A stretch of DNA of 64,000 nucleotides from Candidatus Altimarinota bacterium (lineage in GTDB: Bacteria; Patescibacteriota; Gracilibacteria; BD1-5; UBA2023), in assembly GCA_024709505.1 (NCBI GenBank), contig JANJWP010000021.1, positions 7,989-71,988 of the forward strand. Direction: 5' to 3'. Below, in pieces: positions 1 through 64,000 of this stretch. The notes under the pieces were generated by a model. That model did not search any database. It saw nothing but the letters and a program-made list of their open reading frames with translations, and was not told the origin of the DNA. Numbering within the stretch: position 1 is the stretch's first letter; every line of letters begins with the position of its first letter. The translations under genes and the position numbers were made by a program.

Positions 1-273
1 ATAAGAGGTCGGCTGAACCCAGCCGTCAGGAATGTTCACTTTTCCGCCGTTAACGTACACGTCCACCCGGGAAGTTCCCGAAACGTAAGATTCGGAATTC
101 GCGTTGTAACGGTCCCAAAGGTGTCCTTGGAAGTTTCCATAGAAATCCACGTTCCACGTTCCTCCGTCACAATTGGAAAACGGCGCGGCGACGTTCGAGA
201 CCACGAGCGCCGAAGCCGAAGCCGGAACGAGCGTGGCAATGGCGGCGAGCGCCTGAAGAAATCGGATTTTCAT
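1..273 (-). CDS. Secreted hypothetical protein, 5' part (gene continues beyond the left edge)
   Basis: Hand translation of the minus strand from ATG 273..271 gives MKIRFLQALAAIATLVPASASA/LVVSNVAAPFSNCDGGTWNVDFYGNFQGHLWDRYNANSESYVSGTSRVDVYVNGGKVNIPDGWVQPTSY. It is open for 91 codons to position 1 and starts with a typical Sec signal peptide. It is missing from the ORF track because there is no stop inside the window. Confidence 0.5.
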   Translation of the reverse strand, partial: MKIRFLQALAAIATLVPASASALVVSNVAAPFSNCDGGTWNVDFYGNFQGHLWDRYNANSESYVSGTSRVDVYVNGGKVNIPDGWVQPTSY

Positions 274-285
274 GGCGAAGGGGTT

Positions 286-459
286 TTAAAAATCGGCGGG
301 GTTTCCCGACGGGGAAACTTCGGGGGCGGAAAAAGATGCCGGAGTGAATCCTTCTTGGGCCGCCGGAACCGGACGTTCTTCGGTTTTTCCGCAGGACGAA
401 AGGAACGTCGCGGCCACGAGCGAAACGAGAATGGTGACGCCGGTTTTCACGGTGTGCAA
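286..459 (-). CDS. Small putative lipoprotein (about 54-57 aa)
   Basis: Minus-strand ORF below the track's length cut-off. Start is TTG 459 or GTG 450: VKTGVTILVSLVAATFLSSCGKTEERPVPAAQEGFTPASFSAPEVSPSGNPADF, with TAA at 288..286. A lipobox L-S-S-C follows a hydrophobic region. An AAGGAAGG Shine-Dalgarno-like run lies just upstream of the TTG. The stop is 13 nt before the next gene's ATG. Confidence 0.4.
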   Translation of the reverse strand: MHTVKTGVTILVSLVAATFLSSCGKTEERPVPAAQEGFTPASFSAPEVSPSGNPADF

Positions 460-516
460 AGTTAGGAACCTTCCTTAGATGATAGTGAAGAAGAAAGAAA
501 GTCAACCGCTCCAACG

Positions 517-542
517 AAAGGCACCGCGAACGCGGTGCCTTT
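517..542 (-). terminator. Hairpin downstream of the 548..3550 gene
   Basis: AAAGGCACCGCG-aa-CGCGGTGCCTTT begins 5 nt after the TAA at 550..548. The T-tract on the transcribed strand is weak (TTTCGTT), so this may only be a stabilising hairpin. Confidence 0.4.
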
Positions 543-547
543 GAAGC

Positions 548-3500
548 TTAGAAGCCTCCGATCGAACCGGGAGCGACGACGTTTCCGGGGCCGGATCCAA
601 CGCCCGGGGTCGTCGTGCCTCCGGGGCCGCCGTTATTTCCTCCTCCGCCTCCCCCGCCACCTCCGACGCTGAAGGAAGCGCCGATTCCGAGATTGGTAAC
701 GTTGGTTTCCACCCGCCCCACCGGAGCGATGAGGTCGGAAGTTACCTGCGGGATTTCGGGATTGCATACGACCTGTCCGTTCGGGCCGGTCACGCAGAGA
801 TTGATGTTCTGTATGAGATAGGTGTCGTTCAAGCACTTCGCGAAGCGGGTGTAGGCGAGTTCGCTTGAGAGTTCGATATCCGGACGGAATGCGCCTTCGG
901 CCTTGGAACCGTTATTCAGGAGAAGCTTCCGCACGTCGTCCACCAATCCGATTTCCGCCGCGCCCACCGATTTCGCCTGGACATTGATCGTTTTCCGCAG
1001 CGATTCGAGAACGAACGCCGGGATTTCGGCCACGAGTTCGCGGCGGATCGCCGCATTGTCGAATTTGGTCGGTTCGACGTCCACGGCCTTGACGGTTCCG
1101 GAAACCGGAACGACGTCCTGAAAGCGTTTGTGGGATTTTCCCTGCGCGTCGATGGCGACCTGATGGAAATTGACGAAGCCGATGGCGTTCTTGATTTCGC
1201 GGGTATTTTTTTCGATGGAATCAAGCTTGCCAAGTTCCTTTGAGAATGCGGAACGGGCCGTGGAAATAGCTCCGACCGCTTCTGCTTGATCTTTTTTCGG
1301 CGTTTTTCCGAGACCGGTCTTGGCGAGGAGATTCTTGTCGAAGGTCGAACCGAGATCCCACGCGGAAGCGACGTCGGAAAGCTTGAGGTCCTTTTGGGTT
1401 CCGCGGTATCCGGTGCGGGATACGAAATCTTGGAACGCCTTCGGATCGGTCTTGATAGCATCGAAATTCCGGATGCGCCAGTCTCCGGCGGTTTCTTGCA
1501 GCACCATGTTGAGGAGTTCGCGCTTATCGGACGGCGAATCCTTGGAATGAGCGGTGGCAAGGGCCGAAAGCGGACGTTTTCCTTCGATCTTTACCGACGA
1601 AAGAAGCTTGTAAGCTTCCTCGGGGTTTCCGGAAACCGAAGCTCGCGAAATCGCCTCTTGAAGGGCGGGGATTCCGGTCGCCTTATAGCGGATATGGCGG
1701 CTCGTGATGCCCCGCATGGCGGAAACGACCTCATTGCGGAGCGCATCATTGGATTCCGCGACGTAGACGGATTCCTTCGGCTTCTTTTCGGAAACGACGG
1801 TGGAAGCATCGGAGCCCGGTTCAAAAGGAGTTTCGCTTATGACGAGCGTTTGAACCGATTCGCCACCGGCCTCAATCGAGTCGGAGACGACTTCGAGGTG
1901 GCGGAAATACAGGGGCTTGTCGCTTTTGACAACGCCGTTTTCGATTTTGAGACCCGTGCGGTTTTCCAGAACGTATTTCCGGGTCGGATCAATGGCGTAT
2001 TCGTATTTTCCTTCCGGCGTTTTTCCGAGCGAAATGCCGTAATCCGAAATGCTTCCGGAAGAAAGGCGGATGGCGTCTTGGGCAGAGAGTCCGTCAAGTT
2101 TCCCGGAAACGGCCTTCGCCGAAAGGTTCTCGCCGTTGATTTTAACGAACGCTTTGATCGGAAGAATCCCGAAGAGAAGGGCTACTCCGGCACCAAGTCA
2201 TTTGAGTTCGAATCCGGAATCCAAGCGAACGAGGCGATTGGCGAATTCGAGGAGGTTCGCGTCACGGAAAGAACGGGCCAAAACCTTATCGCGGGCGGCA
2301 TCGCCGGTACGCATCTGTTCGATGACGGCGTTGTAGGCCTTCGCTTCTTCCGGATTCGACGCTTTGGAAACGTCCATGAGGCCGGTATCCGGATTGATGA
2401 CTTCGTCGTAGGCTTTGGCGGCTTCTTTTACTTTGCCGACGATTTCGGCCTCGCGGTGGTTGAGGTTGGCGTTGGCTTCGACGACGATTCCGAGCGCCAC
2501 TCCGAAAATTTTGAGCGCCGGAGTCACGCGCAGCTCAAGGTTCGTTTTGGAATCGGAAGTCCTCCATCCGAGCTGATCGCTCTTTTTTCCGGTACGGATT
2601 TCGGAATCGGCAATCCCCTTCCGGGAACGCATTTCGAGATAGACCGGACCGAGAAGGAGTCCAAGACCGATGCCTTTCAGGGTTTCGGCGATTTCTTCGA
2701 ACGTGAGGCCCGATCCCTTCGACGCGCCTTTGGCTTCGAGGTATTCGGCGGCGGAGAAAATCTTTCCCACGAGGACGTGCTCCTTTCCGGTGAGGATGTG
2801 AAGAAGTCCTCCGGAAGCCTTTTTATCGCCGATTTTTTCGCCGACGGTGCGTTCGTAGAGTTCCGAAAGGGTCGTGAGACGGAGCGAAAGCGCCTCGACG
2901 AAACGGGTTCGGACGAATTTCGCTTCTTCTTCGTTGGCAAGGTTCAGGGGAGATCCGGCCAACCGCATGACGAGGAGGTCGAGAGAAGCCTCGTTTCCTA
3001 CGACGCGCTTGTCGGAGATAAGCTTCCGGAGCTGTTCGCGCGAAAATCCGGTCGAACGTTCTCCCTTGGAATTTTCAAAAAGGGAAGCATCGGCGAGAAG
3101 GAAGTCGCGTTTTGCCGAAAATCCGTTTTCGGAAGCCTTTTCGGAAACCTTGGGAGCCTTGGATGCCGCCGGCTTTTCGGTCGTGGCGGACGCCTCGATT
3201 TTCAGTCCCTGAAGGCGTTCCTTCAGTTCGCTGAAGAGTTCGTAAAAGTCCTTCAGTTCGCCGTTGTAGAGGGCGCGGATTTCCTTTTCTTCTCTCGATT
3301 TAAGGTTGTTGAGGGATGAAAGGCGTTCCAAAGTCGCGGTGAGCGCGGCGATTTTTTCGGGATTCGGATTGGATTCCGAACGGAGTTCCTCAGCGGCAGA
3401 ACGGAGGTGTTCCATGAGTTTTTCGGAATACCAGCGCGACTTCTTGCGAAGTTCGTCGAGCGTTACTCCGTCACGGTTCTCGTCAAGCCTCGAAACGGTA

Positions 3501-3550
3501 TCGAGAAGACCGGAATGGTCGAATGCGGCGGTTTTTTGGTTGCCTGCCAT
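548..3550 (-). CDS. Large (1000 aa) membrane-associated hypothetical protein with poly-Gly C-terminus
   Basis: Joins track ORFs 2198..3550 and 548..1717, which share a frame. The only interruption is TGA at 2200..2198, and hand translation of 1718..2197 shows no other stop. The N-terminal ~450 aa are helical. Hydrophobic segments include GIGLGLLLGPVYL, ALKIFGVALGIVV and [UGA]LGAGVALLFGILPI. The C-terminal part (~550 aa) ends in SVGGGGGGGGGNNGGPGGTTTPGVGSGPG. No family recognised. Confidence 0.7.
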
Positions 3551-3605
3551 GGGAAGGGGGTTTTATTTCTATTCCCCTCGACTCTACACCACTTTTCGTT
3601 CACGC

Positions 3606-3650
3606 GCAAAAAACCGAAAGGCCGGCCCTTTTTCGTGGCCGGCCTTTCGG
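3606..3650 (-). terminator. Rho-independent terminator after the 3667..4383 gene
   Basis: On the minus strand: CCGAAAGGCCGGCC-acgaaaaag-GGCCGGCCTTTCGG followed by TTTTTTG. It sits 17 nt after the stop codon. Confidence 0.65.
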
Positions 3651-3666
3651 ATAGAAAGCGGAGAAA

Positions 3667-4383
3667 TTAGGCCTTCTTCCGGCGGAAAGCGACGAAAGAG
3701 AGGGAAAGGAGCGCCGCGAGGGCAAGAAGGAGGAAAGATTCCGGACCGGTCTTTACGACGGTGGCCTGAGGCGGAACCGGTTTCGGCTGGGGAGCCGGAG
3801 CCGGAGCGGATTCGGCAGCATACGCGACGCATTCGTAGTGCATTTGGAGGTCGCCTTCCTTTCCGGCGGCGGAAACGTCGCGGAACGCGAGCGGAAATTT
3901 CGCGAGTCCGATGGTTTCTCCAGCGGTCTTATCGGATTTTTCAAGCGAGTAGTTGGCTCCGAGATCAGCCTCCATGAAGGTGATGGTTTTTCCCGGATCG
4001 AGAACGAATTCCTGTTTTCCGGTTCCGGTAAGGGAATCAACCCAAACCACCTCGGATCCGTACTTCCAAAAGAGCGAAGGATCGGAAGGATTGGATTTCC
4101 AAGAAACCCCTTCCCCACCGAGATTCACCATTTCGGGATAGACTTGTTCGTCCTTGTAGGCAATTTGTTCGGTATCGTTCTTGTTCGTCCAAGTGTCATA
4201 GAGACCGGTGATCTTTTGTCCTACGGCAACCTTGCCTCCGTCGAAACACTGGTTGCAGTTGTTGGCGGCGAAAAATGACGCGGTGGAGCAATCGACTTCC
4301 TTATAATCGCTCGGAAGAGCGAAAGCCGAAGAAATCGCAAAGAGCGAGAGCGTAGCGGCGAGAGCGAGGAACGAAGCCTTCAT
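3667..4383 (-). CDS. Secreted protein with a C-terminal sortase-type sorting signal (non-canonical motif)
   Basis: Track ORF 3667..4473 trimmed to the Met before a signal peptide (MKASFLALAATLSLFAISSAFA). The C-terminus has a Pro/Ala linker (APAPAPQPKPVPPQ), then VVKTG, a hydrophobic stretch (PESFLLLALAALLSLSFVAF) and a RRKKA tail. No TGA. Confidence 0.65.
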   Translation of the reverse strand: MKASFLALAATLSLFAISSAFALPSDYKEVDCSTASFFAANNCNQCFDGGKVAVGQKITGLYDTWTNKNDTEQIAYKDEQVYPEMVNLGGEGVSWKSNPSDPSLFWKYGSEVVWVDSLTGTGKQEFVLDPGKTITFMEADLGANYSLEKSDKTAGETIGLAKFPLAFRDVSAAGKEGDLQMHYECVAYAAESAPAPAPQPKPVPPQATVVKTGPESFLLLALAALLSLSFVAFRRKKA

Positions 4384-4456
4384 AAACCGTATGCGGAAGG
4401 GGATAAGCGGACGTTTGGCGAATAGTACGCCCGCGCGTGCGGAAGTCAAAAATTTT

Positions 4457-4485
4457 TTGCCGGGAAGCGGCATCCCGTATATAAT
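4457..4485 (+). promoter_or_regulatory. Sigma-70-like promoter upstream of frr
   Basis: TTGCCG (4457..4462), a 17-nt spacer, then TATAAT (4480..4485), about 30 nt upstream of the frr ATG. Confidence 0.4.
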
Positions 4486-4515
4486 CCAAAGCGTTTTTTA
4501 TCCCATGAAACGAAT

Positions 4516-5055
4516 ATGCTCGAAAATCTCGCCGCCGACCTGAAAAAGGCCGAAGAACACCTCCATAACGAATTCAACAAGCTCCAGGTAGGACGGGCAA
4601 ACCCGGCCGTTGTCGAAGGCGTCATGGTCGCCGCCTACGGAAGTCTCCAACCCCTCAAAAACGTCGCCTCGGTTTCGGTTATGGATGCCCAGACCCTTTC
4701 CATTCAGCCGTGGGACCGTTCCCTCATCAAGGATATCGACCGCGCCATTACCGAGGCGAATCTCGGACTCAATCCTCAAAATAACGGCGAAACCATTCTC
4801 ATCAAAATTCCGGTGCTCACCGAAGAGCGCCGGAGGGATTTGGTAAAAATCGCGAAGCGTTTGTCGGAAGAAGGGAAGGTCGCGGTCCGCAACATCCGGG
4901 CGGACTACCTGAAAAAAATCAAGAACCAGGGGGACGACGTTTCGGAAGACGTGGTAGCCCAACAAGAAAGAGACCTTCAAAAAGCCGTTGACGCCGAATC
5001 GAAAAAGATTGATGAACTCCTCGCCAAAAAGGAATCCGACATCATGAAGATCTAA
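4516..5055 (+). CDS. frr: Ribosome recycling factor
   Basis: Intact 179-aa ORF with full-length RRF-like sequence: LQVGRANPAVVEGVMVAAYGSLQPLKNVASVSV, IQPWDRSLIKDIDRAI, LTEERRRDLVKIAKRLSEEGKVAVRNIR. Confidence 0.95.
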   Translation: MLENLAADLKKAEEHLHNEFNKLQVGRANPAVVEGVMVAAYGSLQPLKNVASVSVMDAQTLSIQPWDRSLIKDIDRAITEANLGLNPQNNGETILIKIPVLTEERRRDLVKIAKRLSEEGKVAVRNIRADYLKKIKNQGDDVSEDVVAQQERDLQKAVDAESKKIDELLAKKESDIMKI

Positions 5056-5068
5056 TTTTTCCCGCCGT

Positions 5069-8000
5069 TTGCGCACCGTTTTGGAACCGAAAGCCTACTC
5101 GGGATCGGGGAACGCCTTTTCCCGGTCCTTTTTGGTCGGGGAAATCCGCGATTCGAAAATTCTCCACGTGTTCGATACCCAGTCGGCGGCGCGGCATTTC
5201 GCCGACGTTCGGAAATACGTCAAAACGATTTCGGGCGCGGGAGAATCGTCGGACGTCACGCTCATATCCGATGACGCGGGAGTTTTCGACTTCGCCTGCG
5301 CAAGCGCGGGAGAATTCGTTTCGACGTACGCCATCTTCGAGAAAAAACGGTTTTCGCCCTACCTCCTCTCAAAAAAATCCTTGCGCGTTTCGGTGGGCGA
5401 CCGATTGACCGAACGGGATTTCGTCTCGAAACTCCTCTCGTTCCTCTATGCGTTTGCCGAATATTCCGCCGATCCCTGAACCTACCGCCGCGATGGCGAC
5501 ACCGTAACGGTACGAACCGCGAGGGAACGGGTCATCGTAAGTTTTTTCGATGGCGAAATTGATTCGGTGTCCGTTTCGTCCCCGGAAGGAGGAAAACCCC
5601 GCCCCATGGGAACGTTCGTTTTCCCGGACCGGAATCCGGGAGACCGGTTTCCGGATTCCTTGGAGCAGCCGGGCGCTTCCGTAGCCGAAGGCTCCCTGAC
5701 GATTTTCCACGATCCCGATTTCGCCCCGCATTTTCCGGAAATCCGCAATTCCCTTGCGGATTGCGTGACGTTTTGGGGAATCGCCCATGGCGACGGAGAG
5801 GATTTGGGAATCCGGGACGCGGAACCGAAAAGCGAAGCCGAACTCCTTTCGATCTTGCGCGACGGAAGCGCGAAAGTCCGAATCTTTTCGAAACGCCCGG
5901 AGAGCGTGGAGGCGCTCTTTTCGGAGGAAGCGGGGCCTTCCTTCTCGGCTGGTCCTCGAGTCGGGCGGACCGACGGAACCGCAGCGACTTCAACCCTGTT
6001 AGGAGCCAGGTCCGCCGGTCCGTCCGACGACTCTGCGGAGGCCATCGAATGAAGCTCCGCTTCCTCCGGACGAGACCGAATCCGCTATTTCGTTCCGCCG
6101 AAGGGAATCCGTCTCGCGAGCTTCGTCGCGCAAGATCGGGACGGAAGCTTGGAATGGTTTCTCTCCGACGACGTTCTCTCCCCCCTGTTCGCCAAGGAAC
6201 GGACGGGCAAGACCGTTGCCGACCGGATGGACCTCCTACTAAAAATTTCTCCCGGAGATTATGTCGTCCATCGCGATCATGGAGTGGGAATATTTCACGG
6301 TACCGAAAAAAAATCCCTCGCTTCCGGAGAACGGGAATTCATCAAGATCGAATATGCCGGGGGCGACTCTCTCTTCGTCCCCCTTTCGGAAGCATTTCGA
6401 ATCAGCAAATACTTGGGGGAAGACCGTCCGAAACTCCAAAAACTCGGCGGTACCGAATGGAAAAAAGCCATTGAACGGGCCGAAGAGGATGCCGAAAAGG
6501 TGGCGAGGGAACTGCTCGACATCTACGCGAAACGCAAGCTTGCTGAACGTCCGCCAAACGTCGCGTTCGAATCGGAAGAATCACGGTTTAAAAAAGCCTT
6601 TCCCTACGAACACACCGCCGACCAAGGCCGCGCGATCGAAGAAATCCTCTCGGATATGGAAGGAAGCGAACCCATGGACCGCCTCCTTTCCGGTGACGTC
6701 GGGTTTGGTAAGACCGAGGTTGCGATGAACGCGGCCTACCGTGCGGCGCTCAATAGGCGGCAAACGGCCTTCGTTTCGCCGCTCGTCGTTTTGGCCTACG
6801 AACACTTCGAATCGCTTGCCAAGCGATTCGAACCGTATGGCATAAAGGTCGCCGTCCTTACCCGTTTCACGCGCGAAGCGGAAGAACGACTCATTCTCAA
6901 AGGACTCAAGGATGGAACCATCGACATCATCGTGGGAACCCACCGGCTCCTTTCGACCGACGTGCGGTTCAAAAACCTGGGGCTTCTCGTCGTTGACGAA
7001 GAACACCGTTTCGGCGTTTTGGACAAGGAAAAAATCGCGGCGTTCCGCGAGAACGTGGACATCCTCTCCCTTTCGGCAACCCCCATCCCCCGAAGCCTGA
7101 ACCTCGCGCTTTCGGGAGTGCGGAAAGTATCGCTCCTCACCACTCCCCCCCCAAGGAAAAAACCCATCGTCACAAGCGTTTCGAGATGGGAAAAATCACT
7201 CGTGGGAAATGCTATCGGCGCCGAAATCGATCGCGGAGGACAAGTGATCGTGCTCCATAACCGGGTGAAAACCCTTTCGAAGATCGAAGACGAAATTCGA
7301 ACCGCCTGCGCTCCGAGAACGCTTAAAATCGCGACCGTCCACGGGCAGATGTCGGGAACCGAACTCGAAGACCGCATCCTCGAATTCAAGCACGGGGATT
7401 TCGACGTGCTCCTTTCGACGACCGTCGTCGAAAACGGGGTGAATTTCCTGCGGGCCAACACCATTCTCATCGACGAAGCCGACGAATTCGGCCTCGCCTC
7501 GCTCCACCAACTGCGCGGGCGCGTCGGAAGAAAGGATGCGCAGGCATATTGCCACCTTTTATATCGGAAGGAGGCCCTTCCCGATGACGCGAAACGGCGT
7601 CTCGTCGCCATCGCGAGCAATTCGCACCTTTGAGCCGGATTCGAAATCAGCATGCGTGACCTCGAAATCCGTGGAGCGGGCGAAATTCTCGGGCTCAAAC
7701 AATCGGGAAAAACCAAGGAAACGGGACTTCCCCTCTATTTCCGCCTCCTCGAAGAAAAGGTCGCCGAACTTTCAAGCGGGAAACGGAAACCGCCCGAAAC
7801 CAAGATCGAACTCGACTTCGCGTATGGAATTCCCGATGTTTTTTTCGACTCGGAAATCGACAAGCTCCACTTCTTCCGTTCGCTCGAATCGGTGCGCGAC
7901 GAAGACGAACTCGATTTTGCCAGAAACGGATTTTTCGAAGGCCGAGAAAGGCTCCCTGAAAACGTCGAAAACCTCTTTTTGCTCGTCCGAGCAAGGATCC

Positions 8001-8221
8001 GGTTGTCAAAATTGAAGGTCGCCTCGCTTCGCAAAACGGGAAATTCGTACGTTTTCGAGTTCGCGGCCGGAACGGAAGTGGACGATCTCCGGAAGTTTCT
8101 CGAAATCGACCGGAACGGAACATTCGTCTTTACGGGAAACGGAAAAATCCGCGTCGGAACGGACGAATATTCGGGAGACCTCGATTTCCTGAAAAAAACG
8201 GTAGAATCCTGTTCGAAATAG
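5069..8221 (+). CDS. mfd: Transcription-repair coupling factor
   Basis: Joins 5069..5479, 5567..6052, 6149..7633 and 7652..8221 in one frame, with in-frame TGA at 5477, 6050 and 7631. It has a TRCF/CarD-type motif (GDYVVHRDHGVGIF), helicase motifs (GDVGFGKTEVA, VVDEEHRFG, LSATPIPR, QLRGRVGR) and HL[UGA]AGFEISMRDLEIRGAGEILG. The TTG start at 5069 is uncertain. Confidence 0.9.
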
Positions 8222-8232
8222 CCTTCCTTCTT

Positions 8233-9303
8233 TTGACCGCTCGAAAAAACCTCATCCTCTTTACCGGCGATTCCTCCGCGACCTTGCGGAAGAACCTTTC
8301 GGCATGGATGGATTCGTTCGCGGAAAAATACGGGGAAACCAACGTGGCAAAGCTCCGCGCCCAGGAAACCGAACCTCCGTCCGCCATTTCGGAACTTCTC
8401 TCGATGCCGTTTTTTTCGGAAAAGCGGCTCGTGGTTTTCGAAGGGATTCCGCGCGGAAAAGCGGGCATGGCCCGGGATGACGGAGATGTTTCCTCCGAAA
8501 ATTCGGATGCTCTTGCCAACCTTGAGGCGGCTATCCTTTCCGTTTTTGATTCGATTCCCGATTCGACGTTCGCCATTTTCGTTTCGGAAGCCCCGAACGC
8601 AAATTCCCCGCTTTATAAGAAGCTCGTTTCGGAATGCGACGTGAAAACGTTTTCCGGACTGACGCCGGATTCCGCCCAAGATTACGTTCGGGACCGTCTC
8701 CCGGGAATAACGCCCCGGGCACTGAAAATCCTTTTGGAACGAACGGCGAAAAATCCCGACCGGAAAAAAAACGAGGCGCTCGAAACGGACGACCGACGCC
8801 TGCGGACGTCCGTGGAAAAACTTTCCCTCGGATTTGGAGAAAACCGCATAGACGAAAAAGAAATCGAGGAGGCCGAACCGCAAACCTCAAATCAAAAGGC
8901 ATACCTTTTGGGTGACCGCCTATTGTCGGGCGACCTCGAAGGCACGATTTCGATGCTTCGAATGCTCCTCGAAAAAGATTCCGCCTACGCGATTTTTCCG
9001 TCGATCGTTTCGACGGTTCGAAGAACCCTCCATATCGAACTCTTGCGGAAAAATGGAAAAACCGATGCCGAAATTTCCGAACTGACGGGATATTCGGCAT
9101 ATTCCGTAAAATTCGCGAAGCGCCTGAGAGATGGTGAAAAACGGGCCGCGGAAGCCGCGTATGCCGCGCTCGTCAAATTCGAAACCGATTGGCGAACGGG
9201 AAACGCGCCGGGAGAAGATGAAAGCGATCAGCTCGAAACCGGCGTCACGCGAGCGGCGCTGGCTTGGGGAAAGGCCACAGACGAAAAAGGACGCGTTCGG
9301 TAG
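8233..9303 (+). CDS. holA: DNA polymerase III delta subunit-like
   Basis: 356-aa ORF. The N-terminal LILFTGDSS..., FFSEKRLVVFEG and the C-terminal helical part (KAYLLGDRLLSGDLEGTISMLRMLLEKDSAYAIFPSIV) match the HolA layout by eye. Similarity is weak and the start is TTG as given by the track. Confidence 0.65.
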   Translation: MTARKNLILFTGDSSATLRKNLSAWMDSFAEKYGETNVAKLRAQETEPPSAISELLSMPFFSEKRLVVFEGIPRGKAGMARDDGDVSSENSDALANLEAAILSVFDSIPDSTFAIFVSEAPNANSPLYKKLVSECDVKTFSGLTPDSAQDYVRDRLPGITPRALKILLERTAKNPDRKKNEALETDDRRLRTSVEKLSLGFGENRIDEKEIEEAEPQTSNQKAYLLGDRLLSGDLEGTISMLRMLLEKDSAYAIFPSIVSTVRRTLHIELLRKNGKTDAEISELTGYSAYSVKFAKRLRDGEKRAAEAAYAALVKFETDWRTGNAPGEDESDQLETGVTRAALAWGKATDEKGRVR

Positions 9304-9384
9304 CGTCCGACCCATTTCCATTCGGCCAAAATTTGCGGAAATCGGAAAAACGGTACAATCGGGGAGTATTTTTTCACGACCCCC

Positions 9385-10272
9385 ATGAACAAGAAACTCT
9401 TCGTCGGCGCATTGGCCGCGGCGTTGCTCCTCGCCTCCTGCGGAAAATCCGCGCAAACTCCCGAAAATTCGTCGGCATTCCCTTCTTCGGTCACTCCGGC
9501 TTCCGAACGGGTCGCCAAAGAAGGCGACACCGTCGCGGTCAATTACGTTGGCAAGCTTGAAGACGGCACTATTTTCGACACCTCGATAAAATCGATTGCC
9601 GAAACGACGCCGAAGTTCAACCCCAACCGCGACTACTCGCCCCTCCTTTTCACGGTGGGCGCGGGACAAATGATCAAGGGATTCGACCAAGGAGTGCTCG
9701 GCATGAAGGTCGGGGAGAAAAAAACCCTCCGAATTCCGCCCGAAGAAGCCTACGGGACCGGAGGGACCGAAGAAGTCGTTCCCCGTAAAGCGCTTGACGA
9801 CCAGTTCAGCGAAACGGTTCCGCGCGAAAAATACCAGGATGTTTTCGAGGTAACGGTTCCAGAAGCAACTTTCAAGGACCAAGGAAACGAGGTGCCGAAA
9901 ATGGGCGAAACCATCACTGCCGGCGGCGTTTCGGCAAAGGTTACCAAGGTCGAAGGCGGCAACGTCACCCTCGACGTCGAAAACCGTCAGAACCCTTTCT
10001 ACGGCAAGAAGCTCGCCGTGGGGCTCGAAGGCGATTTTGAAGGAAACAAAGTAAAAATTACGAGACTCGACGAAAAGAACGTGACGGTCGAGGTAACCAA
10101 CCGTCAGAACCCTTTCTACGGCAAGAAGCTCGCCGTGGGGCTCGAAGCACCAATTGGGGGCGAGCGTTTCGTCATCAAGAAAATCGACGAAGATACCGTC
10201 ACCCTTGAGCGTTCGCACGAACTTTCGGGCAAGACGCTCGTCTTCGAAGTCGAACTCATGGAAATCAAGTAA
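9385..10272 (+). CDS. FKBP-type peptidyl-prolyl cis-trans isomerase lipoprotein with duplicated insert
   Basis: Lipoprotein signal (MNKKLFVGALAAALLLASCG). FKBP core: GDTVAVNYVGKLEDGTIFDTS, LLFTVGAGQMIKGFDQGVLGMKVGEKKTLRIPPEEAYG. The C-terminal region has a duplicated NRQNPFYGKKLAVGLE segment. The TAA overlaps the trmD ATG (TAATG). Confidence 0.85.
   Translation: MNKKLFVGALAAALLLASCGKSAQTPENSSAFPSSVTPASERVAKEGDTVAVNYVGKLEDGTIFDTSIKSIAETTPKFNPNRDYSPLLFTVGAGQMIKGFDQGVLGMKVGEKKTLRIPPEEAYGTGGTEEVVPRKALDDQFSETVPREKYQDVFEVTVPEATFKDQGNEVPKMGETITAGGVSAKVTKVEGGNVTLDVENRQNPFYGKKLAVGLEGDFEGNKVKITRLDEKNVTVEVTNRQNPFYGKKLAVGLEAPIGGERFVIKKIDEDTVTLERSHELSGKTLVFEVELMEIK
9982..10147 (+). repeat. 49-nt perfect direct repeat inside the FKBP gene
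   Basis: aaccgtcagaaccctttctacggcaagaagctcgccgtggggctcgaag occurs at 9982..10030 and again at 10099..10147, identical by eye. It encodes NRQNPFYGKKLAVGLE twice. Confidence 0.85.
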
Positions 10273-10931
10273 TGAAGATCCACTTCGTTTCGCTGTTTCC
10301 GGAAGTTTTCGACGGCTATTTCCGTGAAAGCATCGTCGGAAGGGCCATTCGGGAAAAACGCTTCGAACCCGTTTACCACAATCTCGCCGACTATTCCACG
10401 CGTCCTACGAGACGCGTGGACCGACGTCCTTACGGGGGACTTCCCGGAATGGTCATCGAACCGGAGCCTCTTGCGAAAGTACTCGAAAAAATCGACCGCG
10501 ACGCGGGGAAAACCCTCGAAAAATACCTTCTTACGCCGCGGGGAAAACGCTTCGACCAACCGACCGCCGAATCGCTGTCCCGCGCGGATTCCGAAATCGT
10601 GCTCGTATGCGGACACTACGAAGGAGTTGACGAACGGGTCATCCAATATTTTTGACTCCGGGGCATTTCGATTGGCGATTACGTCCTTTCCTCAGGGGAA
10701 CTTGCCGCCATGGTCGTTGCCGATGCCATCGTCCGTCTCCTTCCATGAGCCATCGCCGAAGAATCGCTTTTGGAAGAATCCTTTTCGGAATCTTTGGGAA
10801 GAAATACGGAATACCCCCAGTACACGAGACCGGAGGTTTGGCGGGAAATGGAGGTTCCTAAAGAACTCCTCTCGGGAAACCCGAAAACCGTGGAAGCTTG
10901 GAAAAATACCCATAAATCCCCCCCATGCTAG
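10272..10931 (+). CDS. trmD: tRNA (guanine37-N1)-methyltransferase
   Basis: Track ORF 10272..10655 extended through TGA at 10653 and 10746 to TAG 10929..10931. Motifs: [53 protein letters not shown][UGA], [16 protein letters not shown]. Confidence 0.9.
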
Positions 10932-11527
10932 AACTCCTGCCCGACTTTGGCACGATGCTGCCCGACGCCTACGAAAATCTCAAAACCCTTTTCGGAACCG
11001 ACTCCCCGCTCGACATGGCCATCCGGCTCGCGGGAGCGTATTTAGTCGCGATATGGCTCGCTTCGGTCATCTGGACCGTCCGCGACATTACTGATCGTAC
11101 CGGAAACGTCGTCATTCAAACGTTTTCGGTACTGCTCGTCGTGCTCTTCACTCCGATTCTCGGACTCCCGCTCTATCTGCTTATCCGACCCCGGACGACG
11201 TTGGCCGAAAAATACTACGAAGAGGCCGGGATCGCCGAATCGGAATACGTTTCGGTCTGCCCGAAGTGCGACGGCGAGGTGGGGGAAGATTTCCGCTTCT
11301 GTCCGCACTGTGGCGAAGAGCTTCTCGACGCGTGCGCCAATTGCGGCGCCCCCAAGGAAAAAGACTGGAAATTCTGCGCCGTATGCGGATCGGACGGAAA
11401 AACGAAAAAGGAATCCGAAGCGAAAGAGGAGAAGAAGCCCAAAAAGTCCGCGAGGAATGACGCGGACAAAAAAGCGGCTCCCGTCGTCGTATCGATCGAA
11501 GAGATTCCGGAGGCGGGAAAAAAATAG
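10925..11527 (+). CDS. Membrane protein with C-terminal double zinc ribbon
   Basis: Two TM helices (AYLVAIWLASVIW, VLLVVLFTPILGLPLYLLIRP), then CPKCDGEV..FCPHCG..CANCG..FCAVCG and a Lys/Glu-rich tail. The ATG overlaps the end of trmD. Confidence 0.7.
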   Translation: MLELLPDFGTMLPDAYENLKTLFGTDSPLDMAIRLAGAYLVAIWLASVIWTVRDITDRTGNVVIQTFSVLLVVLFTPILGLPLYLLIRPRTTLAEKYYEEAGIAESEYVSVCPKCDGEVGEDFRFCPHCGEELLDACANCGAPKEKDWKFCAVCGSDGKTKKESEAKEEKKPKKSARNDADKKAAPVVVSIEEIPEAGKK

Positions 11528-11538
11528 CCTCGTCACGC

Positions 11539-11570
11539 AAAAAAAACTCCCGGAATCTCCGGGAGTTTTT
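11539..11570. terminator. Bidirectional rho-independent terminator
   Basis: AAAAACTCCCGGA-atc-TCCGGGAGTTTTT, flanked by an A-run on one side and a T-run on the other. It lies between the convergent 10925..11527 (+) gene and the minus-strand operon. Confidence 0.7.
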
Positions 11571-11657
11571 CTACCCCTCCAAAAAGATGGATACGGTAGG
11601 GATAATGATCGAAGCGATAAGGAGCGCGACGACCACGAAAGCGAATACTTTGCGCAT
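11571..11657 (-). CDS. Possible 28-aa hydrophobic micro-protein
   Basis: ATG 11657, MRKVFAFVVVALLIASIIIPTVSIFLEG, TAG 11573..11571. It sits between the stop of the 886-aa gene and the terminator. There is no Shine-Dalgarno and it is too short to judge. Confidence 0.25.
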   Translation of the reverse strand: MRKVFAFVVVALLIASIIIPTVSIFLEG

Positions 11658-11669
11658 CGGAAAGAAGGA

Positions 11670-14330
11670 TTAATTTTCTGGAACGTCGTATTCGACGCCG
11701 TCTACGATAAGTTTACGCGAGGAGAGGTTGATTGCAACGGAAGACGGGATTTTCGATCCGACGATCGAATTCAACGTCGTAAAGAAGGCATGGAGGGAAT
11801 CCGTGCGTTTTTCGATTTCGGAAAGGGGGATGTTTCTCGGAAGAATTTGTATCGAAGCCCCTCCGTACTGGGGAGCGAACGTGGTGGAATCGAGGGATTT
11901 TACGCTCATCCGGTAGAAGGCGTGCTGTTCGAAGAGGTACTTTCCCGAAAACTCCAAAACGTAGGTCGGCCCCGAACCCACCACGGATTTTCGGATTCCC
12001 GACAAATTGATGTCCCAGGTCTTATCCGATATTTTCGCGTCGATGTTGGCAATGCTTATCGGAAAGCCTTTCACCACGTTTTTAAAGTCCTTCTGAATGA
12101 GGTTCTGCTCCACGAATACGAGCGTCGCAGGATCCATGGCCGGCCTTAAATCGCCATCGTCAGAAAGGGACGTCGATTCCGAAAACGCGAAGGCGGAACG
12201 ATCGCTGAGGTACGTATTGACGAAATAGTTGGAAAAAACGTAGACCTGATAGCGTGGATTATCGGGCGTCATATTGGATAAAAGCTTGGCGTATTCGGTT
12301 TTCTTTTCTTCGAGCTGGACCGTGGTATAGCGGAACGTTTCAACCAGCTCGCCCCCGTTGAAAAACGTCAGGTTGCGAATGAGGTACCCCTCCTGCGGAA
12401 GAAGTTCGAACCGAAAATTCCTTCCCGCAATCGGGACTTCGACTTCGTAAAATCCGGTTTCCTTAATGTCGTTTTTCAAACGGAGGAACGAGGCTTCAAC
12501 GCCGTTGAAAAAGGAGAAATATTCCCGGACTTCCTCCTCGTTCGGATACTCCGCGTCAAAAAGGATGCCGCTCGCCCGCCTGGAAGCGTCGTCAAGGGAT
12601 ATTTTCTGCAGGTACGCCGGATAATCCGTGAAAATGGAAAGCTGCTCTTTCAATCCCGACAATGCCTTGTCGAGAAGCGTGGAAGTATCGGAAACCCTTT
12701 TTTCCGGAGACTTCGAAAGAAACGACGCATACAACTGACGCTGCTTTTTGGCATAGGAAGTTTCAAACGATTTGACGAGGGACTCGAACGAATCGACGAA
12801 CCCGAGCGGAAGATCGGGATGTCCGGCATCATCGAGATATTCGGGTTTTACGTAAGCCGCACCTTCGCGTTGCTCAAGAAATTCGGAAGCGGTCGCTTTG
12901 CGGATGCGGTCGAATATCTTCGAATAGGTATAGTACAGGACCGTGAGGGTCGAGAAACGTTGGTCGTCTGACGCGAGGGTATCGTAGTATTCGCCCGAAA
13001 CGTTCACGAGCGAAAGCGTCAGATCGAGGGAGGTTTTATTTATGGAAAAGCCTTCTTGGGAAAGATATTCCTTAAGGAAGAACGAAAAGGGGAGAAACTC
13101 GCTTTTTCGTATGGCCTTGCCGGTGATGAGCGAATGGACGTACGCGTTGAGGTAGCGGCCGAGCTGTTCCGAAGTTTTTTCGCCGTAATAGCGGGCGGCG
13201 TGAATTTCGGAAAGGAGGGCGTAATCGCCGTATTCAACGCTGACCTCCGGGGTCGTCTTCGCGACCGCGGTAACGAACGCGTTCGCGGTTTTCGACTGGA
13301 AATACGCGTCCCCTCGGGAGAGTGGTTCGTAGTACGAGAGGTAGTAGGCCTGTCGTATCGCATGGGAGGCGAAGGATTTCAGCTCCGAATCCACCCCCTC
13401 CATTTCCGAAACGGTACGGGCGATGGCGGAAATCCCCGCGGAGGCATTTTTACACTGGTTGGAATCATCGCAATTTTCCGAAACGGCCAAGTTCCGGAGA
13501 TCGCGAAGGAGCCGCCCCTTCAATATGGCGGCCTTCTTTTCGGCGTTTACGAAATACCAGCCGAATTCTTCGGAGAAATCGGACTTCGCGATGCGCTCGG
13601 AGAGCCGAAAGGTTTCGGCGTAGGTTTTGGAAAACAGCGCGGCCTGCGATTTTTCGAAAGCGAGGTTCTTTTGAAAAAATTCGAGGGCGGAGGAATCCTT
13701 TCCCAACACGACGTCGCCCCCCTTCGGATCCCTTAGGTCCACGTAACGGATGGTGTTAATCGTGGAAATGCGGAGGATGTCAGCATTTTTCAATTCGGTA
13801 TTGTACGACGGGACATACCCGAAATAGGTCGAAGGGAAGATGTGGGCGGTCGTTACCGTTTCGTTTTTCGAAAGAAGATCGACCGTCAACAGCGCCGAAA
13901 CGGAAAAGATTTTTGGAGATTTCGAATTCCGCGTATCCACGTAAAAATTTCCGTGCCCGAGGGTTTTAATGCGAAAGTCGGGATGTTCCACCGAAAAGCT
14001 TTGAAAGATATCGCCGAAGCGAAAAAAATACAGTCCGTCCCCGATGGAAACGGTCTGTCCGACGATTTCGGGAGCAGCGCCCGAAAACGATACGCCCGCA
14101 ATGGGGGAAACGCGCAAATATCCCTCGCTCAGTCCCGCGGCATCGGCTTGGCCTTGTTCCGCCTTGGAAATCGATCCGGAAGAAAACGGAGCGTACCAAA
14201 CTCCCGAGGAAAGATCCGTTCCGGCATCGGGAACCCGGAGCGCCGAATCATCGGAGGCGTGAAAAAGGGAGAAATAGGAAAGGAGTCCCGAGAAACCGAG
14301 GACGGCGGAAACGAAAAGGATGCGACTCAT
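11670..14330 (-). CDS. Large (886 aa) secreted or membrane-anchored hypothetical protein
   Basis: Track ORF 11670..14408 trimmed to MSRILFVSAVLGFSGLLSYFSLFHA (signal or anchor). It is uninterrupted with no TGA. No family recognised. Confidence 0.7.
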   Translation of the reverse strand: MSRILFVSAVLGFSGLLSYFSLFHASDDSALRVPDAGTDLSSGVWYAPFSSGSISKAEQGQADAAGLSEGYLRVSPIAGVSFSGAAPEIVGQTVSIGDGLYFFRFGDIFQSFSVEHPDFRIKTLGHGNFYVDTRNSKSPKIFSVSALLTVDLLSKNETVTTAHIFPSTYFGYVPSYNTELKNADILRISTINTIRYVDLRDPKGGDVVLGKDSSALEFFQKNLAFEKSQAALFSKTYAETFRLSERIAKSDFSEEFGWYFVNAEKKAAILKGRLLRDLRNLAVSENCDDSNQCKNASAGISAIARTVSEMEGVDSELKSFASHAIRQAYYLSYYEPLSRGDAYFQSKTANAFVTAVAKTTPEVSVEYGDYALLSEIHAARYYGEKTSEQLGRYLNAYVHSLITGKAIRKSEFLPFSFFLKEYLSQEGFSINKTSLDLTLSLVNVSGEYYDTLASDDQRFSTLTVLYYTYSKIFDRIRKATASEFLEQREGAAYVKPEYLDDAGHPDLPLGFVDSFESLVKSFETSYAKKQRQLYASFLSKSPEKRVSDTSTLLDKALSGLKEQLSIFTDYPAYLQKISLDDASRRASGILFDAEYPNEEEVREYFSFFNGVEASFLRLKNDIKETGFYEVEVPIAGRNFRFELLPQEGYLIRNLTFFNGGELVETFRYTTVQLEEKKTEYAKLLSNMTPDNPRYQVYVFSNYFVNTYLSDRSAFAFSESTSLSDDGDLRPAMDPATLVFVEQNLIQKDFKNVVKGFPISIANIDAKISDKTWDINLSGIRKSVVGSGPTYVLEFSGKYLFEQHAFYRMSVKSLDSTTFAPQYGGASIQILPRNIPLSEIEKRTDSLHAFFTTLNSIVGSKIPSSVAINLSSRKLIVDGVEYDVPEN

Positions 14331-14395
14331 TCGGGCTGGAAATCCGGAAAGTACCGCGTCGCAGTATACCCTTTTGCCACCCCCTTCACAAGTCC

Positions 14396-15490
14396 TTACC
14401 ACTTGCAATCCCGAAAGAGCGTGGTTTCGTAAGTTCTCACCGCTTTTTCGGAAGCGAAAACGGCCCCAATTTCACGATTCCGGTCAAGGGAATTCTCAGT
14501 AAAATTCGCGCTTCCGATCATGACTTCCGATCCATCCACCCAGACGGTTTTTGCGTGCAATTGAGCCCGGGAAGACCTGATGGCCGAGACTTTCGAAGAA
14601 AACACCGACAAATCGCGCTCGGAAGCGTCTTTTGGGAGACAAACCCGAACGGTTTTCCCTCCGTCGGCCAATGAATTGAGGGTCGAGACGAATTCCGAAT
14701 CCGAAACCGAAGGCGCGAAGACGACGACGGATTTTTCCGCGCGCCGCACGAACGAAAGAATTTTCCGCCTCGCGTCGGCGGGGGCCAGATAAAACCGCGG
14801 CGGTACCGGCGAAACGAACGGGGAACCCCGGAAATCGCTTTCGAATACCGACCGAAGGAATCCGGCGGATTCGGGATCATGGCCAAACACGAAAAATTCC
14901 CGATTCTTGGAAAACGTGGATTTCGTATGGTTTCCCGTGGAAAATACGTAATCCTTTCCGTCCGCCACGACGTATTTGGCATGGGTATAAGCAAAATCGT
15001 CGCGACTCGAAAACACCGAAACCCCCGAGGAAAGAAGCCTGTCCCGAGCAGCCCGGTTGGAACCGGGAAGCCTGTAGGGATCCTTTTCGAGAATGACCCG
15101 AACGTCCACTCCCCGCTTTTTCGCGGAAACGAGGGCGTCCACGACGGACGGAGCGGTAAGCAGGTAAACGTTTACGAAAAGTTCGCGCTCGGCTTCCTGA
15201 AAAAGCGACAGGAGGCGCGCTTCGATTCTTGGATCGGGACCCGCGATGATTTCTTCGGACTTTTCGGCATCAAGGTTGGCAACAAATCCACCCGAATCAG
15301 CCAGAAAGCCGGAAAGGGGGGTTTGCGGAATTTCGGAAGTCGGAAAATCCGTCTCGTACAAAACCGCCTGACGATGGGAAAAATACTCCCCCGTCCAAGC
15401 AACCGAGAATAAAACGATCGAGACGAGGATCGCGGAAAAAGCCGGCAAAGCGCGGCGGACAATGATGGCGACGTCGCGGTTTTGAAGCAT
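14396..15490 (-). CDS. Phospholipase D / cardiolipin-synthase-like family protein, membrane anchored
   Basis: Two HKD motifs (HAKYVVADGKDYVFSTGNHT; HAKTVWVDGSEVMIGSANFTENSLDRNRE). TM anchor: ALPAFSAILVSIVLFSVAW. Start trimmed to MLQNRD (ATG 15490). Confidence 0.8.
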   Translation of the reverse strand: MLQNRDVAIIVRRALPAFSAILVSIVLFSVAWTGEYFSHRQAVLYETDFPTSEIPQTPLSGFLADSGGFVANLDAEKSEEIIAGPDPRIEARLLSLFQEAERELFVNVYLLTAPSVVDALVSAKKRGVDVRVILEKDPYRLPGSNRAARDRLLSSGVSVFSSRDDFAYTHAKYVVADGKDYVFSTGNHTKSTFSKNREFFVFGHDPESAGFLRSVFESDFRGSPFVSPVPPRFYLAPADARRKILSFVRRAEKSVVVFAPSVSDSEFVSTLNSLADGGKTVRVCLPKDASERDLSVFSSKVSAIRSSRAQLHAKTVWVDGSEVMIGSANFTENSLDRNREIGAVFASEKAVRTYETTLFRDCKW

Positions 15491-15491
15491 G

Positions 15492-15779
15492 TTAGCGAAT
15501 TCGAAGCGTAACGATTCCCCCCTTGCCAAACCGAGAGAGGATTTCCGCAAACGCCGACCGTATTTTTCCCGACCGGAGCTTAAGCGCGCTCGCCACCAAA
15601 GGTCAGGAGGTTTTGATAACGATTTTTCCGTCGGACTCGCAGATCGAATCCACTCCTGCGAAAAGTGCCGCCTCCCCTTCCTCCTCAAGCACTTTCCGGA
15701 GGGTCGAGGAAAGGAGCGCGGAAACCGCGGCCGGCTTGGAAAGCACCGGAGAAAAATTCACGTTCCTTACGAAGGCCAT
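15492..15779 (-). CDS. Small protein, possibly DUF721/DciA-like (95 aa)
   Basis: MAFVRNVNFSPVLSKPAAVSALLSSTLRKVLEEEGEAALFAGVDSICESDGKIVIKTS[UGA]PLVASALKLRSGKIRSAFAEILSRFGKGGIVTLRIR. The in-frame TGA is at 15605..15603 and the TAA at 15494..15492, 1 nt before the PLD ATG. The family call rests only on general layout. Confidence 0.4.
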
Positions 15780-16450
15780 GTTCGGTAGGTAAAAAAGCGG
15801 TGGATTCCCCGAGGATCGGCGAAAGTTCGGATTTCGCGACCGAAACGAAGGGCGGCTGCGGAAATTTGCGCGTGATGGTCGTCCCCCACTTCGCAAATCA
15901 CCGAAGCGGCGACGTTCGGATGGGTTCGGACGAAGCCCTCAAATTGCTCGAGAAATCTTTCGGTCAATTCAAAGCCGGTTCCTTCTCCTCCGTAGAGGGC
16001 AACGGGGGGTTCGAACGCCGTATCTTCGGAAAGGTTCTCATCCCCGTTTCGAACATAGGGGAGGTTGGCGACGAAAAGGATGTTTTTGCGTTTTCCAACC
16101 CAATCCGGCAACCCGGAAAGGAGATCGGACAAAGCGAATTCGACTTCCACGCCATTTCGTGCAGCATTTTCCCGGGCGAGGGAAAGAGCCGGTTCCGAAA
16201 CGTCAATCCCGAGCGTTTTTGCCCGGGGAAAATTCTTCGCGAGGGAAACCGCGATTACCCCGGAACCGGTTCCAACGTCTACCACGGCATCGAAACCGTC
16301 TTCCCGAAGCTGGCGCAAAGCCTCGCGGACGAGGCTTTCGGTTTCGAACCGCGGAACGAGTGCCCGCTCATCGGAACGGAACGGAAGGAGAAAAAATTCC
16401 ACGCTTCCGGTACGGTAGGCATGGGGACGAAAATCTTCCCCGTTAGGCAT
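15767..16450 (-). CDS. prmC: Release-factor glutamine methyltransferase (short form)
   Basis: LVPRFETESLV, SAM-binding motif VVDVGTGSGVIAVSLA, NPPY-type motif FVANLPYV, FEPPVALYGGEGTG. ATG 16450 overlaps the upstream gene's TAA (ATGCCTAA). Confidence 0.8.
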   Translation of the reverse strand: MPNGEDFRPHAYRTGSVEFFLLPFRSDERALVPRFETESLVREALRQLREDGFDAVVDVGTGSGVIAVSLAKNFPRAKTLGIDVSEPALSLARENAARNGVEVEFALSDLLSGLPDWVGKRKNILFVANLPYVRNGDENLSEDTAFEPPVALYGGEGTGFELTERFLEQFEGFVRTHPNVAASVICEVGDDHHAQISAAALRFGREIRTFADPRGIHRFFTYRTWPS

Positions 16451-17210
16451 TTTCAAAATTTTTAAGCGAGAATACCGCCATCGCGAAAACCAGCACGAGC
16501 GCGAGATACAAAAGCGCGTGGATCATCGATACGACCAAGACCGAATCCGGAAGGACGACGGTCGTCGCAATGACGTTTTTCGGATACGAAAGGGCTTCGA
16601 AATTGGGAAGGATGACCGAAAGTCCTTTCGAAAACCAAAGGAGGCCAGCGCTCGCGGTTTTTTCGGCCATGTCGGCAACGGCGTTGGCAGAATGGCTCGC
16701 CACGAACACTCCGAGCGAAAATAGAATGGAGAGCATCGGGGCGGCGAACGTGGTAAAGAAAAGCACGACGGCGAACGTCACGAGCAACTTGAGATAGGAA
16801 AAAAGGGCCGCGAAGAAAAACAGTTTTCCCAGCGAAAACCCCTCGTAAACGAGAAGCCCCGAAAGAACGAGGGTTTCAGCGAAGTAAATGACGGCGAGCA
16901 CGAGCGCGAAGCCGAAAAATTTTCCAAGCACGAAATGGTACCGGGAAATGGGTTTTGAGAGAATGAGGTAGATCGTGCGCCCTTCGATTTCGCGGGCGAG
17001 CATTTGCCCCCCGACGAAAACGACCGCTACGAGCCCGGATATTTCGATCATGGCGAGACCGAAATCCAGCACGATGCGCTCGACTTGTCCGAGCGAAAGG
17101 GAGGCAAGCACGACCGAGAACAGAATGGTAAGCACCGAGAAAAAAAGAATCAGGGCCAGGAGTCGGCTCCGAACGAGTTCGCGGAAAGTGTTGAGGGCAA
17201 TGTTGAACAT
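16443..17210 (-). CDS. ABC-2-type transporter permease
   Basis: Six hydrophobic helices. The N-terminus MFNIALNTFRELVRSRLL is typical of ABC-2/NosY-like permeases. The start was moved from the track's 17288 to ATG 17210 because fmt reads through TGA and ends at 17216. Confidence 0.65.
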   Translation of the reverse strand: MFNIALNTFRELVRSRLLALILFFSVLTILFSVVLASLSLGQVERIVLDFGLAMIEISGLVAVVFVGGQMLAREIEGRTIYLILSKPISRYHFVLGKFFGFALVLAVIYFAETLVLSGLLVYEGFSLGKLFFFAALFSYLKLLVTFAVVLFFTTFAAPMLSILFSLGVFVASHSANAVADMAEKTASAGLLWFSKGLSVILPNFEALSYPKNVIATTVVLPDSVLVVSMIHALLYLALVLVFAMAVFSLKNFENA

Positions 17211-17215
17211 GGCGT

Positions 17216-18157
17216 TTACGATAAGATGCATCCAGAAAACCGGGGATATCCGCGGACGAAATCCGCTCCGGACACGGATTTCTTTCATTCTAGTTTCACG
17301 ACCCGCAAAATCAAGCCGCCCTCGGGAGTGCGAATGACCGGAAATCCCAAGCTGGAAAGGAACACTTCACCAATTCAGATTTTTGGACATTCATCCTCCG
17401 GAAGGACCTCGCATTCTTCAATGGAAAGCTTTTTTCCCTCAAAAAACGCATGGAGTCACGGCCAAGGAAAATACGCCCGGTAACGGTTAAAAAGGATTTC
17501 GGCCGGAACGTCCGGCTGAAATCGGGCGTCTTCTTTGGTGATTTTTCGGCAATAGGTCGCGAGGGAGGCATCCTGAGGAACGGGATGAACGAGTCCCGAG
17601 GCATGTTTCCGTAACGTTTGTATGAGAAAATTTCCGGAAACCGAAGAAAATTTCCGGAAAAGCGAGGCCGAAGTATCCGAACGCTCGATCGGAATCGGAA
17701 GGACGTCGAGCATGTCGCCCTCGTCCATCCCCTCGCTCATGGCCATGACGGTGACTCCGGTTTCGGTTTCGCCCTCGAGCAGAGCGCTTTGGATGGGCGA
17801 TGCTCCGCGATATTTCGGGAGCAGGCTTCCGTGAACGTTTACGCAGAGGCGTCCGGGCATCGAAAGAATCTCCCGGGGGAGAATCTTTCCATACGCCACG
17901 ACCACGAAATAATCAACCGGGAACGCGCCTATTTGCCGAAGAAATTCGTCGTTCCCACGAACGCGTTCGGGAGCGAATACGGGAATTCCGGCGGCAAGGG
18001 CCGTTTCTTTTACGGGAGTCGGTCGAAGCAGGCCCGAACGCCCGACGGGAGCGTCAGGATTGGTAACGGCAAAAGCGACCCGGATTCCCGAGTCCGATAC
18101 CAGATCCCCCAAAACGCTCGCGGCGAGGGCCGGAGTACCGAAAAAGCCGATGTCCAT
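17216..18157 (-). CDS. fmt: Methionyl-tRNA formyltransferase
   Basis: Track ORF 17456..18157 extended through TGA at 17458..17456, 17377..17375 and 17287..17285 to TAA 17218..17216. Motifs: FFGTP, NVHGSLLPKYRGASPIQ, PWP[UGA], and C-terminal LILRVVKLE[UGA]KKSVSGADFVRG (compare E. coli LQPAGKKAMSAQDLL). Confidence 0.9.
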
Positions 18158-18858
18158 TATTTGCGGATTTCTACTAAATATTCTTTGGCTCCGCGGGAAA
18201 ACGTGAGAAGCGCCGCTTCGACCGGAACGCCGTCGGCCAAGAGGGTTTTTGAGTCCGAAACGCTTTCCACCACGAGGGACGAACGCTCGGCTCCCGATAC
18301 TGAAACCGAACGCAACACGAGCCTGGATTCCTCTGGGGCCAGAACGCTTTCGCGATCGAAGTGCACGAACGCGATTCGGTTTTCCGGCTCGGAGTCGAAA
18401 AAAAACGCCGCAGAATATTCGTCCTTTTTTCCCGTCGCAAAAGAAAACGGGACGGTGGCCGACGCTCCCGAAAGCGATACCGTCCCCACGATCTTATGGT
18501 CTTCGGCGAGACGGATCGCCCATGGTCCCGAATACGGAGCCGAGACCCGGAATTGCCCGGAAGCGGAAGACCAATCGTAAGAAAGGACGCTCCCGGATGC
18601 CGTCGCCGAATGCGCGTCGGAGATGGAAACGTAGCCTATCGAACCGGAAAGGAATTCGGCCCGATACGAGGAGACCGAACGGTCTCGGACCGCCCGGTCG
18701 AGGGATGAAAGTTCCGAAACGATCTTCGTCCGCAAGGATTCCGTCACCGCCCTTTCCGAAAAAATGCGCACGGACATCGCCACCATTCCCGACAAGACCG
18801 CCACGATCGTGGCGGCGACGGCAATCTCAGCAATGGTAAAACCCTTTTTGGAGCGCAT
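18157..18858 (-). CDS. Type IV pilin-like protein (prepilin-type N-terminal domain)
   Basis: MRSKKG/FTIAEIAVAATIVAVLSGMV is a class III signal with Glu at +5. 233 aa, no TGA. The TAA overlaps the fmt ATG by 1 nt. Confidence 0.7.
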   Translation of the reverse strand: MRSKKGFTIAEIAVAATIVAVLSGMVAMSVRIFSERAVTESLRTKIVSELSSLDRAVRDRSVSSYRAEFLSGSIGYVSISDAHSATASGSVLSYDWSSASGQFRVSAPYSGPWAIRLAEDHKIVGTVSLSGASATVPFSFATGKKDEYSAAFFFDSEPENRIAFVHFDRESVLAPEESRLVLRSVSVSGAERSSLVVESVSDSKTLLADGVPVEAALLTFSRGAKEYLVEIRK

Positions 18859-18859
18859 G

Positions 18860-20044
18860 CTATTTCTTCAGTGAAAGGATCTTCGTCACGAACAACACGA
18901 CCGCTACGAGGATACCGAAAAGGATGATTTTTCCAACGCGGTCCAAAAACACTGCCGCGACGCCGAAAAGGAACGAAATCGAATACACGAACTTCCGGAT
19001 GAACGATTCGGACATTCAAAGATTCAACAGACGGTAGTGGAGGTGGTGTATCCGATCCCCCTTGAGCGGGCTTTTTCCGTTATATATTCGTGCGGCGATG
19101 ACGTAGAAAGCGTCGATAAGGTACACTCAAAGGACCGTGGCGACCGTGGCGACCTTTCCTCAAACGAGTATCGCGAGCGAGGCGATGAGAAAGCTCGCGA
19201 ACATGGTTCCGGTTTCCCCCATGAGAACCCTGGGGGCAAGATTGTAGTACCAGGCAAATATCGCGGTGGGAAGAACGACGGCAAGAATGGAGAGAACGAA
19301 AACCGAGTTTTCGCGAAGGGCCGGAGTGGCGTCGGCAAAATAGAATTTCACCGTGGAAATGGCGATGACCAAAAGGGCGATGACCACAAGTCAGGAGGTC
19401 AATCACGGTACGCCGTCGGACCAGTTGATCGAATTGAACACGAGCACGTACCAAACGACGGTGAACAGGAGCGGAACGAGATAGACCCGGAAGTCGCCGA
19501 AAACCGCGTAGTATTGGGTCAGATCGACAACCCCGCCGAAGATTCCGGAAACGTAGCCGATCTTAATGCTCGTGATCCCCACCACCGCCCCGACGAAAAT
19601 CTGGAGGGCGAGCCGGACTTTTGCCGGAACGGCGAACGGGGTCTTCCGGGCGTGCCCTTGGAGTTCTTCGGAAGTCTTCTTGATGCCGACCTTCTCGTCG
19701 CGGTCGAATTTGTAGATCGTATCAAGATCGTCCAGAAAGCTCACCGCCGAAACGAGTGCCCCAAGAAGGAGCAGAACGAAGAGCTTTTCCCGCATGGTTT
19801 CGGGAACCACCGGCACTAAAAGAAGGGCGAAAAGGGCGAAATTGGCGAAAAACGCGATTCCGACGCCGAAGGGAACCGGAGCCCTCTTGTGCCCGTAGGG
19901 GGCGGGGTTGTCCAAAAGGCCGAATTTGGGAAAGTATCGGAGCACGGCCCGAAAAATGGCGAAAGAAGTGACGGAAGACGCGAGAGCGAGGGCGACGATG
20001 GCGGAGGCCGACGGAAAATGAAAAAAAAGGGCGATGGTATCCAT
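18860..20044 (-). CDS. WecA/TagO-type polyprenyl-phosphate N-acetylhexosamine-1-phosphate transferase (glycosyltransferase family 4)
   Basis: Track ORFs 19403..20095 and 19160..19387 plus unlisted pieces, all in one frame. Five in-frame TGA at 19405, 19393, 19162, 19129 and 19018 (upper coordinates). Motifs: NSINWSDGVP[UGA]LTS[UGA], MGETGTMFASF, GDRIHHLHYRLLNL[UGA]. Start trimmed to MDTIALFF (ATG 20044). Confidence 0.85.
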
Positions 20045-20052
20045 GGGGGAAA

Positions 20053-20814
20053 TTATTTCGATTTTTCTTCTATTTCGAGCTTTTTTTCTTCCCAATACCG
20101 CAAAAGGGCTTCCCTACGAAAAAACCAAACGTATGCCGAAAAACCGAGAACGAGGGCGAGAAAGGCATAGCCGACGTAGTCGAGAATCATTCGATAGTAC
20201 GAGGCGAACGCGACCGCCAAGGTAACGATCGTCGCAGCCCAAACGATTGAGCCCACGACGTTGTATGCCCAAAACCTTCCAGGAAGCATTCACGCGGAAC
20301 CGGCAATGAACGGAACGAACGCCCGCGACATGTTGTGGAATTTTCCCAAAATAATGAAGGCCGGGCCGTTTTTGGCAATTTGGCGTTCGAGGTATTTGAG
20401 CTCGGTCCTTCCAAGGCCGAAGGCGTCGCCGTATTCCTTGAAAAAACCTTTTCCGTAGCGCTTTCAGAGCGCGTAACCGATGAAATTTCCCAAAATCGCC
20501 CCGAGAGCCGCAACCGCTATGGTTTCAGCAAGGTGTTCCCGCCCAAAAAATCCGCCGACGATGAGCATGACCTGAAGCCCCGGAACGAGGACGCCGATGA
20601 CCGGAAACGACTCGATGACGCTGAAAACGAATGCCAGGAGGTAATTCCAATTCCCCAGCGAGAGCACGAGGGTTTCGGCATATGCCAAAAACGCCGCGAT
20701 CCATTCTTTCTTAAAAAGCACGATGAAAAGGAGCGCGAACGTTATCGCAACGAAGGTTCCGTGCAGGAGACGAGTCAGCGCGACGGTAATTTTCTGGAGG
20801 ATCGGATGTCGCAT
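20053..20814 (-). CDS. DedA/SNARE-associated family membrane protein
   Basis: Joins 20464..20814 and 20053..20289 through TGA at 20466..20464 and 20292..20290. Sequence: ...GNFIGYAL[UGA]KRYGKGFFKEYG...ILGKFHNMSRAFVPFIAGSA[UGA]MLPGRFWAYNVVGSIVW. Confidence 0.8.
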
Positions 20815-20880
20815 GCGCGCTTTGGGTACTTGGGAACGAACGTGGCATACGATACCGAAAAACCCCGTTCGGGCAATAGG

Positions 20881-20907
20881 AAAAACGCTCCGTTACGGAG
20901 CGTTTTT
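20881..20907 (-). terminator. Rho-independent terminator after the 20926..22353 gene
   Basis: AAAAACGCTCCG-tta-CGGAGCGTTTTT, 18 nt beyond the TAA. T-run on the transcribed strand. Confidence 0.65.
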
Positions 20908-20925
20908 CCCAGGTTCGCAATACTT

Positions 20926-22353
20926 TTACGGATTCGTTCCGCTGGGGGGAACGGAGGGCGAAGCCCCCTCCGTTGTCCCAGTACCCTCGGACGAAGGCAA
21001 GCCCGAAGCTCCGCTTCCGAAATCTTGCGCGAGCGCGGAATCTTCGGACGAATGAACGGCTTGGGCCTTTCGGTTAGGACGACGGACGGAATGAATTCTC
21101 GTAAGCGGAACGTTTTCGTCTGGAGAGACGGCCGTTTCGGAAGGGGTTTCGACCGCAGGAAAACCATTTTCCAAGGGGATTTCGATTGGGGCGGCCGGAA
21201 CGTCGGTCGGAACCGATTCGGGGGCGCTCGTTTTTATCGAAGGCGAAACGAAAGCGAAGGTTCCAATCGACAACGCGACAACGGCAACGAGTCACGAAAG
21301 CGAGCGCACGAGGATCTTCCGTTCTCCAAAAAGCTTGGCGAGGCCACCCTTCCGGGTTTCGGAAAGCTCCTTCGCAATCGTTTCGACGTATGCCGGATCA
21401 ACCGAAGGGTTGGAATTGGAAGATTCGGGAAGAACGATTAGTCCATCCGGAGAACCGTCCTGACCAGTAACGACGGTTTCGGGAGGAATTTCTTCGGTTT
21501 CCGGTTCCGCCCCCCCGTCCATGATGGGCTCCAAGGATTCGGAAGGGGTTTCGGAGACGGCTTCGGATGGAAGCTCCGAAACGATTACCGCCTCTGCCGG
21601 AGCCGCTTCTTTTTGCGGGACGATGCCTTCGAAAAGGGGATCCTTAAAGAAGTCGTCTTCCATTTCGAGGTTTGGAAAGAACTCTTTTTTCGATTCGGGA
21701 ATGACTACCGACTGGGCCGCTTCTTCAAGGGCGCGTTTTTTAGCCTCTTCCGGATCTTCGAGCGCCTCGGCAAGAATCTCGTTGGCAATCGTTTCCCCCT
21801 CGGTTCCAATGACCTTGGCCGGCGCGATGATATCGACCCCCTCGACGAATTTCGGCACTTCCGGAATTTCGGAAACCGCTTCGGGAACGGCAGTCGATTC
21901 CGTCGAGGAGGGTTCGACCGGGACCGCTTCGACCACGGATGGGAGGACTTCGGTTTCCGAAGTCTTCGGCTTGCTTTCGAGGCTGATTGCGGGGCGGGAA
22001 GCCGACGGGGATGCGAACACGGGGGCCTGAACTTGAGGCGCCGGTTCCGGAGCGCGTTCGGACGCGGGGGCGGAGGATTTTCCCGTGGTTTTAAGGCTCA
22101 TGAGGGAAATCTTTTTTTGAGCTTGTCCGACCGGCTTCGAAACGGAGGGCTTCGCGACGGAAAAAACCGGCTCGGAAAGACTTTGGACAGGAACGGAAGG
22201 GGTCGGCGTCGAAACCTGGACTTGGATTGCCGGTTCGGGCGCCGGTTCCGGAGCGCGTTCGGACGCGGGGGCGGAAGGACGCATTCCCTCGTTAATCGGA
22301 GCGACCGTGCGGAGGTCGGCAGTTTTGAGCGCGGAAAAATCGATTTTCGGCAT
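20926..22353 (-). CDS. Pro/Ala/Glu-rich low-complexity protein with C-terminal TM segment
   Basis: Joins 21292..22569 (trimmed to MPKIDFSALK, ATG 22353; alternative ATG 22386) and 20926..21273 through TGA 21294..21292. The SAPASERAPEPAP unit is repeated. TM segment: [UGA]LVAVVALSIGTFAFV. No family recognised. Confidence 0.6.
22037..22275 (-). repeat. 38-nt direct repeat within the low-complexity gene
   Basis: ggcgccggttccggagcgcgttcggacgcgggggcgga occurs at 22037..22074 and 22238..22275. It encodes the repeated APASERAPEPAP segment. Confidence 0.8.
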
Positions 22354-22588
22354 CGTCCGTGAGACGTTACGGATAGTCGTTCCCATGCTACCGCACTTTT
22401 TTTGGGGCGTCAAAAAACGGGGGCGCGCAAAATCCACCCCAAGGCCGGGGGAGGAGCGCTTTTCCGGCTTTACTTTCGTTCGTTTCGCGTATAATGCGCG
22501 CGACCTACCGGAAGGAACCGAACCCATCGGTCCCTTTTTTGGTACTTTTAGCCCCGCAAAGCGGGGCATTCATCCCATTTCTGCCCCC

Positions 22589-24391
22589 ATGGCATACCGA
22601 AACATCGCGATCATCGCGCACGTTGACCACGGAAAGACCACCCTCGTCGACGCCCTCCTTAAACAAACCGGGACTTTCCGTGAAAACGAAGCCGTCGATA
22701 CCTGCGTCATGGACTCCAACGACCAGGAAAAAGAGCGTGGGATCACCATCTACGCGAAGAACACCGCCGTTTCCTACAACGGCACCAAAATCAACATCGT
22801 TGACACTCCGGGCCACGCGGACTTCGGTTCCGAAGTCGAACGCGTGCTTCGCATGGTTGACTCGGTCGCCCTCGTCGTCGATGCCTACGAAGGACCGATG
22901 CCGCAGACCAAGTTCGTCCTCAAGAAGTCCTTGGAGCTTGGACTCAAGCCGATCGTCATCATCAATAAGATTGATAAGCCGACCGCCCAACCGGACGCGG
23001 TCGTCGATATGGTTTTCGACCTCTTCGTGCAGCTTGGCGCGACCGACGAACAGCTCGACTTCGCCGTCGTCTATGCCATCGCCCGCGAAGGCATCGCCTT
23101 AAAGTCCCTCAAGGACGAGAAAAAGGACATCTCCCCGCTTTTTGAAACCATTCTCGAAAAGGTCGCCGAAGCTCCGAACGACACCTCCAAGGCGTTCCGC
23201 ATGCAGATCGCGAACCTCGCGTACGACAACTACCTTGGACGCCTCGGTATCGGCCGCGTTTACGAAGGCGTTGCCAAGGTCGGGGCGCAGGTTACCGTCA
23301 TCGGCAACGACGGCGTCCGCCGTACCGGAAAGATCTCCAAGATCTTCACCTCGATGGGCCTCAAGCGCGTCGAAGTCCAGGAAGCGGAAGCCGGCGACAT
23401 CGTTACCATCGCCGGAATCCCGGACATCTACGTCGGCGAAACCGTCTCCACCGCCACCGATGCCGAACCAATGCCGGCCATCCACATCGACGAGCCGACC
23501 CTCGAAATGCAGTTCCTCGTCAACGACTCCCCGTTCGCCGGTAAGGAAGGCAAATTCGTCACCTCCCGCAACATCCGCGAACGCCTCGAGCGCGAAGCCG
23601 AATCCAACGTCGGTCTCAAGATCGACTTCGAAGGTTCCGACGGAAACTCCTACACCGTCGCCGGCCGCGGAGAACTCCACCTCTCGGTCCTCATCGAATC
23701 GATGCGCCGCGAAGGGTTCGAACTCCAGGTGGGTTCGCCGAAGGTCATCTTCCACGTGGAAAACGGCAAGAAGATGGAACCCATCGAAAACGTCATCGTT
23801 TTCGTTCCGGAAGACTGCTCCGGCACCATCATCGAAAAACTCGGAAAGCGCAAGGGCATCATTAAGAACATGTCCACCGAAAACGGCATCACGAACCTCG
23901 AGTTCGAAGTGCCAACCCGCGGTCTTCTCGGTTTCCGGTCGATCTTCACCATCGAAACCAAGGGCGAAGGAATCATGTATTCCTCGTTCTCGCACTACGA
24001 CGAATTCCGCGGAAATATCGAAAAGCGCGACGTCGGATCGATGATCTCCGGATTCCCGGGAACCGCGATGGCCTACTCGCTCTGGAACCTCGAAGAACGA
24101 GGGCCCATCCTCATCGAACCGACGACCGAAGTCTACGAAGGCATGATCATCGGAGAACACCTCAAGGGCGGCGACCTCGTGGTCAACCCGACCAAGAACA
24201 AGCAGCTCACCAACATGCGCGCGTCCGGTGCCGACGAAGCGATCCGTCTCACCCCGATCCGCAAGATGACCCTCGAAGACTGTCTCGACTACATCTCCGA
24301 CGACGAATACGTCGAAGTCACCCCGGTGTCGCTCCGCCTCCGCAAGAAGTTCCTCACCGAAAACGAACGCAAGAAGAATTCGAAGGGATAG
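22589..24391 (+). CDS. typA: Translational GTPase TypA/BipA
   Basis: [60 protein letters not shown]. 600 aa with no TGA. The track's upstream start at 22307 was rejected. Confidence 0.95.
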
Positions 24392-24404
24392 ATTCCCGCC
24401 TCCA

Positions 24405-24443
24405 AGCAAGAGCCTCCGGAATTCCGGAGGCTCTTGCTGATTT
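24405..24443 (+). terminator. Rho-independent terminator after typA
   Basis: AGCAAGAGCCTCCGGA-at-TCCGGAGGCTCTTGCT followed by GATTT. Confidence 0.7.
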
Positions 24444-24524
24444 GCAAAAAATGGACATACTTTTAGGTACCCGACCAAAAACTCGAAACCACGAAAAGGG
24501 TCATACAACCTAAAACCCCTCCAT

Positions 24525-25133
24525 ATGCGCAATTTCCATAAAATTATCGAAGGTTTCCAAATAGGAATCGGCATTTTTTTATCCCTGGCAATGGGAAGCG
24601 CCGCGATATCGTACGGTGCCGCAACTTGGGGAAACCTTCCCCAGGCCGTTTCGGGATCCGGACTGACCGCGACCATGTGGAACGATCTCGTTTCGCAATC
24701 GAACGGTCTCGCCGGAGCGATTCAGGTAAACTCCGGGAACGTGGGAATCGGAACGGCGAGCCTCGGTTCAAAGCTGGAAGTCGGCGGGGACGCGAAAATC
24801 AGCGGCGTCCTTACGGCCGGAAAAGTGCAGATGGTGGACGCGGTCGTCGCGAATACCGTCTGTTCGCCGAACGGGCTCATCGCGACGGATAGTAGCGGGG
24901 CGCTTTTATCCTGTCGATCCGGAACCTGGAAAAGCTCGGTAGGAAGCGGCATGATAACGGGCGGATGTTCGTTTGGGAGCGCCTGGGGAACGGCAACCTC
25001 CTGCGGACTCAGTGCCGGAATTTCCTGTTCGGCCGGAAATACGGCAAGAACGATGATCTACTGTTCCGGAGGCGGAACGTGCGCATGGAACGGTTCGAAC
25101 ACCTATGCCCATGGCTTTTGCATTTCAAATTAG
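24525..25133 (+). CDS. Membrane-anchored Cys-rich surface protein (tail-fibre/pilus-tip-adhesin-like)
   Basis: N-terminal anchor IGIGIFLSLAMGSAAI. The GNVGIGTASLGSKLEVGGDAKISG motif is common in fibre proteins. VCSPNGLIATDSSGALLSCRSGTWK resembles the shufflon PilV-type constant region as I remember it. The tail is Cys-rich: nine Cys in all, seven of them after residue 145. Confidence 0.55.
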   Translation: MRNFHKIIEGFQIGIGIFLSLAMGSAAISYGAATWGNLPQAVSGSGLTATMWNDLVSQSNGLAGAIQVNSGNVGIGTASLGSKLEVGGDAKISGVLTAGKVQMVDAVVANTVCSPNGLIATDSSGALLSCRSGTWKSSVGSGMITGGCSFGSAWGTATSCGLSAGISCSAGNTARTMIYCSGGGTCAWNGSNTYAHGFCISN

Positions 25134-25160
25134 CGCGGACGCCTCGACGCGTCTTTCCTT

Positions 25161-25188
25161 TTGACTTCCCATTCATTCCCGATACAAT
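25161..25188 (+). promoter_or_regulatory. Sigma-70-like promoter upstream of rpsU
   Basis: TTGACT (25161..25166), a 16-nt spacer, then TACAAT (25183..25188). Confidence 0.4.
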
Positions 25189-25233
25189 CGCCCCACTTTA
25201 AAACCTCATTCCCACCGAAGGGGATAGAAACGC

Positions 25234-25437
25234 ATGATCGTATACGCTCTCAAGAACGCTTCCGAGTCCAACGAAAAGCTTATTCTTCGTTATAAGAAGA
25301 TGTTCTTCCAAACCCGTACGGCCAACAAGCTCCGCACGGAAAAGTACGCGGAACGCAAGCCTTCCGTTCGTAAAATCCGCGAAAAGGCCATCGTTCGCGA
25401 AATGTATCGCAAAGCGAGCAAGCGCGACAACTTCTAG
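25234..25437 (+). CDS. rpsU: 30S ribosomal protein bS21
   Basis: 67 aa, basic. NEKLILRYKKMFFQTRTANKLRTEKYAERKPSVRKIREKA matches the S21 pattern. Confidence 0.85.
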   Translation: MIVYALKNASESNEKLILRYKKMFFQTRTANKLRTEKYAERKPSVRKIREKAIVREMYRKASKRDNF

Positions 25438-25450
25438 TTTGAGACAAAAA

Positions 25451-25480
25451 ATGAAAAGCCCCCGTACGGGGGCTTTTCAT
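25451..25480 (+). terminator. Terminator hairpin after rpsU
   Basis: ATGAAAAGCCCCC-gtac-GGGGGCTTTTCAT followed by TTGG. Confidence 0.6.
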
Positions 25481-25591
25481 TTGGAAAAATCCGAAAGCAC
25501 GGACAGAAAAAACAAAAAGTCCAGTACTTTTTTTGATGGGAACGGGAGAGTGTGGCAAAATGACCGAAAGACCACCAAAAGACCAAAACCA

Positions 25592-26653
25592 ATGGAACTC
25601 CGAAACGACGCGAACATTTCCGTACCCGAGCCGAATTTCGATCCGCTCGCTTTCGCGGAGGCCCTCGAGAGCGAAATCCAAAACGCCGGGGGCGAAACTC
25701 CAGCAATGGCGTCACCGGAACCGAATTTCGATCCGCTCGCTTTCGTGGGACGTTCCGACGAAAGCTCCTCCGCCTTGGCAATCGGCCTCGATTCTTCCGC
25801 TTCGAAAGCCGAAGGGCGAGGATTCTCCGCCCTTCGCGACGGATTCTCCTTCTTCGTCCGTTACGTCGCGGTGTCTTCGGCCGTTTTCGCGGCACTCCTC
25901 GTCATGGCGAATTTTTCCGCCTACTCGACCGTCGTGTGGAACTGGGTTTCCCCGGAATCCGCAAGCGCGAACTCCGCCGCGGTTACCGAAGGAATGGAAA
26001 AATCCAAAATCGTCGCCTACGCCGCCGAAGAAGGCAGCGGTGCGACCGAAGCGGAATCCGTCAAGGAGGCCGAAGATCTTAAAAAGCGGCTCGAAGAATC
26101 CAACGTCACGGTGAAGGAAAACATCCTGTCCCCCAAAAAGCTCGTCCCGGCAAAACCGCAAATCAACGTCGATTTCGACATCGTCCCCTACGAAAACCGC
26201 ATCATCGTCCCAAAAATCGGAAAAAACATTCCTCTCGTGGACGTCGAACTGACGAAAAACGTCGATTTCGACCACATGGAAAACATTTTCATGAAGGAGC
26301 TCGAAAAAGGGGTTATCCGCTATCCGGGAACCGCTCGTCCGGGCGAAAACGGCAACGCCTTCATTTTTGGACATTCTTCCAATTTTCCCTGGATGCCCGG
26401 AGCCTACAACCAAGTATTCGCGCTGCTCGACAAGCTTACGTACGGGGATGAAATCATCGTCTATTACAATCAGAAGAAATACGTCTACGTCATCCGCGAA
26501 AAAAAGATCGTCAAACCCGGGGACGTAAAGGTTCTCAATCGAAACCCGGAAAGCAAGGAACTCTCCCTTATGACCTGTTGGCCCCTTGGAACGACGCTTA
26601 AGCGCATGATCGTTTTCGCCGAACTTCAGGAACCCCCCGCCGGAACCCGTTAA
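25592..26653 (+). CDS. Sortase family transpeptidase with extended N-terminal region
   Basis: Catalytic His (NAFIFGHSS), Cys (LSLMTCWP) and Arg (LKRMIVFAEL) appear in order. TM anchor: FFVRYVAVSSAVFAALLVMANF. The N-terminal region repeats PEPNFDPLAF twice. Start chosen at MELRND (ATG 25592); the track start 25439 overlaps the rpsU terminator. Confidence 0.8.
   Translation: MELRNDANISVPEPNFDPLAFAEALESEIQNAGGETPAMASPEPNFDPLAFVGRSDESSSALAIGLDSSASKAEGRGFSALRDGFSFFVRYVAVSSAVFAALLVMANFSAYSTVVWNWVSPESASANSAAVTEGMEKSKIVAYAAEEGSGATEAESVKEAEDLKKRLEESNVTVKENILSPKKLVPAKPQINVDFDIVPYENRIIVPKIGKNIPLVDVELTKNVDFDHMENIFMKELEKGVIRYPGTARPGENGNAFIFGHSSNFPWMPGAYNQVFALLDKLTYGDEIIVYYNQKKYVYVIREKKIVKPGDVKVLNRNPESKELSLMTCWPLGTTLKRMIVFAELQEPPAGTR
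25631..25745 (+). repeat. 25-nt direct repeat in the sortase 5' region
   Basis: ccgaatttcgatccgctcgctttcg occurs at 25631..25655 and 25721..25745. Confidence 0.8.
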
Positions 26654-26672
26654 TCCTTCGTAACGACCCACC

Positions 26673-26954
26673 ATGGACATTTCCTCCGCCATCTACGCCT
26701 ACGAATTCGCGAATGCCGCCATGACCGACGCGAATGCCGCCGCCTACGCCGCCATCGTCGGATTTTTCGCGCTCACCGTAGTGGGAATCATTGTTGGACC
26801 CTATGTCTACGGATTCTTCGTCTACCGAAAAAAGGAGGCCGAAAAGCTCGAAAAACGCAAAACCATCCAAAATCTCGTCATCATGAAGGACATTCAGGGC
26901 GAACTCGAAGAAGAAATGCGCCGGGCTCTTACGAACGCGAATCTGAGTCAATAA
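26673..26954 (+). CDS. Small membrane protein (93 aa), hypothetical
   Basis: Intact ORF directly after the sortase. One TM helix (AAIVGFFALTVVGIIVGPYVYGFFVY) followed by a charged helical tail. Confidence 0.5.
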   Translation: MDISSAIYAYEFANAAMTDANAAAYAAIVGFFALTVVGIIVGPYVYGFFVYRKKEAEKLEKRKTIQNLVIMKDIQGELEEEMRRALTNANLSQ

Positions 26955-27561
26955 GCTTTGGCGCGAGGTCAAGCTCGCGCTTTTCGCTGGCCAACCCCCG
27001 ATCAAGCAGATCGAAATAGAGCGCCCGGCCCATTCGGAAGGGCGAAACCATTCCGGAAAACACCAATTCCGCCAAAACCTCTTCGGGGGTCTTTTTCCTT
27101 CGCCCCGGAGTCCCTGGAGCATCGAGAACCCGAAGCCCCTTAAGAATTTCAAGATTCAACGCGGTACGAACGGCTTTGGTGGCCGCGGTTCCGAAGGGGG
27201 GAACGCCGGGTCAGTATCACAAAGCGTTCAGGTCGCACCCGAAAGTCGCCGGTGCCGTCCGACAATCGTAGGCATATCGGTTTCTTGGGGCGTCATACCA
27301 CCCAAGCCCATCGAAGTGGGCGCGGATTTCCGCCACGCTCCGGGCCGACCGAATGCCCCACGCGTGAACGGGAGCGTCTTCGGTCGCTTCGCGCAAAATT
27401 TCAATTACGGCGGCAACCTCTTCCTCTTCGGAACCGGAAAGTTCGACGACCCGGATTTCTGCCCGCGAAAGGGGATGGGGATATTCGGCAAGCGGAAACC
27501 GATACGCGCAGGAGGGGGCGGTTCCATCGGAAACGACCCGGTCAGAGAGAACTATTTGCAT
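26929..27561 (-). CDS. Hypothetical protein (210 aa) translationally coupled to rlmH
   Basis: Joins 27217..27561 and 26929..27159 (same frame) through TGA at 27219..27217 and 27213..27211 (..CDLNAL[UGA]Y[UGA][12 protein letters not shown]..). ATG 27561 lies within the last codons of rlmH. No family recognised. Confidence 0.5.
26961..26986 (+). terminator. Terminator hairpin after 26673..26954
   Basis: GCGCGAG-gtcaag-CTCGCGC followed by TTTTCG. It lies inside the 3' end of the convergent minus-strand CDS 26929..27561. Confidence 0.45.
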
Positions 27562-28022
27562 GGGGATTCGTTATGGTGGTATCCGCTCCCCTTTCGAATT
27601 TGCGCAACGCGGTAAAGCTGTTCGACGAGCATGAGAAGGGCGAGGGAGTGGGGAAAGGTCATGGGGGAAAGCGAGAGCGTTCCGGAAATGCGTTCAGAAA
27701 GCATGGCCGTATCGACGCCATAAGCTCATCCAACGAGAAAATCCGCGCCTTCCGAGCGCGAGAAACGGCGTTCGATTTCGCTCGCGAACGCCTCGGTTGA
27801 CAAGGGTTTCGCCCCAATGTCGAGATAAACGGGACGAAGGTTTTTTTCCAAAAGGTACTTCGCGATCCGTTCGGTCTCCTTTTTGATTACGAGTCGTGGA
27901 TTTTCGGATTTTTCCGGTTTGATCGAAACGAGTTCGAGCTCGCGTCCCATGCGCTTTCGGTATTCCTCGACGGCTCACGCGAAGTGCCCGAAAGAATCGG
28001 TTACGGCGATGATTTTGAACAT
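27552..28022 (-). CDS. rlmH: 23S rRNA (pseudouridine1915-N3)-methyltransferase
   Basis: [15 protein letters not shown][UGA][16 protein letters not shown]...ADFLVG[UGA]AYGVD...[37 protein letters not shown] at 27977..27975 and 27728..27726; TAG at 27554..27552. The SPOUT/RlmH C-terminal motif is present. Confidence 0.85.
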
Positions 28023-28108
28023 GAACTGGAGGCGGATTATTCCCGAAATCGTCGAACGGAGTCCGTCACCGAATTTCCCCGATTTCGGGAATAACATATC
28101 CATTTCCT

Positions 28109-28136
28109 TTGACAAATCCACCCCTTTCCATACCAT
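28109..28136 (+). promoter_or_regulatory. Possible promoter for the tRNA cluster
   Basis: TTGACA (28109..28114), a 16-nt spacer, then TACCAT (28131..28136). Caveat: a CCCGAATTTCGGG hairpin plus T-rich run lies between it and the first tRNA. Confidence 0.35.
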
Positions 28137-28187
28137 GTCCCCGCCCCGAATTTCGGGTTGTTCTTTTCGTACCGAAGCGGCGTTCGC

Positions 28188-28263
28188 GCCACTTTAGCTC
28201 AGCTGGTAGAGCAACGGCCTTGTAATCCGTAGGTCGTCGGTTCGAATCCGACAAGTGGCTCCA
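28188..28263 (+). tRNA. trnT: tRNA-Thr (anticodon UGU), CCA encoded
   Basis: Hand-folded cloverleaf. Acceptor GCCACTT/AAGTGGC, D arm GCTC..GAGC, anticodon loop CTTGTAA, T arm GTCGG-TTCGAAT-CCGAC, 3' TCCA. One C-U mismatch closes the anticodon stem. Confidence 0.85.
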
Positions 28264-28281
28264 GCTATCGTTTTTGTTTTT

Positions 28282-28366
28282 GGGTCGGTTCCAGAGCGGT
28301 CAAATGGGGAGGACTGTAAATCCTTTGTCTACGACTTCGTAGGTTCGAATCCTACCCGGCCCACCA
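28282..28366 (+). tRNA. trnY: tRNA-Tyr (anticodon GUA), long variable arm, CCA encoded
   Basis: Acceptor GGGTCGG/CCGGCCC (one G-U pair), anticodon loop CTGTAAA, long variable arm, T loop GGTTCGAATCC, 3' ACCA. Confidence 0.85.
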
Positions 28367-28402
28367 TCTAAAAAAACCAACGACGATTAGCCGCTGCCGT
28401 CC

Positions 28403-28486
28403 GCCGGGATGGTGGAATGGTAGACACGACGGTCTTAGAAGCCGTTGCCTTCGGGCGTGAGGGTTCAAGTCCCTCTTCCGGCACCA
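28403..28486 (+). tRNA. trnL: tRNA-Leu (anticodon UAG), long variable arm, CCA encoded
   Basis: Acceptor GCCGGGA/TTCCGGC (one G-U pair), anticodon loop CTTAGAA, long variable arm, T loop GGTTCAAGTCC, 3' ACCA. Confidence 0.85.
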
Positions 28487-28593
28487 AGAAAATCCGGCTT
28501 CGGCCACCTTCAATCACAGTACGTATCGGGCGAATGCCCCTGCGGAGCGCGCACCGTATGAAGCGGGCGCACAATATTTCCCACTCCCTTCAT

Positions 28594-28809
28594 ATGAAGC
28601 AGAATATCCACCCGGCCTTCGACGAAGTCAAGGTCACCTGTTCTTGCGGAAACACCTTCACGACCCGAAGCACCCTCCGCGACGAAATCAAAGTTGAAAG
28701 CTGCAGCAAGTGCCACCCGTTCTACACTGGCGAAAAGCGCATCTTGAAGACCTCTTCGGTTGACAAGTTCTACGCTCGCCAACAGAAAACCGCTTCCATC
28801 AAAAAATAA
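28594..28809 (+). CDS. rpmE: 50S ribosomal protein bL31
   Basis: MKQNIHPAFDEVKVTCSCGNTFTTRST...ESCSKCHPFYTGEKR. 71 aa. The track ORF 28417..28809 over-extends across the tRNA-Leu gene. Confidence 0.9.
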   Translation: MKQNIHPAFDEVKVTCSCGNTFTTRSTLRDEIKVESCSKCHPFYTGEKRILKTSSVDKFYARQQKTASIKK

Positions 28810-28820
28810 GGTCGATACGA

Positions 28821-28854
28821 AAGAACCCCTTCCTTTTCGGAAGGGGTTCTTTTC
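28821..28854. terminator. Bidirectional terminator between rpmE and the pilin-like gene
   Basis: AAGAACCCCTTCC-ttttc-GGAAGGGGTTCTT followed by TTC, with an A-rich run on the other side. Confidence 0.65.
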
Positions 28855-28871
28855 ATAATGCCTTCGGCTCT

Positions 28872-29864
28872 CTAATCCCTTAGCAAAAAGAAATTGAAGA
28901 GCGAGTAGCTCACGACAATGAGCAGAAGTCCCGCGAAAATGTATTTGATTGTTCCTTTCGCCTTTTTCAACTTCTCGTCGTCGCCTCACGAAGTCAGCAC
29001 GAGCCACCCGGCATAAATGATAAGCAAAACCGTGACGATGCCCAAAAACCCATTGAGGTAGTTTACGATCGAGGTCATGATGCTCACGGCTCATCCGACG
29101 TTTGGATCTTCGAGTTTGCACACTCCGAAAATGAGCGTGTTCTCGCATCGGACGGTTCCGTAAATGCTCGTTACGAGGGCTTTGGGAATCTTGATGAGGA
29201 GAAATCCCGCAATGCCCACGACGATCGACTTTTTGGCGGATTTGGCTTTTTCCTCGTCGCCTCCGGACGAAACGAGCTTGAAAAACGCGAGGAAGGCGAT
29301 GGCGAGGAAGGCGAAGCTCGCAAGAACTTCCATGAGTGCCACGAACGGATATACGAGCCGGTCGAGAAACACGTCAGCCGTGCGTCCGGTAATGTTTTTA
29401 TCGTAAAGCGTCGAGACGAAAACGAAAGCGCTCTGCATCACCACGATGCCAATGGTCGTCGCGAAAATGGAAGACTTCCATTTCTTGGCGTCATCCTCTC
29501 CGCCCTTCGAAAACAAGAGCCGGAGAACCGAAATGACGAGATAGATGACCGCTATCGCAATGAAGAGGTTTTTTACGTCCCTCGCCACCATGATCACGCC
29601 ATTGAACGCGCCACGCTCACCGGTATTGGAGGCCGTGAAAAAATATCCGGTGAACGGTGAGGCGAACTGGTCGAGATATCCGTTTCGTCCAGCGGCACCG
29701 GATTTTGGAGTCGCCCGCGCATCAAGTTCGCTTGAAGACGAGGAAACCTGGATGATGTCCTCTAGGTCTATGGCCGAAGCGGTTGCCGGAAAAATGGAAA
29801 CGGCCGGAGCGGCAATCGCAAGGAATGCCATCAACTTCGACAGCGATTTGGACAAAAATGACAT
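28872..29864 (-). CDS. Secreted protein made of three fused T4SS-pilin-like (VirB2/TrbC-type, CPR T4SS_pilin-like) modules
   Basis: Track ORF 29091..29864 extended through TGA at 29093..29091 and 28988..28986 to TAG 28874..28872 (330 aa). Signal peptide: MSFLSKSLSKLMAFLAIAAPAVSIFPATASA. There are three copies of hydrophobic helix + S-x-G-G-D/E-D/E-x-K..K-x-I + hydrophobic helix: LLFSKGGEDDAKKWKSSIFATTIGIVVM, FKLVSSGGDEEKAKSAKKSIVVGIAGFLLI, LVLTS[UGA]GDDEKLKKAKGTIKYIFAGLLLIVV. Confidence 0.7.
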
Positions 29865-29940
29865 TTGGAAAACGCGAAAACGGGGCTACTTGCGAGAAAG
29901 TATAGCGAGAGTTGCGGGGATTTCCATCCTTTTCGAGCGG

Positions 29941-32868
29941 CTATCCCTGCATAATGCCGAGCCGAGCTTCGATTTCCATATCGACGTATTCCTTTTTTCG
30001 TCCGTACATTTTCCGGGAGTACTCCTTGATAATTTTCGCACGTTCGGGGTCTTTGTAGGTATTGTCCCAAATGGTCTTCATGTCGAACGGACGGGTCGTC
30101 GCGTTGTCGATGTTGAGCTTGCAGTAGGTCGTGAAATTGGCAATGCCGATAATGTCCTGTTGCGAAAGGAGCGGGGCGTATTCCTTCTCCAAGTATTCCG
30201 CGTCTTCCGCGCCGACCTTGAAACTCATGATGGTGCCCGCGTTGCCGAAGACCGCGTCCTTGATGGACGGCTTTCCGTCTTTCGACTTGTTTCCGCCGAT
30301 CTGCGCGATGAACTGGTGCGCCATGATGAGCGCCAAGTGGTATTTGCGGGCTTCCGAGAGGATTTCGCCGAAGGTATCGGTCGCAAAGTTCTGGAATTCG
30401 TCAACGTAGAGGAAGAAATCCTTGCGTTGGTCTTCGGGGGTATCGGCGCGGCTCATGGCCGCCATGTTGATTTTGGAAACGAAGATGAGGCCGAGAAGCT
30501 GGGCGTTGAGGTCGCCGATCATCCCTTTCGAAAGGTTGACCATAAGAACCTTCTGATCGTCCATGACCCGGCGGAGATTGAATGCCGATTTCGGCTGGCC
30601 GATGATGTTGCGGATGGTGGTGTTCGTAATGAACGGGCCGAACTTCGAGGAAAAGTACGGAATCATTTCCTGCTTTTCGCGATCGCCGGTGGAGGCGTAT
30701 TCATGGTCCCAGAAAGCCTTTACGACCGGGTTCTTGACCTTGGATACCTTGTACTTCATGAACGCGTCGTCAACGAAGAGGCGCGGCACGTCGATAAGGG
30801 TTCCGCCTTCGTCTTCGTCGTCCATGAGGGTGAGACAGCCGTTGCGGAAGTAGTGTTGGATGCGCGGGCCGAAAACTTCTTCGTTGAAGATCTTGATGAA
30901 GATGGAAGTCGCATCAAGTGCGGCGCGGTCTTTTTCGATGGCGCGCTGGGCCGGGTCGGTCGAGATGACTTCGAGCATGTTCAGTCCCATGGGACGCTCG
31001 TAATCGGCGGGATCGAAGACGATCATGTCCTTCGCCCGCTCTTTCGGCGTGAAACTGATGATGTCCTCGACCAAGTCTCCGTGCGGATCGATGACGCAGA
31101 GCCCGTCGCCGTTCCAAAGGTCCTGTCGGGCAAGGTAGCCGACGAACACGGACTTACCTCAACCGGATTTACCGATGATGTAGTGGTGGCGTCCGCGGTC
31201 TTTGCGCATGAAATAGATGGGCTTCTTCACGTTGCGGTATTCGTTCCACCCCATGAGTACCGCGTCGGTATAAAGCGGGAAGCCCGCAAGATGGCGCTGC
31301 TTCATTTCGGAGACGGGCATTTTTCCCGCGTCGGCGGGTTTTCCCTTGTTGTCGCCTTCGGTCGCAACCGGAACGACGGTTCCGTCAACCAAGAGGAAAT
31401 TCTTGTTCTCGTCGCGTTTCAAATTGAGGTTCTTATCCACCGCAAGAAGCGATCCGTCCTCGGTAAAAACGTTTCCGTGGGCGTCGCGCTTATAGTCGGA
31501 AAGCACGGTCGGATTCGAGGGGGTCTTGAGATTGTGCGGGGGCGCGAGCATCTTGTACTCGAGCCACTTGATGATGGGCGATCGGTTGTAGTTGATGTCC
31601 GGAAAATGATAGAGCGTCGAGAGTTCGTCCGTTGAAAAAGTGGACACTCCTTGAAGGAAACCCAAAAGACGGAAACGGAAGGCGAAATACCGGATCGGAA
31701 CGAAAAAGAACGCGAACAGGTCTTCGTATTGCGGATTGTCGAGCTTGTTGTTGTATTCGTCGGTAAAAATGCTCGTTCCCCCTATCGTGGTCTGCAAGGC
31801 GATTTCGGCGCTCTCGGGAGTATCAGATCCCACGATGACCCGGATTGACGCGAGGAATCCCGGTTGTCCGGCGGATTCGCCCATCGCCTTGTGCCCCTCT
31901 TGTTCGGCTTGGTTGAAAATTTTGTAGGAGTCCCCCGAAGACGCCCCCGGAGCCATGGAATCGGAGGTTCGTTCATTATTGACGAGCGTGTTGATGAGCC
32001 AGTAGATCGGAGCGAGTACCGATTGAATGGCTGAAAGCCAAAATCCGGCCTTCGCCCTTCCTTTGTACTCCCCCTTCGCCACGAGATTCGCAGCCTTTTT
32101 GGCCTTTTTATTCCACCACGAAGACCGGGGCTTCGCGATGATTTGAAGCACTGCCTTGTCGGTGTGCTTGAGGGTGCCGAAGTTATTGGTGAACGTCGAA
32201 AGCGGATCGTCCTCGAAGTACTTGAAGGTCTTAATCGGATACACGTCGTCGTTTACCTTGGAGATGCTCGCGGCACGAACGGTATATCCGGCAGGCTTGA
32301 GGTTCGGGTATTCGCTTGGACGGATGATCTTCACTTCGGCATCCGGATAGTTCGAAGTGACCTGTTGCGCGATGAAATTCGCCACGCCGGAATAGGTCAC
32401 GACGTAAAACGATATTTGTCCCTGATCGAAAACGAGTTCGAGCGAGGCTTTCATGTGGTCGAAAATCGTATCGAGCACCCAATCCTTGAAGGTGATGTCG
32501 CCGATTTTATGAATCGACTTGAAGAAGATGGACATGATTCCCACCTTTTCTTTGAAATCCTTTTTCGTTTCGCGTTCCTTGTCGAGCTTGGAATCAGCCC
32601 GCGGCAACGTTACGCGCATGTAAACGAGCCTTTTTGCGGCGTAGATTTCGTAGAGGATCCGAACGAGTTTGAGAAGAAAAAAAAGGAGGAGAACGAGCAA
32701 AAGCACGTTCCATACGACGGCGAAAAGATATTCGAGCATCTCCCAAAAGGAGCCTCATTCTTCGGCCGGAACGGTTTTGGAAGCCGTTCCCGAACGCTCG
32801 GTTCCGGCGATGGCGGCATGCGCGACGGGGAGAAAAAATCCCAGAAGCGACGCAAAGGTTTCAGACAT
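29941..32868 (-). CDS. VirD4/TraD-like type IV coupling-protein-family ATPase, paralogue 1 (975 aa)
   Basis: Joins 31159..32739 and 29941..31149 through TGA 31161..31159, which sits in the Walker A loop (IIGKSG[UGA]GKSV). It extends upstream through TGA 32757..32755 to ATG 32868, which has an AAAGGAGAGG Shine-Dalgarno. Features: N-terminal TM helix, VIDPHGDL, Walker B-like FFLYVDEFQNF, ARKYHLALIMAHQFIAQI. Confidence 0.8.
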
Positions 32869-33019
32869 ACCTCTCCTTTGGATTACGGAATCGGGGAAAT
32901 AGTACCACACTCTTGGCGTTCGGGCAAAAAAGGCGGCGCCATTCCCCCTTTACGAACGCCGGGTTTTCGGTATTATCGTTCCCGGTAGCGCGAAAATATT
33001 CTTTTTCCGCGCTTTTTTC

Positions 33020-34525
33020 ATGGTTAAAACCGTATTCTCCTCGTCGATTCGAGGCCTATTTTGACAGCTCGTCCACGTGGAAGTGGACGTTTCTCCGGGA
33101 CTGCCCTCGTTCTCAATCGTCGGACTCGGCGATACGGCGGTCCAAGAAAGCCGCGAACGGGTTCGGACCGCCATTCGAAATTCTGGATTTTCCTTTCCGC
33201 AAAAACGCGTCACGGTCAATTTGGCTCCGGCCGAAATTCGGAAGGCCTGACCGGGATTCGACCTTGCGATCGCCATCGGCATCATTGCCGAAGAATGCGG
33301 ACTGAAAGAAAGCGACCTGAAGGGGATAGCCGTTCTCGGCGAACTCGCGCTCGACGGGACGCTCCGGAACGTTGGCGGAATCGTCGCCCATGCGGCCTCT
33401 CTCGGAGAATATGAAACGTATGGCCTGCTCGCCTCCGAAAGCGACGCGCAAACAGCTTCATTTATTCCGAACGTCATCGCATACGGAGCGAAAACCCTTC
33501 GCGAAGCGGTCGAAGCCCTCCAAAAAAGAAGGGGCGGGAAGGCTGTTGCGAAAAAACGTTCCGAAATCCAGAGCGCCGTCCGGACGTCGGATTTTCCGGA
33601 TTTTTCGGATATCGCGGGACAGGAGCGGGCGAAACGCGCCCTTGAAATTGCCGCCGCGGGAGGACATAACGTGCTTCTTGAATGAGCCCCTTGATCGGGA
33701 AAAACCTTACTTTGCCGGGCATTTCAGGGGATTTTGCCGGAAGTTTCACCGCAAGAACTCATCACCTTAGCGAAAATCCGATCCGTTTCCGGATCATTTT
33801 CCGATCCGTTTTCGCTCGAACGCCCCTTCGTAAGCGTCCATTCCGGGGCGAGCGCGGCCAGCTTGCTTTGATGATGACCGCTCGCCAAGCCCGGAGAAAT
33901 CACCCTCGCACACCTTGGAACGCTTTTTTTGGACGAACTCCGGGAATTTCCACCCTACCTGCTCGACGCCTTGAGGCAACCCCTCGAAGAAGGAAAGGTT
34001 CGGGTTTCGCGGGCGCTCGCGAGCCATTCGTATCCGGCCAGGTTCCAGTTGCTCGCCGCAACGAACCCCTGTCCGTGCGGATACCTCTCCGACCGTGAAA
34101 AACCTTGCACATGCGCACCGGGATCGGTTGAGCGTTACCGAAACCGAATTTCCGGCCCCATTCTGGACCGAATCGACCTCTTCGTCGGCGTACCAAGACT
34201 TTCATCGATCGAAATTGGCAACCAAAAACGGGGGGATGCGTCGGCAAAAATACTTGAGCGCGTCGTTTCTGCCCGATCTATCCAATTCGAACGGTTTTGA
34301 ACGCGCGAAAAAACCAACGCCTCCCTTTTGGGAAAAGAACTCTCCGAAATGAGCATCTCTCCGGAAGCCGAAAAGTCAGCGCTCGAAGCGGTCGATCGCC
34401 TCGGACTCTCCGGTCGGGCATACGACCGGATTCGGAAGGTTTCCCGGACGATTGCCGATTTGGATGGTTCGAAAACCGTCGAAATCGCTCACATGGCCGA
34501 AGCCATGAGTTATCGTGAACGCTAA
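33020..34525 (+). CDS. comM: Mg-chelatase-like ATPase ComM/YifB
   Basis: 501 codons in one frame with 8 in-frame TGA (33062, 33248, 33683, 33692, 33869, 33872, 33875, 34298). Lon-like N-domain ([33 protein letters not shown][UGA][11 protein letters not shown]). Walker A VLLE[UGA]AP[UGA]SGKT. LL[UGA][UGA][UGA][28 protein letters not shown]. The track only shows 33929..34300 and 34328..34525. Confidence 0.9.
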
Positions 34526-34558
34526 AATTCGCATTCTTCGGCAACGCTCGGCGCGTCT

Positions 34559-34597
34559 AAAAAACGTCCGCCGGAAAAGCTTCCGGCGGACGTTTTT
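34559..34597. terminator. Bidirectional terminator between comM and the HTH gene
   Basis: AAAAAACGTCCGCCGGAA-aagc-TTCCGGCGGACGTTTTT. Confidence 0.7.
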
Positions 34598-34607
34598 GAA
34601 CGTTTCG

Positions 34608-35666
34608 TTACGCGAGCTTCGCGCCTTCCTTGAGTTGGTACATGTTGCGCCCGACACGCTCGACGTACTTTCGGTTTTGAAGGTTCATATAGATGGTCGA
34701 GGTTTTTACCTGACGGACCCTTAGGACCTTGGCGACGATATCTTCGGTCGAGAGCGGAGTTTTCGCCTTGTTGAAGACGTCGATAATGACGTCGAGGACG
34801 GTTCCAGGCTTGTATCCCCATTCCTTGAGAACGTAGATTCCGCGTCCGATAAGCACGAATTCGTTATTGCGGATGAGTTCGTTGTGGATGGTGGCAACCT
34901 TTACGCTTTCTTGGAAACGGTCGGCAATCGCGTTGGTAATTTCGACGAAGTGCATCGGCTTCTTGTTCTTTTTGAGAACGTACACGGCCTTGTCCTTGAG
35001 CGTCGAAGGGTTGAGGATCTTCCATTTTTCGAGACCGACGTATTTTTCTTCGCCCTTAACGATGTCGGTGTAAACGTCGAGAATCGAATCGATCAGAACG
35101 GCTTCGACCTTTCAAAACTGTGGGAAAAGGTTCATCTTCACCGTTTCGTAGAGGGCCGAGTTTTCCATGATGTCGCCCTTTTTCTTCAATACTCGAACGG
35201 CATCTTTGTATGCCTCCTGAACGAGCTTTTTTTGAACTTCCGGGAGCGAGAAGTAGGTGCGGGTTCCGAGTTGGGGCTTGCTTTTTTGAATGTTGTAGTC
35301 GGACTGGAGGATGACTTCGATAATGCCGGAGTTCACGTCTTCGGAAATTCCGGTTTCGCGGATGACGGCCGAAACGAGGCGGTCGCGTATGAGGAGTCCG
35401 CCATGGAGGGCAAGAATCTTGTTTCCGATCGACTGGATTTCGTGGAGGCGGGTCGATTTGACGATGCGTCCGATTTTCCGGATTCCCACGTCTTCGATTT
35501 GGCGCACCCGTTCACGGGTAATCGCATAGGATTCGCCGATGGACTGCAAAGTCTCGCGCTCGCCGTCGAGCCCGATGCGGCGGGAGATGACCGCCCGCTC
35601 TTTTTCCGTAAGACCCGCGAGTACCGAGAGGAAATTCTCGCGGATTTCCGCGCTTAATACCGCCAT
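34608..35666 (-). CDS. Sigma-70 region-4-like HTH protein with C-terminal HARE-HTH-like domain (352 aa)
   Basis: Joins 35112..35666 and 34608..34985 through TGA 35114..35112. N-terminus LTEKERAVISRRIGLDGERETLQSIGESYAITRERVRQIEDVGIRKI is a sigma70 r4 pattern. C-terminus KPMHFVEITNAI...NNEFVLIGRGIYVLKEWGY. Confidence 0.65.
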
Positions 35667-35699
35667 AATGGAGCGTGGGATGAAGAAGGTACGTAAGTC

Positions 35700-35727
35700 C
35701 GTATAATTTTTTTCGCCGAAAAGTCAA
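35700..35727 (-). promoter_or_regulatory. Sigma-70-like promoter for the HTH gene
   Basis: On the minus strand: TTGACT (35727..35722), a 16-nt spacer, then TATAC(G), about 35 nt upstream of ATG 35666. Confidence 0.4.
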
Positions 35728-35746
35728 GCAGAAAAGCAAAAGGGAA

Positions 35747-35775
35747 CGAAAAAGCCTCCCCTAAACGGGAAGGCT
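35747..35775 (-). terminator. Terminator overlapping the stop of 35761..36378
   Basis: On the minus strand: AGCCTTCCC-gtttag-GGGAGGCT followed by TTTTTCG. The TAG stop lies in the loop. Confidence 0.55.
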
Positions 35776-36378
35776 CATGTTCTTTTTATCGGGCGATTCC
35801 TTGCCGATAATGGCGTCGTATTCTTCGAGCATTTCGGCAGTCGTCCGACTGTTTTCAACGTAGGCGGTTTCAAAAAGTTCGCGCTTGTGCTCGCGATATG
35901 CGAGGGCTCCGCCAATCATTACGAATAAGTCTCCCACGAGCGAGAGGGCCGGTCCGTTTCCAAGGGCGACGTCCTTCGTAAAGATCGAGAAGCCCCGAAT
36001 GACGTTCATCGTGGAAAAGTCGAGGGCGAAAAGGCAGGCTGAAGCGAAAAGGCAAATGGCGAAGTCGCTCATCGCAAGCCCCGATCTCGACTTGATTTCG
36101 GATTTTGTCCGATGGGAAAACGCGACGACGAATATCCCCGCGAGAATGAGGAGCTTGACGTATCCGACATATCAAAGCGAGAGCGAGAACGCCGTTCCTG
36201 ACATTTCCCCTCAAACCGAAAACCAGGTCATGAAGACCGCGATGAACGACGACGCAAGCCCGACGACGACGACCCTTTGGGATCCCTTGAGGTGGAAAAA
36301 ATTGAACGAGAGCCGATCAACCGCGTTTCGAATGCGGTTTCGGAGGCGGCGGTGCTTGGAGTTTTGCGAAAAGTTCAT
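35761..36378 (-). CDS. Hypothetical membrane protein (205 aa)
   Basis: Track ORF 35761..36072 extended upstream by hand through TGA 36174..36172 and 36213..36211 to ATG 36378: MNFSQNSKHRRLRNRIRNAVDRLSFNFFHLKGSQRVVVVGLASSFIAVFMTWFSV[UGA]GEMSGTAFSLSL[UGA]YVGYVKLLILAGIFVVAF... It has 4-5 hydrophobic helices. Confidence 0.55.
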
Positions 36379-36745
36379 GGTCCGGTGGGAAAACGCACGA
36401 CTTATACCGCAAAAGTCGCGAAAGTAAATCGGAGATTTCTTGACTTATTGGGCGTTCATGGTTACATATCGGAAGACAGAAACACGCTCCACAATGCGGA
36501 ATTCCCCCCTCGAACGCAATAGGGCATACGCCCTTCTTAAAACCGTAGGACACGCGGTCATTTCGGCGTTCTCAAGCCTCTTCCTCCTCTTGGCACCGCT
36601 CGTCGGAAAACCGAGAAAACCCCTTCCGGAAAACCGTTTCTTCGAAATTCTCGATTTCGTTTTCGTTTCCGGTCCGAGGCATTTTTGGAAACGTCCCACC
36701 GCGATATCGGCGGGACGGAGCCTTTCGACCTTTCTCCACTTCGTT

Positions 36746-37942
36746 TTGGAAAAAGAGCGGCGGTTCGTCGAAAAGAAGGACCCGAAAGCCTTCACGCTCG
36801 TCGAAGTGCTGGTCGCCATCACCGTATTGGCCATCGTTCTCGTTCTCGGACTTCAAGGACTCGGGCAAATCGCCGGATACCGAACCAACGTGAGCGACCG
36901 GGTAGATTTGTGACAGGACCTCTACTACAACGTCGAGCGCCTCGTTTCGATCGTAAAGGACGGCGGCGTCATAGACTACGAGGAATACTGGAACCGGTTC
37001 GCCATGGGCACCGGAACGAATGTCGGAAACCTTTCCTCCGCCAATATCGGCGGAGGATACGCCAACCTTACCGGATTCGGAAACTACGGAGCGGGAGGCA
37101 GCATCGCTCCGGGGGGCGCTTTCTGAGCCGGACAATATCTCTGTCTCAGCGGAAACGGAACGCCAATGGGGACGGGCGGATGTCTTTCGTCGTTCAATTC
37201 GGCAGGAGCCGACATGACGGGAATGCCCCAGCGGTACGGACAGTACGCCTTGCAATTTTTCGATGCCAATGCCAACGCCAACGGCGATTTGGGCGATGAA
37301 AACGGCGATGGCAGATCCACTGGTGACGACGATGACGAAGAGCTTGGCGCCGGACCTGCCGCGTTCGTCCCCGGAGAACCCCTTCGCGAACTCTATCTCA
37401 TCAAGAAGAATTCCGCGGTTCCCGAACGGCTCATCCTCCGGTGGGTCGTCGCCGCCGACCCTAACCGTCCATCCTGAGCGACTTGCGTCGGGAATGCTGA
37501 CGGCTCCGTTACCGGAAGCGGCTGCATCGGACGCGTCGAAATGCTTCGGCTCGTCGGACGCGATTATGGAATCGCGCATTCCGGATCGGTCGCGTCCTCC
37601 TGACGCTTCGACGGAAAAATCGACACGTGGGAATGCCGCGGCGATTTCCATTGCGCCGGAAACGAGAATACCCCCGTGTGATCGGGAAGCTCGTTCAATA
37701 TCGGAACGACCGAGTGGGTAAGCGTCTTTCCCGAAGACATTAACGTCAAGAGCGTTTCGTTTTCGCCATATCCGCACAAGGATTACCGGCTCTCCTGGAA
37801 GGAAAACGATCCTTCGATCCGCATCGCCCCGTATGTCCGAATCGACATGACGCTCGGATTTTCTTGGATCCGAAGGAAAAAATTCAATGCCGGATCCGAT
37901 CCGCAAGCCCATGTCACGACTTCCGTCTCCCTTTCCGATTAG
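36746..37942 (+). CDS. Large type IV pilin-like protein (about 398 aa)
   Basis: One frame from 36440 to TAG 37940..37942 with in-frame TGA at 36911, 37124, 37475, 37601 and 37679. Prepilin motif KKDPKA/FTLVEVLVAITVLAIVLVLG. The nearest in-frame start is TTG 36746 (uncertain). There is an acidic loop DANANANGDLGDENGDGRSTGDDDDEE and several Cys. Confidence 0.6.
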
Positions 37943-37945
37943 CCC

Positions 37946-38866
37946 ATGTCCCGCATTTCCACCGCAATACGATCGAATCGGGAAGGTTTTGCCATCTTCC
38001 TCGCGATGCTCCTGACGGTCCTCATCGTGCTCATGGGAGTCTATCTCATAGACAAGCTCGTTCCGGCGTCGAAAGATGTCAAAGGGGTCGAACACGGAAA
38101 CGTCGCCTATTACAAAGCTGCGAGCGCCGTCGAACTGGCACTTTCGGAGCTTTCGGGCAACAATCCGGGAACCCAGACCGGCAGCAGCGCGGGAAACCTT
38201 TCAGGTTCGGGATATTCGCTTTCCACCGTAGGAAGCGGAACGGTCGTTCCCCGGCCGGGATTCGGCAACAGCGAATATGACGACGATTGGAACGTCATCG
38301 CCATAGGGAGACCGGTGCAAATAAAATTGCCAGATGGATACCGTCCTTCCGATCTCCGGTTGGAGTTCCGCGTTCCCGACCTCAATCGCAACGGACAATC
38401 CGGGGAACAAGGCGGCGGAGAACCATCCGAAGCCCTTTCGGGAACGGTCGCGCAAATCGTGAACTGGAGCATTTCCACCACGGCTGACACTCTCGTTTCC
38501 GCAAGCTCCCAAGTCCTTACCGCAGACCAGATAAACCAGGCGGCACCCCTCTCGCTCTGATCGCTTACGGGCTCGGTTCTCACGAGCACGGGCGCTTCGA
38601 GCGTAACCGATTTCGAGACCGCAAACTGCGGCTCCGGAGCACGTTGCACGGTCAAGCTTTCCCTCGTGCACTCACTCGAGACGCGGGGCGGACAGGCGAT
38701 GCCGTATCTGGAATACCGGCTTTCCTCAGCCGTAGCGACGCCCATCCCCCAACAGTGGACGCGGGTCGTTGCCGAAGGGTATTCCCGAGGATTCAAGCAG
38801 ACGAAAATCCGCAACGTCGAACAAAACACCGTCGGCGAAGCCCTGGATTTCACCGTGTTCCAATAA
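37946..38866 (+). CDS. Minor-pilin/pseudopilin-like protein (306 aa)
   Basis: Joins 37946..38560 and 38666..38866 through TGA 38558..38560. The N-terminus SNREGFAIFLAMLLTVLIVLMGVYL is a PilX/GspK-like hydrophobic N-terminus without Glu5. It starts 4 nt after the preceding pilin gene. Confidence 0.5.
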
Positions 38867-39885
38867 TGCGGGAGTTTTTCATAGGAGAGTCCGAATCCGG
38901 ACAGCGTCTCGACAAATTTTTAAAAAAGCTCCTTCCGGGAGCGCCCCTCTCGCTCATCTATAAGCTTTCGCGAACCAATCGGGCCAAAATTGACGGAAAA
39001 AAGCGGGAAAACGATTTCCGGCTCGACGCCGGACAGAGCGTAAAAATTTTCCTCTCGGAAGAGGAATTCGCCGAATTCGGACGAAACCCCTTTCCAACCG
39101 TCGGAAACAACGGGGACGGGAATATGGGCGCTCTGCGTGGCGAAGGTGACGAAGATGGCAAAAAAGGAGCGTTCGAAAAGTTCCGCCTTACCGGGGAACG
39201 CATCCTTTTTGAAGATCCTTTCGTGCTCGTCGTGAACAAGCCGGCGGGGGTCAACGTTCACCCCTGAGACCATAAGAGCGACGAGGCCTCGCTCATAGAG
39301 GCGGTAATGGACTATTTTCAAGGAAAATTCGACACGCTCACGTTCCGTCCGTCACTCGTCCACCGCATCGACCGGGATACCTCAGGAGCCGTGATTGTCG
39401 CCAAAACCAAGCCGGCCCTCGATTACCTCCTGAACGCGCTTCAAAACGACCGCTTCGACAAAACCTACGCCGCGATTGTCCTCGGATTCCCCGTTCCTCC
39501 GACGGGAACCGTCAAGAAGCGTCTTTTGCGCATTGAGAACGCGAAAAACGAAGCCAAAGTGCGGATCGATGAGGGCGGACAAAGCGCCATCACCCATTAC
39601 CAAACCCTCAAAGCCGGAATCGAAGGAAAGTACGCGCTTCTCGAATGCCGAATAGAAACGGGGCGAACGCACCAAATCCGCGTCCACCTCGCTTCCATCG
39701 GAACTCCGGTTCTCTCCGATCGGGCATACGGGGATTTGAAGGAAAACGCCTTCGCGAAACGGCGATTTTGAATTTCGAGACAACTCCTGCACGCTTGGAA
39801 AATCGGTTTTCCCCATCCGGAAACGGGGAAACGCGTATCGGTGGAGGCGCCGTTCGAGCCGGATATGGCACGGCTGCTCGGATAA
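38866..39885 (+). CDS. rluD: RluA-family 23S rRNA pseudouridine synthase (RluD-like)
   Basis: S4 domain (GQRLDKFLKKLLPG). LVVNKPAGVNVHP[UGA] (39265), LVHRIDRDTSGAVIVAK, ETGRTHQIRVHLA, second TGA at 39769, QLLHAWKIGFPHPETG. TAA 39883..39885. The ATG overlaps the upstream TAA (TAATG). Confidence 0.85.
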
Positions 39886-39933
39886 TGCCCAAAGGGCGAC
39901 GCCCTCCTCGCCGCCGCGGAATTCTTGGAATTT

Positions 39934-40956
39934 CTATGGATTTCTCGGACTTTGAGCATTCGAAGCCTTGTAGATCACCTGCCCGAGGGGATTCATGATC
40001 TTTTTCAAGGAATCGCGCAAAAGCGAATAGTCTTCCAAGATGAAGAGCATGACGACGTGCGATCCGTAGGTGCGCTCAAATTCGTTATAGGCAATCATGG
40101 CCTGCGGAAAAACTTCCCGAGTGTGCCGGATTTCGGAATCAATCGAAGAAACCATGCTCGCCGAGCTGGCCAAGAGCTCTTCCGAAGAACCGCTTTTCGC
40201 AGCCTTGGAAGCATCTTCTGACACCGTTTCCCCTTTCGATTTTTTCCGGGCCTCCTCAGCCTCGATGAATTTCGAAAGCCGGTTTTGGGCATTCGCCTTA
40301 AGGTATTGGAGGTAATGTCGATAATTGCAGTATTCGTACGTGGTTTGATTCAGGAGGTCCTTTTTCATGAAAACGTTGGCCTTCCCTTCGGTGGAAGTTC
40401 GGTTGGCGCAGTTTCTCCGGGAAAGTTCCTGTTTCAAGAGTTTGGTTTGTTCTTCGATCTTTTTCACCGTATTTCCTCCGTCGGCTTTTTCGGCGCGGAC
40501 CGTCTTTAAAAGCTGTTCGTGCGTGCGAATCTTAAAATTGATTTGGGCACAAGCAAAAATGCCGTTCATCCGTTCTTTGTAGGTTTCGCTCGCAAGTTTG
40601 GCGTCGCGACCGAAATCAAACGGACTTCCTGCTCCGTTCGACGCGAGAATTTCTCCAATTCCGGAAACGTCACCCCCAACCCCTTCGACGCCCTTTCGAT
40701 ACTGCTTGTCGGCGGTTGCGGAACCGATTTCCGGATAGGAAAATTCTTTGATGCGGATGATGGAACCGTTATTCGGATTCCATGCCCTCTCGCAAACCTG
40801 TTTGACGCTTTTTTTATAAGCCTCCTCATATGACCATACGACCCCTTCTTCCGCATGGGCCGAAAACGTTGCGAGAGCAAGGGAAGATGCCGTGAAAAAT
40901 CCGGCAGCCATGCCGAACGTTACGATGCGTTTGACGATTGTAGACATTTTCGACAT
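39934..40956 (-). CDS. Secreted helical hypothetical protein (340 aa)
   Basis: Intact ORF. Signal peptide or anchor: IVTFGMAAGFFTASSLALATFSAHA. Mostly helical and Lys/Glu-rich, with four Cys. It starts 2 nt after the stop of VirD4-like paralogue 2. Confidence 0.6.
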   Translation of the reverse strand: MSKMSTIVKRIVTFGMAAGFFTASSLALATFSAHAEEGVVWSYEEAYKKSVKQVCERAWNPNNGSIIRIKEFSYPEIGSATADKQYRKGVEGVGGDVSGIGEILASNGAGSPFDFGRDAKLASETYKERMNGIFACAQINFKIRTHEQLLKTVRAEKADGGNTVKKIEEQTKLLKQELSRRNCANRTSTEGKANVFMKKDLLNQTTYEYCNYRHYLQYLKANAQNRLSKFIEAEEARKKSKGETVSEDASKAAKSGSSEELLASSASMVSSIDSEIRHTREVFPQAMIAYNEFERTYGSHVVMLFILEDYSLLRDSLKKIMNPLGQVIYKASNAQSPRNP

Positions 40957-40958
40957 AT

Positions 40959-43367
40959 TTAGACAGCACCGATTCGGTAGATGATTTCCTTTTCGACGAA
41001 CTCCCTTTCGCGACCGTACTTGAGACGCGAAAGCTCTTTGTAGGCGGAGGCGAGCTTTTTGTTTCCCTGTTTGAGATAGGGATTATCCGGGGTAATGCTG
41101 AAGGCCGGGGTCGGCTGTCCGTCAACCATGAGCTTCATCACCCCTTTGAACTTATCCATGTTAATGAGGTCACGCTCCGAAAAATTCGGCGCGAACTGTT
41201 TGGCAAGGAACTCCGCATCTTCTGGTCAGACCTTGTAGGAAAGCAGGGTTCCCACGTTGCCGAAGATGGCGTCCTTCAGATTCACGTCGGATTTGGTAAG
41301 CGCATCGGACTTATGGAGTTGTCCAAGATACTGGTGGGCCACGACGAGTCCGAGGCGATACTTACGGGCTTCCGAAAGAATCGATTCGATCGAATCGGTC
41401 ACGTAATTTTGAAATTCGTCGATATAGAGGAAAAAATCCTGTCGTTCGCTTTTGTCGATGGACTGCCGACGCATCGCGGAAACCTGCACCTTCGAGACCA
41501 TCATCATGCCGAGAAGCTTTGAGTTGAAGTCTCAAAGAATTCCTTTGGAAAGGTTGATGAAAAGGATTTTCTTATTCTGCATGACGTCGAACATGTCAAA
41601 CGAACTTTTCGTTTGACCAATGATGTTGCGCATCATCGCGTTAGTAATGAAGCCGCCGAATTTCGCCTGGAAATACGGGATGATTTCGGCTTTTTCTCGG
41701 TCCCCCATCTTGGCATAGGTATAATCCCACCAAGCCTTTACGATGGGATCTTTGAGCGTTCTTCGGCGTTCCTTTTGAAATTCGTCGTCCGTAAAAAGGC
41801 GGACGATGTCGGTGAGTGCGGAACCCGCGGGATAGTCCATGAGGGTAAGCACGCCGTTTCGGAAATAGTCCTGAATGCGCGGACCGAAGATTTCGTTTCC
41901 AAACAGCTTGATCATCATGTTCATCGCGTCCTGCGCGACCATCTGCTTTTCGTCGGGAGTGCTTGCTTCGAGCAAATTCAGCCCCATCGGACGCGAAAGG
42001 TCGGCAGGATCGAAATAGATAACGTCGTCGGCACGTTCGCGAGGAACGAACGGCATGAGGTCGCTCGCGAGGTCGCCGTGCGGATCCATGACGCAAATGC
42101 CGTTTCCGAGAGCGATGTCCTGTCTCGCAAGAACTTGGATAACGCTCGATTTACCCGTACCGGTCTGACCGATGACGTAGAAATGACGGAATCGGTCTTC
42201 GGTTTTGATCCGAATTTCCCGTTTTACGCCACGATAGTTGTTGGAGCCGATGAGAATGCCTTCGGTGGGGATGTTCACCGGGGCTTTTACGATCTTAAAA
42301 TTCTGCCAGCGAATTTCCGGAGAAGTGTCGTATTTGGAATGGGGAAAATGAAACAGCGAAGCGATTTCCTCAATGGAGAGAATCTGTTTTTTCGCAAACC
42401 ATTTGCGGGGAAAGGAGCGGAAGATGTACGAACGGAAAAACGCGTCGGCATCGTGCGCCCTATGGGCCGAAAAACCGTTGTAGGAAGGTCCGGAGAACTG
42501 CGAAAACGCCGCGGCGATATTGTCGAGTTCGGCTTTGGCCAAAACTTTGTCACGAGCCGTAACCACTACTCTAACCACCGTTTCAAATCCGGTCTTTTTG
42601 GCTTTTTCACGAACGAGTTCCTTGCTTTCGGCTGGATGTTCTTTTTCTTGGCCCTCCTTATGGTCGGAAGATTCGAAAAAAACCGATAGGACGGCCGAAA
42701 ATGCCCGAGTAAGAAAATTGCCGTGGTGCGAGTTTATGCGGTCAGCTTTTTTAAACGCTTTGCGCTGCCAATCGTCCGGAACCGAGCGTACAAGAATCTG
42801 GATGGCCGCCGATTCGTCTTGGGCAAGTTTTCCGAGCGCTCCGGTAATGGTGTTGATGGGGTCGGATTCGAGTTTCTGGTGAGTTCTGATGGGAAGGAAT
42901 GGGTGTTCGTGAAGAACCATCTCCGCCCCAGCCGCAACCTTCCGATCGCGAAAAACGTTCGGTTCGGAAACCTCCTCAACTACTGCATCGGGATAAAAAC
43001 CCGTAATCTGTTTTTCAATGAGAATTCGGGCCTTTCTTGGAACCGCTACGAAAAAGAATATTTCGCCGTCTTGCGCGAGGTATTCGAATGACAACGGATC
43101 GGCTCCGAAAAACGTTTCGCGGAATCATCCCTCGGAAAGTCCCTTGAGCGAGGCGAGGAATTGCTCCATGATGCCCGTCCATTCTTTAAAATCCCGCACG
43201 GTTTCTTTGCGATCATCAAGGTCGCTATCCTTTCTTGGAAGGGTTACTCGGAGAAACGCGGTTTCGAGACTCCGACGGAACGACACCTTCGTTTTCCACC
43301 AAAAGGCCGCGTAAGCGGTGAAAACAATGGAGGCGACGGCTATGAAGATCGCGGTTTCTTGAGACAT
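40959..43367 (-). CDS. VirD4/TraD-like type IV coupling-protein-family ATPase, paralogue 2 (802 aa)
   Basis: Joins 43125..43406 (trimmed to MSQETAIF, ATG 43367), 41532..43094, 41226..41507 and 40959..41159 in one frame. TGA at 43127..43125, 41534..41532 and 41228..41226. Walker A VIGQTGTGKSS, VMDPHGDL, FFLYIDEFQNY, ARKYRLGLVVAHQYLGQL. It is colinear with paralogue 1 along its whole length. Confidence 0.8.
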
Positions 43368-43575
43368 CGAGAGTGGATGGTTCGAACTCCCCCCATTGTA
43401 GCCCAATAGTGCGGAAATTCAAAATGTCGGAAGGAGCTTTATCCGGATTCGCAATTTCTGAATTCAACCGGAAAAACCCTGCTTGGATAGGATGACCGGC
43501 TTTGGCGGAGCGGCTTCAAACTCTTGACGGACGCCGTCCAAAAAAGGAGTCGTAGAATGGAATTGTCGAAACACG

Positions 43576-43605
43576 AAAAATCCCCCTCTTGCGAGGGGGA
43601 TTTTT
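43576..43605. terminator. Strong terminator after the S-layer gene
   Basis: AAAAATCCCCCTC-ttgc-GAGGGGGATTTTT, about 40 nt beyond the TAA of 43647..47192. Confidence 0.75.
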
Positions 43606-43646
43606 CTGCCGAATGACAGCCGAACTCTTGGGAATATCGAATCCGA

Positions 43647-46600
43647 TTAGTCGGAGATGATTGCGCCGTCGAGCTTGGTGGTGGTAAGGCGGAGAGCCGT
43701 AACGGAAGCGCCGGAATCGTCGTCAGAGTAGACGATAGCGGAGTCGTTGAGGTTCTCGAGGGATACCTGGACGGATTCGTTACCAGCAACGCCGGAGTCG
43801 AGTCCGATGGAACCCTTGATAACGAAGTAGACGGTCTGACCAGCCGAGATTTCAGCGTCGGTTCCGAGACCGGCAAGAGAGCCGGTAGCGTAGCCGCCGG
43901 AAACGGCGAGGGAGACTGCGCCAGTTCCGCCACCGATCTTTTCGACGGTGAGGGTCGTAGCGCCGGTATTGACGGTCTGAGCGATCTTGAGCTTGAGGTC
44001 GTCAATAACGGTCTTGAGAACTTCGGTGGTAGCTTGCTTGGTATTGGACGTGCTATCTGCGGTGATTGCGAGGATAGCGAGGTTGTTCGTACCAGAGGTA
44101 AGCTTGGTAGCGCGGGAAACGCCGCCGAACGAATCGACGAAGGAAACCGCGGATACGCGTACCGAGGAAACGGCAAACGCCTTGGAGTAGGTGGATCCGT
44201 TCGTAGCAGTAACGGCCTTCTTGGAGGACACGCCTTCTGCATCGGTGACGGTTACGAGTGCTTCGAGGATGGTACCGGTACCTACCTGGTCCTTACCAAT
44301 CTTGTTGGTGATGGCCTTGACGTAGATGGTTTCCGAACCTTCGGCAACTGCGTAGTTGACGTCTTCGAATACGACGGTGGAGGAAGTAACGGTCTTGGAA
44401 GCGATGAGAGAACCATCGGCCTTGTAGAGGGCAACGGAACCTACAGCGTTCGTAACGTTAGAACCAGAGAGGGCGACGGTGATGTCCTTTGCGGTAACGG
44501 CTTCGTTGGTAGCGGTGAGCTTGACTGCACCGACTTCGGAAGAGGTGGTACCAGCGAGAACGGACTTTTCCTTGTCTGCCTTCGCGTCAGCGTTATCCAT
44601 AGCGACGGTGAGAGTACCTACGCCAGTAACGGTGATGGTGCGATCGGAAACGGCGGTTCCGGAGACGGAAACGTCGTCGTTGTCGTAGTCTTCGAGGTCG
44701 AGACCGTTGGATGCAGCGACACGGAGTTGGAGTCCGCTTCCGCTGAGGGTCTGGTCGTCAACGATGGAAACGGTAACGACGAACTTCTGGGTCTGGTTCT
44801 TCGCGATGTCAACCATGATGGAATCGAAGTTTGCCGTGGTGGAAATCGACGATCCTCCTACCTGCTTAACGAGGTTCGCGTCGGAGACGGAATCCTTGTA
44901 AAGCTTGATAGCGGAGATGGAAGTGCTGTTGAAGTTGAGCGAACCCGCTTCCTTCGCAACGCGAACTTCGCGGAGCTTGAGAGCGGAAGCGTCGTTAGCC
45001 TTGATTTCAAAAGCGAGAGCTTCTACGTCCTTGGAACCAACGACCGCGGTCTTGGAAGCCGAGAGCGGGAGTTTGGTAAGGGTAGCGGAAGCGGAAACAG
45101 CTTCGAGAGCCTTCATCGAAAGGGCGGACGGAGTAATGTCCTTAACCTTGTTGTCATCTTCGGTTTCCTGGATGTAGAGACCAGCGGTGGAAGTGGTGCT
45201 GGTATCTCCACCAAGATTGGAGAGCTTCACGTTGAGTTTCGGAGTACCTACGAAGGTAACGTCCTTGGAGTCAGCGCGGATTACGAAGGTCTTGGAGGTT
45301 CCAAGAGCGATCGAGAGGGAGCGGTCGTAGAAGGTCTCGGAAGTGCTGTTACCAGCGGAAGTGAGATCATAAACGGTACCCATCGATTCGTCGTAGAGCT
45401 CTACGTTTTCGAGAAGTTCGGAAACACCGGAACCGGTGGTCGAGTTTTCGATAACGATGTTGGCGGCTGCGATTTCGAGGGCTTTACCCTTGGTGTTGGT
45501 AACGATGATCTTACCAAGGACGATGTCCTTCTTATCCTTGAGGAACTGGGTAGCTTCTGCATCCATATAGGAAACGGCGATTTCGCCGGCCTTAACGGTG
45601 AGGCCCGAGTTCGAGAAGGAAGTACCAGCGGTGCCATTGACGGCAACGCCGATATTGTAGAGGGAACCTACGGCGGTAACGTCGAGCTTGTTGTCGAGAA
45701 CGAGATCGATAGTCTTAGCCGGACCTCCGATAATGTCTGCGCGAACGGAGAACTTGACGTTTCCGCCGTCCTTGATGGATACCGGGGTAGCCATGTTGAA
45801 GGTGACGTACTTGTCAACGGTCTTGGCGGCCGAAGCTACCTTGACGCCGTCTGCATAGAGTTCGAAGTTAGCGAGGTCGGTCTTTTCATCGACGGTGCCT
45901 TCTTCCTTAAGGGTGACGGACGAAACGAGGATGGATTCCTTGTTGGTGGAATCTTCGGAAAGCTTGAACTTTGCGATTTCCACGTTTTTGTCGCCGAGGG
46001 TAACCTGGGCGGGGGATCCATCAGCTTCAACCTTAACCTGACCTGCGGTAACGGCTGCGACCTTGTGGGTAGCGCCAACTACCGGGAAGGTAGCGGAGAT
46101 GGTTTCAGCGGAAGACGCGACTGCTTCAGCGTTGGTGATCTGAAGAGCGAATTCCTGGCTTGCCGCCGCACCGGTTGCAATGGAAGCAACGAGCGTAACG
46201 GTCTGGGTGGTTCCAGCCTTAACGACCATTCCGTTGGTGAGAACGAGGGTGGTCTGCTTGTCGGAGTTGTTGAACGGGTTGGTCTTCACCTTGGAAGCGC
46301 GTCCGTCAGCAGCGAAGACAGCGAGGTCGGAGATGAGGGTTCCGTCACCGAGACCTACCTGCTTAACGACGAGGGAGGAAACGGTGATGTCGGTCGAGCC
46401 TGCGGTGAGGTCGAACGAAGCCACGGAAACACCAGCGGCTCCCTTCGGAAGATTTGCGGCAGCTGCAGTCTTCGCGGAGAGGAATACGCCGAGGGTACCA
46501 GCCTTGGTAACAACGGAAACCGGGGTGTCGGTGGTGGTGTCGGTGGTGGTTCCGGTTCCGAAGAGATCACCGAGGTCGATGTCGTCTTCTTCTTCCATAA

Positions 46601-47192
46601 CACCTGCGACGCCAGCGGCTACCTTGAACGCTTCACCACGGGTGGCGGTTGCGTTCGGGCGGAAGTTGGTCGCGGTTGCGATGTATCCTTCTGCGGCAGC
46701 GGCGTTGATGTAACCTGCGAGGTCACCGAGCGACGAATCGACATCGGCGAAACCAGCGGAGGTTTCGGTGGTTTCGACGCCCTTGGCAGCCATGAGCATC
46801 TTGACCATTTCCGCGCGGGTAACGAGATCGAGGGGACGGAACTTGGCGTTTGCCTTCGAAACGATACCGGCGTTAGCAGCGGTTTCGATGTAGGAAGCGA
46901 GATCACCGAGCTTAGCGGTGGTAACGTCCGAGTACATCGAATCGGTTGCTTCTTCTACTTCTGCGCCATTGAGCTTAACGGCGATTTTTGCCATTTCCGC
47001 GCGGGTGATGTTGTCACCGAGACGGTATCCGGCTTCAGTAGTCTGGGAGTTGATGATCCCAGCTGCTGCGAGTGCGTCTGCGTAAGCGGCGAATTCGGAT
47101 GCTGCGGAAGCGGTAAGGGTGGACCCTACTGCGGCTGCGGCAACGGCGAACGCGCTAACGGTCGACGTAACTTTCTTAAAAAGGCTAGCCAT
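43647..47192 (-). CDS. S-layer protein: three N-terminal SLH domains plus about seven beta-sandwich-like repeats (1181 aa)
   Basis: Intact ORF without a single TGA. Signal peptide: MASLFKKVTSTVSAFAVAAAAVGSTLTASA. SLH-type repeats: FAAYADALAAAGIIN...ITRAEMAKIAVKL; LGDLASYIETAANAGIV...VTRAEMVKMLMAA; LGDLAGYINAAAAEGYI...ATRGEAFKVAAG. A Thr-rich linker follows, then repeated modules of ~110-130 aa rich in V/T/S/A (e.g. VASFDLTAGSTDITVSSLVVKQ, EIAKFKLSEDSTNKESILVSSVTLKE). Confidence 0.85.
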   Translation of the reverse strand: MASLFKKVTSTVSAFAVAAAAVGSTLTASAASEFAAYADALAAAGIINSQTTEAGYRLGDNITRAEMAKIAVKLNGAEVEEATDSMYSDVTTAKLGDLASYIETAANAGIVSKANAKFRPLDLVTRAEMVKMLMAAKGVETTETSAGFADVDSSLGDLAGYINAAAAEGYIATATNFRPNATATRGEAFKVAAGVAGVMEEEDDIDLGDLFGTGTTTDTTTDTPVSVVTKAGTLGVFLSAKTAAAANLPKGAAGVSVASFDLTAGSTDITVSSLVVKQVGLGDGTLISDLAVFAADGRASKVKTNPFNNSDKQTTLVLTNGMVVKAGTTQTVTLVASIATGAAASQEFALQITNAEAVASSAETISATFPVVGATHKVAAVTAGQVKVEADGSPAQVTLGDKNVEIAKFKLSEDSTNKESILVSSVTLKEEGTVDEKTDLANFELYADGVKVASAAKTVDKYVTFNMATPVSIKDGGNVKFSVRADIIGGPAKTIDLVLDNKLDVTAVGSLYNIGVAVNGTAGTSFSNSGLTVKAGEIAVSYMDAEATQFLKDKKDIVLGKIIVTNTKGKALEIAAANIVIENSTTGSGVSELLENVELYDESMGTVYDLTSAGNSTSETFYDRSLSIALGTSKTFVIRADSKDVTFVGTPKLNVKLSNLGGDTSTTSTAGLYIQETEDDNKVKDITPSALSMKALEAVSASATLTKLPLSASKTAVVGSKDVEALAFEIKANDASALKLREVRVAKEAGSLNFNSTSISAIKLYKDSVSDANLVKQVGGSSISTTANFDSIMVDIAKNQTQKFVVTVSIVDDQTLSGSGLQLRVAASNGLDLEDYDNDDVSVSGTAVSDRTITVTGVGTLTVAMDNADAKADKEKSVLAGTTSSEVGAVKLTATNEAVTAKDITVALSGSNVTNAVGSVALYKADGSLIASKTVTSSTVVFEDVNYAVAEGSETIYVKAITNKIGKDQVGTGTILEALVTVTDAEGVSSKKAVTATNGSTYSKAFAVSSVRVSAVSFVDSFGGVSRATKLTSGTNNLAILAITADSTSNTKQATTEVLKTVIDDLKLKIAQTVNTGATTLTVEKIGGGTGAVSLAVSGGYATGSLAGLGTDAEISAGQTVYFVIKGSIGLDSGVAGNESVQVSLENLNDSAIVYSDDDSGASVTALRLTTTKLDGAIISD

Positions 47193-47552
47193 AAGAAAAG
47201 TGAAAGTAAAAAGTATTCGCTTCGATTCGTTTTCTTCTCCGGGTCTGCCGTCCGGTTCGGATGGCGAATCTTGGCGCCTGAAGATTGCTCTCCAGGGAAG
47301 TTAAAGCTTTAACCTCCGTTAGTAGTATGCATACATAACGGGAGGGTTCGAGCAGCCCGAATGGACGGCCCGTCCCCTCCCGTCATGGCGTGCGAAACGT
47401 TGGCGAAGGAAAAAGATGGGTCGGAAGTCCTAATGTGGAAACTTTCCGCGCTTGAAAAATTCTTGGGGAATCCTGCTGCCTTCAAAAGAAGGGCGGCGGG
47501 GTGGGAATGTTAACGAGCGCGAGAAGGCGGATTCCGCCCTTTCGTGGTGCGA

Positions 47553-47580
47553 ATTATACGCAAAGGAGGGCGAAGTCAAA
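47553..47580 (-). promoter_or_regulatory. Near-consensus sigma-70 promoter of the S-layer gene
   Basis: On the minus strand: TTTGACT (47580..47574), a 15-16-nt spacer, then TATAAT (47558..47553). This implies an untranslated leader of about 355 nt before ATG 47192. Confidence 0.5.
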
Positions 47581-47667
47581 CGGAATTGAACGCTCTTCAC
47601 CATTTATTCACATAGAGCGTTTTTGGCTTGTCGAGGCCAACTTTGAGGATTTTATGAACCGATTCGG

Positions 47668-48426
47668 CTACCGTTCATCCGAAAGAAGTCCGACGCGCCG
47701 GAGAAGTTCGCGTTTTTCACGTTCGGAAAGCTGGACATATGCGCCTTCCGGGATATCCGGAAGCTTCACGTTTTCCACCCGGATGCGCTTGAGTTTTTTC
47801 ACTTCGCGTCCGATGGCCTCGACCATGCGCCGGATTTGCCGGTTTTTCCCTTCGGTCAACACGATGGAGAATTTTCCCGACGACAACCGGGCGATTTCGG
47901 CAGGCTTGGTCACGTAACCGTCGAGGATTTTCACCCCCGCCGCCATGCGGGCGAGTTCCGAATCCTCGATGGGGCCGTAGGTTTCCACCACGTATTCCTT
48001 CTCGTGACGGTAACGAGGATGCATGAGGCGGTTGGAAAGTCGTCCGTCATTCGTTAAAATGAGGAGTCCGACGGTATCCTTGTCGAGACGCCCGATCGGG
48101 AACACCCTCTCGGGAATGTCCACGATGTCCATAATGCCCGTGTCGCCCTTCGAAACGCAGGTCGTCACGATTCCGCGGGGCTTGTTCACCTTGTAGTAGA
48201 CGAATTCTCGGGTTTCCTTAACGGCCTCATCGCCGACGACGACCCTATCGACGCCCGGCGTGACCGACATTCCCAAGGTCGCCGTTTCACCGTTCACTTT
48301 CACGAGTCCGCGAACGATGAATTCTTCCGCCTTCCGGCGCGAAGCCATGCCGGCTTGGGAGAGGTATTTTTGAAGGCGCATCTTTTCCCCGTCCGGAGAA
48401 GTTTCCTGCATATTTTGGAGGTTCAT
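47668..48426 (-). CDS. rluB: RsuA/RluB-family pseudouridine synthase
   Basis: S4 domain (MRLQKYLSQAGMASRRKAEEFI), FPIGRLDKDTVGLLILTNDG, KEYVVE, EGKNRQIRRM. Start trimmed to ATG 48426, 4 nt after the murB stop. Confidence 0.85.
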   Translation of the reverse strand: MNLQNMQETSPDGEKMRLQKYLSQAGMASRRKAEEFIVRGLVKVNGETATLGMSVTPGVDRVVVGDEAVKETREFVYYKVNKPRGIVTTCVSKGDTGIMDIVDIPERVFPIGRLDKDTVGLLILTNDGRLSNRLMHPRYRHEKEYVVETYGPIEDSELARMAAGVKILDGYVTKPAEIARLSSGKFSIVLTEGKNRQIRRMVEAIGREVKKLKRIRVENVKLPDIPEGAYVQLSEREKRELLRRVGLLSDER

Positions 48427-48430
48427 GGGG

Positions 48431-49333
48431 CTATCCGTTTTCGGTAATGATTCTCGCTTCTTCGGAAAGTTCGATTCCAAATTCTTCCGACACCCGAGAT
48501 TTAATCAAATCCCGCAGGGCGATAAGGTCTCGCCAATCGGCCCCTTGCGCGGCAAGGAAGAAATTGGCATGGAGGGTCGATACTTCGGCTCCGCCGATTT
48601 TCCACCCCTTCAATCCCGCCCGGTCGATGAGCGCTCCGGCACTCGCTCCCTCAGGGTTTTTAAAAAACGATCCGCACGTACGTCCGGCAGGCTGCTTCGC
48701 TCGCCGAAGTTCCCGAAATTCGGCGATTCCCATCGATTCGTAAGGATTTCCGGGGGCTCGCAGCGAGAGGTCGAACCTCGCTGAAACGACGAAGCGGTCG
48801 GTGCGGTTTTTCAGCGTGCTCTTGCGATAACCGAAAGCCATGTCCGGTTTCGAAAGGGTTTCGAGCCTTCCGTCGAAAACGTTCCACACGTCGGCGGTTT
48901 CGAAGACGTCGGCGGTTTCAAGACCGAAACATCCGGCATTTCCCACCACGGCGCCGCCGAACGTTCCGGGAAGGCCTATCCACGGAAGGAGCGCGGCATT
49001 CCCGCCGGTAGCGAGCACGAGCGCTACGGAGTGGACTTTTTCGGCCGAACCCGCCTCAAACCGGTTTTCCTCAAGACGACGGAAGCCCGGAATCGAATTT
49101 TTTACGAGAAGCCCGGGAAAGCGGTCGAACGCGAAAAGGCAATTGGTTCCGTCGCCCAAGTACGCCACGGGAAGTTCCGAAGCGTTGGCGGACGCAACGG
49201 CTTCGGAAAGGACGGGCAAATCGTCTTTCGATCGGACGTCGAAAAAAAAGGCGGTCCTCGCGGGCGTTTTAAAACCCGAGAACGCGGTTACGTCCCGTTC
49301 GGTTTCGACTCGTGAGAAAGGTGCGTTCTTCAT
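48431..49333 (-). CDS. murB: UDP-N-acetylenolpyruvoylglucosamine reductase
   Basis: Intact 300-aa ORF. YLGDGTNCLF, IPGTFGGAVVGNAGCFG, GRTCGSFFKNP, AGLKGWKIGGAEVS. Confidence 0.9.
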   Translation of the reverse strand: MKNAPFSRVETERDVTAFSGFKTPARTAFFFDVRSKDDLPVLSEAVASANASELPVAYLGDGTNCLFAFDRFPGLLVKNSIPGFRRLEENRFEAGSAEKVHSVALVLATGGNAALLPWIGLPGTFGGAVVGNAGCFGLETADVFETADVWNVFDGRLETLSKPDMAFGYRKSTLKNRTDRFVVSARFDLSLRAPGNPYESMGIAEFRELRRAKQPAGRTCGSFFKNPEGASAGALIDRAGLKGWKIGGAEVSTLHANFFLAAQGADWRDLIALRDLIKSRVSEEFGIELSEEARIITENG

Positions 49334-49377
49334 GATGGACGGAGGGTATCGAAGTTGGAGGCGAAATCAAACCGGAA

Positions 49378-52248
49378 CTATGCGATGGACGAATCGTATT
49401 TCGAAAGATACCGTTCAAGAGCTTTGGCCGTATGGGAAGCGGAAACTTTGGAGATATCGGCGGTTTTTCCCCAAAAAACGAGAGAACCTCCCGCATCCCC
49501 GCCCTCGGGACCGATGTCGATAAGGTAATCGGCATTGGCGATGACGTCCAAGTTGTGTTCGATCGCGATGACGGTATTGCCCTTCTCCACGAGACGGTCG
49601 AGGATGTCGAGAAGTTTGGCGACATCCGAAAAATGGAGGCCGGTGGTCGGCTCGTCGAGAATGTAGAGGGTTTTCGAGGTCGAACGCTTGGAGAGGTCGA
49701 ACGCGAGCTTGATGCGCTGGGCTTCGCCTCCGGAAAGGGTTGGGGCCGGTTGTCCGAGGGAAACGTACCCGAGCCCAACGTCAACGAGCACCTGGAGCAC
49801 TCGGGCGATTCGGGGAAACGCCCCGAAAAACGAGAGGGCTTCTTCCGAGGTCATCGAAAGCACTTCGGCAATGTTTTTTCCCTTGAATCGAACCTCGAGG
49901 GTTTCTTGGTTATAGCGGCTCCCCTTGCAAGCCTCGCATTCGACGTACACGTCCGGAAGGAAGTGCATTTCGATCTTTTTCACTCCGGAGCCTTCGCAAA
50001 TTTCACAGCGCCCACCCTTGGTATTGAACGAAAAACGTCCGGGGCCGTATCCGCGTTTTTTCGCTTCCAGGGACGAAGCAAAAACTTCGCGGACATGGGT
50101 AAAGAGCCCCGTATAGGTAGCGACGTTGGAGTGGGGCGTACGTCCGATGGGGGACTGATCGATGATGACGGCCTTGTCCAAGTTGTCCATTCATCGGACT
50201 TCCCGGCATTTTCCCGGATCCGAAAGGGGATTTTGACCGAAACTCCGGAGCACGCGGTTGGCGAGAACGTCCATGACCAGGGAGGATTTTCCCGAACCCG
50301 AAACGCCCGTAACCGCCGTGAACACTCCGAGGGGGATTTTTACGTCGAGGTCTTTTAGATTGTTTTCGCTCGCGCCTTCAATTTCGACGTATCAAGACGG
50401 AATGCGTTCGCGCTTGGGAAGAAGGACGCGCTTACGTCCCGACAGATACGCTCCGGTCTCACAATCGGAAGCACGTATTTCATCGTAGGTTCCGGAAAAA
50501 ACGATTTGCCCCCCGTGTTTTCCCGCGCCGGGACCGATGTCGATAATGTGGTCGGATGCCTTCATCACGTCTTCGTCATGCTCGACGACGATGACGGTAT
50601 TGCCAATTTCGGCGAGCTTCTTCAAATTCGCTATGAGGAGGTCGTTGTCCCGGGGATGAAGTCCAATGGACGGCTCGTCCAAAACGTAGATGATTCCCTC
50701 GAGCCGGGTTCCGATTTGGGTGGCGAGCCGGATACGCTGGGACTCTCCTCCGGAGAGGGTGTTTGCCCGACGGGAAAGCGTAACGTAATCAAGGCCGACC
50801 CCCGACAGGAATTCGAGCCGTTCAACGATGTTTTTCCGGATGTCTTTGACGATCTTTTCCCCGGAAACGGAAAACGAAAGGTTTTTAAAAAATTCGAGCG
50901 ACTTCCGGACCGAAAGATCGGAGAGTTCTCCGATATGGAGGTTTTCGATCTTTACCGAAAGGTATTCCCGCTTCAATCGGTATCCGTCGCATTCCGGGCA
51001 CGCGATTTCGGTAACGTATTGGGAAATGCGCTTCATATACGGATCCTCCGCTTCCGATTCGCGGTATCTCCGGGTCAAATTCGGAATCACGCCTTCGTAC
51101 TTGGTTTTGAAGGTTTTTTTCGTTCCGGAAGGATCTTTTTCGAATTCGTGAAGCAGTTCGTAGGTTTCACCAGGGGTTCCGTAAAGAACCTTCTCCTTCG
51201 ACTCCTTCGACAACTTGGAAAACGGAACGTCCATGTCTATTTTAAAGCGTTCGCACATGGCGGCGAGAATCGCCGTGTAATATGGGTGCGTCGTCCAAGG
51301 AAGTATTGCCCCCTCGGAAAGGGAGAGTTTGCGGTTGATGACGTTTTCTTCCAGAAAGGCGACTTCGGTTCAAAGTCCGTGGCAACGGAGACACGCGCCG
51401 TGATGCGAATTGAAGCTGAAATTCGAAATGGAGAGGTCGGGGATTTTATGGTCGCACTCGGGACAGGAACCTTTTTCCCGAAATCGAAAAACACTACCGG
51501 ACGAGAGATTTTTTAAAAAACATTCCCCCTCACCGGCCTTATACGCGAGCTCGACGCTGTCACGGAGGCGTTTTTTATATTCTTCGAACGCCTCATCCGA
51601 CCGGTCTTTAGCAACCAAGCGGTCAACTACGAGATAGGCGCGTTCATCCGGTTTCAGATCGGGTCCTTCAGCGTCACCAACCGAACAAAGCGTTTCGCCG
51701 ATCATGAATCGAACGAAGCCTTTTTCTAAAACTTCGGACGAAACGTCACAAAATGCGACCGAAGCATTTTTTTTAAAAAGGGGAGAGAGAAGGTAGATTT
51801 TTTCGCCGGGATTGGCCGAAAGGGCCGTTTCCACCACCGAAGAAACCGTATCCTTTTGAAGGGCGACCTCCGGATGGTCGGGACAATACGGAATTCCGAC
51901 GGTCGTAAAAAGCAACCGGTAAAAATCATAGATTTCCGTGATCGTTCCGACCGTCGAACGCGGATTGGAAGATACGGTTTTTTGATTGATGGAAATGGTT
52001 GGGGAAAGGCCCCGGATTTCGTCAACCTTGGTATCGTCGTTTATGGACGAGACGATCATTCTCGCGTAGGTCGAAAGGCTTTCGAGATACCGGCGCTGGC
52101 CTTCGGCATAGACCGTATCGAAGGCGAATGAGGATTTTCCGGACCCTGAAACGCCCGTGATTGTGACAAGCTTGTTTTTTGGAATCTTTACCCGGACGTT
52201 TTTGAGATTGTGGGTTTTGGCACCGATGACTTCGAGAAATTCGGACAT
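49378..52248 (-). CDS. uvrA: Excinuclease ABC subunit A
   Basis: Joins 51370..52248, 50392..51258 and 49378..50190 in one frame. TGA at 51372..51370, 50394..50392 and 50193..50191. [25 protein letters not shown][UGA], [29 protein letters not shown][UGA][41 protein letters not shown]. 956 aa. Confidence 0.95.
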
Positions 52249-52335
52249 GGGGAGAAATCGCGGGGAAAATCATCCGCCGGCAGGGCGGACGGACGAATCG
52301 GGAGTATACCCTTTTTTCGTCCGACGCGAAAAAAT

Positions 52336-52977
52336 TTATTCGCCCGATTCCGAAACGGCCGAAGGAGAAGAAAGAAAAAACCCGTAAAATTCCCGATTCC
52401 CGTTTTCTTCCAAGGCTTCGACGCAAGAAAGCGCGGTTGCCCCACTGGAAAGGACATCGTCAAAAAACACGACTGGAAGCCCCGAATACCGACCAGACCA
52501 AGAAGGAAGAAAAAATTTGTTCGACACGTTCGCCATTCGATGAACCGAATTTCCCCCGGCTTGGCGCGAACGCATCCAAGGGGTTTTCAATATCGGAACG
52601 GACGGAAGTCCGGCATATGTGGCAAACCGACCCGCCAAAAGCGCGGTATGGTCATATCCCCGCAAAAGGGTCCGGGAAAACGGCGAGGGCGGATAGGCGA
52701 CGAAGGCATTCTCCGGAACGGTCGTCCGGCAGATTTCAGCGAGTTTTCTGAGGGAAACGTCGAATTTATCAAGAGCCGAGCGTTCGGCCCGATATTTAAA
52801 CCGTTTCAAATCCCGGGCGAAATCTTCGGAATACGGATGTGCCGCGAAGGCCGCATGGAAAGGAAAATCCGGATATTCTTTCCGATAGATTTCCAAAACG
52901 TTCGAAAACGCTTTCGGATATGGGGGTTCCCAAACCGAAAACACGTCCTTTATCCAAGGAAAAAAAGCGGTTTTCAT
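52336..52977 (-). CDS. comF: ComF-family (phosphoribosyltransferase-like) protein
   Basis: Intact 213-aa [13 protein letters not shown], PRTase-type loop [21 protein letters not shown]. Lacks the N-terminal zinc finger. Confidence 0.7.
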
Positions 52978-53031
52978 TTCGAAAACGTATTCTTTCAGGA
53001 AAGGAAAACCAAAGAAAAACCAAAGAAAAAC

Positions 53032-54246
53032 CTACTTTCGGAGTCCGAGGTAGCTGACGAAGAAAAGGATGGAAAAACCGAGCGAGAGAAGGGAAACCTC
53101 CAAAATCGAATAGGCCGAAAAACGGACGAAATACCCAAAAAAACTTCAAAAGGCGAACAGGATGGCGGAAGCGAACAGAAAATGCCGGTCGTAAGCGTGG
53201 AAGGTCTTCCATTTCGCAACCGTGACGATTGCCAACGGGAATCCGAAAGAAAATGCAACGTAAGGGAAAAATCCCGATGCGGGACCCGGGAAAAAGGCTT
53301 GGAAATACAAAAACGCCGAAACGGCTAGAACGCTAGTTACCGAAAGGTAATTTTCGTATTTGGCATGGAGATAGGCTTGAAACGCTGAGACGAAAAACGC
53401 GTAAACGAGAATAAAGGCGTCAATCCCCTTCCAAAACGCGTAGGCGAAAACCGAAAGGACGCAGACATACGAAAACACCGCTCCGGCAAACGCGCCGACG
53501 GAGCGATATTCGCGAAGCTTTCGGATTCTTGTCAAACCGTCGAACACGGCGACCGCTTCCAAAAATAAAACGGACAAGAGTGCGTGGATTTCGTCCACGC
53601 CAAAAGCGCGGATAAAAAGGGCTACCGAAGCGGCATAAGCGTAAACGAGAAAAAACAGGTAGGCCGCGTTGCGCTCCCTTGACTCGGAGTACGAACCAAA
53701 AAGGACCACCGTTCAAAACGAAGCAAGGGAAAGGACGACGTTCGCAATGAACGTCGGATCCAAAGGAACCCCCGAAAAACACCGGTATGCCAAAAGTGAA
53801 AAATGCACCGCCGAAAATACGAACGCGTTGGAGCGGAAGATTTTCGACGCGACGTCGTGTTTCGGTCCGAACGCGAAAAAAAGGATTGCGGAACATACCG
53901 AAAGTGCCATGGTCAACCATCCGTAAACCGAAGAGGATGCCATTGCTAATGACGGGGCGAGCGAATAGGCAATTCCGTAGAGGGAAAGATAGAAAAGCGA
54001 AAATCCAAGATAGTACGTTCCGGATTTTAAAAACCGTATTGCTTGCCCCTTGGCTTCCGAAGCGATCTTGGAAGCGCCGATTCCATTTTCAGCATCCGAA
54101 GGGGGCTTCTTTTTAAAATCGAATGGTCCGAACGCGAAAAAGAAGGCCGCGCCAAGAATGACGAAAGCCGCCGATTCGGGAATGCGGTTGAAAAAATAAA
54201 AGACTGCCGCGAAAACGAGGTGAATAAAAAGAAAAAGGACGTACAC
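53032..54246 (-). CDS. Polytopic membrane protein (404 aa, at least 10 TM), hypothetical
   Basis: Joins 53713..54246 and 53146..53709, plus a tail, through TGA 53715..53713 and 53148..53146. TAG at 53034..53032. GTG start at 54246, 3 nt after the upstream TAA. No family recognised. Confidence 0.6.
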
Positions 54247-54249
54247 CGT

Positions 54250-55635
54250 TTAAAAATTAACCCCAAGAGCCGAGACGAAAAGGAACGCCACGGTTGAAAA
54301 TACTCAAAACGATCCCCAATTGCGAACTTGTTTGAAACAGAACGCTAAAAACGAAAGCGCGGCCAACGCGAAAACGAAACGGTGGGGGGATTCTTTTGAA
54401 AGCGCGAACGACGCAATCGGAAGATACGCCGAATAAAAGAGCGCGTACATAAAAAGGGAATACGTGAAAAAATCCCCGGTGGAACGACAGAGGAAAAAGA
54501 ACGATTCCGAATATTTCGATACCCCGCGCTTTAATTTCACGTAGGAAACCGACCGATTTTTAATTCGATTGCCAAGGAGTTCAATGTTTTGATCCACCAG
54601 TTTCCGTTTTACGAGAAGCCGTTCTTTTTTTTCTCCCTTCAACTTGAAAAAACCTCGCAGGAGTTCGCGGTTGATTTCGGTTTTTTTCGCTTCGTAAGCC
54701 TTAAGTTCACGAACATTTTTAAAATACAGAAATTCATTGGAAGAACTTTCCGCATTTCCAGAAGTTGGATTTCACCCCCCTTTTCCGGATAGGTAGTTTT
54801 CCCGAAACGTTTTCCAGAGGGTTTTTGCTTGAACGACAAAATCGTCTTCGGGAAGAACGATCCTTTTTCGCGAACCTATTTCCCGAAGGAGCACGTTGGT
54901 TTGCCCGAGAGCTTCTTTTTTTTCGGTAATGAAGCCTTTTTCGATGAGTTCAATTTCCAATTGTCCGATTCGGTCGAGGGCCGTTTCGCCTACAATTCTC
55001 AATTTATCCGGATTGGTGATGTTCTTCAATTGCCGGAGTTGGGTAGCCAATTCTTTCAACCGAAAAATCCGGTCTTCCGTGAATTTATCGGAATGACGGG
55101 CAAGAAGGAATTCGATTTTGACGACGATTTTTTCGATGAGCGCATGGTATTTCAATACTTGACGGGCAAGTACGGAAGTTGGATCATGGACTGCCGGATC
55201 GGCGTCCGGTCATTTTAAAGTCTGCGCCTCTTTCGACGGTTGGGATTTCTCTTTCGGTCCATGATCCTTAAATACCGCGTACATTTCGCGAATACGGTTG
55301 GTGAAGAATTTTTTTTCTTCCTCACTCGCTCCCGGATTGTCACAAATAGAAAGGACCTTGTAATGGAGATCGTCAACGAGTTTTATGTAGGCCTTGAAAG
55401 AATCTTGCGATTTTATTTGCCCGCTTTTCCGTTTCCCCTCGACTTCTATCTCAAAATAAAACGTTGAAAGAGAGGGATCTTCGTTCTTTTCCGAAGTTCA
55501 TTCCGTTTCGCGAATTTCGATAATGGCAAACCCCTGATTATGGAGTTCGGACTTCGCCTCCTCAAGCGTCGGTCTCGAAATGGAGAGCTCGACGCGTTGG
55601 CCGTTTTTCGAACATACCGCGATGAAATTTGCCAT
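54250..55635 (-). CDS. Hypothetical protein (461 aa): two small N-terminal beta-alpha-beta-like modules, a helical region and a C-terminal TM bundle
   Basis: Hand-stitched from ATG 55635 through TGA at 55500..55498, 55212..55210, 54774..54772 and 54306..54304 to TAA 54252..54250. It includes track ORFs 54772..55155 and 54304..54642. The N-terminus MANFIAVCSKNGQRVELSISRPTLEEAKSELHNQGFAIIEIRE resembles the extreme N-terminus of PilC/GspF proteins, and a second similar unit follows (FYFEIEVEGKRKSGQIKSQDSFKAYIKLVDDLHYKVLSI). The rest is not GspF-like. Confidence 0.55.
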
Positions 55636-55656
55636 GTTCTTAAAAATTCGGTGGGG

Positions 55657-55818
55657 TTATTTGGAAGTCCGGTTTTCAAGCGATTTCGCCACCAGGTCTT
55701 TAAGCTCTTTCGGATAGGTTTTCGCAAGATCGCCAACCATAGTAAGAACTTTGACGAATTCTTCCGGAGTAATGTTTCCGCGTTCGACGGAAAGGGATTC
55801 GTGAAATTTGTCGCTCAT
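55657..55818 (-). CDS. Small hypothetical protein (53 aa)
   Basis: MSDKFHESLSVERGNITPEEFVKVLTMVGDLAKTYPKELKDLVAKSLENRTSK. ATG 55818 is 3 nt after the upstream TAG. The TAA lies 21 nt before the next ATG. Below the track cut-off. Confidence 0.35.
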   Translation of the reverse strand: MSDKFHESLSVERGNITPEEFVKVLTMVGDLAKTYPKELKDLVAKSLENRTSK

Positions 55819-55821
55819 GCT

Positions 55822-56136
55822 CTATACGCTATCGAATAGGAAATTGGCGTTGTCCGCTTCTTTGGAACGTTCTTTTTTTTCCGCTTCCCGAATGGTTTTT
55901 ACGAACCCAATGCGTTTTTCACCATCGGCTACGATTCTTTTTCCTTCGGTATCATCCACGAAGGAGACAAGTCTTTGATAAAAAACCGAAAGCCCTTCCT
56001 CATCGAGAAGTTCCAGGGATTCAAGATATAAAAACCGTTGGGTTTCATCGATTTTCAAACCCTCAATAAGCTCCCGCAAGACGATTTTGCGTTCTTGTTT
56101 TTCACGGATTTTACGAAGGAGGTTTGAGAGAAACAT
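55822..56136 (-). CDS. Hypothetical protein (about 104 aa)
   Basis: Track ORF 55822..56163 trimmed to MFLSNLLRKIREKQ. Helical and charged. First gene of the minus-strand operon that begins at the AT-rich intergenic region. Confidence 0.45.
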   Translation of the reverse strand: MFLSNLLRKIREKQERKIVLRELIEGLKIDETQRFLYLESLELLDEEGLSVFYQRLVSFVDDTEGKRIVADGEKRIGFVKTIREAEKKERSKEADNANFLFDSV

Positions 56137-56477
56137 GGGAATCCATAACGTTCTTATGCGCAAGTATATCGGAAAACGAATGAATTCGCAATTTACAAAC
56201 GCGAGTTTGCGAAACTGACGGTGAAATAAGGATGAAGGATTCTTTTTCTTATTTATTATCTATTATGAATACTAGTTTTCATTCCAGGGGGCGGCAATCC
56301 TTTCATAGAGGGGTTTTCACTCCGTTTCATTTTACTTTCCTATTTTAAAAAACCTTAAATCTTCTTTTCTATACAAGGTTTCGGCGAACTTTTTGACAAT
56401 GTCGGAATGTGAATTGCGAAACCCGATTGACTTGTTTTGTCTCTGAAAATCCATAGAGTCTCACTTGTGCGTTCCGG

Positions 56478-57866
56478 ATGTCCGGGTTATTGACGGAGGT
56501 CTTCCGAAAATTCAAAAATTCCATGCATTTTTCAAAATCGAAACGTCTCATTTCCTCTTTGGCGGTAATCGCTTATTGCGTCGGAGTTCTTTCCGCTCCG
56601 TACGTAAAAACGGCGTTTGATCGATACGTATTCGATCATAACGTTTCCGAAATTCAAAAAAAGATCGTCGAATCAGGAGGTTCCGTTCGGGATTTGGGAA
56701 GGTTGAATGAGGCCTTTGCCATACTGCGCGACAATTACTACGGTTTCAATACCGTTTCCAACAACGATCTCGTTTCCGGGATGATTTCCGGAATGGTCGA
56801 AGCTTTAGGCGATCGTCACAGCGAATATTTTGATCTTGATGAAACGAAAAAATTCAACGAGGCAATATCCGGGGATTTTGAGGGTATTGGCGCCGTGGTT
56901 GATGAAAGCGAATTCGGAGTCGTCGTTAAACAGATTCTCGCCGGCTCTCCGGCAAAAGAGGCCGGAGTCCTTTCTTGAGACATCATTGCCAAAGCGGGGG
57001 GACATAAATTGGAATGATTGAGTTTGGGCGATGCCATCGAACATATCCGTTGACCGGCCGGAACGGTCGTGGAATTGGAGATTTTTCGAACGTGAGAGTC
57101 TGCGCCAATCCTGAAAGAAGTCACGAGAAGGAAGATTACGGTACCTTCGGTGCAAGGGGAAATGGTTGAATCGGACGGCGTGAAAATCGCCCACGTTACG
57201 CTTTCGATGTATGGTGAAAAAACCGCGATGGAATTTTTGAAAATCTACGCGGAATTGCGATCTCAAGGAGCTGAAGCCCTTATTCTTGACCTTCGGGATA
57301 ACGGAGGGGGGCTCCTTGAAACGGCGGTGAACGTGCTTTCGAATTTTATCGAAAGGGATAAAGTCCTCGTAACGACAAAAGAACGCAACCCATTTTTAAA
57401 TCGCTCGTATTTTTCTTACGGTCCCGGAGATATTTCGGTTCCGGTAGTGGTGCTCGTGAACGAAAACACCGCTTCGGCATCAGAAATTACGGCCGGAGCC
57501 CTGAAGGATTATGGAAAAGCTGTAATCGTTGGGGTAAATACGTATGGGAAATGATCGGTACAACAACCCTTTCCCCTCTCGGACGGAAGTGAAATGAAGA
57601 TCACCGTTGCCAAATGGTACACTCCTTTTGACCACGGAATCGACAAGGTGGGAATTAGCCCCGACGTTGTGGTTGAATTTCAGAAACAGGATTTTGAAAA
57701 TCGCTACGACCGGCAGCTCGAAGAAGCCAAAACGGTGGTGAAAAAGCTTTTAAAATCCGGTCGAGACCAAGTGCTTTCAGAATATTTTCAGCGAGCTCAA
57801 ACTGAAAAACAGGAACGAAAAAATGGAGGATCATCTTCTGGAAGTTTGCTCCAAAACGAAAAATAA
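56478..57866 (+). CDS. ctpA: C-terminal processing (S41) peptidase
   Basis: Joins 56478..56978, 57150..57554 and 57594..57866 in one frame. TGA at 56976, 57015, 57051, 57093 and 57552. PDZ: GIGAVV...[14 protein letters not shown][UGA][10 protein letters not shown][UGA][10 protein letters not shown]. Catalytic region: [32 protein letters not shown][UGA]SVQQ. Confidence 0.85.
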
Positions 57867-57877
57867 CCCCTGCTATC

Positions 57878-59125
57878 ATGGACATTTTTGACAAACTTCG
57901 ACGGCAAGACCCCGAAATCGCATCGGCAATAGATTCCGAAGAGCGGCGGCAAGAACTCGAAATCGAGTTGATCGCGAGCGAAAATTACGTTTCGGAGGCC
58001 GTTCTTGCCGCCAATGCCTCAGTCTTTACGAATAAGTATTCCGAAGGATATCCAGGAAAGCGTTACTATGCCGGACAAGCGAACGTCGATACAATCGAAA
58101 CCTTGGCCATAAACCGAGCAAAGGACCTTTTTGGAGCCGAATATGCCAATGTCCAACCCCTTTCCGGATCCCCGGCTAACCTTGCCGTGTATTTGGCACT
58201 CCTTTCTCCTGGAGACACCGTGCTTGGGATGAGTCTCGATCAAGGAGGGCACCTTTCACACGGTCACCCGCTCAATTTTTCGGGGCTCTTGTACCGAATC
58301 GTTTCTTATGGGCTGAACCGTGAAACCGAACGCATCGACATGGATGAAGTTGAACGGGTGGCAACGTTGGAAAAGCCGAAAATGATTATCGCCGGGTTTT
58401 CGGCGTATTCCCGGGATTTGGATTGGAAGCGCTTCCGGGAAATCGCTGACAAAGTCGGGGCCTATCTCATGGCCGACGTGTCCCATATTGCCGGATTGAT
58501 CGTTTCGGGTGTGCTCGAAAATCCAGTTCCGTATTGTGACGTAGTGACTACGACCACCCATAAAACCCTTCGCGGCCCCCGGGGAGCGCTCATTCTTTCG
58601 AAGGCTGAATTCGCCGACAAAATCGCCCGAGCGGTTTTTCCTGGGGTTCAAGGATGACCGCACGAACATACCGTTGCCGCCAAGGCCGTGGCTTTTTTGG
58701 AGGCCTCTACCCCCGAATTTCGGCAGTATGCCCGAAACGTCGTTAATAATGCCCGTGCGCTCTCAACGGAATTAATGGATCGAGGATTTCGCGTCATATC
58801 GGGAGGAACCGACAACCACCTATTCCTTCTCGACGTGTTTGGTTCGAAGGGGGTTACCGGAAAAGAAGCGGAAAAAGCGCTTGAGAAAGTGGGGATATCG
58901 GTCAACAAGAACATGATTCCGTATGATCCGCGAAAACCCCTCGATCCTTCTGGAATCCGAATGGGCACTCCGGCAGTTACGACCCGAGGAATGGGCGTGG
59001 ACGAAATGCGGATTATCGCGAGAATCGTGGAAGAAGCCGTTCTTATGAGGGATGATGAGTCTAAATTGTCGAAGTTGTCCGAAGAAGTCCGGGAACTTTG
59101 TAAAAAATTTCCTATTTACCAATAG
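57878..59125 (+). CDS. glyA: Serine hydroxymethyltransferase
   Basis: Joins 57878..58657 and 58688..59125 through TGA 58655..58657. [43 protein letters not shown][UGA][13 protein letters not shown] (family FPGxQGGP). Confidence 0.95.
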
Positions 59126-59128
59126 TCC

Positions 59129-59806
59129 ATGGGTCTCGAATCCGGAGATTTTTCCCTTGATTCCGACACGGGGATTGGGCAAGCCCCCGAGCAAGTTTCG
59201 GAAAAAGTCCGCGAACAAGCTTCTTCAAAAGCCCTCGCGGGGATTGCCCGTGCCCGAAAAGATGAGTCGAAAGGAAAAAAAGCCTCCGACCTCCTCACTT
59301 CGATCCTCGTCTCACTTCTTCGAAATCCCCGCTTCGATTCCCTTATCGATCCGGTCATGACCCTTTTACGGGCAAATGTCCCGGCAGCTTATGTCGTGGG
59401 AATTTTATCGCTCGTTTCGCAGGAAGCATCCTCGACCATACGGAAAACCTATGATCCGTCCCTTCCGCTTTTATCCTCGGAGCCCGCTTTCCAACCGGAA
59501 CGGACGCGTTTCGATCCTGACGCGCTTCCGAATGCTTTCCGCCTTCGAATAAACGAATGGATATCCGACATTTTCCTTGTTACCACCAAAGACCCCTCTT
59601 TCGTGCTCAGTAAGAAATTCCTCTCCGAAATGTCCGTTTCAAAAACCCGTGCGGCGTTCGTCGAATGCGCCGAAGCGACCATGGTGTTCTTTTTCGATTC
59701 CAAAAATATCGAGGTTTCTCCTGTTGAGGCGCGATCGCTTTCCGCCTTTCTTTTAAAGGAACTCGAATCAAGAGTCGCCAAACTGAATTTCAACGAAATT
59801 CCTTAA
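59129..59806 (+). CDS. Hypothetical protein (225 aa)
   Basis: Intact ORF starting 3 nt after glyA. No TGA, no recognisable motif, no obvious TM or signal. Confidence 0.5.
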   Translation: MGLESGDFSLDSDTGIGQAPEQVSEKVREQASSKALAGIARARKDESKGKKASDLLTSILVSLLRNPRFDSLIDPVMTLLRANVPAAYVVGILSLVSQEASSTIRKTYDPSLPLLSSEPAFQPERTRFDPDALPNAFRLRINEWISDIFLVTTKDPSFVLSKKFLSEMSVSKTRAAFVECAEATMVFFFDSKNIEVSPVEARSLSAFLLKELESRVAKLNFNEIP

Positions 59807-59830
59807 TTTCCTTTACTGGGATTGCTTCCG

Positions 59831-61255
59831 TTAGGGGGAGGCGGAGATTTTTCGAGCCGAAAGAACGAGAAAAAACCCCGTTCCGAGAACGGCGAGTGTT
59901 TCAATCGAGGGGGATTCCAATACGATGGACGAGAATGTCCATCGGGAAGCGAAATCGGAAACCGCATTCATCCAAAACAACGCTCAATAGCCGATTGCGG
60001 CAAACATCGTGGCCGGCGCGTGAAGTTCGAGTCATTCGAAAATCAGCGCGGCTAAAGTTGGCATGACTGAGAACGCTAAAACGGGAACGACCAATACGTT
60101 TGACAAAATGGACAGGGTCGAGAACGTTTGAAATGAAGCGGCCGATACCGGAATGGTAGCCAGGGTTGCCGCGAGCGTGGCGGAAACCGTTTCTCGAATG
60201 GAGAAACGTTTCGGTACGAATGCGAGAGCGGCGGAAGCCCCCGTCGAAAGCGTTGTGATTCCGAGGGTTGCCGAAAAAGAAAGGAGAAAAGAAGCGCTTC
60301 ATCCGATGGACGGATCAATGAGTACCATGAGCGTTCAAGTACCGAAAAGCACGGGTACGGCATCGCACCGGAAGTAGGGTTCGGCAACGGTTGAAACCGT
60401 CGCCATGATCGCCGCGCGAATGATGGGAATGCCGTATCCGGCAAGGGCCGCATACCCCCATATCCCTAAAATCAGTACGAAAAATCTTGGAATGTTCGCC
60501 ATCCTTTTGGCAAATATGGCAAGGATTCATGAAAATGCCGCGACGTTTCCCCCGCTTGCGACCACCAGATGTGAAAGTCCGCTTTTTCGATAGGATTCGG
60601 AATCTTCTTCGGAAATTCCGGTTCCGTCTCAAAAGAGGATTCCCCGTGCCAATCCTGATTCCCGGCGGGGATACAGCTCCTCAACGATGTTTCCCAAACG
60701 TTCTCGGATTTTTGTGAAAAGCCCGCTTTGGGAAAGGCGCTCCGCCCTTTCGAAACGAAACGTCGGATAGGGGGAGTATTTTGAAACGACCCGTTTTCCC
60801 CGTGTGACTCGAACGGAACTTCCTTCGGAAACGCGGTCGAGCGGGGCATATATCCGCACTACGGCTTGCCCAGGAAAAGCGGTCCCGTTTATCGAAAGGA
60901 TTTTCAGATCAAACCCCGAAGTCCTCGTCGCTACGATTTTTCCGGTTAACTCTTCGGTTCCGTTCGAAGGGTTTTTGAGGGCGGCTTCGAATTTGGCCAT
61001 ATTTTCCGAACGCAATTCCGACCAAATCGAAATTGCGAGCAAAAAGGCGCAAAACCCGAGCGACCAGGCTTTGAGAATCGGTATTTTTCGAATGTTCGAA
61101 CCCAAAACGAACGCAAGGGCGACGCCAAGGGAAGCGAACGTTCCAAAAACACCCCAAACGCTCCATCCTACCGAAGCGGAAATGGTAGAAGCGCAAAAAA
61201 CGACGAAGAAAAGCTTCGAAGTTACTCGGGTTTGGCGATCATGTTCGCGAATCAT
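59831..61255 (-). CDS. comEC: ComEC/Rec2-family DNA internalisation channel, short form without beta-lactamase-fold domain (474 aa)
   Basis: Track ORF 60629..61255 extended by full hand translation through TGA at 60631, 60529, 60337, 60301, 60034 and 59986 (upper coordinates) to TAA 59833..59831. N-terminal TMs plus an OB-like insert (LTGKIVATRTSGFDLKILSINGTAFPGQAVVRIYAP). LARGILF[UGA]DGTGISEEDSESYRKSGLSHLVVASGGNVAAF, then a further TM bundle. The ATG overlaps the lgt 3' end by 34 nt, so the start is uncertain. Confidence 0.8.
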
Positions 61256-61989
61256 CGGATTGCCAAAAGCAGGCAGACGACCGCCATGATCTGCGTCAAA
61301 TTAAGAAAGAAAATGCTTTTAAGAGAATCTTCGGCCCCGTTCCAAAATTCTCCGATGAGAAGGACCGGTGCGAACGCCGCGATACCCAAATATCCAATAA
61401 GCCCGTCAATTTTTACGAACGCCGCACGGGCGATGTAAAAAATGACGAAGTAGAGGAAACAGAAAAACGAATAGATGAGCGCGAGAGGAATTACCGGCGA
61501 AGTGTAGGGATTTGCGCTTTCGGGCTCGGAATAGGTTATTCCAAACGGGAGCGTCGTGGGTTTTCCGTATACCTGTCCTCCGAGGAACGCTCAAAGATAT
61601 CCGATGATTCCCGCGAAAAAAAACGCGAGAATGACGGCGTCAAGGTATTTGTCGAGCGCAAGCTTATGTTTTTTCAGCCGGTAGACGAGCACGAGAAAAA
61701 ACCCGAACGCCCCTCATGCGAGCGAGAAATGGTAGTCGGAGGTGATAAAAAATCGAACGAACCCGTCAGAAACGACGTCCCGCCATTCCGAAAGCAGGTA
61801 GAAGAGCCGGGAAAACACGAAAGACGAAACGAAGAAGGAAAAAACGTTCCCGATGAAGAAATTCGTGTTGATTCCGAGTTTTCCCGAAAGCTTGTGGAGC
61901 ATTCAGAAAAAAAGCAGGAACGAAATCGACAGCGCGATTCCGAAGGTGTAGACGGTTATCCCGAAAGGGAGTTCGATTTGGGGGTACAT
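61222..61989 (-). CDS. lgt: Prolipoprotein diacylglyceryl transferase
   Basis: Hand-stitched from ATG 61989 through TGA at 61905..61903, 61716..61714, 61593..61591 and 61254..61252 to TAA 61224..61222. MYPQIELPFGITVYTFGIALSISF, [UGA]GAFGFFLV, FFFAGIIGYL[UGA]AFLGGQVYGKPTTLPFGITY (Lgt GR.GNF.N.E.YG.PT motif region). Only 61714..61902 is in the track. Confidence 0.75.
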
Positions 61990-62019
61990 GCCGGATTTTA
62001 ATACTAAACCGAACCGCTC

Positions 62020-63555
62020 TTAACGGGCGTATTCGACGACGCGTTTTTCGCGGATGAGGTTGACTTTCACTTCTCCCGGATAGGAGAGGTTCGCTTCGAT
62101 GGTTCCGGCAATTTCTCCGGCGAGTTTTTCCGCTTCGAGGTCGGAAACGGTATCGGCATCGACAAAAATTCGGACTTCCCGACCGGCCGAGAGAGCGTAG
62201 GCTTTCGAAACGCCCGAGAAACTCATGGCGAGATTTTCCATTTCCTGGATCCGCTTCACGTATTCTTCCGCGTTCATGCGGCGGGCGCCCGGACGAATGG
62301 CGCTGATGGCGTCGGCGATTTGAACGATCTTCGTTTCGATGCAGATTGCGGGGACGTCGTCGTGATGTCCTTCGATGATGTTGACGATACGTTCGTCGAG
62401 GCCGTATTTCCGAGCGATTTTCCCTCCGATTTCCGGATGGGTTCCTTCGATATCGTGGTCCATGGCCTTCCCGAGATCGTGCAGAAGTCCTCCCTTGAGG
62501 GCAAGGGCCGGATCGGCACCAATCTGTTTTGCGATGGCTTCCGCGATGTAGGCCACTTCCTTCGAATGCATGAGGATGTTTTGTCCGTAGCTCGTGCGGA
62601 AGCGGAACTTTCCAATGAGCGGAATGATTTCGTCGGGAATTCCAACGACTCCCATTTCGTTGACGGTCTTTTCGCCGAGATCGTAGATGAGTTTTTCCGC
62701 TTCCTTCTGATTTTCTTCGACGATTTCTTCGATGCGCGCCGGTTGGATGCGCTTGTCTTCGATAAGGGCTTCGAGGGATTTTTTCGCAATGTAGCGTCGG
62801 AAGAGGTCGAAACTTGAAAGGAAGACGGTATCCGGAGTGTCGTCGATAATGAGGGAGACGCCCGTCGAGCGTTCGAACGCGACGATGTTGCGGCCTTCCT
62901 TGCCAATAAGTTTTCCTTTGACGTCGTCAGACTCCAGCTTGACCATGGTCTGGGTCATTTCAGCCGTAACGTCCCCGGCGTATTGTTGGATGGATTTGAC
63001 GAGGATTTCTTGGGAAAGCTCACGCTCGCGCAACTTGAGTTCGGTGCGTTTTTTTCCCATGAGTCCGAGAATGTCCTTTTCGTAGCGTTCCTCCACCTGT
63101 TTAAGCAGGAGTTCTTTGGCGGTCTTTTCGTCCATTTTGGACACTTCGGACAACTTTGACCGCAATTCGTCTTTCAAGCGTTCTTGGGCATCTTTTAGGG
63201 CCGAAAGTTCCTGCTCCCGTTCGCGGAGGGAGTTTTGACGATGGTCGAGTTCTTCAAGCTTCCGATCGATGCGTTCGTCTTTTTCGACGACGCGGGCCTC
63301 TATTTCTTCGATTTTTTTCTGACGCTCCCGCGTTTCGCGACGTTCGTCTTCGATCTTTCTGCGTTCTTCTTCGAATCGCTCCCGTGCTTCGTCCTGTCTT
63401 CGGCGGGCTTTTTCTTCGGCTTCTCGGATGATGGAGTCTGCTTCGATTTTGGCTTTTTCGAGGGATTCGGCATTCCTTTTCGTCGCAAGGAAGTACGTCG
63501 CCCCCGCGCCCGCACCCCCCGCAAGGAGGATGCCGACGATGAGTTCCGGAGTCAT
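62020..63555 (-). CDS. rny: Ribonuclease Y
   Basis: N-terminal TM (LIVGILLAGGAGAGATYFL), long coiled coil, KH domain (GKLIGKEGRNIVAFERSTGVSLIIDD), HD domain (GGLLHDLGKA...IIEGHH). No TGA. Start trimmed to MTPELIV (ATG 63555). Confidence 0.9.
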   Translation of the reverse strand: MTPELIVGILLAGGAGAGATYFLATKRNAESLEKAKIEADSIIREAEEKARRRQDEARERFEEERRKIEDERRETRERQKKIEEIEARVVEKDERIDRKLEELDHRQNSLREREQELSALKDAQERLKDELRSKLSEVSKMDEKTAKELLLKQVEERYEKDILGLMGKKRTELKLRERELSQEILVKSIQQYAGDVTAEMTQTMVKLESDDVKGKLIGKEGRNIVAFERSTGVSLIIDDTPDTVFLSSFDLFRRYIAKKSLEALIEDKRIQPARIEEIVEENQKEAEKLIYDLGEKTVNEMGVVGIPDEIIPLIGKFRFRTSYGQNILMHSKEVAYIAEAIAKQIGADPALALKGGLLHDLGKAMDHDIEGTHPEIGGKIARKYGLDERIVNIIEGHHDDVPAICIETKIVQIADAISAIRPGARRMNAEEYVKRIQEMENLAMSFSGVSKAYALSAGREVRIFVDADTVSDLEAEKLAGEIAGTIEANLSYPGEVKVNLIREKRVVEYAR

Positions 63556-63739
63556 GTGATGGTCGTTAAGAGTTGCCCACTTGGGCGTTGAATGGAGTTT
63601 TTCTGACGCTCTTCGCACCGGAATAAGGAATTCCGGGCAGGGACACTATACCCGAAACGCGCGAAAGTCAACCGGCCGGACCGATTGCCGAACTTGTATT
63701 TCGCGGAAAATCCGCTATACGGAGGATACGGAAAAAACT

Positions 63740-64000
63740 ATGAAAAAATTCTTTTGCACGGAGTGTTCCTATCTTTATCGTCCGGCTTTCGGCGAAGAGG
63801 AGATGGGAATTCCGCCGGGAACCCCCTTTGAAACGGTCTCCGAAACGTTCCGCTGTCCCTCTTGCGGCGCGTCGGAAGAATTTTTCCATGCCGCCCGGGA
63901 GCACGTGAACGAACCACTCGAGCGCGACGATTTGTCCGACGAAGAATTTTCCCACGTTCCCCGTTATCGCCAAACTGATTCCGGAATTCTCGTTCGAATC
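63740..64000 (+). CDS. Rubredoxin-domain protein, probably fused to a superoxide-reductase-like domain (3' end outside the window)
   Basis: ATG 63740: MKKFFCTECSYLYRPAFGEEEMGIPPGTPFETVSETFRCPSCGASEEFF (rubredoxin CxxC...CPxC pattern), followed by ...EEFSHVPRYRQTDSGILVRI, which resembles the KHVP start of neelaredoxin/desulfoferrodoxin iron domains. Open to the window edge and not in the track. Confidence 0.55.
   Translation, partial: MKKFFCTECSYLYRPAFGEEEMGIPPGTPFETVSETFRCPSCGASEEFFHAAREHVNEPLERDDLSDEEFSHVPRYRQTDSGILVRI

Follow-up and report, generated by a model that had tools for sequence, protein, structure and literature searches.

UGA as a probable glycine codon in 64 kb of DNA from a relatively GC-rich member of the Gracilibacteria

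The window analysed here is a stretch of 64,000 nucleotides with a GC content of 53%. Genes were called with a self-trained codon-usage model in which TAA and TAG were the only stops. The call returned 52 genes, which together take up 92% of the window, and 73 in-frame TGA codons were found in 26 of them. An earlier, sequence-only reading had arrived at the same count, from which our gene call was independent. The positions quoted there also coincided with called codons, both on the plus strand (glyA 58655, mfd 7631, trmD 10746) and, allowing for either end of the codon, on the minus strand (uvrA 51370–51372 and 50191–50193; fmt 17456–17458 and 17285–17287; rlmH 27726–27728). The genes with in-frame TGA and the tRNAs of the window are the following.

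548–3550, minus strand: G03, 1000-aa protein; TGA 2200 (first base); from the gene call
5069–8221, plus strand: mfd, transcription-repair coupling factor; TGA 5477, 6050, 7631
10272–10931, plus strand: trmD; TGA 10653, 10746
15492–15779, minus strand: G13, 95-aa ORF; TGA 15605; from the gene call
17216–18157, minus strand: fmt, methionyl-tRNA formyltransferase; TGA 17458, 17377, 17287
18860–20044, minus strand: Glycos_transf_4 (MraY/WecA-type) membrane transferase; TGA 19405, 19393, 19162, 19129, 19018
20053–20814, minus strand: VTT/DedA-type membrane protein; TGA 20466, 20292
20926–22353, minus strand: G20, Pro/Ser/Ala-rich protein; TGA 21294; from the gene call
26929–27561, minus strand: G26; TGA 27219, 27213
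27552–28136, minus strand: rlmH, SPOUT methyltransferase; TGA 27977, 27728
28188–28486, plus strand: tRNA cluster Thr(UGU)-Tyr(GUA)-Leu(UAG), the window's only tRNAs (ARAGORN, Rfam)
28872–29831, minus strand: T4SS_pilin-like membrane protein, family taken from relatives' orthologues; TGA 29093, 28988
29941–32868, minus strand: VirD4-like (T4SS-DNA_transf) ATPase, paralogue 1 (G30); TGA 32757, 31161
33020–34525, plus strand: comM, Mg-chelatase-like competence ATPase; TGA 33062, 33248, 33683, 33692, 33869, 33872, 33875, 34298
34608–35666, minus strand: Sigma70_r4/HARE-HTH-type regulator, family taken from the orthologue in the related locus L082; TGA 35114
35761–36378, minus strand: G33, membrane protein; TGA 36213, 36174
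36494–37942, plus strand: pilin-like protein with an N_methyl motif (Pfam N_methyl); TGA 36911, 37124, 37475, 37601, 37679
37946–38866, plus strand: G35; TGA 38558
38866–39885, plus strand: RluD-like pseudouridine synthase; TGA 39265, 39769
40959–43367, minus strand: VirD4-like ATPase, paralogue 2 (G38); TGA 43127, 41534, 41228
49378–52248, minus strand: uvrA; TGA 51372, 50394, 50193
53032–54246, minus strand: G43, polytopic membrane protein; TGA 53715, 53148; from the gene call
54250–55635, minus strand: G44; TGA 55500, 55212, 54774, 54306; from the gene call
56559–57866, plus strand: ctpA/ctpB-type S41 C-terminal processing protease; TGA 56976, 57015, 57051, 57093, 57552
57878–59125, plus strand: glyA, serine hydroxymethyltransferase; TGA 58655
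59831–61255, minus strand: comEC (Competence domain); TGA 60631, 60529, 60337, 60301, 60034, 59986
61222–61989, minus strand: lgt, prolipoprotein diacylglyceryl transferase; TGA 61905, 61716, 61593, 61254

The 51 complete genes ended in TAA (31) or TAG (20) and in no other codon, as the sequence-only reading had held for the genes mapped in it. This result is partly by construction, since the gene caller permitted no other stop, and it is backed by the coding density of 92% and by full-length homology. Under table 11, a greedy call broke the window into 71 ORFs (median 192 aa); once TGA counted as sense, the number fell to 45 and the median rose to 340 aa, in agreement with the fragmentation claimed earlier. 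Twelve genes had a span supported by homology (UvrA, SHMT, ComM, TrmD, Fmt, RlmH, CtpA, RluD-like, Mfd, ComEC, Lgt, and the Glycos_transf_4 transferase). The 44 interruptions within these spans were all TGA; neither TAA, TAG, nor a frameshift occurred, exactly the pattern that had been described. TGA makes up about 58% of the off-frame stop triplets inside genes. If the 44 interruptions were random nonsense mutations, then by our own arithmetic all of them would be TGA with a probability of about 0.58^44, or about 4e-11.

Next, the TGA sites were compared with the columns of standard-code homologues. Among the 27 testable sites, 18 fell on columns of glycine, which were mostly invariant, two on Gly/Ala columns, seven on variable and hence uninformative columns, and none on a Trp column. 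Every TGA on a conserved column thus stood on a glycine column. In uvrA, all three TGA codons corresponded to G in the UvrA of two species (PDB 2r6f, 9gxk), and the alignment ran through them as one unbroken stretch of 943–947 residues (residues 7–949). For comM, 80 diverse standard-code homologues were used: both Walker A codons (33683, 33692) aligned with G in 80/80, the triple run at 33869–33877 with G in 80/80, 80/80, and 79/80, and 33248 with G in 76/80, while 33062 was an A/G column and 34298 was variable (K/G/A). Glycine was also found at glyA 58655 (FPGVQG[X]P; three PDB SHMT structures, and GGC in locus L160), at mfd 7631 (HL[X]AGF; E. coli Mfd, PDB 6x26 and 2eyq, and one standard-code locus), at trmD 10746 (RLLP[X]; three PDB TrmD structures and four loci), and at rlmH 27728 (FLVG[X]AYG; three PDB RlmH structures, and GGN in three relatives). 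A conserved glycine had been proposed for these last four sites, for uvrA 51372 and 50193, and for the Walker A and triple-run codons of comM. Four of the five ctpA codons (57015, 57051, 57093, 57552) were G in B. subtilis CtpB (PDB 4c2c), and 56976 was N. The remaining sites of trmD (10653; V/K/A/D) and rlmH (27977; Q) were variable, and mfd 5477 and 6050 lay within the variable N-terminal part of the protein.

For three motifs, the glycine assignment proposed earlier needs to be qualified in part. In fmt, LE[TGA]KK (17287) stood, being G in three PDB Fmt structures, and 17377 was variable; PWP[TGA] (17458) was matched by GGG, GGA, GGA, and GGG in four Gracilibacteria relatives, but by Met, Met, and Val in three gammaproteobacterial structures. 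The VHP[TGA] of the RluD-like synthase (39265) corresponded to G in E. coli RluD, with A in a second PDB synthase and in six loci, so that its column is Gly/Ala rather than strictly Gly; the second site of this gene, 39769, was variable, and relative L087 had GGA at both. The Walker A motif GKSG[TGA]GKS of VirD4-like paralogue 1 was recovered, but its TGA (31161) occupies the x-position, where L082 has TGA, L090 has ACA, and paralogue 2 has ACG (Thr); this column is variable and uninformative.

The other genes were read through with Pfam spans, relatives, or the gene call. As had been claimed from the window's own paralogues, TGA 41534 and 41228 of VirD4-like paralogue 2 were each GGC in paralogue 1; in L090 and L082, the former was GGT or GGA and the latter GGT or GGC. 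TGA 32757 of paralogue 1 was GGC in L082. In the Glycos_transf_4 gene, whose family was assigned from PF00953 matches on relatives' orthologues and whose protein found no match in a PDB search, each of the five TGA codons was GGN in L081 and in L084, the two syntenic relatives. A single stretch of PF03772 (residues 207–466) spanned all six TGA codons of ComEC, and the Pfam LGT domain covered residues 10–244 of the 255 of Lgt. The VTT_dom of the VTT/DedA-type protein covered both of its codons, where relatives had GGA, TGA, or GAC. For the T4SS_pilin-like gene, the codon in relatives was GGG or GCG at 29093; at 28988, it was GGA or GGT. At 27219 and 27213 of G26, L082 had GGA and TGA, respectively. 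L087 had GAC and GGA at the two G33 sites (36213, 36174), AAT, GGG, AGT, GGT, and GGA at the five pilin-like sites in ascending order, and TTT at the G35 site, a variable column. A Pfam search of G13, G43, and G44 gave no match.

The comparison with related loci covered 40 of the 73 window TGA sites and provided 64 codon pairs. The partner was GGN in 41 pairs, TGA in nine, another codon in 14, and TGG in none. At 7 of the 40 sites, at least one related locus had TGA, with mostly GGN elsewhere. In the opposite direction, 262 TGA codons of other loci were matched by window GGN in 205 cases and by window TGG in two. For BipA alone, twelve recoded relatives contributed 232 TGA codons, 209 of them at a window GGN and none at TGG. 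UGA is exchanged synonymously with GGN in the relatives, and not with TGG. A small Codetta-style tally over all codons, of the kind that had been suggested, likewise gave G for TGA in 6/6 conserved columns; all other codons with at least three columns were read as standard. UGA is shown here to be a sense codon for glycine, with UAA and UAG as the sole gene ends, as the sequence-only reading had concluded.

BipA showed 78–82% identity to several proteins that bear the name "Candidatus Gracilibacteria bacterium", and likewise to ACD_78C, labelled "uncultured bacterium (gcode 4)". The region was syntenic with the NCBI Gracilibacteria MAG GCA_028685185.1, the two sharing the gene order BipA-sortase-RlmH-tRNA(Thr,Tyr,Leu)-L31, and the BipA protein of that MAG has G at 33/33 of its TGA codons. 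Identity and synteny together support the placement of the window in the Gracilibacteria, in line with the earlier deduction from the code (Gracilibacteria or SR1/Absconditabacteria). Because two "Gracilibacteria" species are reported to keep UGA as a stop (Shulgina & Eddy, PMC8629427), lineage alone is insufficient, and it is the aligned columns and codons that establish the assignment of UGA to glycine. Overall, the window is very probably a piece of the chromosome of a Gracilibacteria (BD1-5) member with a fairly high GC content (53%), belonging to the Candidate Phyla Radiation and translating by table 25. With the standard code, an ORF or gene track splits 26 of its ~52 genes into same-frame pieces, and every annotation of the contig needs to be redone with table 25.

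ARAGORN and Rfam found no tRNA(UCA) within the 64-kb window, and the loci of its closest relatives contain none either; the Thr-Tyr-Leu cluster recurs in relatives L082, L084, and L168. Neither prfA nor prfB lies within the 64 kb. The gene at 15767–16450 codes for a PrmC-like methyltransferase, which is not diagnostic for release-factor loss. A more distant recoded relative, L092 (BipA identity only 69%), has a 76-nt tRNA(UCA) at 7190–7265, adjoining a tRNA-Gly(GCC). It carries G1:C72, C2:G71, G3:C70, and U73, the criteria for tRNA-Gly(UCA) in PMC8629427, and it differs from tRNA-Sec in its short variable arm and in an acceptor stem of 7 bp. If the window's genome follows the established pattern of its lineage, UGA would be read by a tRNA-Gly whose anticodon is UCA, and GlyRS would charge it with glycine through the three acceptor-stem pairs and the discriminator U73. 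Release factor 2 would have been lost, so that competition at UGA would be absent, and RF1 would terminate at UAA and UAG.

We then weighed other readings of UGA. The least improbable of them, though we consider it very unlikely, is dual or context-dependent decoding, in which UGA is mostly glycine yet acts as a stop or in translational coupling at some sites. The last TGA of lgt (61252–61254, residue 246) overlaps the comEC start codon in a classic ATGA arrangement, the Pfam match of Lgt stops at residue 244, just ahead of it, and UGA is rare and missing from likely highly expressed genes. However, this is a single site, expected as the relic of an ancestral stop, and the established model of the lineage, without RF2, leaves no terminating factor at UGA (PMC8629427).

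Less probable still is that UGA encodes tryptophan. This code, table 4, is known from Mycoplasmatales/Entomoplasmatales, from Hodgkinia, Nasuia, Zinderia, and Stammera, insect endosymbionts among its users, and from some Eggerthellaceae (PMC8629427, PMC13462651). There too a stop codon has become sense and table 11 ORFs fragment likewise; in-frame TGA and TAA/TAG-only ends fit it equally well. The low share of Trp(TGG) codons in the window, 0.61%, would rise to a normal 0.98% with TGA added, and one close public homologue is labelled "gcode 4". But the lineage is another, and the amino acid is glycine: Trp occupied 0/27 TGA columns against 18 for Gly, TGG was the partner in 0/64 pairs, TGA of other loci met window TGG in 2/262 cases against 205 for GGN, and the L092 tRNA(UCA) has glycine identity elements, with U73 instead of the Trp-type G73. 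As far as the aligned columns go, table 4 is refuted.

Equally improbable is the standard code, under which the TGA codons would be real stops in pseudogenes or split genes, sequencing or assembly errors, or sites of occasional readthrough. At the GC content of the window, table 11 ORFs still cover 87.5% of it, so nothing in a naive track is obviously amiss. This reading has to contend with 44 interruptions in 12 essential or conserved genes that are all TGA, with TGA recurring in relatives at 7/40 covered sites (9/64 pairs) where the partner elsewhere is mostly GGN, and with TGA on invariant catalytic glycines, e.g., in the ComM Walker A and the CtpA K-G; column evidence refutes it. Selenocysteine has a negligible probability and is refuted by the columns, which are Gly and neither Cys nor Sec: ARAGORN tags any tRNA(UCA) as "SeC", but the 73 sites lie in 26 ordinary genes, none recognised as a selenoprotein family, and the L092 tRNA has the canonical form described above.

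The recoding of UGA to glycine is already known (PMC8629427, PMC4032931, PMC11452946), as the earlier reading had stated. Table 25 is the code of Gracilibacteria/BD1-5 and Absconditabacteria/SR1 (Hanke et al. 2014, PMC4032931); Campbell et al. 2013 and Rinke et al. 2013 are the works that PMC8629427 cites for it. The window is no different in kind from these systems, which it resembles in its in-frame UGA at conserved glycine columns, its UAA and UAG terminators, and its phylogenetic neighbours named Gracilibacteria; a tRNA(UCA) with G1:C72, C2:G71, G3:C70, and U73 is carried by relative L092. Within the same super-lineage, an additional reassignment, of CGA/CGG to Trp, is reported in Absconditabacteria and may extend to some Gracilibacteria (PMC8629427). 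It was not seen in the window, where CGG (289 uses) and CGA (153 uses) are both common and, in a small sample of conserved columns, mostly matched Arg (7/9 and 4/5, respectively).

The GC content of 53% is at the top of the 0.21–0.53 range given for the two phyla (PMC8629427), and the locus of a close relative, L081, reaches 61%. UGA is rare among the glycine codons of the window (73/1492, or 4.9%; 3.7 per 1000 codons) and absent from its likely highly expressed genes, whereas it accounts for 57–75% of glycine codons in AT-rich relatives of 26–33% GC. Only these codon-usage points, the 53% GC and the 4.9% share of TGA, are mildly new.

In the window, UGA is read as a glycine codon, and the genes end at UAA or UAG. 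Genes were called in the 64,000 bases (53.3% GC, zero N) with a codon-usage model that was trained on five seed genes, iterated, and allowed to stop only at TAA and TAG. This self-trained caller was adopted because greedy longest-ORF calling selected antisense shadow ORFs at 53% GC, e.g., 479-3670 (+). Its 52 genes take up 92% of the window, and 26 of them contain in-frame TGA codons, 73 in total. The sequence-only reading had counted the same 73 codons in 26 genes, and its positions in uvrA (51370-51372 and 50191-50193), glyA (58655), mfd (7631), trmD (10746), fmt (17456-17458 and 17285-17287) and rlmH (27726-27728) coincide with those of our independent call. Of the 51 complete genes, 31 are closed by TAA and 20 by TAG, the only stops that the caller permits.

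Under the standard code (table 11), a greedy call yielded 71 ORFs (median length 192 aa), and with TGA as sense it yielded 45 (median length 340 aa); the gain was much smaller when TAG or TAA was freed in place of TGA. Inside genes, TGA occurs 3.7 times per 1000 codons in frame, versus 12-14 times in both off-frames. A standard-code annotation misrepresents half of the genes on the contig: UvrA, Mfd, ComM, ComEC, CtpA and others come out truncated and would be taken for pseudogenes or fragments, and the contig needs re-annotation with table 25 (UGA as glycine). The ratio of ORF length or coverage between table 11 and TGA as sense was not used as evidence for the window. This ratio works as a recoding test at low GC, but it reached 1.3-2.5 in GC-rich comparison loci (L134-L165) that are presumed to use the standard code (BipA identity 54-56%), and density heuristics are therefore unreliable at the GC of the window.

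The amino acid at TGA was read from alignment columns. Each TGA was masked as X, and the protein was aligned to homologues from standard-code organisms. For comM, these were 80 standard-code sequences from a contig search, which came from many phyla and were all distant; with matches of at most 47% identity, that search named no lineage. The tblastn confirmation in that search probably applies the standard code, under which recoded relatives would fall into fragments.

Residues opposite masked TGA codons in standard-code homologues
uvrA, 3 TGA: G at 3/3 in UvrA of two species (PDB 2r6f, 9gxk), in a single continuous alignment of ~945 residues
glyA (SHMT), 1 TGA: G in three structures
comM, 8 TGA: Walker A sites, G in 80/80 and 80/80; TGA-TGA-TGA run, G in 80/80, 80/80 and 79/80; remaining three, one G in 76/80, one A/G column and one variable
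trmD, 2 TGA: RLLP[X], G in three structures and four loci; second site variable
fmt, 3 TGA: LE[X]KK, G in three structures; PWP[X], M, M and V in gammaproteobacterial Fmt; third site variable
rlmH, 2 TGA: FLVG[X]AYG, G in three structures; second site variable (Q)
ctpA/ctpB type, 5 TGA: G at four, including GK[X]S beside the catalytic lysine; N at one
mfd, 1 of 3 TGA compared: HL[X]AGF, G in E. coli Mfd
RluD-like, 2 TGA: VHP[X], G in E. coli RluD and A elsewhere; second site variable

Over the 27 testable sites, the column was glycine at 18, glycine or alanine at two, variable at seven and tryptophan at none. Two fmt motifs had been put forward as conserved glycines; LE[X]KK is one, while PWP[X] is not in the gammaproteobacterial proteins, although it is GGN in four Gracilibacteria relatives. 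PDB searches with the Glycos_transf_4 membrane transferase (GT4) and Lgt returned no match, and codon comparison with relatives and Pfam were used instead. A small Codetta-style tally of all codons, restricted to columns with conservation of 80% or more in standard-code homologues, placed TGA on G in 6/6 columns; each of the other codons that had three or more columns kept its standard meaning. A change of CGA and CGG to tryptophan has been reported for Absconditabacteria and is suspected in some Gracilibacteria (PMC8629427). Both codons are common in the window (CGG 289 uses, CGA 153), and in a small sample of conserved columns they aligned with arginine in 7/9 and 4/5 cases, respectively, so that, in contrast to Absconditabacteria, this change was not seen.

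Relatives were retrieved with BipA/TypA (22589-24391), which contains zero TGA; a look-up of the exact protein gave no record. Its best protein matches (92-94% identity) came from MAGs, and those at 78-82% included several 'Candidatus Gracilibacteria bacterium' proteins and ACD_78C, 'uncultured bacterium (gcode 4)'. The syntenic loci of these relatives and 80 metagenomic BipA loci were compared with the window codon by codon through tblastn alignments. One or more related loci aligned at 40 of the 73 window TGA sites, giving 64 partner codons: 41 GGN, nine TGA, 14 others and zero TGG. Conversely, 262 TGA codons in other loci were aligned with the window, and 205 (78%) lay opposite GGN and two opposite TGG. 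For BipA by itself, the sequences of twelve recoded relatives contain 232 TGA, 209 of them at window GGN codons and none at TGG. At all five TGA positions of the GT4 transferase, both close relatives have GGN. Within the window, the TGA codons at 41534 and 41228 of VirD4-like ATPase paralogue 2 each lie opposite GGC in paralogue 1, as the sequence-only reading had argued; its Walker A site in paralogue 1 is threonine in paralogue 2, which makes that column uninformative. The glycine assignment itself is upheld by columns and codon partners alike.

In the established model, UGA would be decoded by a tRNA-Gly(UCA) and RF2 would be absent. No release-factor gene lies within the 64-kb window, and its only tRNAs form one cluster:

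28188-28486, +, tRNA cluster Thr(UGU)-Tyr(GUA)-Leu(UAG), between rlmH and the L31 gene; kept in the relatives L082, L084 and L168

No tRNA-Gly(UCA) was found near BipA in nine closer relatives (L081-L088, L118) or in L167 and L168. Among 46 tRNAs of the fetched related loci, one has the anticodon UCA (L092, 7190-7265). It is canonical, 76 nt long, scores 43.4 bits against Rfam, and carries G1:C72, C2:G71, G3:C70 and U73, the criteria for calling tRNA-Gly(UCA) (PMC8629427). A tRNA-Gly(GCC) follows 20 nt downstream of it (7190-7362 for the two tRNAs), and BipA ~2.7 kb downstream. L092 is a clearly recoded metagenomic relative, with ORF coverage of 52% under table 11 versus 92% with TGA as sense. 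Since its BipA identity is only 69%, this tRNA bears on the clade and not on the genome of the window. In another locus, L110, a tRNA-Gly(GCC) occupies the same relative position at the contig start.

Four other readings of the in-frame TGA codons were considered. A residual dual use of UGA, as glycine and occasionally as stop, is very unlikely, with one suggestive site in the window. There, the final TGA of lgt (61254-61252, -) shares an ATGA with the start codon of comEC (region 61222-61255), and the Lgt Pfam match stops two residues ahead of it; read as glycine, this TGA lengthens Lgt by nine codons, to a TAA at 61224-61222. The ATGA may be left over from an ancestral overlap of stop and start. 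Reading UGA as tryptophan (table 4) is compatible with composition, which was uninformative as a discriminator, TGG making up 0.61% of codons and 0.98% if TGA is added; it is ruled out by the column and codon evidence. Pseudogenes or sequencing errors are ruled out as well: the interruptions are TGA only, fall on invariant glycines, and are kept as TGA or GGN in relatives. In 12 genes with homology-backed full spans across the interruptions there are 44 in-frame TGA, zero TAA or TAG and zero frameshifts, and the chance of such an all-TGA set under random nonsense mutation is ~4e-11 by our own arithmetic (TGA being ~58% of off-frame stop triplets). Selenocysteine is excluded by the glycine columns and the tRNA architecture.

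Having UGA as glycine in a Gracilibacteria genome is, in our judgment, nearly certain. L168 (NCBI GCA_028685185.1, Candidatus Gracilibacteria bacterium) shares with the window the order BipA, small ORF, sortase, RlmH, tRNA Thr/Tyr/Leu and L31, and the deposited protein of its BipA has G at 33/33 TGA codons. The code is known for Gracilibacteria and Absconditabacteria (PMC8629427, citing Campbell 2013, Rinke 2013), has proteomic evidence in a BD1-5 bacterium (PMC4032931), and has been called a 'trademark characteristic' (PMC11452946). Because the code of the lineage is established in this literature, the recoding is already known, as had been stated from the outset, and the contig is an ordinary member of the lineage. 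The recoding can be used to mark the lineage and to flag contamination or binning problems. Since UGA as glycine is such a trademark, the case adds nothing to mechanism; it has some modest value in that it documents the GC-rich, UGA-poor end of the code-25 range.

GC content in Gracilibacteria and Absconditabacteria has been quoted as 0.21-0.53 (PMC8629427), which puts the window (53%) at the top; the locus of a close relative, L081, has 61%. Among code-25 relatives, the share of TGA in glycine codons drops steeply with rising GC: 57%, 62% and 75% in L094, L163 and L168 (26-33% GC), 15-26% at 37-44% GC, 4.9% in the window and ~1.5% in L081, where gene calling is poor (eight genes). The 33 TGA codons of BipA in L168 compare with none in the window. 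TGA is over-dispersed among window genes (the observed value is reached in 8/5000 permutations). Five genes have TGA at 15-18% of their glycine codons:

18860-20044, -, GT4 transferase
33020-34525, +, comM
lgt
comEC
54250-55635, -, protein gene G44

No TGA occurs in the genes for BipA, RRF, L31, RNase Y and a 1181-aa SLH surface protein (43647-47192, -; 0/98 glycine codons). This uneven use could reflect expression level or recent acquisition. That the window represents a GC-rich Gracilibacteria subclade in which GC pressure purges UGA(Gly) seems to us improbable; UGA is already absent from genes that are likely highly expressed. If it were true, the lineage would be a natural intermediate drifting to unassigned UGA, recapturable, e.g., as a stop, and a counter-example to code-25 organisms being AT-rich. 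The GC and TGA trends are codon-usage observations inside a known system.

The window is rich in genes for DNA uptake and surface apparatus, which lie in the following spans:

18157-18858
24591-25133
28872-32868, including VirD4-like ATPase paralogue 1 (29941-32868, -)
33020-34525, comM
36494-38866
40959-43367, -, VirD4-like ATPase paralogue 2
59831-61255

The set includes comEC, comM, a T4SS_pilin-like protein and three pilin-like proteins with N-terminal methylation or shufflon-type motifs, and the two VirD4-like paralogues share 50% identity over 442 aa. The window also encodes a sortase (25592-26653) and a surface protein with an SLH domain. Six small ORFs had no Pfam match. An ORF overlooked by the gene caller (52336-52977, -; 213 aa, TGA-free) fills the gap beside uvrA; it had no Pfam match at E <= 0.001, and a 15-residue C-terminal stretch looks like a ComF/phosphoribosyltransferase-type motif. 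In L167 (GCA_028713325.1, Gracilibacteria), an RVT_1 reverse transcriptase and a bAvd-like gene lie beside a 727-aa Fib_succ_major/N_methyl protein (16140-20358), an arrangement that resembles a diversity-generating retroelement cassette.

What the first reader, a model, noticed from the sequence alone, without database searches (positions are those of the whole stretch)
28872..29864. Covalently triplicated T4SS-pilin-like protein immediately downstream of the coupling ATPase
The 330-aa secreted protein contains three tandem copies of the unit hydrophobic helix - S-x-G-G-D/E-D/E-x-K-x-K-A/S-K-x-I - hydrophobic helix. This unit is the hallmark of the small (~100 aa) VirB2/TrbC-like pilins described for CPR bacteria (T4SS_pilin family). 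In the third copy one glycine of the motif's G-G pair is a UGA codon (LVLTS[UGA]GDDEKLKKAKGTIKY). I am not aware of a described head-to-tail pilin trimer. It could be a pre-assembled pilus or channel building block, or a polyprotein that is cleaved.
Basis: partly seen in the sequence, partly recalled or inferred. Interest (0 to 1): 0.65.

Follow-up and report, generated by a model that had tools for sequence, protein, structure and literature searches.

The report
Three conjugative-type pilins fused in one protein
This gene from an uncultured, UGA-recoded Gracilibacteria genome encodes three anciently duplicated VirB2-like pilin hairpins joined in one six-helix membrane protein next to a VirD4-like ATPase, and the papers I could search describe only separate pilin genes, not such fusions.

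Summary
Window 28872-29864 (minus strand) is one 330-codon ORF once its two in-frame UGA codons are read as glycine. In the closest relative those codons are GGG and GGA.

**What it encodes**
- A signal peptide and a variable N-terminal region, followed by three helix / charged-loop / helix units.
- Each unit matches Pfam T4SS_pilin on its own. The units match each other in profile-profile comparison (97.5-98.8% probability).

**Not an artefact**
- About 90 homologue clusters and about 35 species genomes carry the same three-unit ORF, some with no UGA in it.
- dN/dS is 0.06.
- The triplication is ancient: same-position units are 49-57% identical across species, against 18-24% between units within one protein.

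**Context**
- A VirD4-like ATPase gene abuts the pilin gene in 33 of 38 loci.
- Fused proteins of 4-8 units exist elsewhere in candidate phyla radiation (CPR) bacteria, inside arrays of single-unit pilin genes.

**Literature and function**
- The papers I could search describe only arrays of separate pilin genes.
- The most likely function is a covalently tethered heterotrimeric building block of the type IV secretion (T4SS) pilus or conduit.
- A membrane-resident, VirB6-like channel role is the main rival.
- Cleavage into three pilins is unlikely, because no cleavage motif is conserved.

This is a new variant of a known kind, of moderate interest.

The parts
28872..29864 (-). Triple-pilin gene: 330 codons plus a UAG stop, read with UGA as Gly.
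   Evidence: Translation. Pfam T4SS_pilin 55.6 bits in 3 stretches. NCBIfam NF045849 53.7 bits, above its cut-off of 40. Ninety-nine homologue clusters. dN/dS 0.06 against L074.
29772..29864 (-). Signal peptide, aa 1-31 (MSFLSKSLSKLMAFLAIAAPAVSIFPATASA | IDLED).
   Evidence: Read from the sequence: basic n-region, hydrophobic core, A-x-A end. The same layout appears in homologues. Heuristic only; no dedicated predictor was available.
29613..29771 (-). Variable, acidic N-terminal region of the mature protein (aa 32-84), predicted to lie outside the cell.
   Evidence: pLDDT is below 50 for aa 24-60. Length is 39-67 aa and mean net charge -3.1 across 63 homologues.
29391..29612 (-). Pilin unit 1 (aa 85-158), loop SKGGEDDAKKWK.
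   Evidence: T4SS_pilin 26.0 bits, E = 1e-5, when scanned alone. Helices 83-118 and 123-154. hhalign to units 2 and 3.
29151..29378 (-). Pilin unit 2 (aa 163-238), loop SSGGDEEKAKSAKK.
   Evidence: T4SS_pilin 22.2 bits, E = 1.5e-4, when scanned alone. Helices 160-199 and 204-235.
29106..29150 (-). Conserved linker between units 2 and 3 (aa 239-253). It carries the invariant C240 and the 98%-conserved C249 flanking a predicted beta-hairpin, and it follows the invariant Y235 and 95%-conserved G236.
   Evidence: Alignment A1. Strands 238-240 and 249-251 in the model. The disulfide is inferred.
28875..29105 (-). Pilin unit 3 (aa 254-330), loop TS[UGA]GDDEKLKKAKG.
   Evidence: T4SS_pilin 31.2 bits, E = 2.3e-7. 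TrbC/VirB2 21.6 bits, E = 2.6e-4, below that family's cut-off. Helices 256-291 and 296-327.
29091..29093 (-). In-frame UGA, codon 258, read as Gly.
   Evidence: The orthologous codon in L074 is GGG. Family-wide, UGA aligns with Gly 50% of the time against a 7% background.
28986..28988 (-). In-frame UGA, codon 293: the first G of the G-G pair in loop 3.
   Evidence: The orthologous codon in L074 is GGA. The alignment column holds G x18, A x11 and UGA x4 in other genomes.
29865..29940 (-). 76-nt spacer between the ATPase stop and the pilin start, holding a weak sigma-70-like site (29899-29926). The spacer is conserved in L074 even though the gene upstream of it differs there.
   Evidence: The promoter call is only a consensus match.
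28823..28849 (.). GC-rich hairpin between the convergent pilin and rpmE genes; a likely bidirectional terminator.
   Evidence: Fold energy -32.9 kcal/mol, z = -6.2, with 0 of 200 shuffles as stable.
29941..32910 (-). ATPase-A: a 989-aa VirD4/TrwB-like (T4CP-like) ATPase with one N-terminal transmembrane helix and a long N-terminal domain. The start codon is uncertain.
   Evidence: T4SS-DNA_transf 43.8 bits (cut-off 20.1), TrwB_AAD_bind and TraG-D_C. TrwB in the PDB at E = 2e-4. Weak VirD4/TraD NCBIfam hits. Adjacent to the pilin gene in 16 loci.
40959..43574 (-). ATPase-B: an 871-aa paralogue of ATPase-A. In 17 related loci its orthologue lies directly downstream of the triple-pilin gene.
39934..40956 (-). 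340-aa signal-peptide protein of unknown family that always follows ATPase-B. Probably part of the same apparatus.
   Evidence: No Pfam or NCBIfam hit. Conserved position after ATPase-B in about 14 loci.

Best explanation
The gene encodes one Sec-exported protein built from three VirB2-like (T4SS_pilin) helical hairpins.

**Shown**
- The three units arose by an ancient triplication and have since diverged.
- Their order has stayed fixed across class Gracilibacteria.

**Inferred topology**
- The signal peptide is cut off.
- Each hairpin inserts with its conserved G-G-acidic-K-K-x-K loop in the cytoplasm and its ends outside.
- All three units therefore have the orientation of a single pilin.
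- They are joined by a short first outside linker and a disulfide-stapled second one.

**Inferred mechanism**
- Together with the adjacent VirD4-like ATPases, the protein supplies the pilin-type polymer or conduit of the Patescibacteria type IV secretion apparatus as a covalently tethered heterotrimer.
- The fusion fixes the 1:1:1 stoichiometry and neighbour order of three paralogous pilins.
- Other CPR bacteria encode such paralogues as separate tandem genes.
For: **Identity of the units**
- Three independent T4SS_pilin matches.
- A match to the Mycoplasma ICE 'pilin-like conjugal transfer protein' NF045849 above its cut-off.
- Unit-to-unit homology.

**One intact ORF under selection**
- 91 of 99 homologue clusters and all 38 orthologous loci have three units in one ORF. 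These include ORFs with no UGA at all and genomes that are not recoded.
- UGA reads as Gly, and dN/dS is 0.06.

**Ancient, position-specific units**
- Same-position units are 49-57% identical across species, against 18-24% within a protein.
- The nearest neighbour belongs to the same unit class in 189 of 189 cases.

**Topology**
- Six long helices.
- Loops of fixed length with net charge 0 to +1; outside segments with net charge -0.5 to -3.1.

**Link to T4SS genes**
- A VirD4-like ATPase gene abuts the pilin gene in 33 of 38 loci.

**Fusion and array are interchangeable**
- A 6-unit protein and a 4-unit protein, each with a single signal peptide, sit inside arrays of 1- and 2-unit pilin genes.
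- By the 'Rosetta stone' argument, this suggests that array paralogues co-assemble.

**Literature**
- CPR pilin arrays are essential in Ca. Southlakia, and a pilus-like structure has been proposed (PMC12857230 and PMC12102498).
Against: - No filament has been seen. Pilus formation by any T4SS_pilin protein has not been shown experimentally.
- Pulling a six-helix, roughly 30-kDa unit out of the membrane is harder than pulling out a two-helix pilin.
- The link to solved VirB2/TraA pilins is weak. TrbC scores 21.6 bits, below its cut-off. A PDB profile search and Foldseek found nothing.
- The same genomes also keep single-unit pilin genes (L016 with L066; L003 with L052). The fusion therefore does not simply replace an array.
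- In the closest relative's short contig, the ATPase is not upstream.
- The model's pTM of 0.56 does not fix how the units pack against each other.
Confidence: 0.55

Rival explanations
1. Membrane-resident channel or platform. The six-helix protein never leaves the membrane. It acts as the polytopic translocon partner of the VirD4-like ATPases, a functional stand-in for VirB6, built from pilin hairpins.
For: - VirB6 homologues are reported as absent in Gracilibacteria (PMC12102498).
- The protein has six transmembrane helices, as polytopic T4SS subunits do.
- It is tightly linked to T4CP-like ATPases rather than to VirB4.
- The cytoplasmic loops are highly conserved and of fixed length, as expected if they contact an ATPase.
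- Monoderm MPF-FATA systems, to which the CPR T4SS is related, have no pilus.
Against: - No match to VirB6/TrbL or PrgH profiles.
- The units are homologous to pilins, not to VirB6.
- Fusions of 4-8 units and giant proteins with one N-terminal pilin unit fit a modular polymer better than a channel of defined size.
- The variable, acidic N-terminal region resembles an exposed surface epitope.
Confidence: 0.27
2. Polyprotein. The precursor is cut in the two outside linkers to release three separate pilins.
For: - Each unit's second helix has the in-to-out orientation of a signal peptide. Signal-peptidase-like cleavage is therefore topologically possible (inference).
- VirB2/TrbC pilins are known to be processed at both ends (established knowledge).
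Against: - No A-x-A-type site is conserved in either linker: 4 of 63 sequences for linker 1 and 0 of 63 for linker 2.
- In the model the non-helical gap between units 1 and 2 is only about 5 residues, aa 155-159.
- Linker 2 is a conserved structural element, with invariant Y235 and C240 and 98%-conserved C249.
- The fixed unit order and the single signal peptide have been kept across the whole class.
Confidence: 0.1
3. Artefact. The feature is really three separate genes collapsed by assembly, or genes separated by UGA stops that were wrongly read through, or a chance resemblance of a generic membrane protein.
For: One UGA (codon 258) lies in the linker just before unit 3.
Against: - The other UGA lies inside unit 3.
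- Both codons are GGG/GGA in L074.
- Many orthologues have no UGA in the ORF (L001, L004, L006, L037, L042).
- The window as a whole uses UGA as a sense codon.
- Independent assemblies from many samples agree.
- Per-unit E-values range from 1e-5 to 2e-7.
Confidence: 0.01

Closest known systems
Single-unit T4SS_pilin (PF18895) VirB2-like pilins of Patescibacteria, encoded in arrays of 2-11 separate genes (for example the essential six-gene array of Ca. Southlakia epibionticum)
   Same: The same unit: signal peptide, hydrophobic helix, G-G-acidic-K-rich loop, hydrophobic helix. The same phylum. Several divergent paralogues are used together.
   Different: - Three units form one polypeptide with a single signal peptide.
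- The unit order is fixed and the triplication ancient.
- There is a conserved Cys-Cys linker.
- The gene is coupled to VirD4-like ATPase genes rather than lying in an array near virB4.
VirB2 / TrbC / TraA conjugative pilins (Pfam TrbC, PF04956) of Gram-negative T4SSs
   Same: A two-helix hairpin with a charged loop and an N-terminal leader. Unit 3 gives a weak profile match (E = 2.6e-4). The proposed role as the polymerising subunit of a T4SS is the same.
   Different: - The score is below the family cut-off.
- No solved relative was found.
- The host is monoderm.
- The protein is a covalent trimer.
- There is no evidence of cyclisation or of a pilus.
Mbov_0395 / MMCAP2_0565 family pilin-like conjugal transfer protein of Mycoplasma ICEs (NCBIfam NF045849)
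   Same: The protein scores 53.7 bits against this 80-position model, above its cut-off of 40. This fits the reported kinship of the CPR T4SS with the MPF-FATA class.
   Different: The model describes a single-unit protein on a mobile element. Here there are three units in a chromosomal, housekeeping context (rpmE, tRNAs, rlmH).
VirB6 / TrbL / PrgH polytopic inner-membrane T4SS subunits
   Same: A multi-helix membrane protein encoded beside T4SS ATPases. This is a possible functional analogy.
   Different: No sequence match. Its origin is different: repeated pilin hairpins.

Membership tests
Pfam T4SS_pilin (PF18895) | Whole-protein score at or above the gathering cut-off (26.6 bits). | tested here: met
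   55.6 bits, E = 5.6e-15, three stretches.
Pfam T4SS_pilin (PF18895) | Each repeat unit qualifies on its own. | tested here: inconclusive
   Unit 3 scores 31.2 bits and passes. Unit 1 scores 26.0 and unit 2 scores 22.2, just below the cut-off but with E = 1e-5 and 1.5e-4. hhalign links all three units.
Pfam T4SS_pilin (PF18895) | Leader peptide followed by a helix / charged-loop / helix hairpin. | tested here: met
   Signal-peptide-like N-terminus and six hydrophobic helices in three hairpins.
Pfam T4SS_pilin (PF18895) | A small protein of one unit (about 100-150 aa). | tested here: not met
   330 aa with three units. Single-unit genes in other CPR loci are 115-180 aa. This is why I call it a variant.
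Pfam T4SS_pilin (PF18895) | Encoded with other T4SS genes. | tested here: met
   A VirD4-like ATPase gene lies 76 nt upstream, and such a gene abuts the pilin gene in 33 of 38 loci. No VirB4 is present in the window.
TrbC/VirB2 pilins (PF04956) | Profile score at or above the cut-off (27.9 bits). | tested here: not met
   Only unit 3 matches, at 21.6 bits, E = 2.6e-4.
TrbC/VirB2 pilins (PF04956) | Polymerises into an extracellular pilus; processed or cyclised. | not testable with these tools
   Needs microscopy and mass spectrometry.
NCBIfam NF045849 (Mbov_0395 pilin-like conjugal transfer protein) | Score at or above the curated cut-off (40 bits). | tested here: met
   53.7 bits, summed over two stretches. 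The equivalog name does not fit the three-unit architecture or the chromosomal setting.
VirB6/TrbL | Profile match to VirB6/TrbL or PrgH. | tested here: not met
   No such hit in Pfam or NCBIfam up to E = 10 and E = 0.01 respectively.
VirD4/TraG type IV coupling protein (for the upstream gene) | Match to T4SS-DNA_transf or TrwB above the cut-off, with a Walker A ATPase core. | tested here: met
   PF02534 at 43.8 bits (cut-off 20.1). TrwB (1e9r) at E = 2e-4. GKSGGGKS motif present. NCBIfam equivalog cut-offs are not reached. The gene is T4CP-like, in the sense of the 5,713 'T4CP homologues' counted in PMC12102498.

The most novel reading that the evidence does not exclude
Fused 'poly-pilins' of 3 to 8 VirB2-like units in one chain would show that the puzzling multi-gene pilin arrays of Patescibacteria do not encode alternative, antigenically variant pilins. 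They would instead encode subunits that co-assemble in a fixed order into one heteropolymeric T4SS tube. On this reading the Gracilibacteria triple pilin is a natural, covalently pre-ordered three-protomer segment of that tube, driven by VirD4-like ATPases.
Probability: 0.35. Interest if true: 0.75.

Novelty: new variant of a known kind. Interest (0 to 1): 0.55.

Why it matters
[quoted passage not shown] It is also unusual among monoderm systems in carrying VirB2-like pilins. What those pilins build, and why there are so many paralogues, is an open question (PMC12857230, PMC12102498).

- **Evidence for co-assembly.** A conserved covalent trimer, and the 4-8-unit fusions found inside pilin arrays, suggest that different pilin paralogues sit side by side in one assembly.
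- **A practical target.** The fusion offers a single gene with a defined neighbour order. It could be used for structure prediction, co-evolution analysis, heterologous expression and cryo-EM.
- **Annotation.** Such ORFs are often truncated or mistranslated in public data, because UGA is read as a stop or as Trp.

Tried and rejected
- **Longest-ORF gene calling.** It was misled by long shadow ORFs in this 54% GC, UGA-recoded DNA; for example, it preferred 29545-32988 on the plus strand. I replaced it with a codon-position GC criterion.
- **Structure prediction of the window protein itself.** I used the 92%-identical P0001 instead.
- **Foldseek of the whole model against the PDB.** Best E = 0.059, all hits unrelated helical bundles. 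Not informative.
- **PDB sequence search with a unit profile.** Only designed helical proteins, E of 0.11 or worse. No solved relative.
- **Pfam on four other large window proteins and Rfam on the window.** Nothing relevant: no families, and only three tRNAs.
- **Search for a VirB4-like gene in the window.** None found. It is near the pilin gene only in L001, L008 and L009.
- **Supplement search of the Gracilibacteria metaproteome paper.** I looked for evidence that the protein is expressed or intact. Only a generic 'major pilin subunit' entry turned up, so this is inconclusive.
- **Readings considered and rejected.** Three genes separated by UGA stops; assembly collapse; chance similarity of a generic transmembrane protein (see the rival explanations).

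Full report
**1. What is in the sequence**

The feature is a minus-strand ORF from the ATG at 29864 to the UAG at 28872-28874. In the standard code it is broken by two TGA codons: codon 258 at 29091-29093 and codon 293 at 28986-28988.

The whole window uses TGA as a sense codon.
- Long ORFs with coding-type codon-position GC (GC3 well above GC2) contain one to nine TGAs each.
- These ORFs end only in TAA or TAG.

Three results identify the amino acid as glycine.
- In 38 orthologous genes, 217 in-frame TGAs align with Gly in 50% of cases, against a 7% background. Trp is not among the eight commonest residues at those columns.
- In the closest relative found (L074: 84% nucleotide and 92% protein identity), the two window TGAs are GGG and GGA.
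- Homologues are named Candidatus Gracilibacteria, a lineage known to use code 25 (PMC11452946).

The product is therefore 330 aa.

**2. The repeat is real**

- Pfam T4SS_pilin (PF18895) matches at 55.6 bits in three stretches.
- Cut out and scanned alone, the units score 26.0, 22.2 and 31.2 bits, with E = 1e-5, 1.5e-4 and 2.3e-7. Unit 3 also touches TrbC/VirB2, at 21.6 bits, below that family's cut-off.
- NCBIfam's 'Mbov_0395 family pilin-like conjugal transfer protein' (Mycoplasma ICEs) matches at 53.7 bits, above its cut-off of 40.
- Unit against unit, Smith-Waterman z-scores are 6.2-9.7.
- Profile-profile probabilities are 97.5-98.8%, with E from 8.5e-12 to 1.1e-16.

Anatomy:

| Residues | Element |
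|---|---|
| 1-31 | Signal peptide, ending ...ATASA, cut before IDLED |
| 32-84 | Variable, acidic segment |
| 85-158 | Unit 1 |
| 159-162 | Short link |
| 163-238 | Unit 2 |
| 239-253 | Linker with invariant C240 and 98%-conserved C249 around a predicted beta-hairpin |
| 254-330 | Unit 3 |

- The AF2 model was built on the 92%-identical P0001 with 62 sequences. It has pLDDT 72.8 and pTM 0.56.
- The model shows six helices of 32-40 residues.
- The three loops have fixed lengths (12, 14 and 14 residues) and net charge 0 to +1.
- The segments predicted to lie outside have net negative charge.
- All three hairpins can therefore sit in the membrane the way a single pilin does, with ends out and loop in. 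The topology is inferred.

**3. It is a conserved gene, not an artefact**

- A search of 5.8 billion proteins returned 99 clusters at 23-92% identity, almost all 305-345 aa.
- With a unit HMM of my own, 91 clusters have three units and one has four. The seven with two units are truncated fragments.
- In species-representative genomes, about 35 genomes each carry a three-unit ORF. They are labelled Gracilibacteria, 'Peribacteria' or Patescibacteria.
- Several of these ORFs have no TGA at all (L001, L004, L006). Two genomes that are not recoded have them as well (L037, L042).
- Against L074, dS is 0.80 and dN is 0.05, giving dN/dS of 0.06.
- Same-position units from different species are 49-57% identical. 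Units within one protein are 18-24% identical. Each of the 189 units has a same-position unit as its nearest neighbour.

The triplication therefore predates the family, and each position has been conserved separately.

In 1.84 billion 50%-identity representatives, the three-unit profile finds 141 proteins at E of 1e-30 or better, 1,836 at 1e-10 or better, and 28,913 at 1e-3 or better.

**4. Surroundings**

- **ATPase-A.** Seventy-six nucleotides upstream, on the same strand, ends a 989-aa protein with T4SS-DNA_transf (43.8 bits; cut-off 20.1), TrwB_AAD_bind and TraG-D_C matches. It also hits TrwB in the PDB. This is the kind of gene counted as a T4CP/VirD4 homologue in Patescibacteria, at about two per genome and mostly far from virB4 (PMC12102498).
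- **ATPase-B.** A paralogue at 40959-43574 is followed by a 340-aa secreted protein of unknown family at 39934-40956.
- **Adjacency across loci.** A T4CP-like ATPase gene abuts the pilin gene in 33 of 38 loci.
  - In 16 loci, ATPase-A lies upstream, as in the window.
  - In 17 loci, ATPase-B and the 340-aa gene lie directly downstream, sometimes with a third ATPase upstream.
- **An exception.** In the short contig L074, similarity to the window stops exactly at the ATPase stop codon. A Gly-rich protein gene lies upstream there instead.
- **Downstream.** A strong hairpin at 28823-28849 (-32.9 kcal/mol, z = -6.2) separates the gene from the convergent rpmE.
- **Neighbourhood.** The rest is chromosomal housekeeping: three tRNAs, rlmH, a sortase, a sigma-region-4 protein, type IV (N-methyl) pilin-like genes and an SLH-domain protein.
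- **What is absent.** The 64-kb window holds no other pilin unit and no VirB4-like gene.

**5. A wider phenomenon**

- Some lineages have two adjacent triple-pilin genes plus a single-unit gene (L024-L026, L032, L033).
- L037 and L042 have two triple-pilin genes followed by a protein of 1,500-1,600 aa whose N-terminus is a signal peptide plus one pilin unit.
- Among the best 145 representatives, there are proteins with four units (5 proteins), five (3), six (5), seven (2) and eight (1: P0172, 820 aa).
- P0177 has six units, one signal peptide and no internal stop in the standard code. It lies inside an array of genes with 1, 2, 1, [6] and 1 units (L072).
- P0095 has four units and lies in an array of 2, 2, 1, [4] and 1 units (L073).
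- Other CPR lineages show the arrays of 4-10 single-unit genes already described.
- Gracilibacteria genomes with a triple pilin also keep single-unit genes elsewhere (L016 with L066; L003 with L052). The fusion is therefore an addition to them, not a simple replacement.

**6. How it probably works**

Shown:
- The protein is a pilin-family membrane protein with three diverged units.
- It is under strong constraint.
- It is genetically coupled to VirD4-like ATPases.

Inferred:
- After signal-peptide removal, it inserts as three parallel hairpins.
- It serves as a tethered heterotrimer in the pilin-type polymer or conduit of the CPR T4SS. The fusion fixes stoichiometry and neighbour order.
- Fused and separate units occur together in arrays. 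By the Rosetta-stone argument, this suggests that the array paralogues co-assemble.
- From established knowledge of F- and T-pili, the subunits are parallel, their termini face outward and the loop faces the lumen. Short outside linkers between neighbouring protomers are geometrically plausible there. I could not test this.

I put this reading at 0.55.

Rivals:
- **Membrane-resident, VirB6-like translocon (0.27).** This is the main rival. VirB6 is reported as absent in Gracilibacteria, the loops are very conserved, and monoderm T4SSs lack pili.
- **Cleavage into three pilins (0.10).** This is unlikely. No A-x-A site is conserved in the linkers (4 of 63 and 0 of 63 sequences). The helices of units 1 and 2 are separated by only about five non-helical residues in the model. 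Linker 2 is a conserved structural element.
- **Artefact.** This is excluded by the evidence in section 3.

**7. Comparison and novelty**

The protein belongs to Pfam T4SS_pilin by score, but it fails that family's 'small, one-unit' character. It is not demonstrably a TrbC/VirB2 member, because the score is below the cut-off and no solved relative was found.

Full-text searches for PF18895/T4SS_pilin, for VirB2 with Gracilibacteria, and for fused or tandem pilins found two relevant papers: a 2025 survey and a 2025 review. Both describe arrays of separate pilin genes. The survey explicitly looked for other fusions (VirB3-VirB4). Neither mentions fused pilins. Only open-access papers and preprints were searched, so an earlier mention elsewhere cannot be ruled out.

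The proteins themselves are already in public databases as 'pilin' or 'hypothetical protein'.

Verdict: a new variant of a known kind, with interest 0.55.

Noticed in passing
window 1-64000: The whole window reads UGA as a sense codon (Gly, code 25) at about 54% GC. Most long genes hold 1-9 in-frame TGAs and stop only at TAA or TAG. Standard-code ORF lists split nearly every gene, and long shadow ORFs appear on the opposite strand.
   Followed up: yes
window 43647-47192 (-): A 1,181-aa SLH-domain (S-layer-type) protein gene with no TGA codon at all, unlike its neighbours. This may reflect avoidance of UGA in a highly expressed gene.
   Followed up: no
window 36440-37942 (+) and 37946-38866 (+): Two type IV (prepilin N-methylation motif) pilin-like genes lie about 7 kb from the T4SS-type triple pilin. 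The same association (N_methyl gene, Sigma70_r4 gene, ATPase, triple pilin) recurs in L001.
   Followed up: partly
window 32950-34600: About 1.6 kb between ATPase-A and the Sigma70_r4/HARE-HTH gene has no ORF with convincing coding statistics and no Rfam match. Its content is unexplained.
   Followed up: no
L037 6824-11675; L038 5757-11022; L042 1631-6206; L046 5859-11487: Giant proteins of 1,500-1,900 aa whose N-terminus is a signal peptide plus a single T4SS_pilin unit, followed by a very long extracellular region. In L037 and L042 they lie directly after two triple-pilin genes. They could be pilin-anchored adhesins or tip proteins.
   Followed up: partly
P0172, P0177, P0185, P0196, P0205, P0212, P0218, P0224, P0228; L072 1777-3435; L073 1547-2692: Fused pilins with 4-8 units in one chain. 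In P0177 the units are nearly identical in sets of three, which points to recent tandem expansion. This contrasts with the ancient, diverged triplication in Gracilibacteria.
   Followed up: partly
L024, L025, L026, L032, L033 (about 0.9 kb directly downstream of the orthologous triple-pilin gene): A second, much more divergent triple-pilin paralogue, usually followed by a single-unit pilin gene.
   Followed up: no
L074 1-1458 versus window 29941 onward: In the closest relative's 3-kb contig, similarity to the window ends exactly at the ATPase-A stop codon. A Gly-rich secreted-protein gene lies upstream there. This is either a real rearrangement or a chimeric short-read contig.
   Followed up: partly
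public homologues, e.g. P0046-P0082: Many database copies carry W where the family has G (for example ...SAWDEEK..., ...WFLM...), or end abruptly at the G-G motif (P0049, P0088, P0092). These are signs that UGA was translated as Trp (code 4) or as a stop by the gene callers.
   Followed up: partly
window 28188-28486 (+) and 28417-28809 (+): A tRNA-Thr, tRNA-Tyr and tRNA-Leu cluster sits directly before rpmE (ribosomal protein L31). The longest rpmE ORF overlaps tRNA-Leu, so the true start must lie further downstream.
   Followed up: no

Follow-up and report, generated by a model that had tools for sequence, protein, structure and literature searches.

VirD4-type ATPases and a triple pilin beside type IV pilus, DNA-uptake and surface-layer genes in a code-25 Gracilibacteria chromosome: probable parts of a known secretion system

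Do eleven neighbouring genes for two VirD4-like ATPases, pilins, ComM, an HTH protein and a surface-layer protein, packed into 19 kb, encode one envelope-spanning machine? The question was raised by a prediction made on a 64-kb stretch of DNA from an uncultured, host-dependent member of the Gracilibacteria (the whole of this stretch is referred to as the window), in which the region was read as a candidate undescribed, minimal translocation locus with two orphan coupling ATPases. The window was translated with genetic code 25 (TGA = Gly), which was needed because TGA sits at Walker A glycines of both ATPase 1 (GKSGGGKS, or GKSGgGKS with TGA-encoded glycine in lower case) and ComM (LLEgAPgSGKT); further TGA codons fall at positions where the other ATPase paralog has glycine. 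Translated in this way, all eleven genes of the original prediction were recovered in the same order and on the same strands:

28872..29864, minus strand: triple VirB2-like T4SS pilin, 330 aa (Pfam PF18895 T4SS_pilin, three stretches, E 6e-15)
29941..32868, minus strand: ATPase 1, 975 aa (Pfam PF02534 T4SS-DNA_transf, 43.8 bits versus a cutoff of 20.1)
32869..33019, no strand: divergent ATPase 1/comM intergenic region, 151 bp
33020..34525, plus strand: comM, Mg-chelatase/MCM-like competence helicase, 501 aa (Pfam Mg_chelatase 7e-80, ChlI 2e-39, Mg_chelatase_C 3e-25)
34608..35666, minus strand: Sigma-70 region 4 and HARE-HTH protein, 352 aa (Pfam PF04545 4e-12, PF05066 1e-9)
35761..36378, minus strand: polytopic membrane protein, 205 aa, no family match
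36746..37942, plus strand: large type IV prepilin-like protein, 398 aa (Pfam N_methyl 9e-7; TIGR02532)
37946..38866, plus strand: candidate minor pilin, 306 aa, no family match
38866..39885, plus strand: RluD-family pseudouridine synthase (Pfam PF00849 PseudoU_synth_2, 2e-34)
39934..40956, minus strand: secreted protein, 340 aa, signal peptide, predicted helical, no family match
40959..43367, minus strand: ATPase 2, 802 aa (Pfam TrwB_AAD_bind, DUF87, TraG-D_C)
43395..43422, minus strand: promoter-like site TTGAAT-16-TACAAT upstream of ATPase 2 (consensus match only)
43582..43598, minus strand: terminator-like hairpin with a trailing T-run, 49 bp past the stop codon of the SLH gene
43647..47192, minus strand: SLH-domain surface protein, putative S-layer, 1181 aa (Pfam SLH 7e-12)

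Eight glycines of ComM are encoded by TGA; no TGA was present among the 98 glycine codons of the SLH gene, or in the gene of the 340-aa secreted protein.

One flank of the region carries rlmH, rpmE, tRNAs, sortase and typA, and the other murB, uvrA, glyA, lgt and rny; since both flanks are housekeeping in character and syntenic with relatives, the locus is chromosomal and not a mobile element. A mobile-element origin, named beforehand as counting against the original prediction, was thus not indicated. Were the ATPases and pilin remnants of an integrated conjugative element (ICE) beside a tRNA cluster, this would fit with the genes for tRNA-Thr, tRNA-Tyr and tRNA-Leu located 400–700 bp from the pilin gene, with the NCBIfam match of the pilin to a pilin-like protein of ICEs, and with the descent of the Patescibacteria T4SS from monoderm conjugation machinery (PMC12102498). 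However, no integrase, relaxase or repeats were found, GC content is uniform over the region, the genes in between are housekeeping like the flanks, and many species carry the same genes at an equivalent chromosomal site, with class-wide identities of 60–89% that point to vertical inheritance and strong purifying selection. We regard such a remnant as extremely improbable.

Elsewhere in the window, the previously reported comEC (Pfam Competence, E 3e-43), sortase, GT4 glycosyltransferase and third N_methyl pilin were all confirmed, and comF is retained only as a candidate, from a PRTase-like motif recognised by eye and weak tblastn matches (25–32% identity) in related loci, with no match in a Pfam search. 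Collectively, the genes bear out the original description of envelope, pilus and DNA-uptake components in an outer-membrane-less, code-25 Patescibacteria genome. No VirB4 was found to be encoded in the 64-kb window by tblastn (best E 0.008). Homologues of VirB3, VirB6 and TrsD were not found there either. PilB/PilC, relaxase and integrase are absent from the 28.8–47.6 kb region, as every sizeable ORF in it is accounted for.

ATPase 1 starts with an N-terminal membrane anchor; next come DUF8128, on the cytoplasmic side, ~85 inserted residues and a coupling-protein ATPase of the VirD4/TrwB type. Its homologues carry precomputed PF26449 (DUF8128) annotation. ATPase 2 is a paralog of the same architecture (BLASTP identity 50% for the ATPase domain, 27% for DUF8128), with more than 3300 PF26449-bearing homologues. 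This joining of a membrane anchor and DUF8128 to a VirD4/TrwB-type ATPase in both proteins seems not to have been described in the literature. AlphaFold2 models for ATPase 1 (pLDDT 87 and 84) matched TrwK/VirB4 and TrwB in Foldseek searches, in which the C-terminal half aligned to TrwB with TMt 0.61–0.66 (rmsd ~5 Å) and to Cagβ with 0.54. When the DUF8128 N-domain model was isolated, only TrwK/VirB4 chains matched (top 14, E 1e-4 to 2e-3, probability 0.9–1.0), a likeness at the level of fold only (TM 0.28–0.35, rmsd 10–16 Å). No match to the Gracilibacteria VirB4 N-domain was obtained with hhalign, and the CagE_TrbE_VirB Pfam domain was found in 0/44 family members. The predicted resemblance of DUF8128 to the VirB4 N-terminal domain alone also seems not to have been described; PMC10633639, PMC12102498 and PMC12857230 do not deal with an N-terminal DUF8128 domain of VirB4-like fold. 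The same seems true of the high conservation of the ATPase, whose identity among Gracilibacteria relatives (60–89%) exceeds that of most neighbouring genes.

The gene next to ATPase 1 encodes a pilin with a signal peptide plus three hairpins of two helices each (six predicted TM helices), every hairpin having a GG(D/E)(D/E)xK loop and the second and third being joined by a Cys..Cys linker; it scored 53.7 bits against the NCBIfam Mbov_0395 pilin-like model (cutoff 40). Related loci contain 79 three-hairpin pilin ORFs, and such a conserved threefold fusion of VirB2-like hairpins seems to be absent from published descriptions. In the window the two genes share a strand and are separated by 76 bp. 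Across relatives, the pilin is located within 1.2 kb downstream of ATPase 1 in 50/71 loci (13/14, 8/26 and 29/31 by identity band, the 8/26 being the 66–73% identity group), and this is the sole class-wide conserved pair of the locus (80 Gracilibacteria loci). The pilin array of the distant group is stereotyped, with two three-hairpin genes followed by one-hairpin genes. Among ATPase 2-type loci of other Patescibacteria classes, a pilin was nearby in 3/80.

Of 82 related loci, 20 have a canonical VirB4 (P-loop_TraG and AAA_10 matches) 1–6 kb from ATPase 1, in most cases behind a SpoIIE-type phosphatase, and VirB4 is ubiquitous across Gracilibacteria (70–93% identity). The ATPases are therefore parts of a dispersed Patescibacteria T4SS, and the terms 'orphan' and 'minimal' had to be dropped; from the relatives, we infer that VirB4 is encoded elsewhere in the source genome. 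Nor is the system undescribed: published accounts of the Patescibacteria T4SS include VirB2-like pilins as well as unlinked VirD4-type homologues, about two in each genome (PMC10633639, PMC12102498, PMC12857230). Such homologues number 5,713 in 2,918 genomes, just 148 of them near virB4, and both VirB2-like pilin arrays and the dispersal of T4SS parts in Gracilibacteria are on record (PMC12102498). A Saccharibacterium cannot grow epibiotically without its T4SS and pilin array (PMC10633639, PMC12857230), and the host-related lifestyle role first suggested for the locus is the same idea as that published for this system.

In our judgement, the region probably belongs to the core chromosome of a code-25 Gracilibacteria organism, in which five separately conserved modules happen to be neighbours. 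Module A would be a partial Patescibacteria-type T4SS, with ATPase 1 probably co-transcribed with the triple VirB2-like pilin, and with the VirB4 partner and probably further T4SS parts encoded elsewhere in the genome. Both ATPases would be hexameric, membrane-anchored FtsK/HerA-superfamily motors on the cytoplasmic face, which together with VirB4 would energise a chromosomal T4SS of host-dependent bacteria. ATPase 1 may act on the adjacent pilin, through membrane extraction for pilus assembly or substrate recruitment at the pilus base, and the system may exchange proteins, DNA or metabolites with the host cell.

comM, oriented divergently to ATPase 1, would make up module B. It is faced by a promoter-like site at 32949-32976(+), from a scan that as a whole was not above chance (10 sites versus 8.6 expected). 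The divergent upstream position of comM was found in 32/35 loci at ≥66% identity and in 0/30 at <66%; the pairing is confined to one large clade. It bears on the possibility that the DUF8128 ATPases were exapted from a T4SS as independent DNA or protein translocases, ATPase 1 for example as an import motor feeding ssDNA/dsDNA to ComM, ComEC and ComF (cf. Helicobacter ComB and Sulfolobales Ced), and ATPase 2 as an exporter of its secreted 340-aa partner or surface proteins. The ATPases may indeed have a role outside the T4SS, because in S. epibionticum a VirD4-type homologue is non-essential and the T4SS is essential; that homologue, unlinked to virB4, was called 'possibly exapted', and T4SS loci of the class ABY1 carry comF, recG and radA (PMC12102498). 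Other observations in favour are radA following the pilin in L062, uvrA and comF nearby in many loci, the unusual ATPase architecture, a conservation high enough to suggest a core role, and the tight coupling of ATPase 2 to a secreted protein. Nevertheless, comM pairing disappears in the very group (<66%) where pilin pairing is strongest, ATPase 1 has a T4SS pilin as its conserved partner, often with VirB4 adjacent, and Saccharibacteria competence needs type IV pili and ComEC, with comEC loss leaving viability unaffected (PMC12857230, citing PMC10633639). Exaptation is an unlikely reading of the two ATPases.

Module C would be an operon for minor pilins of a type IV pilus, made up of the genes for the large prepilin and the PilX-like protein and a passenger, rluD; it is divergent from the membrane protein and sigma4/HARE-HTH genes. 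As read from the sequence, the large prepilin has a TTG start and the leader MEKERRFVEKKDPKA, followed by FTLVE. The N-terminus of the 306-aa protein, REGFAIFLAMLL..., is PilX/GspK-like by eye only, and 'minor pilin' is a putative label based on such features; in the 66–73% identity group its homologues lie directly downstream of VirB4. The stop codon of this gene overlaps the start of rluD, which is always found downstream of it, the pair being kept in relatives; rluD is a housekeeping passenger gene. The sigma4/HARE protein, originally described as a dedicated HTH protein, is probably a general transcription-associated factor, and its 61–91% identity across the class fits a housekeeping role better. 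The 205-aa membrane protein gene, whose stop codon is overlapped by a terminator-like hairpin, stays with the sigma4/HARE and large pilin genes despite rearrangements (L016, L019, L084).

Module D would comprise ATPase 2, tightly coupled to the 340-aa partner. The partner gene begins 3 bp past the ATPase 2 stop codon, and homologues are found immediately downstream of ATPase 2 in eight loci (L008, L024, L026, L062, L074, L083, L084 and L086). A second paralog within 10 kb of ATPase 1 occurs only in the closest relatives (L008, L024, L026, L074, L083), and the block of modules C and D persists in L084 at 62% identity. Because the sigma4/HARE, membrane protein and large pilin genes, as well as ATPase 2 with module C, survive rearrangement, there may be some functional cross-talk between modules. 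The SLH gene, putatively an S-layer gene from its SLH domains, would form module E. It is separated from ATPase 2 by the terminator-like hairpin, has terminator-like and promoter-like signals of its own, and appears to be its own transcription unit. Its adjacency is not conserved, being missing in L083 and L024, and even in the relative whose ATPase 2 is closest (87% identity).

It remains to weigh the eleven genes as one new, self-sufficient minimal conduit across an S-layer-covered envelope, working without VirB4 or PilB/PilC. Their clustering within 19 kb, the order kept in the closest relatives (L083, L062, L004, L008, L026, L074) and the lack of VirB4 and PilB/PilC in the window agree with such a conduit. 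However, the full order was seen only where ATPase 1 or ATPase 2 is ~75% or more identical, and it decays with distance just as do the housekeeping neighbours rpmE and rlmH. The neighbourhood conservation expected of one 19-kb unit is largely missing, with just the ATPase 1–pilin pair class-wide; VirB4 near ATPase 1 in the 20 relatives, the independent SLH gene, the rluD passenger and the housekeeping-like HTH protein point the same way, and we consider a single conduit very unlikely. The locus holds parts of a known secretion system beside pilus, DNA-uptake and surface-layer genes, and is not one new self-contained machine.

With regard to known systems, T4SS-derived parts share a genome with ComEC, ComF and ComM here, and this is the likeness to H. 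pylori ComB and Sulfolobales Ced that underlies the DNA-conduit idea. Of VirB4 and VirD4, only the former is part of H. pylori ComB. The CedD match in NCBIfam was weak (E 5e-10, Walker A region only; 38.6 bits versus a cutoff of 600) and, unlike in ComB and Ced, the sole tie between ATPase and DNA is the comM adjacency in one clade. With VirD4/TrwB coupling proteins (R388 TrwB, H. pylori Cagβ), the ATPases have in common the N-terminal membrane anchor, a nucleotide-binding domain with Walker A and B plus an all-alpha domain, and matches to PF02534, PF10412 and PF12696; they differ in the ~400–480-aa cytoplasmic DUF8128 between anchor and ATPase, in the presence of two paralogs in a core genome without relaxase or conjugative context, and in NCBIfam equivalog scores of 37–42 bits, far under cutoffs of 250–650. 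VirB4, the ATPase tied to pilin dislocation in canonical systems, has the same two-domain plan, with an alpha/beta domain at the N-terminus and a RecA-like ATPase after it; the alignment of the full-length model with TrwK spans ~1000 columns, and the membrane helix preceding the N-domain recalls VirB3-VirB4 fusions. In contrast to VirB4/TrwK, the N-domain has no sequence-level similarity, TM-scores reach just 0.25–0.35, the ATPase half is nearer VirD4 by sequence and fold, and the class has a bona fide VirB4 besides.

The closest known system is the MPF-FATA-derived chromosomal T4SS of Patescibacteria, or CPR (Wang et al. 2023, PMC10633639; Quinonero-Coronel et al. 2025, PMC12102498; review PMC12857230). 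Shared with it are a chromosomal setting without relaxase, a monoderm envelope with PF18895 VirB2-like pilins, VirD4-type homologues that number about two in each genome and mostly lie away from virB4, dispersed components in Gracilibacteria, a proposed role in host interaction, and competence/recombination genes co-localised in some classes. The locus differs in that no VirB4, VirB3, VirB6 or TrsD was found in the window, in that its pilin adjoins a VirD4-type ATPase and not VirB4, and in that this pilin is one three-hairpin polypeptide in place of an array of single-hairpin genes.

Translation with genetic code 25 was needed for the window. TGA codons fall on Walker A glycines of ATPase 1 (GKSGgGKS) and ComM (LLEgAPgSGKT), as well as on positions that are glycine in the other ATPase paralog, and translation with table 11 splits the window genes; because of this, the window makes sense only with code 25. 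A codon-usage gene caller picked antisense strands in this 54% GC sequence, and strands were set by homology and by eye. All eleven genes that the original prediction had placed at 28872-47580 were found with code 25, in the order and on the strands claimed.

28872-29864, minus strand: triple pilin, 330 aa, three PF18895 T4SS_pilin stretches
29941-32868, minus strand: ATPase 1, 975 aa, VirD4/TraG-like ATPase
33020-34525, plus strand: comM, divergent from ATPase 1
sigma4/HARE protein with Sigma70_r4 and HARE-HTH domains
membrane protein, 205 aa, without family match
large prepilin, 398 aa, N_methyl
306-aa protein with a pseudopilin-like N-terminus, without family match
rluD, RluD-type synthase
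secreted protein, 340 aa, without family match
40959-43367, minus strand: ATPase 2, 802 aa, VirD4/TraG-like ATPase, paralog of ATPase 1
SLH-domain protein, 1181 aa
Elsewhere in the window: comEC, sortase, GT4 transferase and a third prepilin (18157-18858)
Also in the window: ComF-like gene, assigned by a motif and weak tblastn matches only
Flank on one side: fmt, typA, sortase, rlmH, three tRNAs, rpmE
Flank on the other side: second pseudouridine synthase, murB, uvrA, glyA, comEC, lgt, rny

The ChlI N-domain, Mg_chelatase AAA+ and C-terminal domain of ComM all scored well over their Pfam cutoffs. The prepilin methylation motif (N_methyl and TIGR02532) was matched on the 398-aa protein and likewise on the third prepilin, and was not matched on the 306-aa protein. 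No PilB-type ATPase, PilC platform or PilD peptidase was present among the window ORFs scanned or inspected.

Several other features of the window were recorded. At 53032-55635 (minus strand), a 404-aa polytopic membrane protein and a 461-aa protein adjoin the ComF-like gene; the N-terminus of the latter (MANFIAVCSKNGQRVELSISRPTLEEAKSELHNQGFAIIEIRE) appears GspF/PilC-like by eye, its TM helices are C-terminal, and Pfam returned no such match. A 1000-aa protein at 548-3550 (minus strand), with no family match, carries a C-terminal poly-Gly/Asn/Pro tail (GGGGGGGGGNNGGPGGTTTPG...). Upstream of typA, long ORFs overlap on both strands (20723-22749), a Pro/Ala/Ser/Glu-rich frame of 607 aa on the minus strand lying against an N-terminal extension of the typA frame. 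GC content at 54000-58000 is 0.446, compared with ~0.54 elsewhere; the interval spans the 461-aa gene, two small ORFs and ctpA, and no mobile-element gene was seen there. Counts over 26 genes revealed very uneven use of TGA for glycine, which is zero in the 340-aa secreted protein, rny, the FKBP lipoprotein, the sortase, the third pilin and comF, and reaches 15-18% of Gly codons in comM, the wecA-like gene, lgt, comEC and the 461-aa gene. This unevenness may track expression level.

Both flanks consist of core housekeeping genes, with a gene order common to relatives on either side. The original prediction had named an integrated mobile element carrying the ATPases as something that would speak against it; no sign of one was seen, and no relaxase or integrase domain was found on any sizeable window ORF scanned with general domain libraries, as distinct from dedicated MOB profiles. 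The core flanks, even GC and shared gene order therefore place the locus on the chromosome. A mobile-element origin fits these data poorly and was rejected on the same grounds, together with a position conserved across species and the lack of integrase, relaxase and att repeats.

ATPases 1 and 2 share one layout, an N-terminal membrane helix followed by a cytoplasmic domain of ~400-480 aa and the ATPase; their identity is 50% over the ATPase domain and 27% over the N-domain. Walker A reads GKSGGGKS in ATPase 1 and GQTGTGKS in ATPase 2, the Walker B region reads DEFQN, and the TM helices are N-terminal. PF02534 scored 43.8 (cutoff 20.1) and PF10412, on ATPase 2, 28.8 (cutoff 20.5); TraG-D_C was found in 43 and TrwB_AAD_bind in 40 of 44 family members, and scores for the NCBIfam equivalogs (TraD, CD1115) were all far under cutoffs. 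The sole PDB match by sequence was TrwB, the VirD4 of plasmid R388 (E 0.002). The C-terminal half could be superposed on the TrwB soluble domain with TMt 0.61-0.66 (rmsd ~5 Å, ~420 residues) and on Cagbeta, the H. pylori VirD4, with 0.54.

The N-domain is labelled DUF8128 (PF26449) in public homologues, an assignment taken from the precomputed annotations of these homologues only; their NCBI names are 'type IV secretory system conjugative DNA transfer family protein' or 'DUF87 domain-containing protein'. AlphaFold gave confident models, with pLDDT 87 and pTM 0.77 for this domain and pLDDT 84 and pTM 0.74 for the full length. In Foldseek searches with the N-domain model alone, the top 14 matches were all TrwK/VirB4 chains (E 1e-4 to 2e-3, probability 0.9-1.0), with TM values of just 0.28-0.35. 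Alignment of DUF8128 to the Gracilibacteria VirB4 N-domain by hhalign gave no signal, a Pfam search of 44 family members at E ≤ 1 returned no VirB4 N-domain family (no PF03135), and TIGR00929 reached 15.9 bits (cutoff 643). With moderate confidence, we regard both proteins as coupling-protein ATPases bearing a VirB4-like N-domain. No paper mentioning DUF8128 was found.

Identity of ATPase 1 to the window copy was 63-89% across the top listed homologues and 60-78% in most of the 80 species-level loci; at the same loci ComM (41-52%) and RluD (39-50%) lay far below ATPase 1, and uvrA and rpmE were comparable to it. The N-domain had 887 representatives at 50% clustering, the query being a TGA-free window fragment. 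Of 600 candidate stretches in a metagenome scan with an ATPase 2 profile, 575 contained relatives. Most of these were 36-43% identical and presumably derive from other Patescibacteria classes; the pilin HMM described below found pilins in only 3 of 80 such loci. In two metagenome loci (L115 and L126), the ATPase 2-type match is followed ~1.5 kb downstream by an ATPase 1-like stretch (38-41% identity), which suggests two DUF8128 ATPase genes in tandem. A phylum-wide survey counted 5,713 VirD4-type homologues in 2,918 genomes, only 148 of them near virB4, and considered exaptation possible (Quinonero-Coronel et al. 2025, PMC12102498); the survey is silent on the ATPase N-domain. The abundant 'unlinked coupling proteins' of Patescibacteria would, on our model comparisons, carry a VirB4-like N-domain. 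Purifying selection on the ATPases appears very strong, and they are therefore unlikely to be decaying conjugation relics.

The triple pilin matched PF18895 with 55.6 bits (cutoff 26.6) in three stretches. Its signal peptide is followed by three VirB2-type hairpins (helix, GG(D/E)(D/E)xK loop, helix), the second and third being joined by a Cys..Cys linker. With an HMM of the hairpins, related loci yielded 79 ORFs of exactly three hairpins and 47 single-hairpin ORFs. In more distant Gracilibacteria, a fixed array of three pilin genes comes after the ATPase, the first two with three hairpins and the last with one; only the first gene is left in the window's clade. Pilin arrays of 2-11 genes are described in the phylum survey, without mention of fused pilins (PMC12102498). 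The conserved triple fusion would limit how the pilus can be built; alternatively, it suggests that the protein acts as a polytopic base or platform in a class without a VirB6 that can be found. Additional pilin genes were also noted: three loci (L065, L075 and L081; e.g. L075:15146-16368, minus strand) hold an extra inverted trio of single-hairpin genes beside the array, and five (L044, L050, L053, L059 and L060) an additional single pilin 5-8 kb off. In one close relative (L062:13957-15282), radA, a competence/recombination gene, directly follows the triple pilin gene and so stands beside the T4SS module.

Conservation of the neighbourhood was assessed by code-25 tblastn in 82 loci, 80 of them Gracilibacteria loci from a scan of one genome per GTDB species and two fetched earlier.

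Table. Neighbours of ATPase 1 by band of ATPase 1 identity to the window copy
Neighbour; at least 74%; 66-73%; below 66%
Pilin at most 1.2 kb downstream; 13/14; 8/26; 29/31
comM divergent upstream; 13/15; 19/20; 0/30

Taken together, 50 of 71 loci had a pilin downstream of ATPase 1. Only four of the 82 loci, and L083 in addition, had the second paralog within 10 kb of ATPase 1. The complete window order was confined to the closest relatives (L083, L062, L004, L008, L026 and L074), and rpmE-like housekeeping neighbours are conserved over the same range. A single machine of all eleven genes, as originally proposed under the name of one new minimal envelope conduit, has on its side the lack of VirB4, PilB and PilC in the window, and against it this restriction of the full order to closest relatives; it fits the data poorly.

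In loci of the 66-73% band, the genes after ATPase 1 are those for a SpoIIE-type phosphatase, a canonical VirB4 (P-loop_TraG, AAA_10) and a homologue of the 306-aa protein, then rluD. Three close relatives have VirB4 past the pilin, at a distance of 3-6 kb. No VirB4 was found in the 64-kb window by tblastn with a Gracilibacteria VirB4 query, the best match (E 0.008) falling on the Walker A region of ATPase 1. A 1.27-Mb contig with a window-like arrangement (L001) gave no VirB4 match among the top 120 listed, probably owing to code-11 gene calls. Scans of window proteins with the general Pfam and NCBIfam libraries gave no matches to VirB3/PrgI, VirB6 or TrsD. VirB4 is linked to ATPase 1 in 20 loci and is ubiquitous in Gracilibacteria at 70-93% identity; therefore, the window's lineage has probably separated VirB4 from the ATPase 1 module, and the ATPases are not the orphans they had been taken for. 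Pilin genes of Gracilibacteria follow one of the DUF8128 ATPases and not VirB4, which suggests an ATPase-pilin partnership. In ~17 species (L012-L023, L029, L030, L048, L071 and L078; e.g. L015:12974-16165), a membrane-anchored SpoIIE/PP2C phosphatase, absent from the window, stands between the DUF8128 ATPase and VirB4, a position that hints at phospho-regulation of the T4SS.

The gene for the 340-aa secreted protein starts 3 bp past the ATPase 2 stop codon, and homologues are likewise placed in eight loci. In L084 (62% identity), ATPase 2, the secreted protein, rluD, the 306-aa protein and the large pilin are kept as a block that continues into the divergent membrane protein and sigma4/HARE genes; in L085 (59% identity) the ATPase 2 block is not kept. 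The SLH-domain protein (SLH E 7e-12, 2 stretches, signal peptide) is a putative S-layer protein and had been counted as part of the locus. ATPase 2 lacks this gene upstream in L083 and L024, and in the window the gene is followed by its own terminator-like hairpin, with a promoter-like site before ATPase 2 in a promoter scan that was overall not above chance (10 sites against 8.6 expected). The position of this gene in the window looks incidental. TGA is absent from its 98 Gly codons, which may reflect high expression.

The best-supported reading is of several modules side by side. ATPase 1 and the triple pilin would form a module belonging to the dispersed Patescibacteria T4SS, in which ATPase 1 may act as a membrane-anchored hexameric motor together with VirB4, on the pilin or at the pilus base. 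The other elements are neighbours, each with its own conservation pattern: comM, the operon of type IV pilus minor pilins, the pair of ATPase 2 and its secreted protein, and the SLH gene. The main rival holds that DUF8128 ATPases have departed from the T4SS and taken on a separate function, for example ComM-linked DNA import. The pairing of comM with ATPase 1, the unusual ATPase architecture and the non-essential VirD4-type homologue of S. epibionticum speak for such a departure, whereas the class-wide partner of ATPase 1 is a T4SS pilin and VirB4 often adjoins it. A broader scenario, which we consider improbable, is that DUF8128 ATPases constitute a third Patescibacteria-wide class of T4SS motor, with a VirB4-type N-domain and VirB3-like helix before a VirD4-type ATPase with all-alpha domain, as an intermediate or chimera of VirB4 and coupling protein. 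In Gracilibacteria, paralog 1 would then be dedicated to a three-hairpin VirB2 'polypilin' without precedent, which it would extract or nucleate, and the T4SS pilus would be tied to ComM-dependent processing of host DNA.

The observation behind the original prediction is confirmed and its interpretation partly supported. Three features deserve further attention, namely a VirD4-type ATPase with a VirB4-like N-domain, the pairing of ATPase and pilin, and the conservation of the triple pilin; if these points hold, they bear on T4SS ATPase evolution and on the connection between ultrasmall episymbionts and their hosts.

Among known systems, integrative conjugative elements differ from the window, which has even GC and lacks integrase, relaxase, att repeats and a patchy distribution. 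The window shares prepilins with type IV and competence pili and lacks PilB, PilC and PilD among the ORFs scanned. The VirD4/T4CP layout (membrane anchor, Walker A/B nucleotide-binding domain, all-alpha domain) is present in the ATPases, although they have no relaxase partner in the window. To our knowledge, the T4SS of Patescibacteria is the only one known to be essential for the growth of its bearer. A chromosomal T4SS with a VirB2-like pilin array was essential for epibiotic growth of a Saccharibacterium, in a cluster without recognisable coupling protein or relaxase (Wang et al. 2023, PMC10633639). T4SS components are dispersed in Gracilibacteria, with VirB6 not detectable, T4SS loci of class ABY1 hold competence or recombination genes, and relaxases occur in only 103 Patescibacteria genomes (PMC12102498). 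The system originally called undescribed has thus been published (PMC10633639, PMC12102498), and the idea of a conduit to a host cell agrees with an existing proposal for T4SS and pilus and is hence not new (2025 review, PMC12857230). The window differs from the Patescibacteria T4SS in that the signature VirB4 is not encoded in it, and resembles it in the VirB2-like pilin, the chromosomal site and the lack of a relaxase; the locus is a Gracilibacteria form of this known T4SS, not a new machine.

Follow-up and report, generated by a model that had tools for sequence, protein, structure and literature searches.

On the minus strand of the window, the 64 kb stretch of DNA analysed here, lies the gene for a protein that we call T4CP-A, in which a membrane anchor, a DUF8128 domain and a VirD4-like coupling ATPase follow one another. 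The gene and its features are listed below.

29941..32868, minus strand: T4CP-A, a 975-aa DUF8128 and VirD4-like coupling ATPase protein (code 25), from ATG 32868 to TAG 29941..29943
32803..32868, minus strand: signal-peptide-like N-terminus (aa 1-22, putatively ending ...VAHA/A), of moderate hydrophobicity and kept in orthologues, with a Shine-Dalgarno sequence upstream
32755..32757, minus strand: in-frame UGA at codon 38, within a disordered linker
32662..32736, minus strand: single strongly hydrophobic TM helix (aa 45-69; Kyte-Doolittle >2.3; helix 44-83 in the P0001 model), followed by K/R residues (cytoplasmic side)
31513..32646, minus strand: DUF8128 domain (aa 75-452), for which a fold like that of VirB4, presumably of its N-terminal half, is predicted (PF26449 on all listed homologues, AF2, Foldseek)
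31270..31524, minus strand: beta-rich insertion of ~85 aa (aa 449-533), absent from the paralogue T4CP-B (alignment gap; strands with pLDDT 85-94 in the P0001 model)
31159..31161, minus strand: in-frame UGA, codon 570, fifth Walker A residue (frame reading, orthologue alignment, DNA of orthologous loci)
31150..31173, minus strand: Walker A GKSGGGKS (aa 566-573), written GKSG[UGA]GKS
29944..31269, minus strand: T4CP nucleotide-binding domain with an inserted all-alpha domain at about aa 640-760 (Pfam; P0001 model against TrwB and Cag-beta)
30385..30417, minus strand: Walker B region FFLYVDEFQNF (aa 818-828), its D, E, Q and N invariant in the A3 alignment

Under table 11 the region is split into two minus-strand ORFs (29941..31149 and 31159..32739), and a code-11 annotation would cut T4CP-A at its P-loop. 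With TGA read as sense, a single frame runs from ATG 32868 to TAG 29941 and the two fragments are joined by codon 570 inside the Walker A motif, as had been claimed in the initial annotation of this DNA. Of the 31 genes predicted in the window, 23 contain in-frame TGAs. The codon-570 column held Gly or W (W being UGA under code 4) in all of the best 120 orthologues listed, and W and G alternate at the Walker A glycine columns in database translations of orthologues. At the DNA level, Walker A glycines are spelled TGA in the orthologous loci L002, L003, L004 and L007; the motif of L003 reads TGA AAA TCT TGA GGT TGA AAA TCA, and that of L007 is similar, and thus the invariant glycines themselves are TGA. 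With UGA found at glycines that are conserved in homologues, the gene is read in genetic code 25 (UGA = Gly). The initial annotation had also drawn attention to a P-loop glycine encoded by UGA. Both the presence of this codon in the P-loop and its reading as Gly were borne out, but not its special status: it is the fourth variable position of GxxxxGK[ST] and neither of the invariant glycines, and the P-loop UGA is routine recoding because orthologues write even the invariant Walker A glycines as TGA. The UGA codons of T4CP-A are ordinary glycine codons of the lineage. Codon 38 falls in a stretch (residues 20-41) with pLDDT <50 in the full-length AF2 model of P0001, an 88%-identical homologue that stands in for T4CP-A throughout (pLDDT 81). 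A pseudogene with two stops was rejected because of this recoding, seen at the DNA level in orthologous loci. A naive codon-usage gene caller favoured an antisense ORF of 1147 aa (29545..32988, plus strand), which was rejected as a shadow of T4CP-A caused by the GNC codon periodicity at 53% GC; after gene calling was retrained on ORFs with protein-like second-position composition, the T4CP-A strand was chosen.

Membrane anchor and ATPase domain

The start had been moved to ATG 32868 by reading through the second UGA (32757), and its Shine-Dalgarno sequence had been described as one of the few strong ones in the window. We found AAGGAG upstream of it, and among 17 other hand-picked ATG starts of the window 16 had no match and one had a weak GGAG. 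The extension gained by this start was correctly described as signal-peptide-like: orthologues have N-termini of the same kind, e.g. MSEIFESLMGYFLPVAHAAIAG or M..(K/R)..hydrophobic..A-x-A, then I-x-V-R-x-A-T, and 14 of them carry UGA (W) in the codon-38 column. The N-terminal TM region noted earlier corresponds to one strong helix, aa 45-70 being the sole segment of T4CP-A hydrophobic enough for a TM helix; residues 1-22 are signal-like and not TM-like. Since one TM helix follows a signal-like N-terminus, we infer that the ATPase is placed in the cytoplasm, and with this topology T4CP-A has the N-terminal membrane anchor and cytoplasmic ATPase of a type IV coupling protein (T4CP).

At least 120 full-length proteins of Gracilibacteria share 63-89% identity with T4CP-A, and several of those listed are named T4SS conjugative DNA transfer family (NCBI or JGI). 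The motifs that had been quoted for a coupling ATPase were all found: VIDPHGDL at 592-599, FFLYVDEFQNF at 818-828 and ARKYHLALIMAHQ at 840-852. The residues of Walker A, Walker B and the sensor do not vary among 49 sequences spanning both paralogue groups, and the NTPase motifs of a T4CP (GKSGGGKS, 566-573; hhhhDE in FFLYVDEF, 818-825) are intact. The coupling-protein families that had been proposed as a check gave a divided result: PF02534 (T4SS-DNA_transf) scored 43.8 bits over aa 559-896 against a cutoff of 20.1, whereas PF10412 (TrwB_AAD_bind; 19.1 vs 20.5) and PF12696 (TraG-D_C; 19.2 vs 22) fell just below their Pfam cutoffs. NCBIfam T4CP equivalogs were far under theirs (36.8 vs 250), and the matches to PDB sequences were TrwB and DotL only. 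The P0001 model aligned with TrwB at TMt 0.58-0.64 (rmsd about 5.5 A over about 420 columns) and with Cag-beta at 0.54-0.57, and its helices 642-759 form an all-alpha insertion; on this model, the TrwB-like nucleotide-binding domain with an inserted all-alpha domain that characterizes T4CPs is predicted for T4CP-A. The earlier identification of a VirD4/TraD-like coupling ATPase is supported by the PF02534 score and the predicted TrwB-like fold. Two other assignments were rejected. For an FtsK/HerA translocase, DUF87 was borderline (23.3 vs 23.2) over the P-loop only and Pfam gave no FtsK_SpoIIIE match in T4CP-A. For the MADS defence ATPase mad8, the PADLOC mad8 score of 36 bits reflects generic P-loop similarity, and the 340-aa partner of T4CP-B described below had no PADLOC match among the proteins scanned.

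The DUF8128 domain and its predicted likeness to VirB4

Between the TM region and the ATPase, the initial annotation had placed a domain of ~450 aa that it could not assign. A separate N-terminal domain is indeed present, but it is a catalogued one of ~380 aa: the Pfam domain of unknown function DUF8128 (PF26449) covers this region in all 240 listed homologues (T4CP-A and T4CP-B lists), close homologues of T4CP-A included, and it was assigned to T4CP-A by homology to these annotated members and not by a direct model score. A DUF8128 profile search gave 3,807 clusters with the domain N-terminal in every case, and DUF8128 proteins are spread across Patescibacteria classes. Within its catalogued family T4CP-A is unexceptional, and it is an expected core gene of Gracilibacteria.

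Structure prediction, which had been suggested for this domain, gave an AF2 model with pLDDT 78.6 and pTM 0.78. When this model was compared with the PDB using Foldseek, the top 14 matches all belonged to TrwK/VirB4, with E 2.7e-5 to 8e-3 and TMq 0.37-0.45; the next had E >0.04, so that VirB4 chains were the sole matches at E <1e-2. The full-length P0001 model was collinear with full-length TrwK/VirB4 (E 2.5e-13), with low TM-scores of 0.24-0.32. The models thus predict that DUF8128 folds like VirB4, presumably like its N-terminal half. Searching PDB sequences with an N-domain profile yielded no match, and hhalign of the DUF8128 profile gave E 0.15 against a Gracilibacteria VirB4 profile and no match against the TraC-like protein of L004; these hhalign negatives carry little weight because template diversity was very low (Neff 1.85). 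When T4CP-A was aligned with the Gracilibacteria VirB4 profile by hhalign, the Walker A region alone aligned (E 3e-4), and the VirB4 families CagE_TrbE_VirB, AAA_10 and P-loop_TraG had no Pfam match in T4CP-A at E up to 1. At the sequence level, T4CP-A would therefore not be counted among the VirB4 families.

Neighbouring genes and gene order in related genomes

Four further genes of the window bear on the role of T4CP-A.

28872..29864, minus strand: protein of 330 aa, with a signal peptide and a triple fusion of VirB2-like T4SS_pilin repeats (PF18895, E 5.6e-15, 3 stretches), 76 nt downstream of T4CP-A
33020..34525, plus strand: ComM/YifB (Mg-chelatase-like AAA+), divergent from T4CP-A
40959..43367, minus strand: T4CP-B, 802-aa paralogue with TM, DUF8128 and ATPase, Walker A GQTGTGKS, 8 kb from T4CP-A
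39934..40956, minus strand: secreted protein of 340 aa that matches no Pfam family; its place as the partner downstream of T4CP-B is conserved (seen after the paralogue in 11 loci)

The gap between the T4CP-A and pilin genes contains no terminator and a weak promoter-like site. A synteny comparison across Gracilibacteria had been recommended, and it revealed a constant arrangement: in 27/27 orthologous loci with downstream DNA, the gene directly 3' of the orthologue encodes the pilin (19) or a SpoIIE-VirB4 protein (8), with both present in L009, and PrgI and TraC-like genes also lie near the orthologue in L004. The loci from L031 onward are those with weaker DUF8128 matches, comprising paralogue-type loci of Gracilibacteria and loci of other Patescibacteria classes. 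There, an iterated pilin HMM detected pilin genes beside DUF8128 genes in L052 and L071 alone, which could be due to a lack of linkage or to excess divergence.

With pilin genes as immediate operon partners in 19 loci, T4CP-A might instead assemble pili as a VirB4-type ATPase, pulling the neighbouring VirB2-like pilins out of the membrane, and would then not be a substrate receptor. Kerr and Christie are said to have found in 2010 that VirB4 dislocates pilin, and the predicted VirB4-like fold of the N-domain and the collinearity of the full-length model with TrwK would suit such a role. However, related genomes also have a separate, genuine and highly conserved VirB4 (P-loop_TraG/AAA_10; 74-90% identical across Gracilibacteria), and the ATPase domain fits T4CP families and not VirB4 families in sequence; we consider a pilus-assembly ATPase unlikely.

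The ComM gene points to a different alternative, a competence motor in which a T4CP-like ATPase would pull transforming DNA inward with ComEC, ComF and ComM. The divergent adjacency of ComM is kept in 15 related loci, ComEC-like and ComF-like genes were read by eye within the same window, T4CPs are FtsK-like DNA translocases, and DNA uptake is T4SS-based in the ComB system of H. pylori. CedD, a DNA-import ATPase of archaea, is also matched weakly in NCBIfam (E 0.002), but far under threshold. Moreover, the ComM adjacency is missing in one subclade (L003, L005, L019-L023, L025 and L027-L029), whereas the pilin/VirB4 linkage is universal, and PMC12102498 and PMC12857230 describe Southlakia competence as requiring type IV pili and ComEC, with the t4cp homologue non-essential. 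A competence motor is about as improbable as a pilus-assembly ATPase.

T4CP-B shares 50% identity with T4CP-A in the ATPase and 27% in the N-domain, carries Thr at the position of codon 570 in T4CP-A, and had 3300 homologues. Elsewhere in the window, VirB4, VirB3/PrgI and TraC-like proteins were sought with Pfam (20 proteins) and with phmmer using Gracilibacteria VirB4, PrgI and TraC-like queries against all window ORFs, and none was found; VirB6, VirB11, relaxase, integrase and replication families had no match among the 20 Pfam-scanned window proteins. The claim that VirB4, VirB6, VirB11 and relaxase genes are missing from the 64 kb stands within these searches (the latter three by Pfam on the 20 proteins), but T4CP-A is not isolated from T4SS genes, as the pilin gene and the paralogue lie close by. 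Housekeeping genes (rlmH, tRNAs, BipA, ComM, UvrA, GlyA and RNase Y) flank the locus, and this neighbourhood is conserved across species. A classical T4CP works with a relaxase or relaxosome and a mating-pair-formation system, but neither a relaxase (20 Pfam-scanned proteins) nor VirB4 was found in the 64 kb; in related loci, VirB4 or the pilin adjoins. The initial annotation was thus right that this is not a canonical conjugation module.

Pfam and NCBI annotations, like the family name, would fit a coupling protein that belongs to an integrated conjugative element or a plasmid remnant. The hallmarks of either (relaxase, integrase, replication genes and variable location) were not found here, and the housekeeping flanks and the gene order kept across many species at 63-89% identity also speak against it. 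Genomes of the phylum generally appear to hold two paralogues (about 1.96 per genome, PMC12102498), and both lie on shared contigs in several Gracilibacteria. We regard an origin from a mobile element as extremely improbable.

Proposed role and comparison with known systems

T4CP-A is vertically conserved across Gracilibacteria. The housekeeping neighbours and the lack of relaxase and mobile-element matches among the proteins scanned mark it as a component of the known non-conjugative, chromosomal T4SS of Patescibacteria; as no VirB4, VirB3 or VirB6 was found in the 64 kb, we infer its T4SS membership in this organism from relatives. In our judgement, T4CP-A is quite probably a coupling-protein-type ATPase (T4CP, VirD4/TrwB family) of the chromosomal, relaxase-less T4SS typical of Patescibacteria. 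The T4CP-A protein would form a membrane-anchored hexameric motor, which the DUF8128 domain may dock on the inner-membrane platform of the T4SS; in the R388 machine, it is through its N-terminal half that VirB4 touches VirB3/VirB8 and adjacent VirB4 subunits. ATP use by T4CP-A would feed or withdraw substrate via a pilus-bearing channel of the adjacent VirB2-like pilins, the candidate substrates being pilin, protein or nucleic acid, and T4CP-B, which has a conserved secreted partner of its own, probably acts on another substrate or at another step. Patescibacteria T4SSs have essential VirB2-like pilin arrays (PMC12857230; PMC10633639), and the T4SS is essential to the epibiotic lifestyle in the one species tested. 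One further point against a T4SS component is that the t4cp homologue of Southlakia is non-essential for epibiotic growth while the other T4SS genes are essential (PMC12102498).

A bolder reading, which we put forward as possible though rather doubtful, is that DUF8128 coupling proteins are VirB4/VirD4 hybrids, that is, T4CP motors with a kept or acquired VirB4-type docking domain that insert in the inner-membrane platform as VirB4 subunits do. The two Gracilibacteria paralogues would then have separate tasks, one with fused VirB2-like pilins/VirB4 and the other with a conserved secreted protein of ~300 aa, and would jointly drive a pilus-based conduit through which macromolecules are exchanged with the host cell. 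If true, this would bear on the origin of T4CPs from VirB4-like ancestors. A wider question is what the VirD4-like ATPases do, roughly two of which are present in each Patescibacteria genome; the predicted VirB4-like DUF8128 domain and the linkage of one Gracilibacteria paralogue to pilin or SpoIIE-VirB4 genes offer testable handles on motor attachment and targets.

T4CP-A shares with VirD4/TrwB/TraD (PF02534, PF10412; TrwB 1E9R) the N-terminal anchor, the Walker A/B motifs and the nucleotide-binding and all-alpha domains. It differs from them in the DUF8128 domain (~380 aa) and the ~85-aa beta insertion between anchor and ATPase, in a signal-like peptide and one TM helix instead of a two-helix hairpin, and in being chromosomal, vertically inherited and present as two paralogues without relaxase or conjugative context. 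Like VirB4/TrwK (R388, 7O41/8RTD), which is the best Foldseek match of both the N-domain alone and the full-length model, T4CP-A is predicted to combine an N-terminal alpha/beta domain with a C-terminal TrwB-like ATPase; unlike it, T4CP-A has its own TM helix, and the likeness in sequence is limited to Walker A/B. Also close are the orphan T4CPs of Patescibacteria (Quinonero-Coronel et al. 2025, PMC12102498), which are likewise chromosomal, VirD4-like, present in about two copies per genome, usually away from virB4 and without relaxase. That survey counts 5,713 VirD4-like T4CPs in 2,918 Patescibacteria genomes, mostly distant from virB4 and with relaxases rare, and VirD4-like genes far from virB4 and without relaxase on Patescibacteria chromosomes are thus already published (PMC12102498 and PMC12857230). 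Searches of PMC12102498 turned up no passage on a VirB4-like N-terminal domain of these T4CPs. Whereas 148/5,713 of the surveyed T4CPs were near virB4, the Gracilibacteria orthologues of T4CP-A adjoin a VirB2-like pilin or SpoIIE-VirB4 gene in every one of the 27 loci compared.

Reading frame, UGA codons and start of T4CP-A

The standard bacterial code splits the gene of T4CP-A, a type IV coupling protein (T4CP) encoded at 29941..32868 (-), into two minus-strand ORFs, 29941..31149 and 31159..32739. When TGA was read as a sense codon, a single minus-strand frame of 975 codons ran from ATG 32868 to TAG 29941. As the initial annotation had proposed, the two fragments join inside Walker A at a UGA, and every motif that it quoted was found in the translation. 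The gain in ORF length throughout the window was far greater when TGA alone was opened than with TAA or TAG, and 23 of the 31 predicted window genes contain in-frame TGA. T4CP-A was aligned with the best 120 of its 517 homologues, and four Walker A columns held either Gly or Trp; the Trp stems from database translations with code 4, where UGA is Trp.

In-frame TGA codons of T4CP-A and Trp counts at Walker A among the best 120 homologues
32757..32755 (-): TGA, codon 38 (TGA-open reading)
31161..31159 (-): TGA, codon 570, within GKSG-UGA-GKS
G566: Trp in 15 sequences
G569: Trp in 21 sequences
Position 570: Trp in 63 sequences
G571: Trp in 18 sequences

In the DNA of orthologous loci, the invariant Walker A glycines are TGA: locus L003 spells GKSGGGKS as TGA AAA TCT TGA GGT TGA AAA TCA, and L002, L004 and the paralogue locus L007 are like it. 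Within GxxxxGK[ST], the recoded position 570 is residue five, the fourth of the variable positions; all orthologues aligned have Gly there, and the paralogue T4CP-B has Thr. Since orthologues spell even invariant Walker A glycines with TGA, the Gly reading of the P-loop UGA is correct, but such a codon is ordinary code-25 usage and nothing special.

The start ATG 32868 is preceded by AAGGAG, while 16 of 17 other hand-picked window ATG starts had no Shine-Dalgarno match and one had a weak GGAG, in line with the rarity first claimed for this site. C/T-rich stretches lie before many window starts, and Shine-Dalgarno sequences are nearly absent (~18 genes) with AAGGAG of T4CP-A as the exception, a scarcity that may be due to chance or to special control of translation. 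In the alignment, close orthologues kept MSE.F.SL.G.FLPVAHAAIAG, and distant ones had textbook signal peptides (K/R n-region, hydrophobic core and A-x-A), behind which the motif I-x-V-R-x-A-T...E-K is conserved, a pattern that bears out the proposed signal-peptide-like extension. Hydrophobicity of transmembrane grade was confined to aa 45-70, and residues 20-41 in the model of P0001, an 88% identical homologue, matching the T4CP-A linker, were predicted to be disordered. The topology read from sequence is likely a predicted signal segment (cleaved or uncleaved), a short tail on the external side and a single transmembrane helix; the remainder would be cytoplasmic, because K/R residues come after the helix.

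Because of a strong GNC codon pattern at 53% G+C, the window carries long antisense shadow ORFs, which exceed 1000 codons with TGA opened (479..3670 and 43491..47312, both +). The ORF 29545..32988 (+), picked by a crude gene call, overlies T4CP-A and was rejected as the gene, being its antisense shadow from GNC periodicity. A simple codon-usage gene caller chose the wrong strand for several window genes.

The coupling-protein ATPase and the DUF8128 domain

Assignment of the C-terminal half to the coupling-protein ATPases was upheld by a Pfam scan, in which aa 559-896 scored 43.8 bits for T4SS-DNA_transf (VirD4/TraG; cutoff 20.1). Matches to TrwB_AAD_bind, TraG-D_C and DUF87 were near threshold, and T4CP-A scored far under the cutoffs of the NCBIfam T4CP equivalogs. 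A PDB sequence search returned TrwB only, and a profile search added, around the P-loop, DotL and proteins of the HerA type. Searching 5.8 billion proteins gave the 517 homologues, of which the best 120 were all full-length (~900-1000 aa), 63-89% identical and from Gracilibacteria/Altimarinota genomes, several being named 'type IV secretory system conjugative DNA transfer family protein'. Full-length AlphaFold-type modelling was done on P0001 (pLDDT 81.3); the C-terminal half of the predicted model matched TrwB (TMt 0.58-0.64, rmsd ~5.5 A) and also Cag-beta. The predicted model was collinear with full-length VirB4 over ~1000 aligned columns (E 2.5e-13), but with a TM of only 0.24-0.32.

The N-terminal domain, thought at first to be unassignable, is catalogued as DUF8128 (PF26449), found over this region on all of the best 120 homologues. 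An AlphaFold2 model of T4CP-A aa 75-452 was built from a 28-sequence alignment (pLDDT 78.6, pTM 0.78). With this predicted model, the 14 best-ranked Foldseek matches in the PDB were all R388 T4SS chains of TrwK/VirB4 (E 2.7e-5 to 8e-3, TMq 0.37-0.45), followed by unrelated ferredoxin-like proteins at E >0.04. TrwB, HerA and FtsK were not matched in this search, so it is presumably the VirB4-specific N-terminal half that the model resembles, rather than the shared ATPase fold. Sequence-profile comparisons, in which the profiles were shallow, gave no support for the VirB4 link. The modelled architecture would run from a signal-like peptide and a single transmembrane helix through a VirB4-like DUF8128 and a beta insertion of ~85 aa to a T4CP nucleotide-binding domain that holds an all-alpha insertion. 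At 50% identity, the DUF8128 family forms 3,807 clusters, with the domain N-terminal in every case, and species-representative loci place it in Gracilibacteria, Peribacteria, Peregrinibacteria, Saccharibacteria and Parcubacteria-type groups (Doudna-, Falkow-, Uhr- and Kerfeldbacteria). Members of 1,270-2,000 aa (P0311, P0341, P0350, P0352, P0364-P0366, P0373 and P0377) still have it N-terminal and carry large C-terminal extensions in other lineages.

Gene neighbourhood in the window and in related genomes

T4CP-A had been regarded as isolated from T4SS genes, a view that did not hold: a pilin gene is the next gene downstream, 76 nt apart, and a paralogue lies 8 kb away.

Window genes
28872..29864 (-): secreted 330-aa protein of three fused VirB2-like T4SS_pilin repeats (PF18895, E 5.6e-15)
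33020..34525 (+): ComM, upstream of T4CP-A, divergent
39934..40956 (-): partner340, secreted 340-aa Cys-containing protein without Pfam family, directly after T4CP-B
40959..43367 (-): T4CP-B, 802 aa, architecture as T4CP-A
43647..47192 (-): 1181-aa surface protein with N-terminal SLH domains, directly upstream of T4CP-B
36458..38866 (+), 18157..18858 (-), 59831..61300 (-), 52336..53031 (-): with ComM, the type IV pilin-like (N_methyl motifs), ComEC-like and ComF-like genes
548..3550, 11670..14330, 54250..55635 (all -): 1000-, 886- and 461-aa proteins without convincing Pfam match

No terminator-like site was found between T4CP-A and the pilin gene. The pilin protein is one polypeptide with a signal peptide and its three repeats fused; in related genomes, between one and three pilin genes of this kind (~300 aa) stand in tandem. 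Neighbourhoods were compared by phmmer over the encoding contigs and 80 species-representative loci. Among 27 non-redundant T4CP-A orthologue loci having downstream DNA, the T4CP is immediately followed by one to three T4SS_pilin genes in a row in 19 and by a SpoIIE-type phosphatase and then a genuine VirB4 (P-loop_TraG/AAA_10) in eight; L009 has both arrangements. A PrgI (VirB3-like) and a TraC-like gene lie 8 kb away in L004. The VirB4 of Gracilibacteria is conserved at 74-90% and is co-located on contigs with both T4CP paralogues. This coexistence of a genuine VirB4, together with the T4CP-like sequence of the ATPase, weakens the reading of T4CP-A as a VirB4-like pilin dislocase. The membrane-bound SpoIIE/PP2C-type phosphatase between the T4CP and VirB4 genes marks one Gracilibacteria subclade (L002 and L004, 12.9-16.3 kb; also L009, L014, L015, L024, L026 and L030) and hints at possible phospho-regulation of the T4SS.

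T4CP-B shares 50% identity with T4CP-A over the ATPase and 27% over DUF8128. Its family gave 3,300 matches, at ~60% identity in Gracilibacteria, and often shares contigs with T4CP-A orthologues; L010, L011 and L016 have the two-paralogue layout of the window. In at least 11 Gracilibacteria loci, a T4CP-B orthologue is followed by a conserved ~300-aa secreted protein (phmmer comparison). The C-terminus of partner340 is well conserved (...AYxEFExTYGxHxxLLFIxDDY...). The SLH protein has the top codon-bias score in the window and zero in-frame UGA; it is probably a surface or S-layer protein of high abundance.

The rest of the window is housekeeping (BipA, UvrA, an Mfd-like gene, GlyA, RNase Y, rlmH and tRNAs), with a sortase, and its pilin-like, ComEC-like, ComF-like and ComM genes mean that the competence/type IV pilus toolkit is well represented in the 64 kb. 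The 1000-aa protein at 548..3550 (-) has a Gly-rich C-terminal tail (GGGGGGGGNNGGPGG...). The BipA-containing stop-to-stop frame has ~640 codons further upstream, low-complexity and S/G/A/T-rich (20645..22570), and the opposite strand (20926..22749) holds a long P/E/S-rich ORF. ComM lies divergently beside the T4CP-A orthologue in 15 loci and is missing there from one whole subclade; this adjacency and generic family properties are all that speak for a competence DNA-uptake motor. As annotated initially, no VirB4 was found in the 64-kb window, nor were PrgI or a TraC-like protein, and none of the 20 window proteins scanned with Pfam matched VirB6, VirB11, relaxase or integrase families; the genomic context excludes T4CP-A as the coupling protein of a mobile element.

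Proposed role and comparison with known systems

We consider it quite probable that T4CP-A is a membrane-anchored coupling-type ATPase of the chromosomal Patescibacteria T4SS. The analysis established the intact recoded frame, the motifs, the predicted fold, the conservation and the gene linkage; we infer oligomeric state, docking mode, substrate and transport direction with much lower confidence: T4CP-A would probably be hexameric, may dock via its VirB4-like N-domain (DUF8128), and would act with the adjacent VirB2-like pilins and a VirB4 encoded elsewhere. The initial observation is confirmed, and its interpretation was right in part: the family proved known, the UGA ordinary and the isolation less than thought.

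In their survey of 2,918 Patescibacteria genomes, Quinonero-Coronel et al. (2025; PMC12102498) report 5,713 VirD4-like T4CPs, no more than 148 of them near virB4, with relaxases almost absent, and suggest that these T4CPs may be exapted. The authors also note VirB2-like pilins, and an abundance of TrsD proteins with a remote relationship to the VirB4 N-terminus. In Southlakia, the T4SS cluster and its pilin array are essential, and no coupling protein was seen inside the cluster (Wang et al., 2023; PMC10633639); a 2025 review classes the Patescibacteria systems as a new, pilus-bearing, non-conjugative Gram-positive-type T4SS (PMC12857230). Given these publications, T4CP-A belongs to a class of Patescibacteria T4CPs that has already been described. 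Literature searches found neither 'DUF8128' nor the assignment of a VirB4-like fold to it, and what is new here is the prediction of that fold and the invariable linkage of the T4CP-A paralogue to pilin or VirB4 genes in Gracilibacteria (27 of 27 loci).
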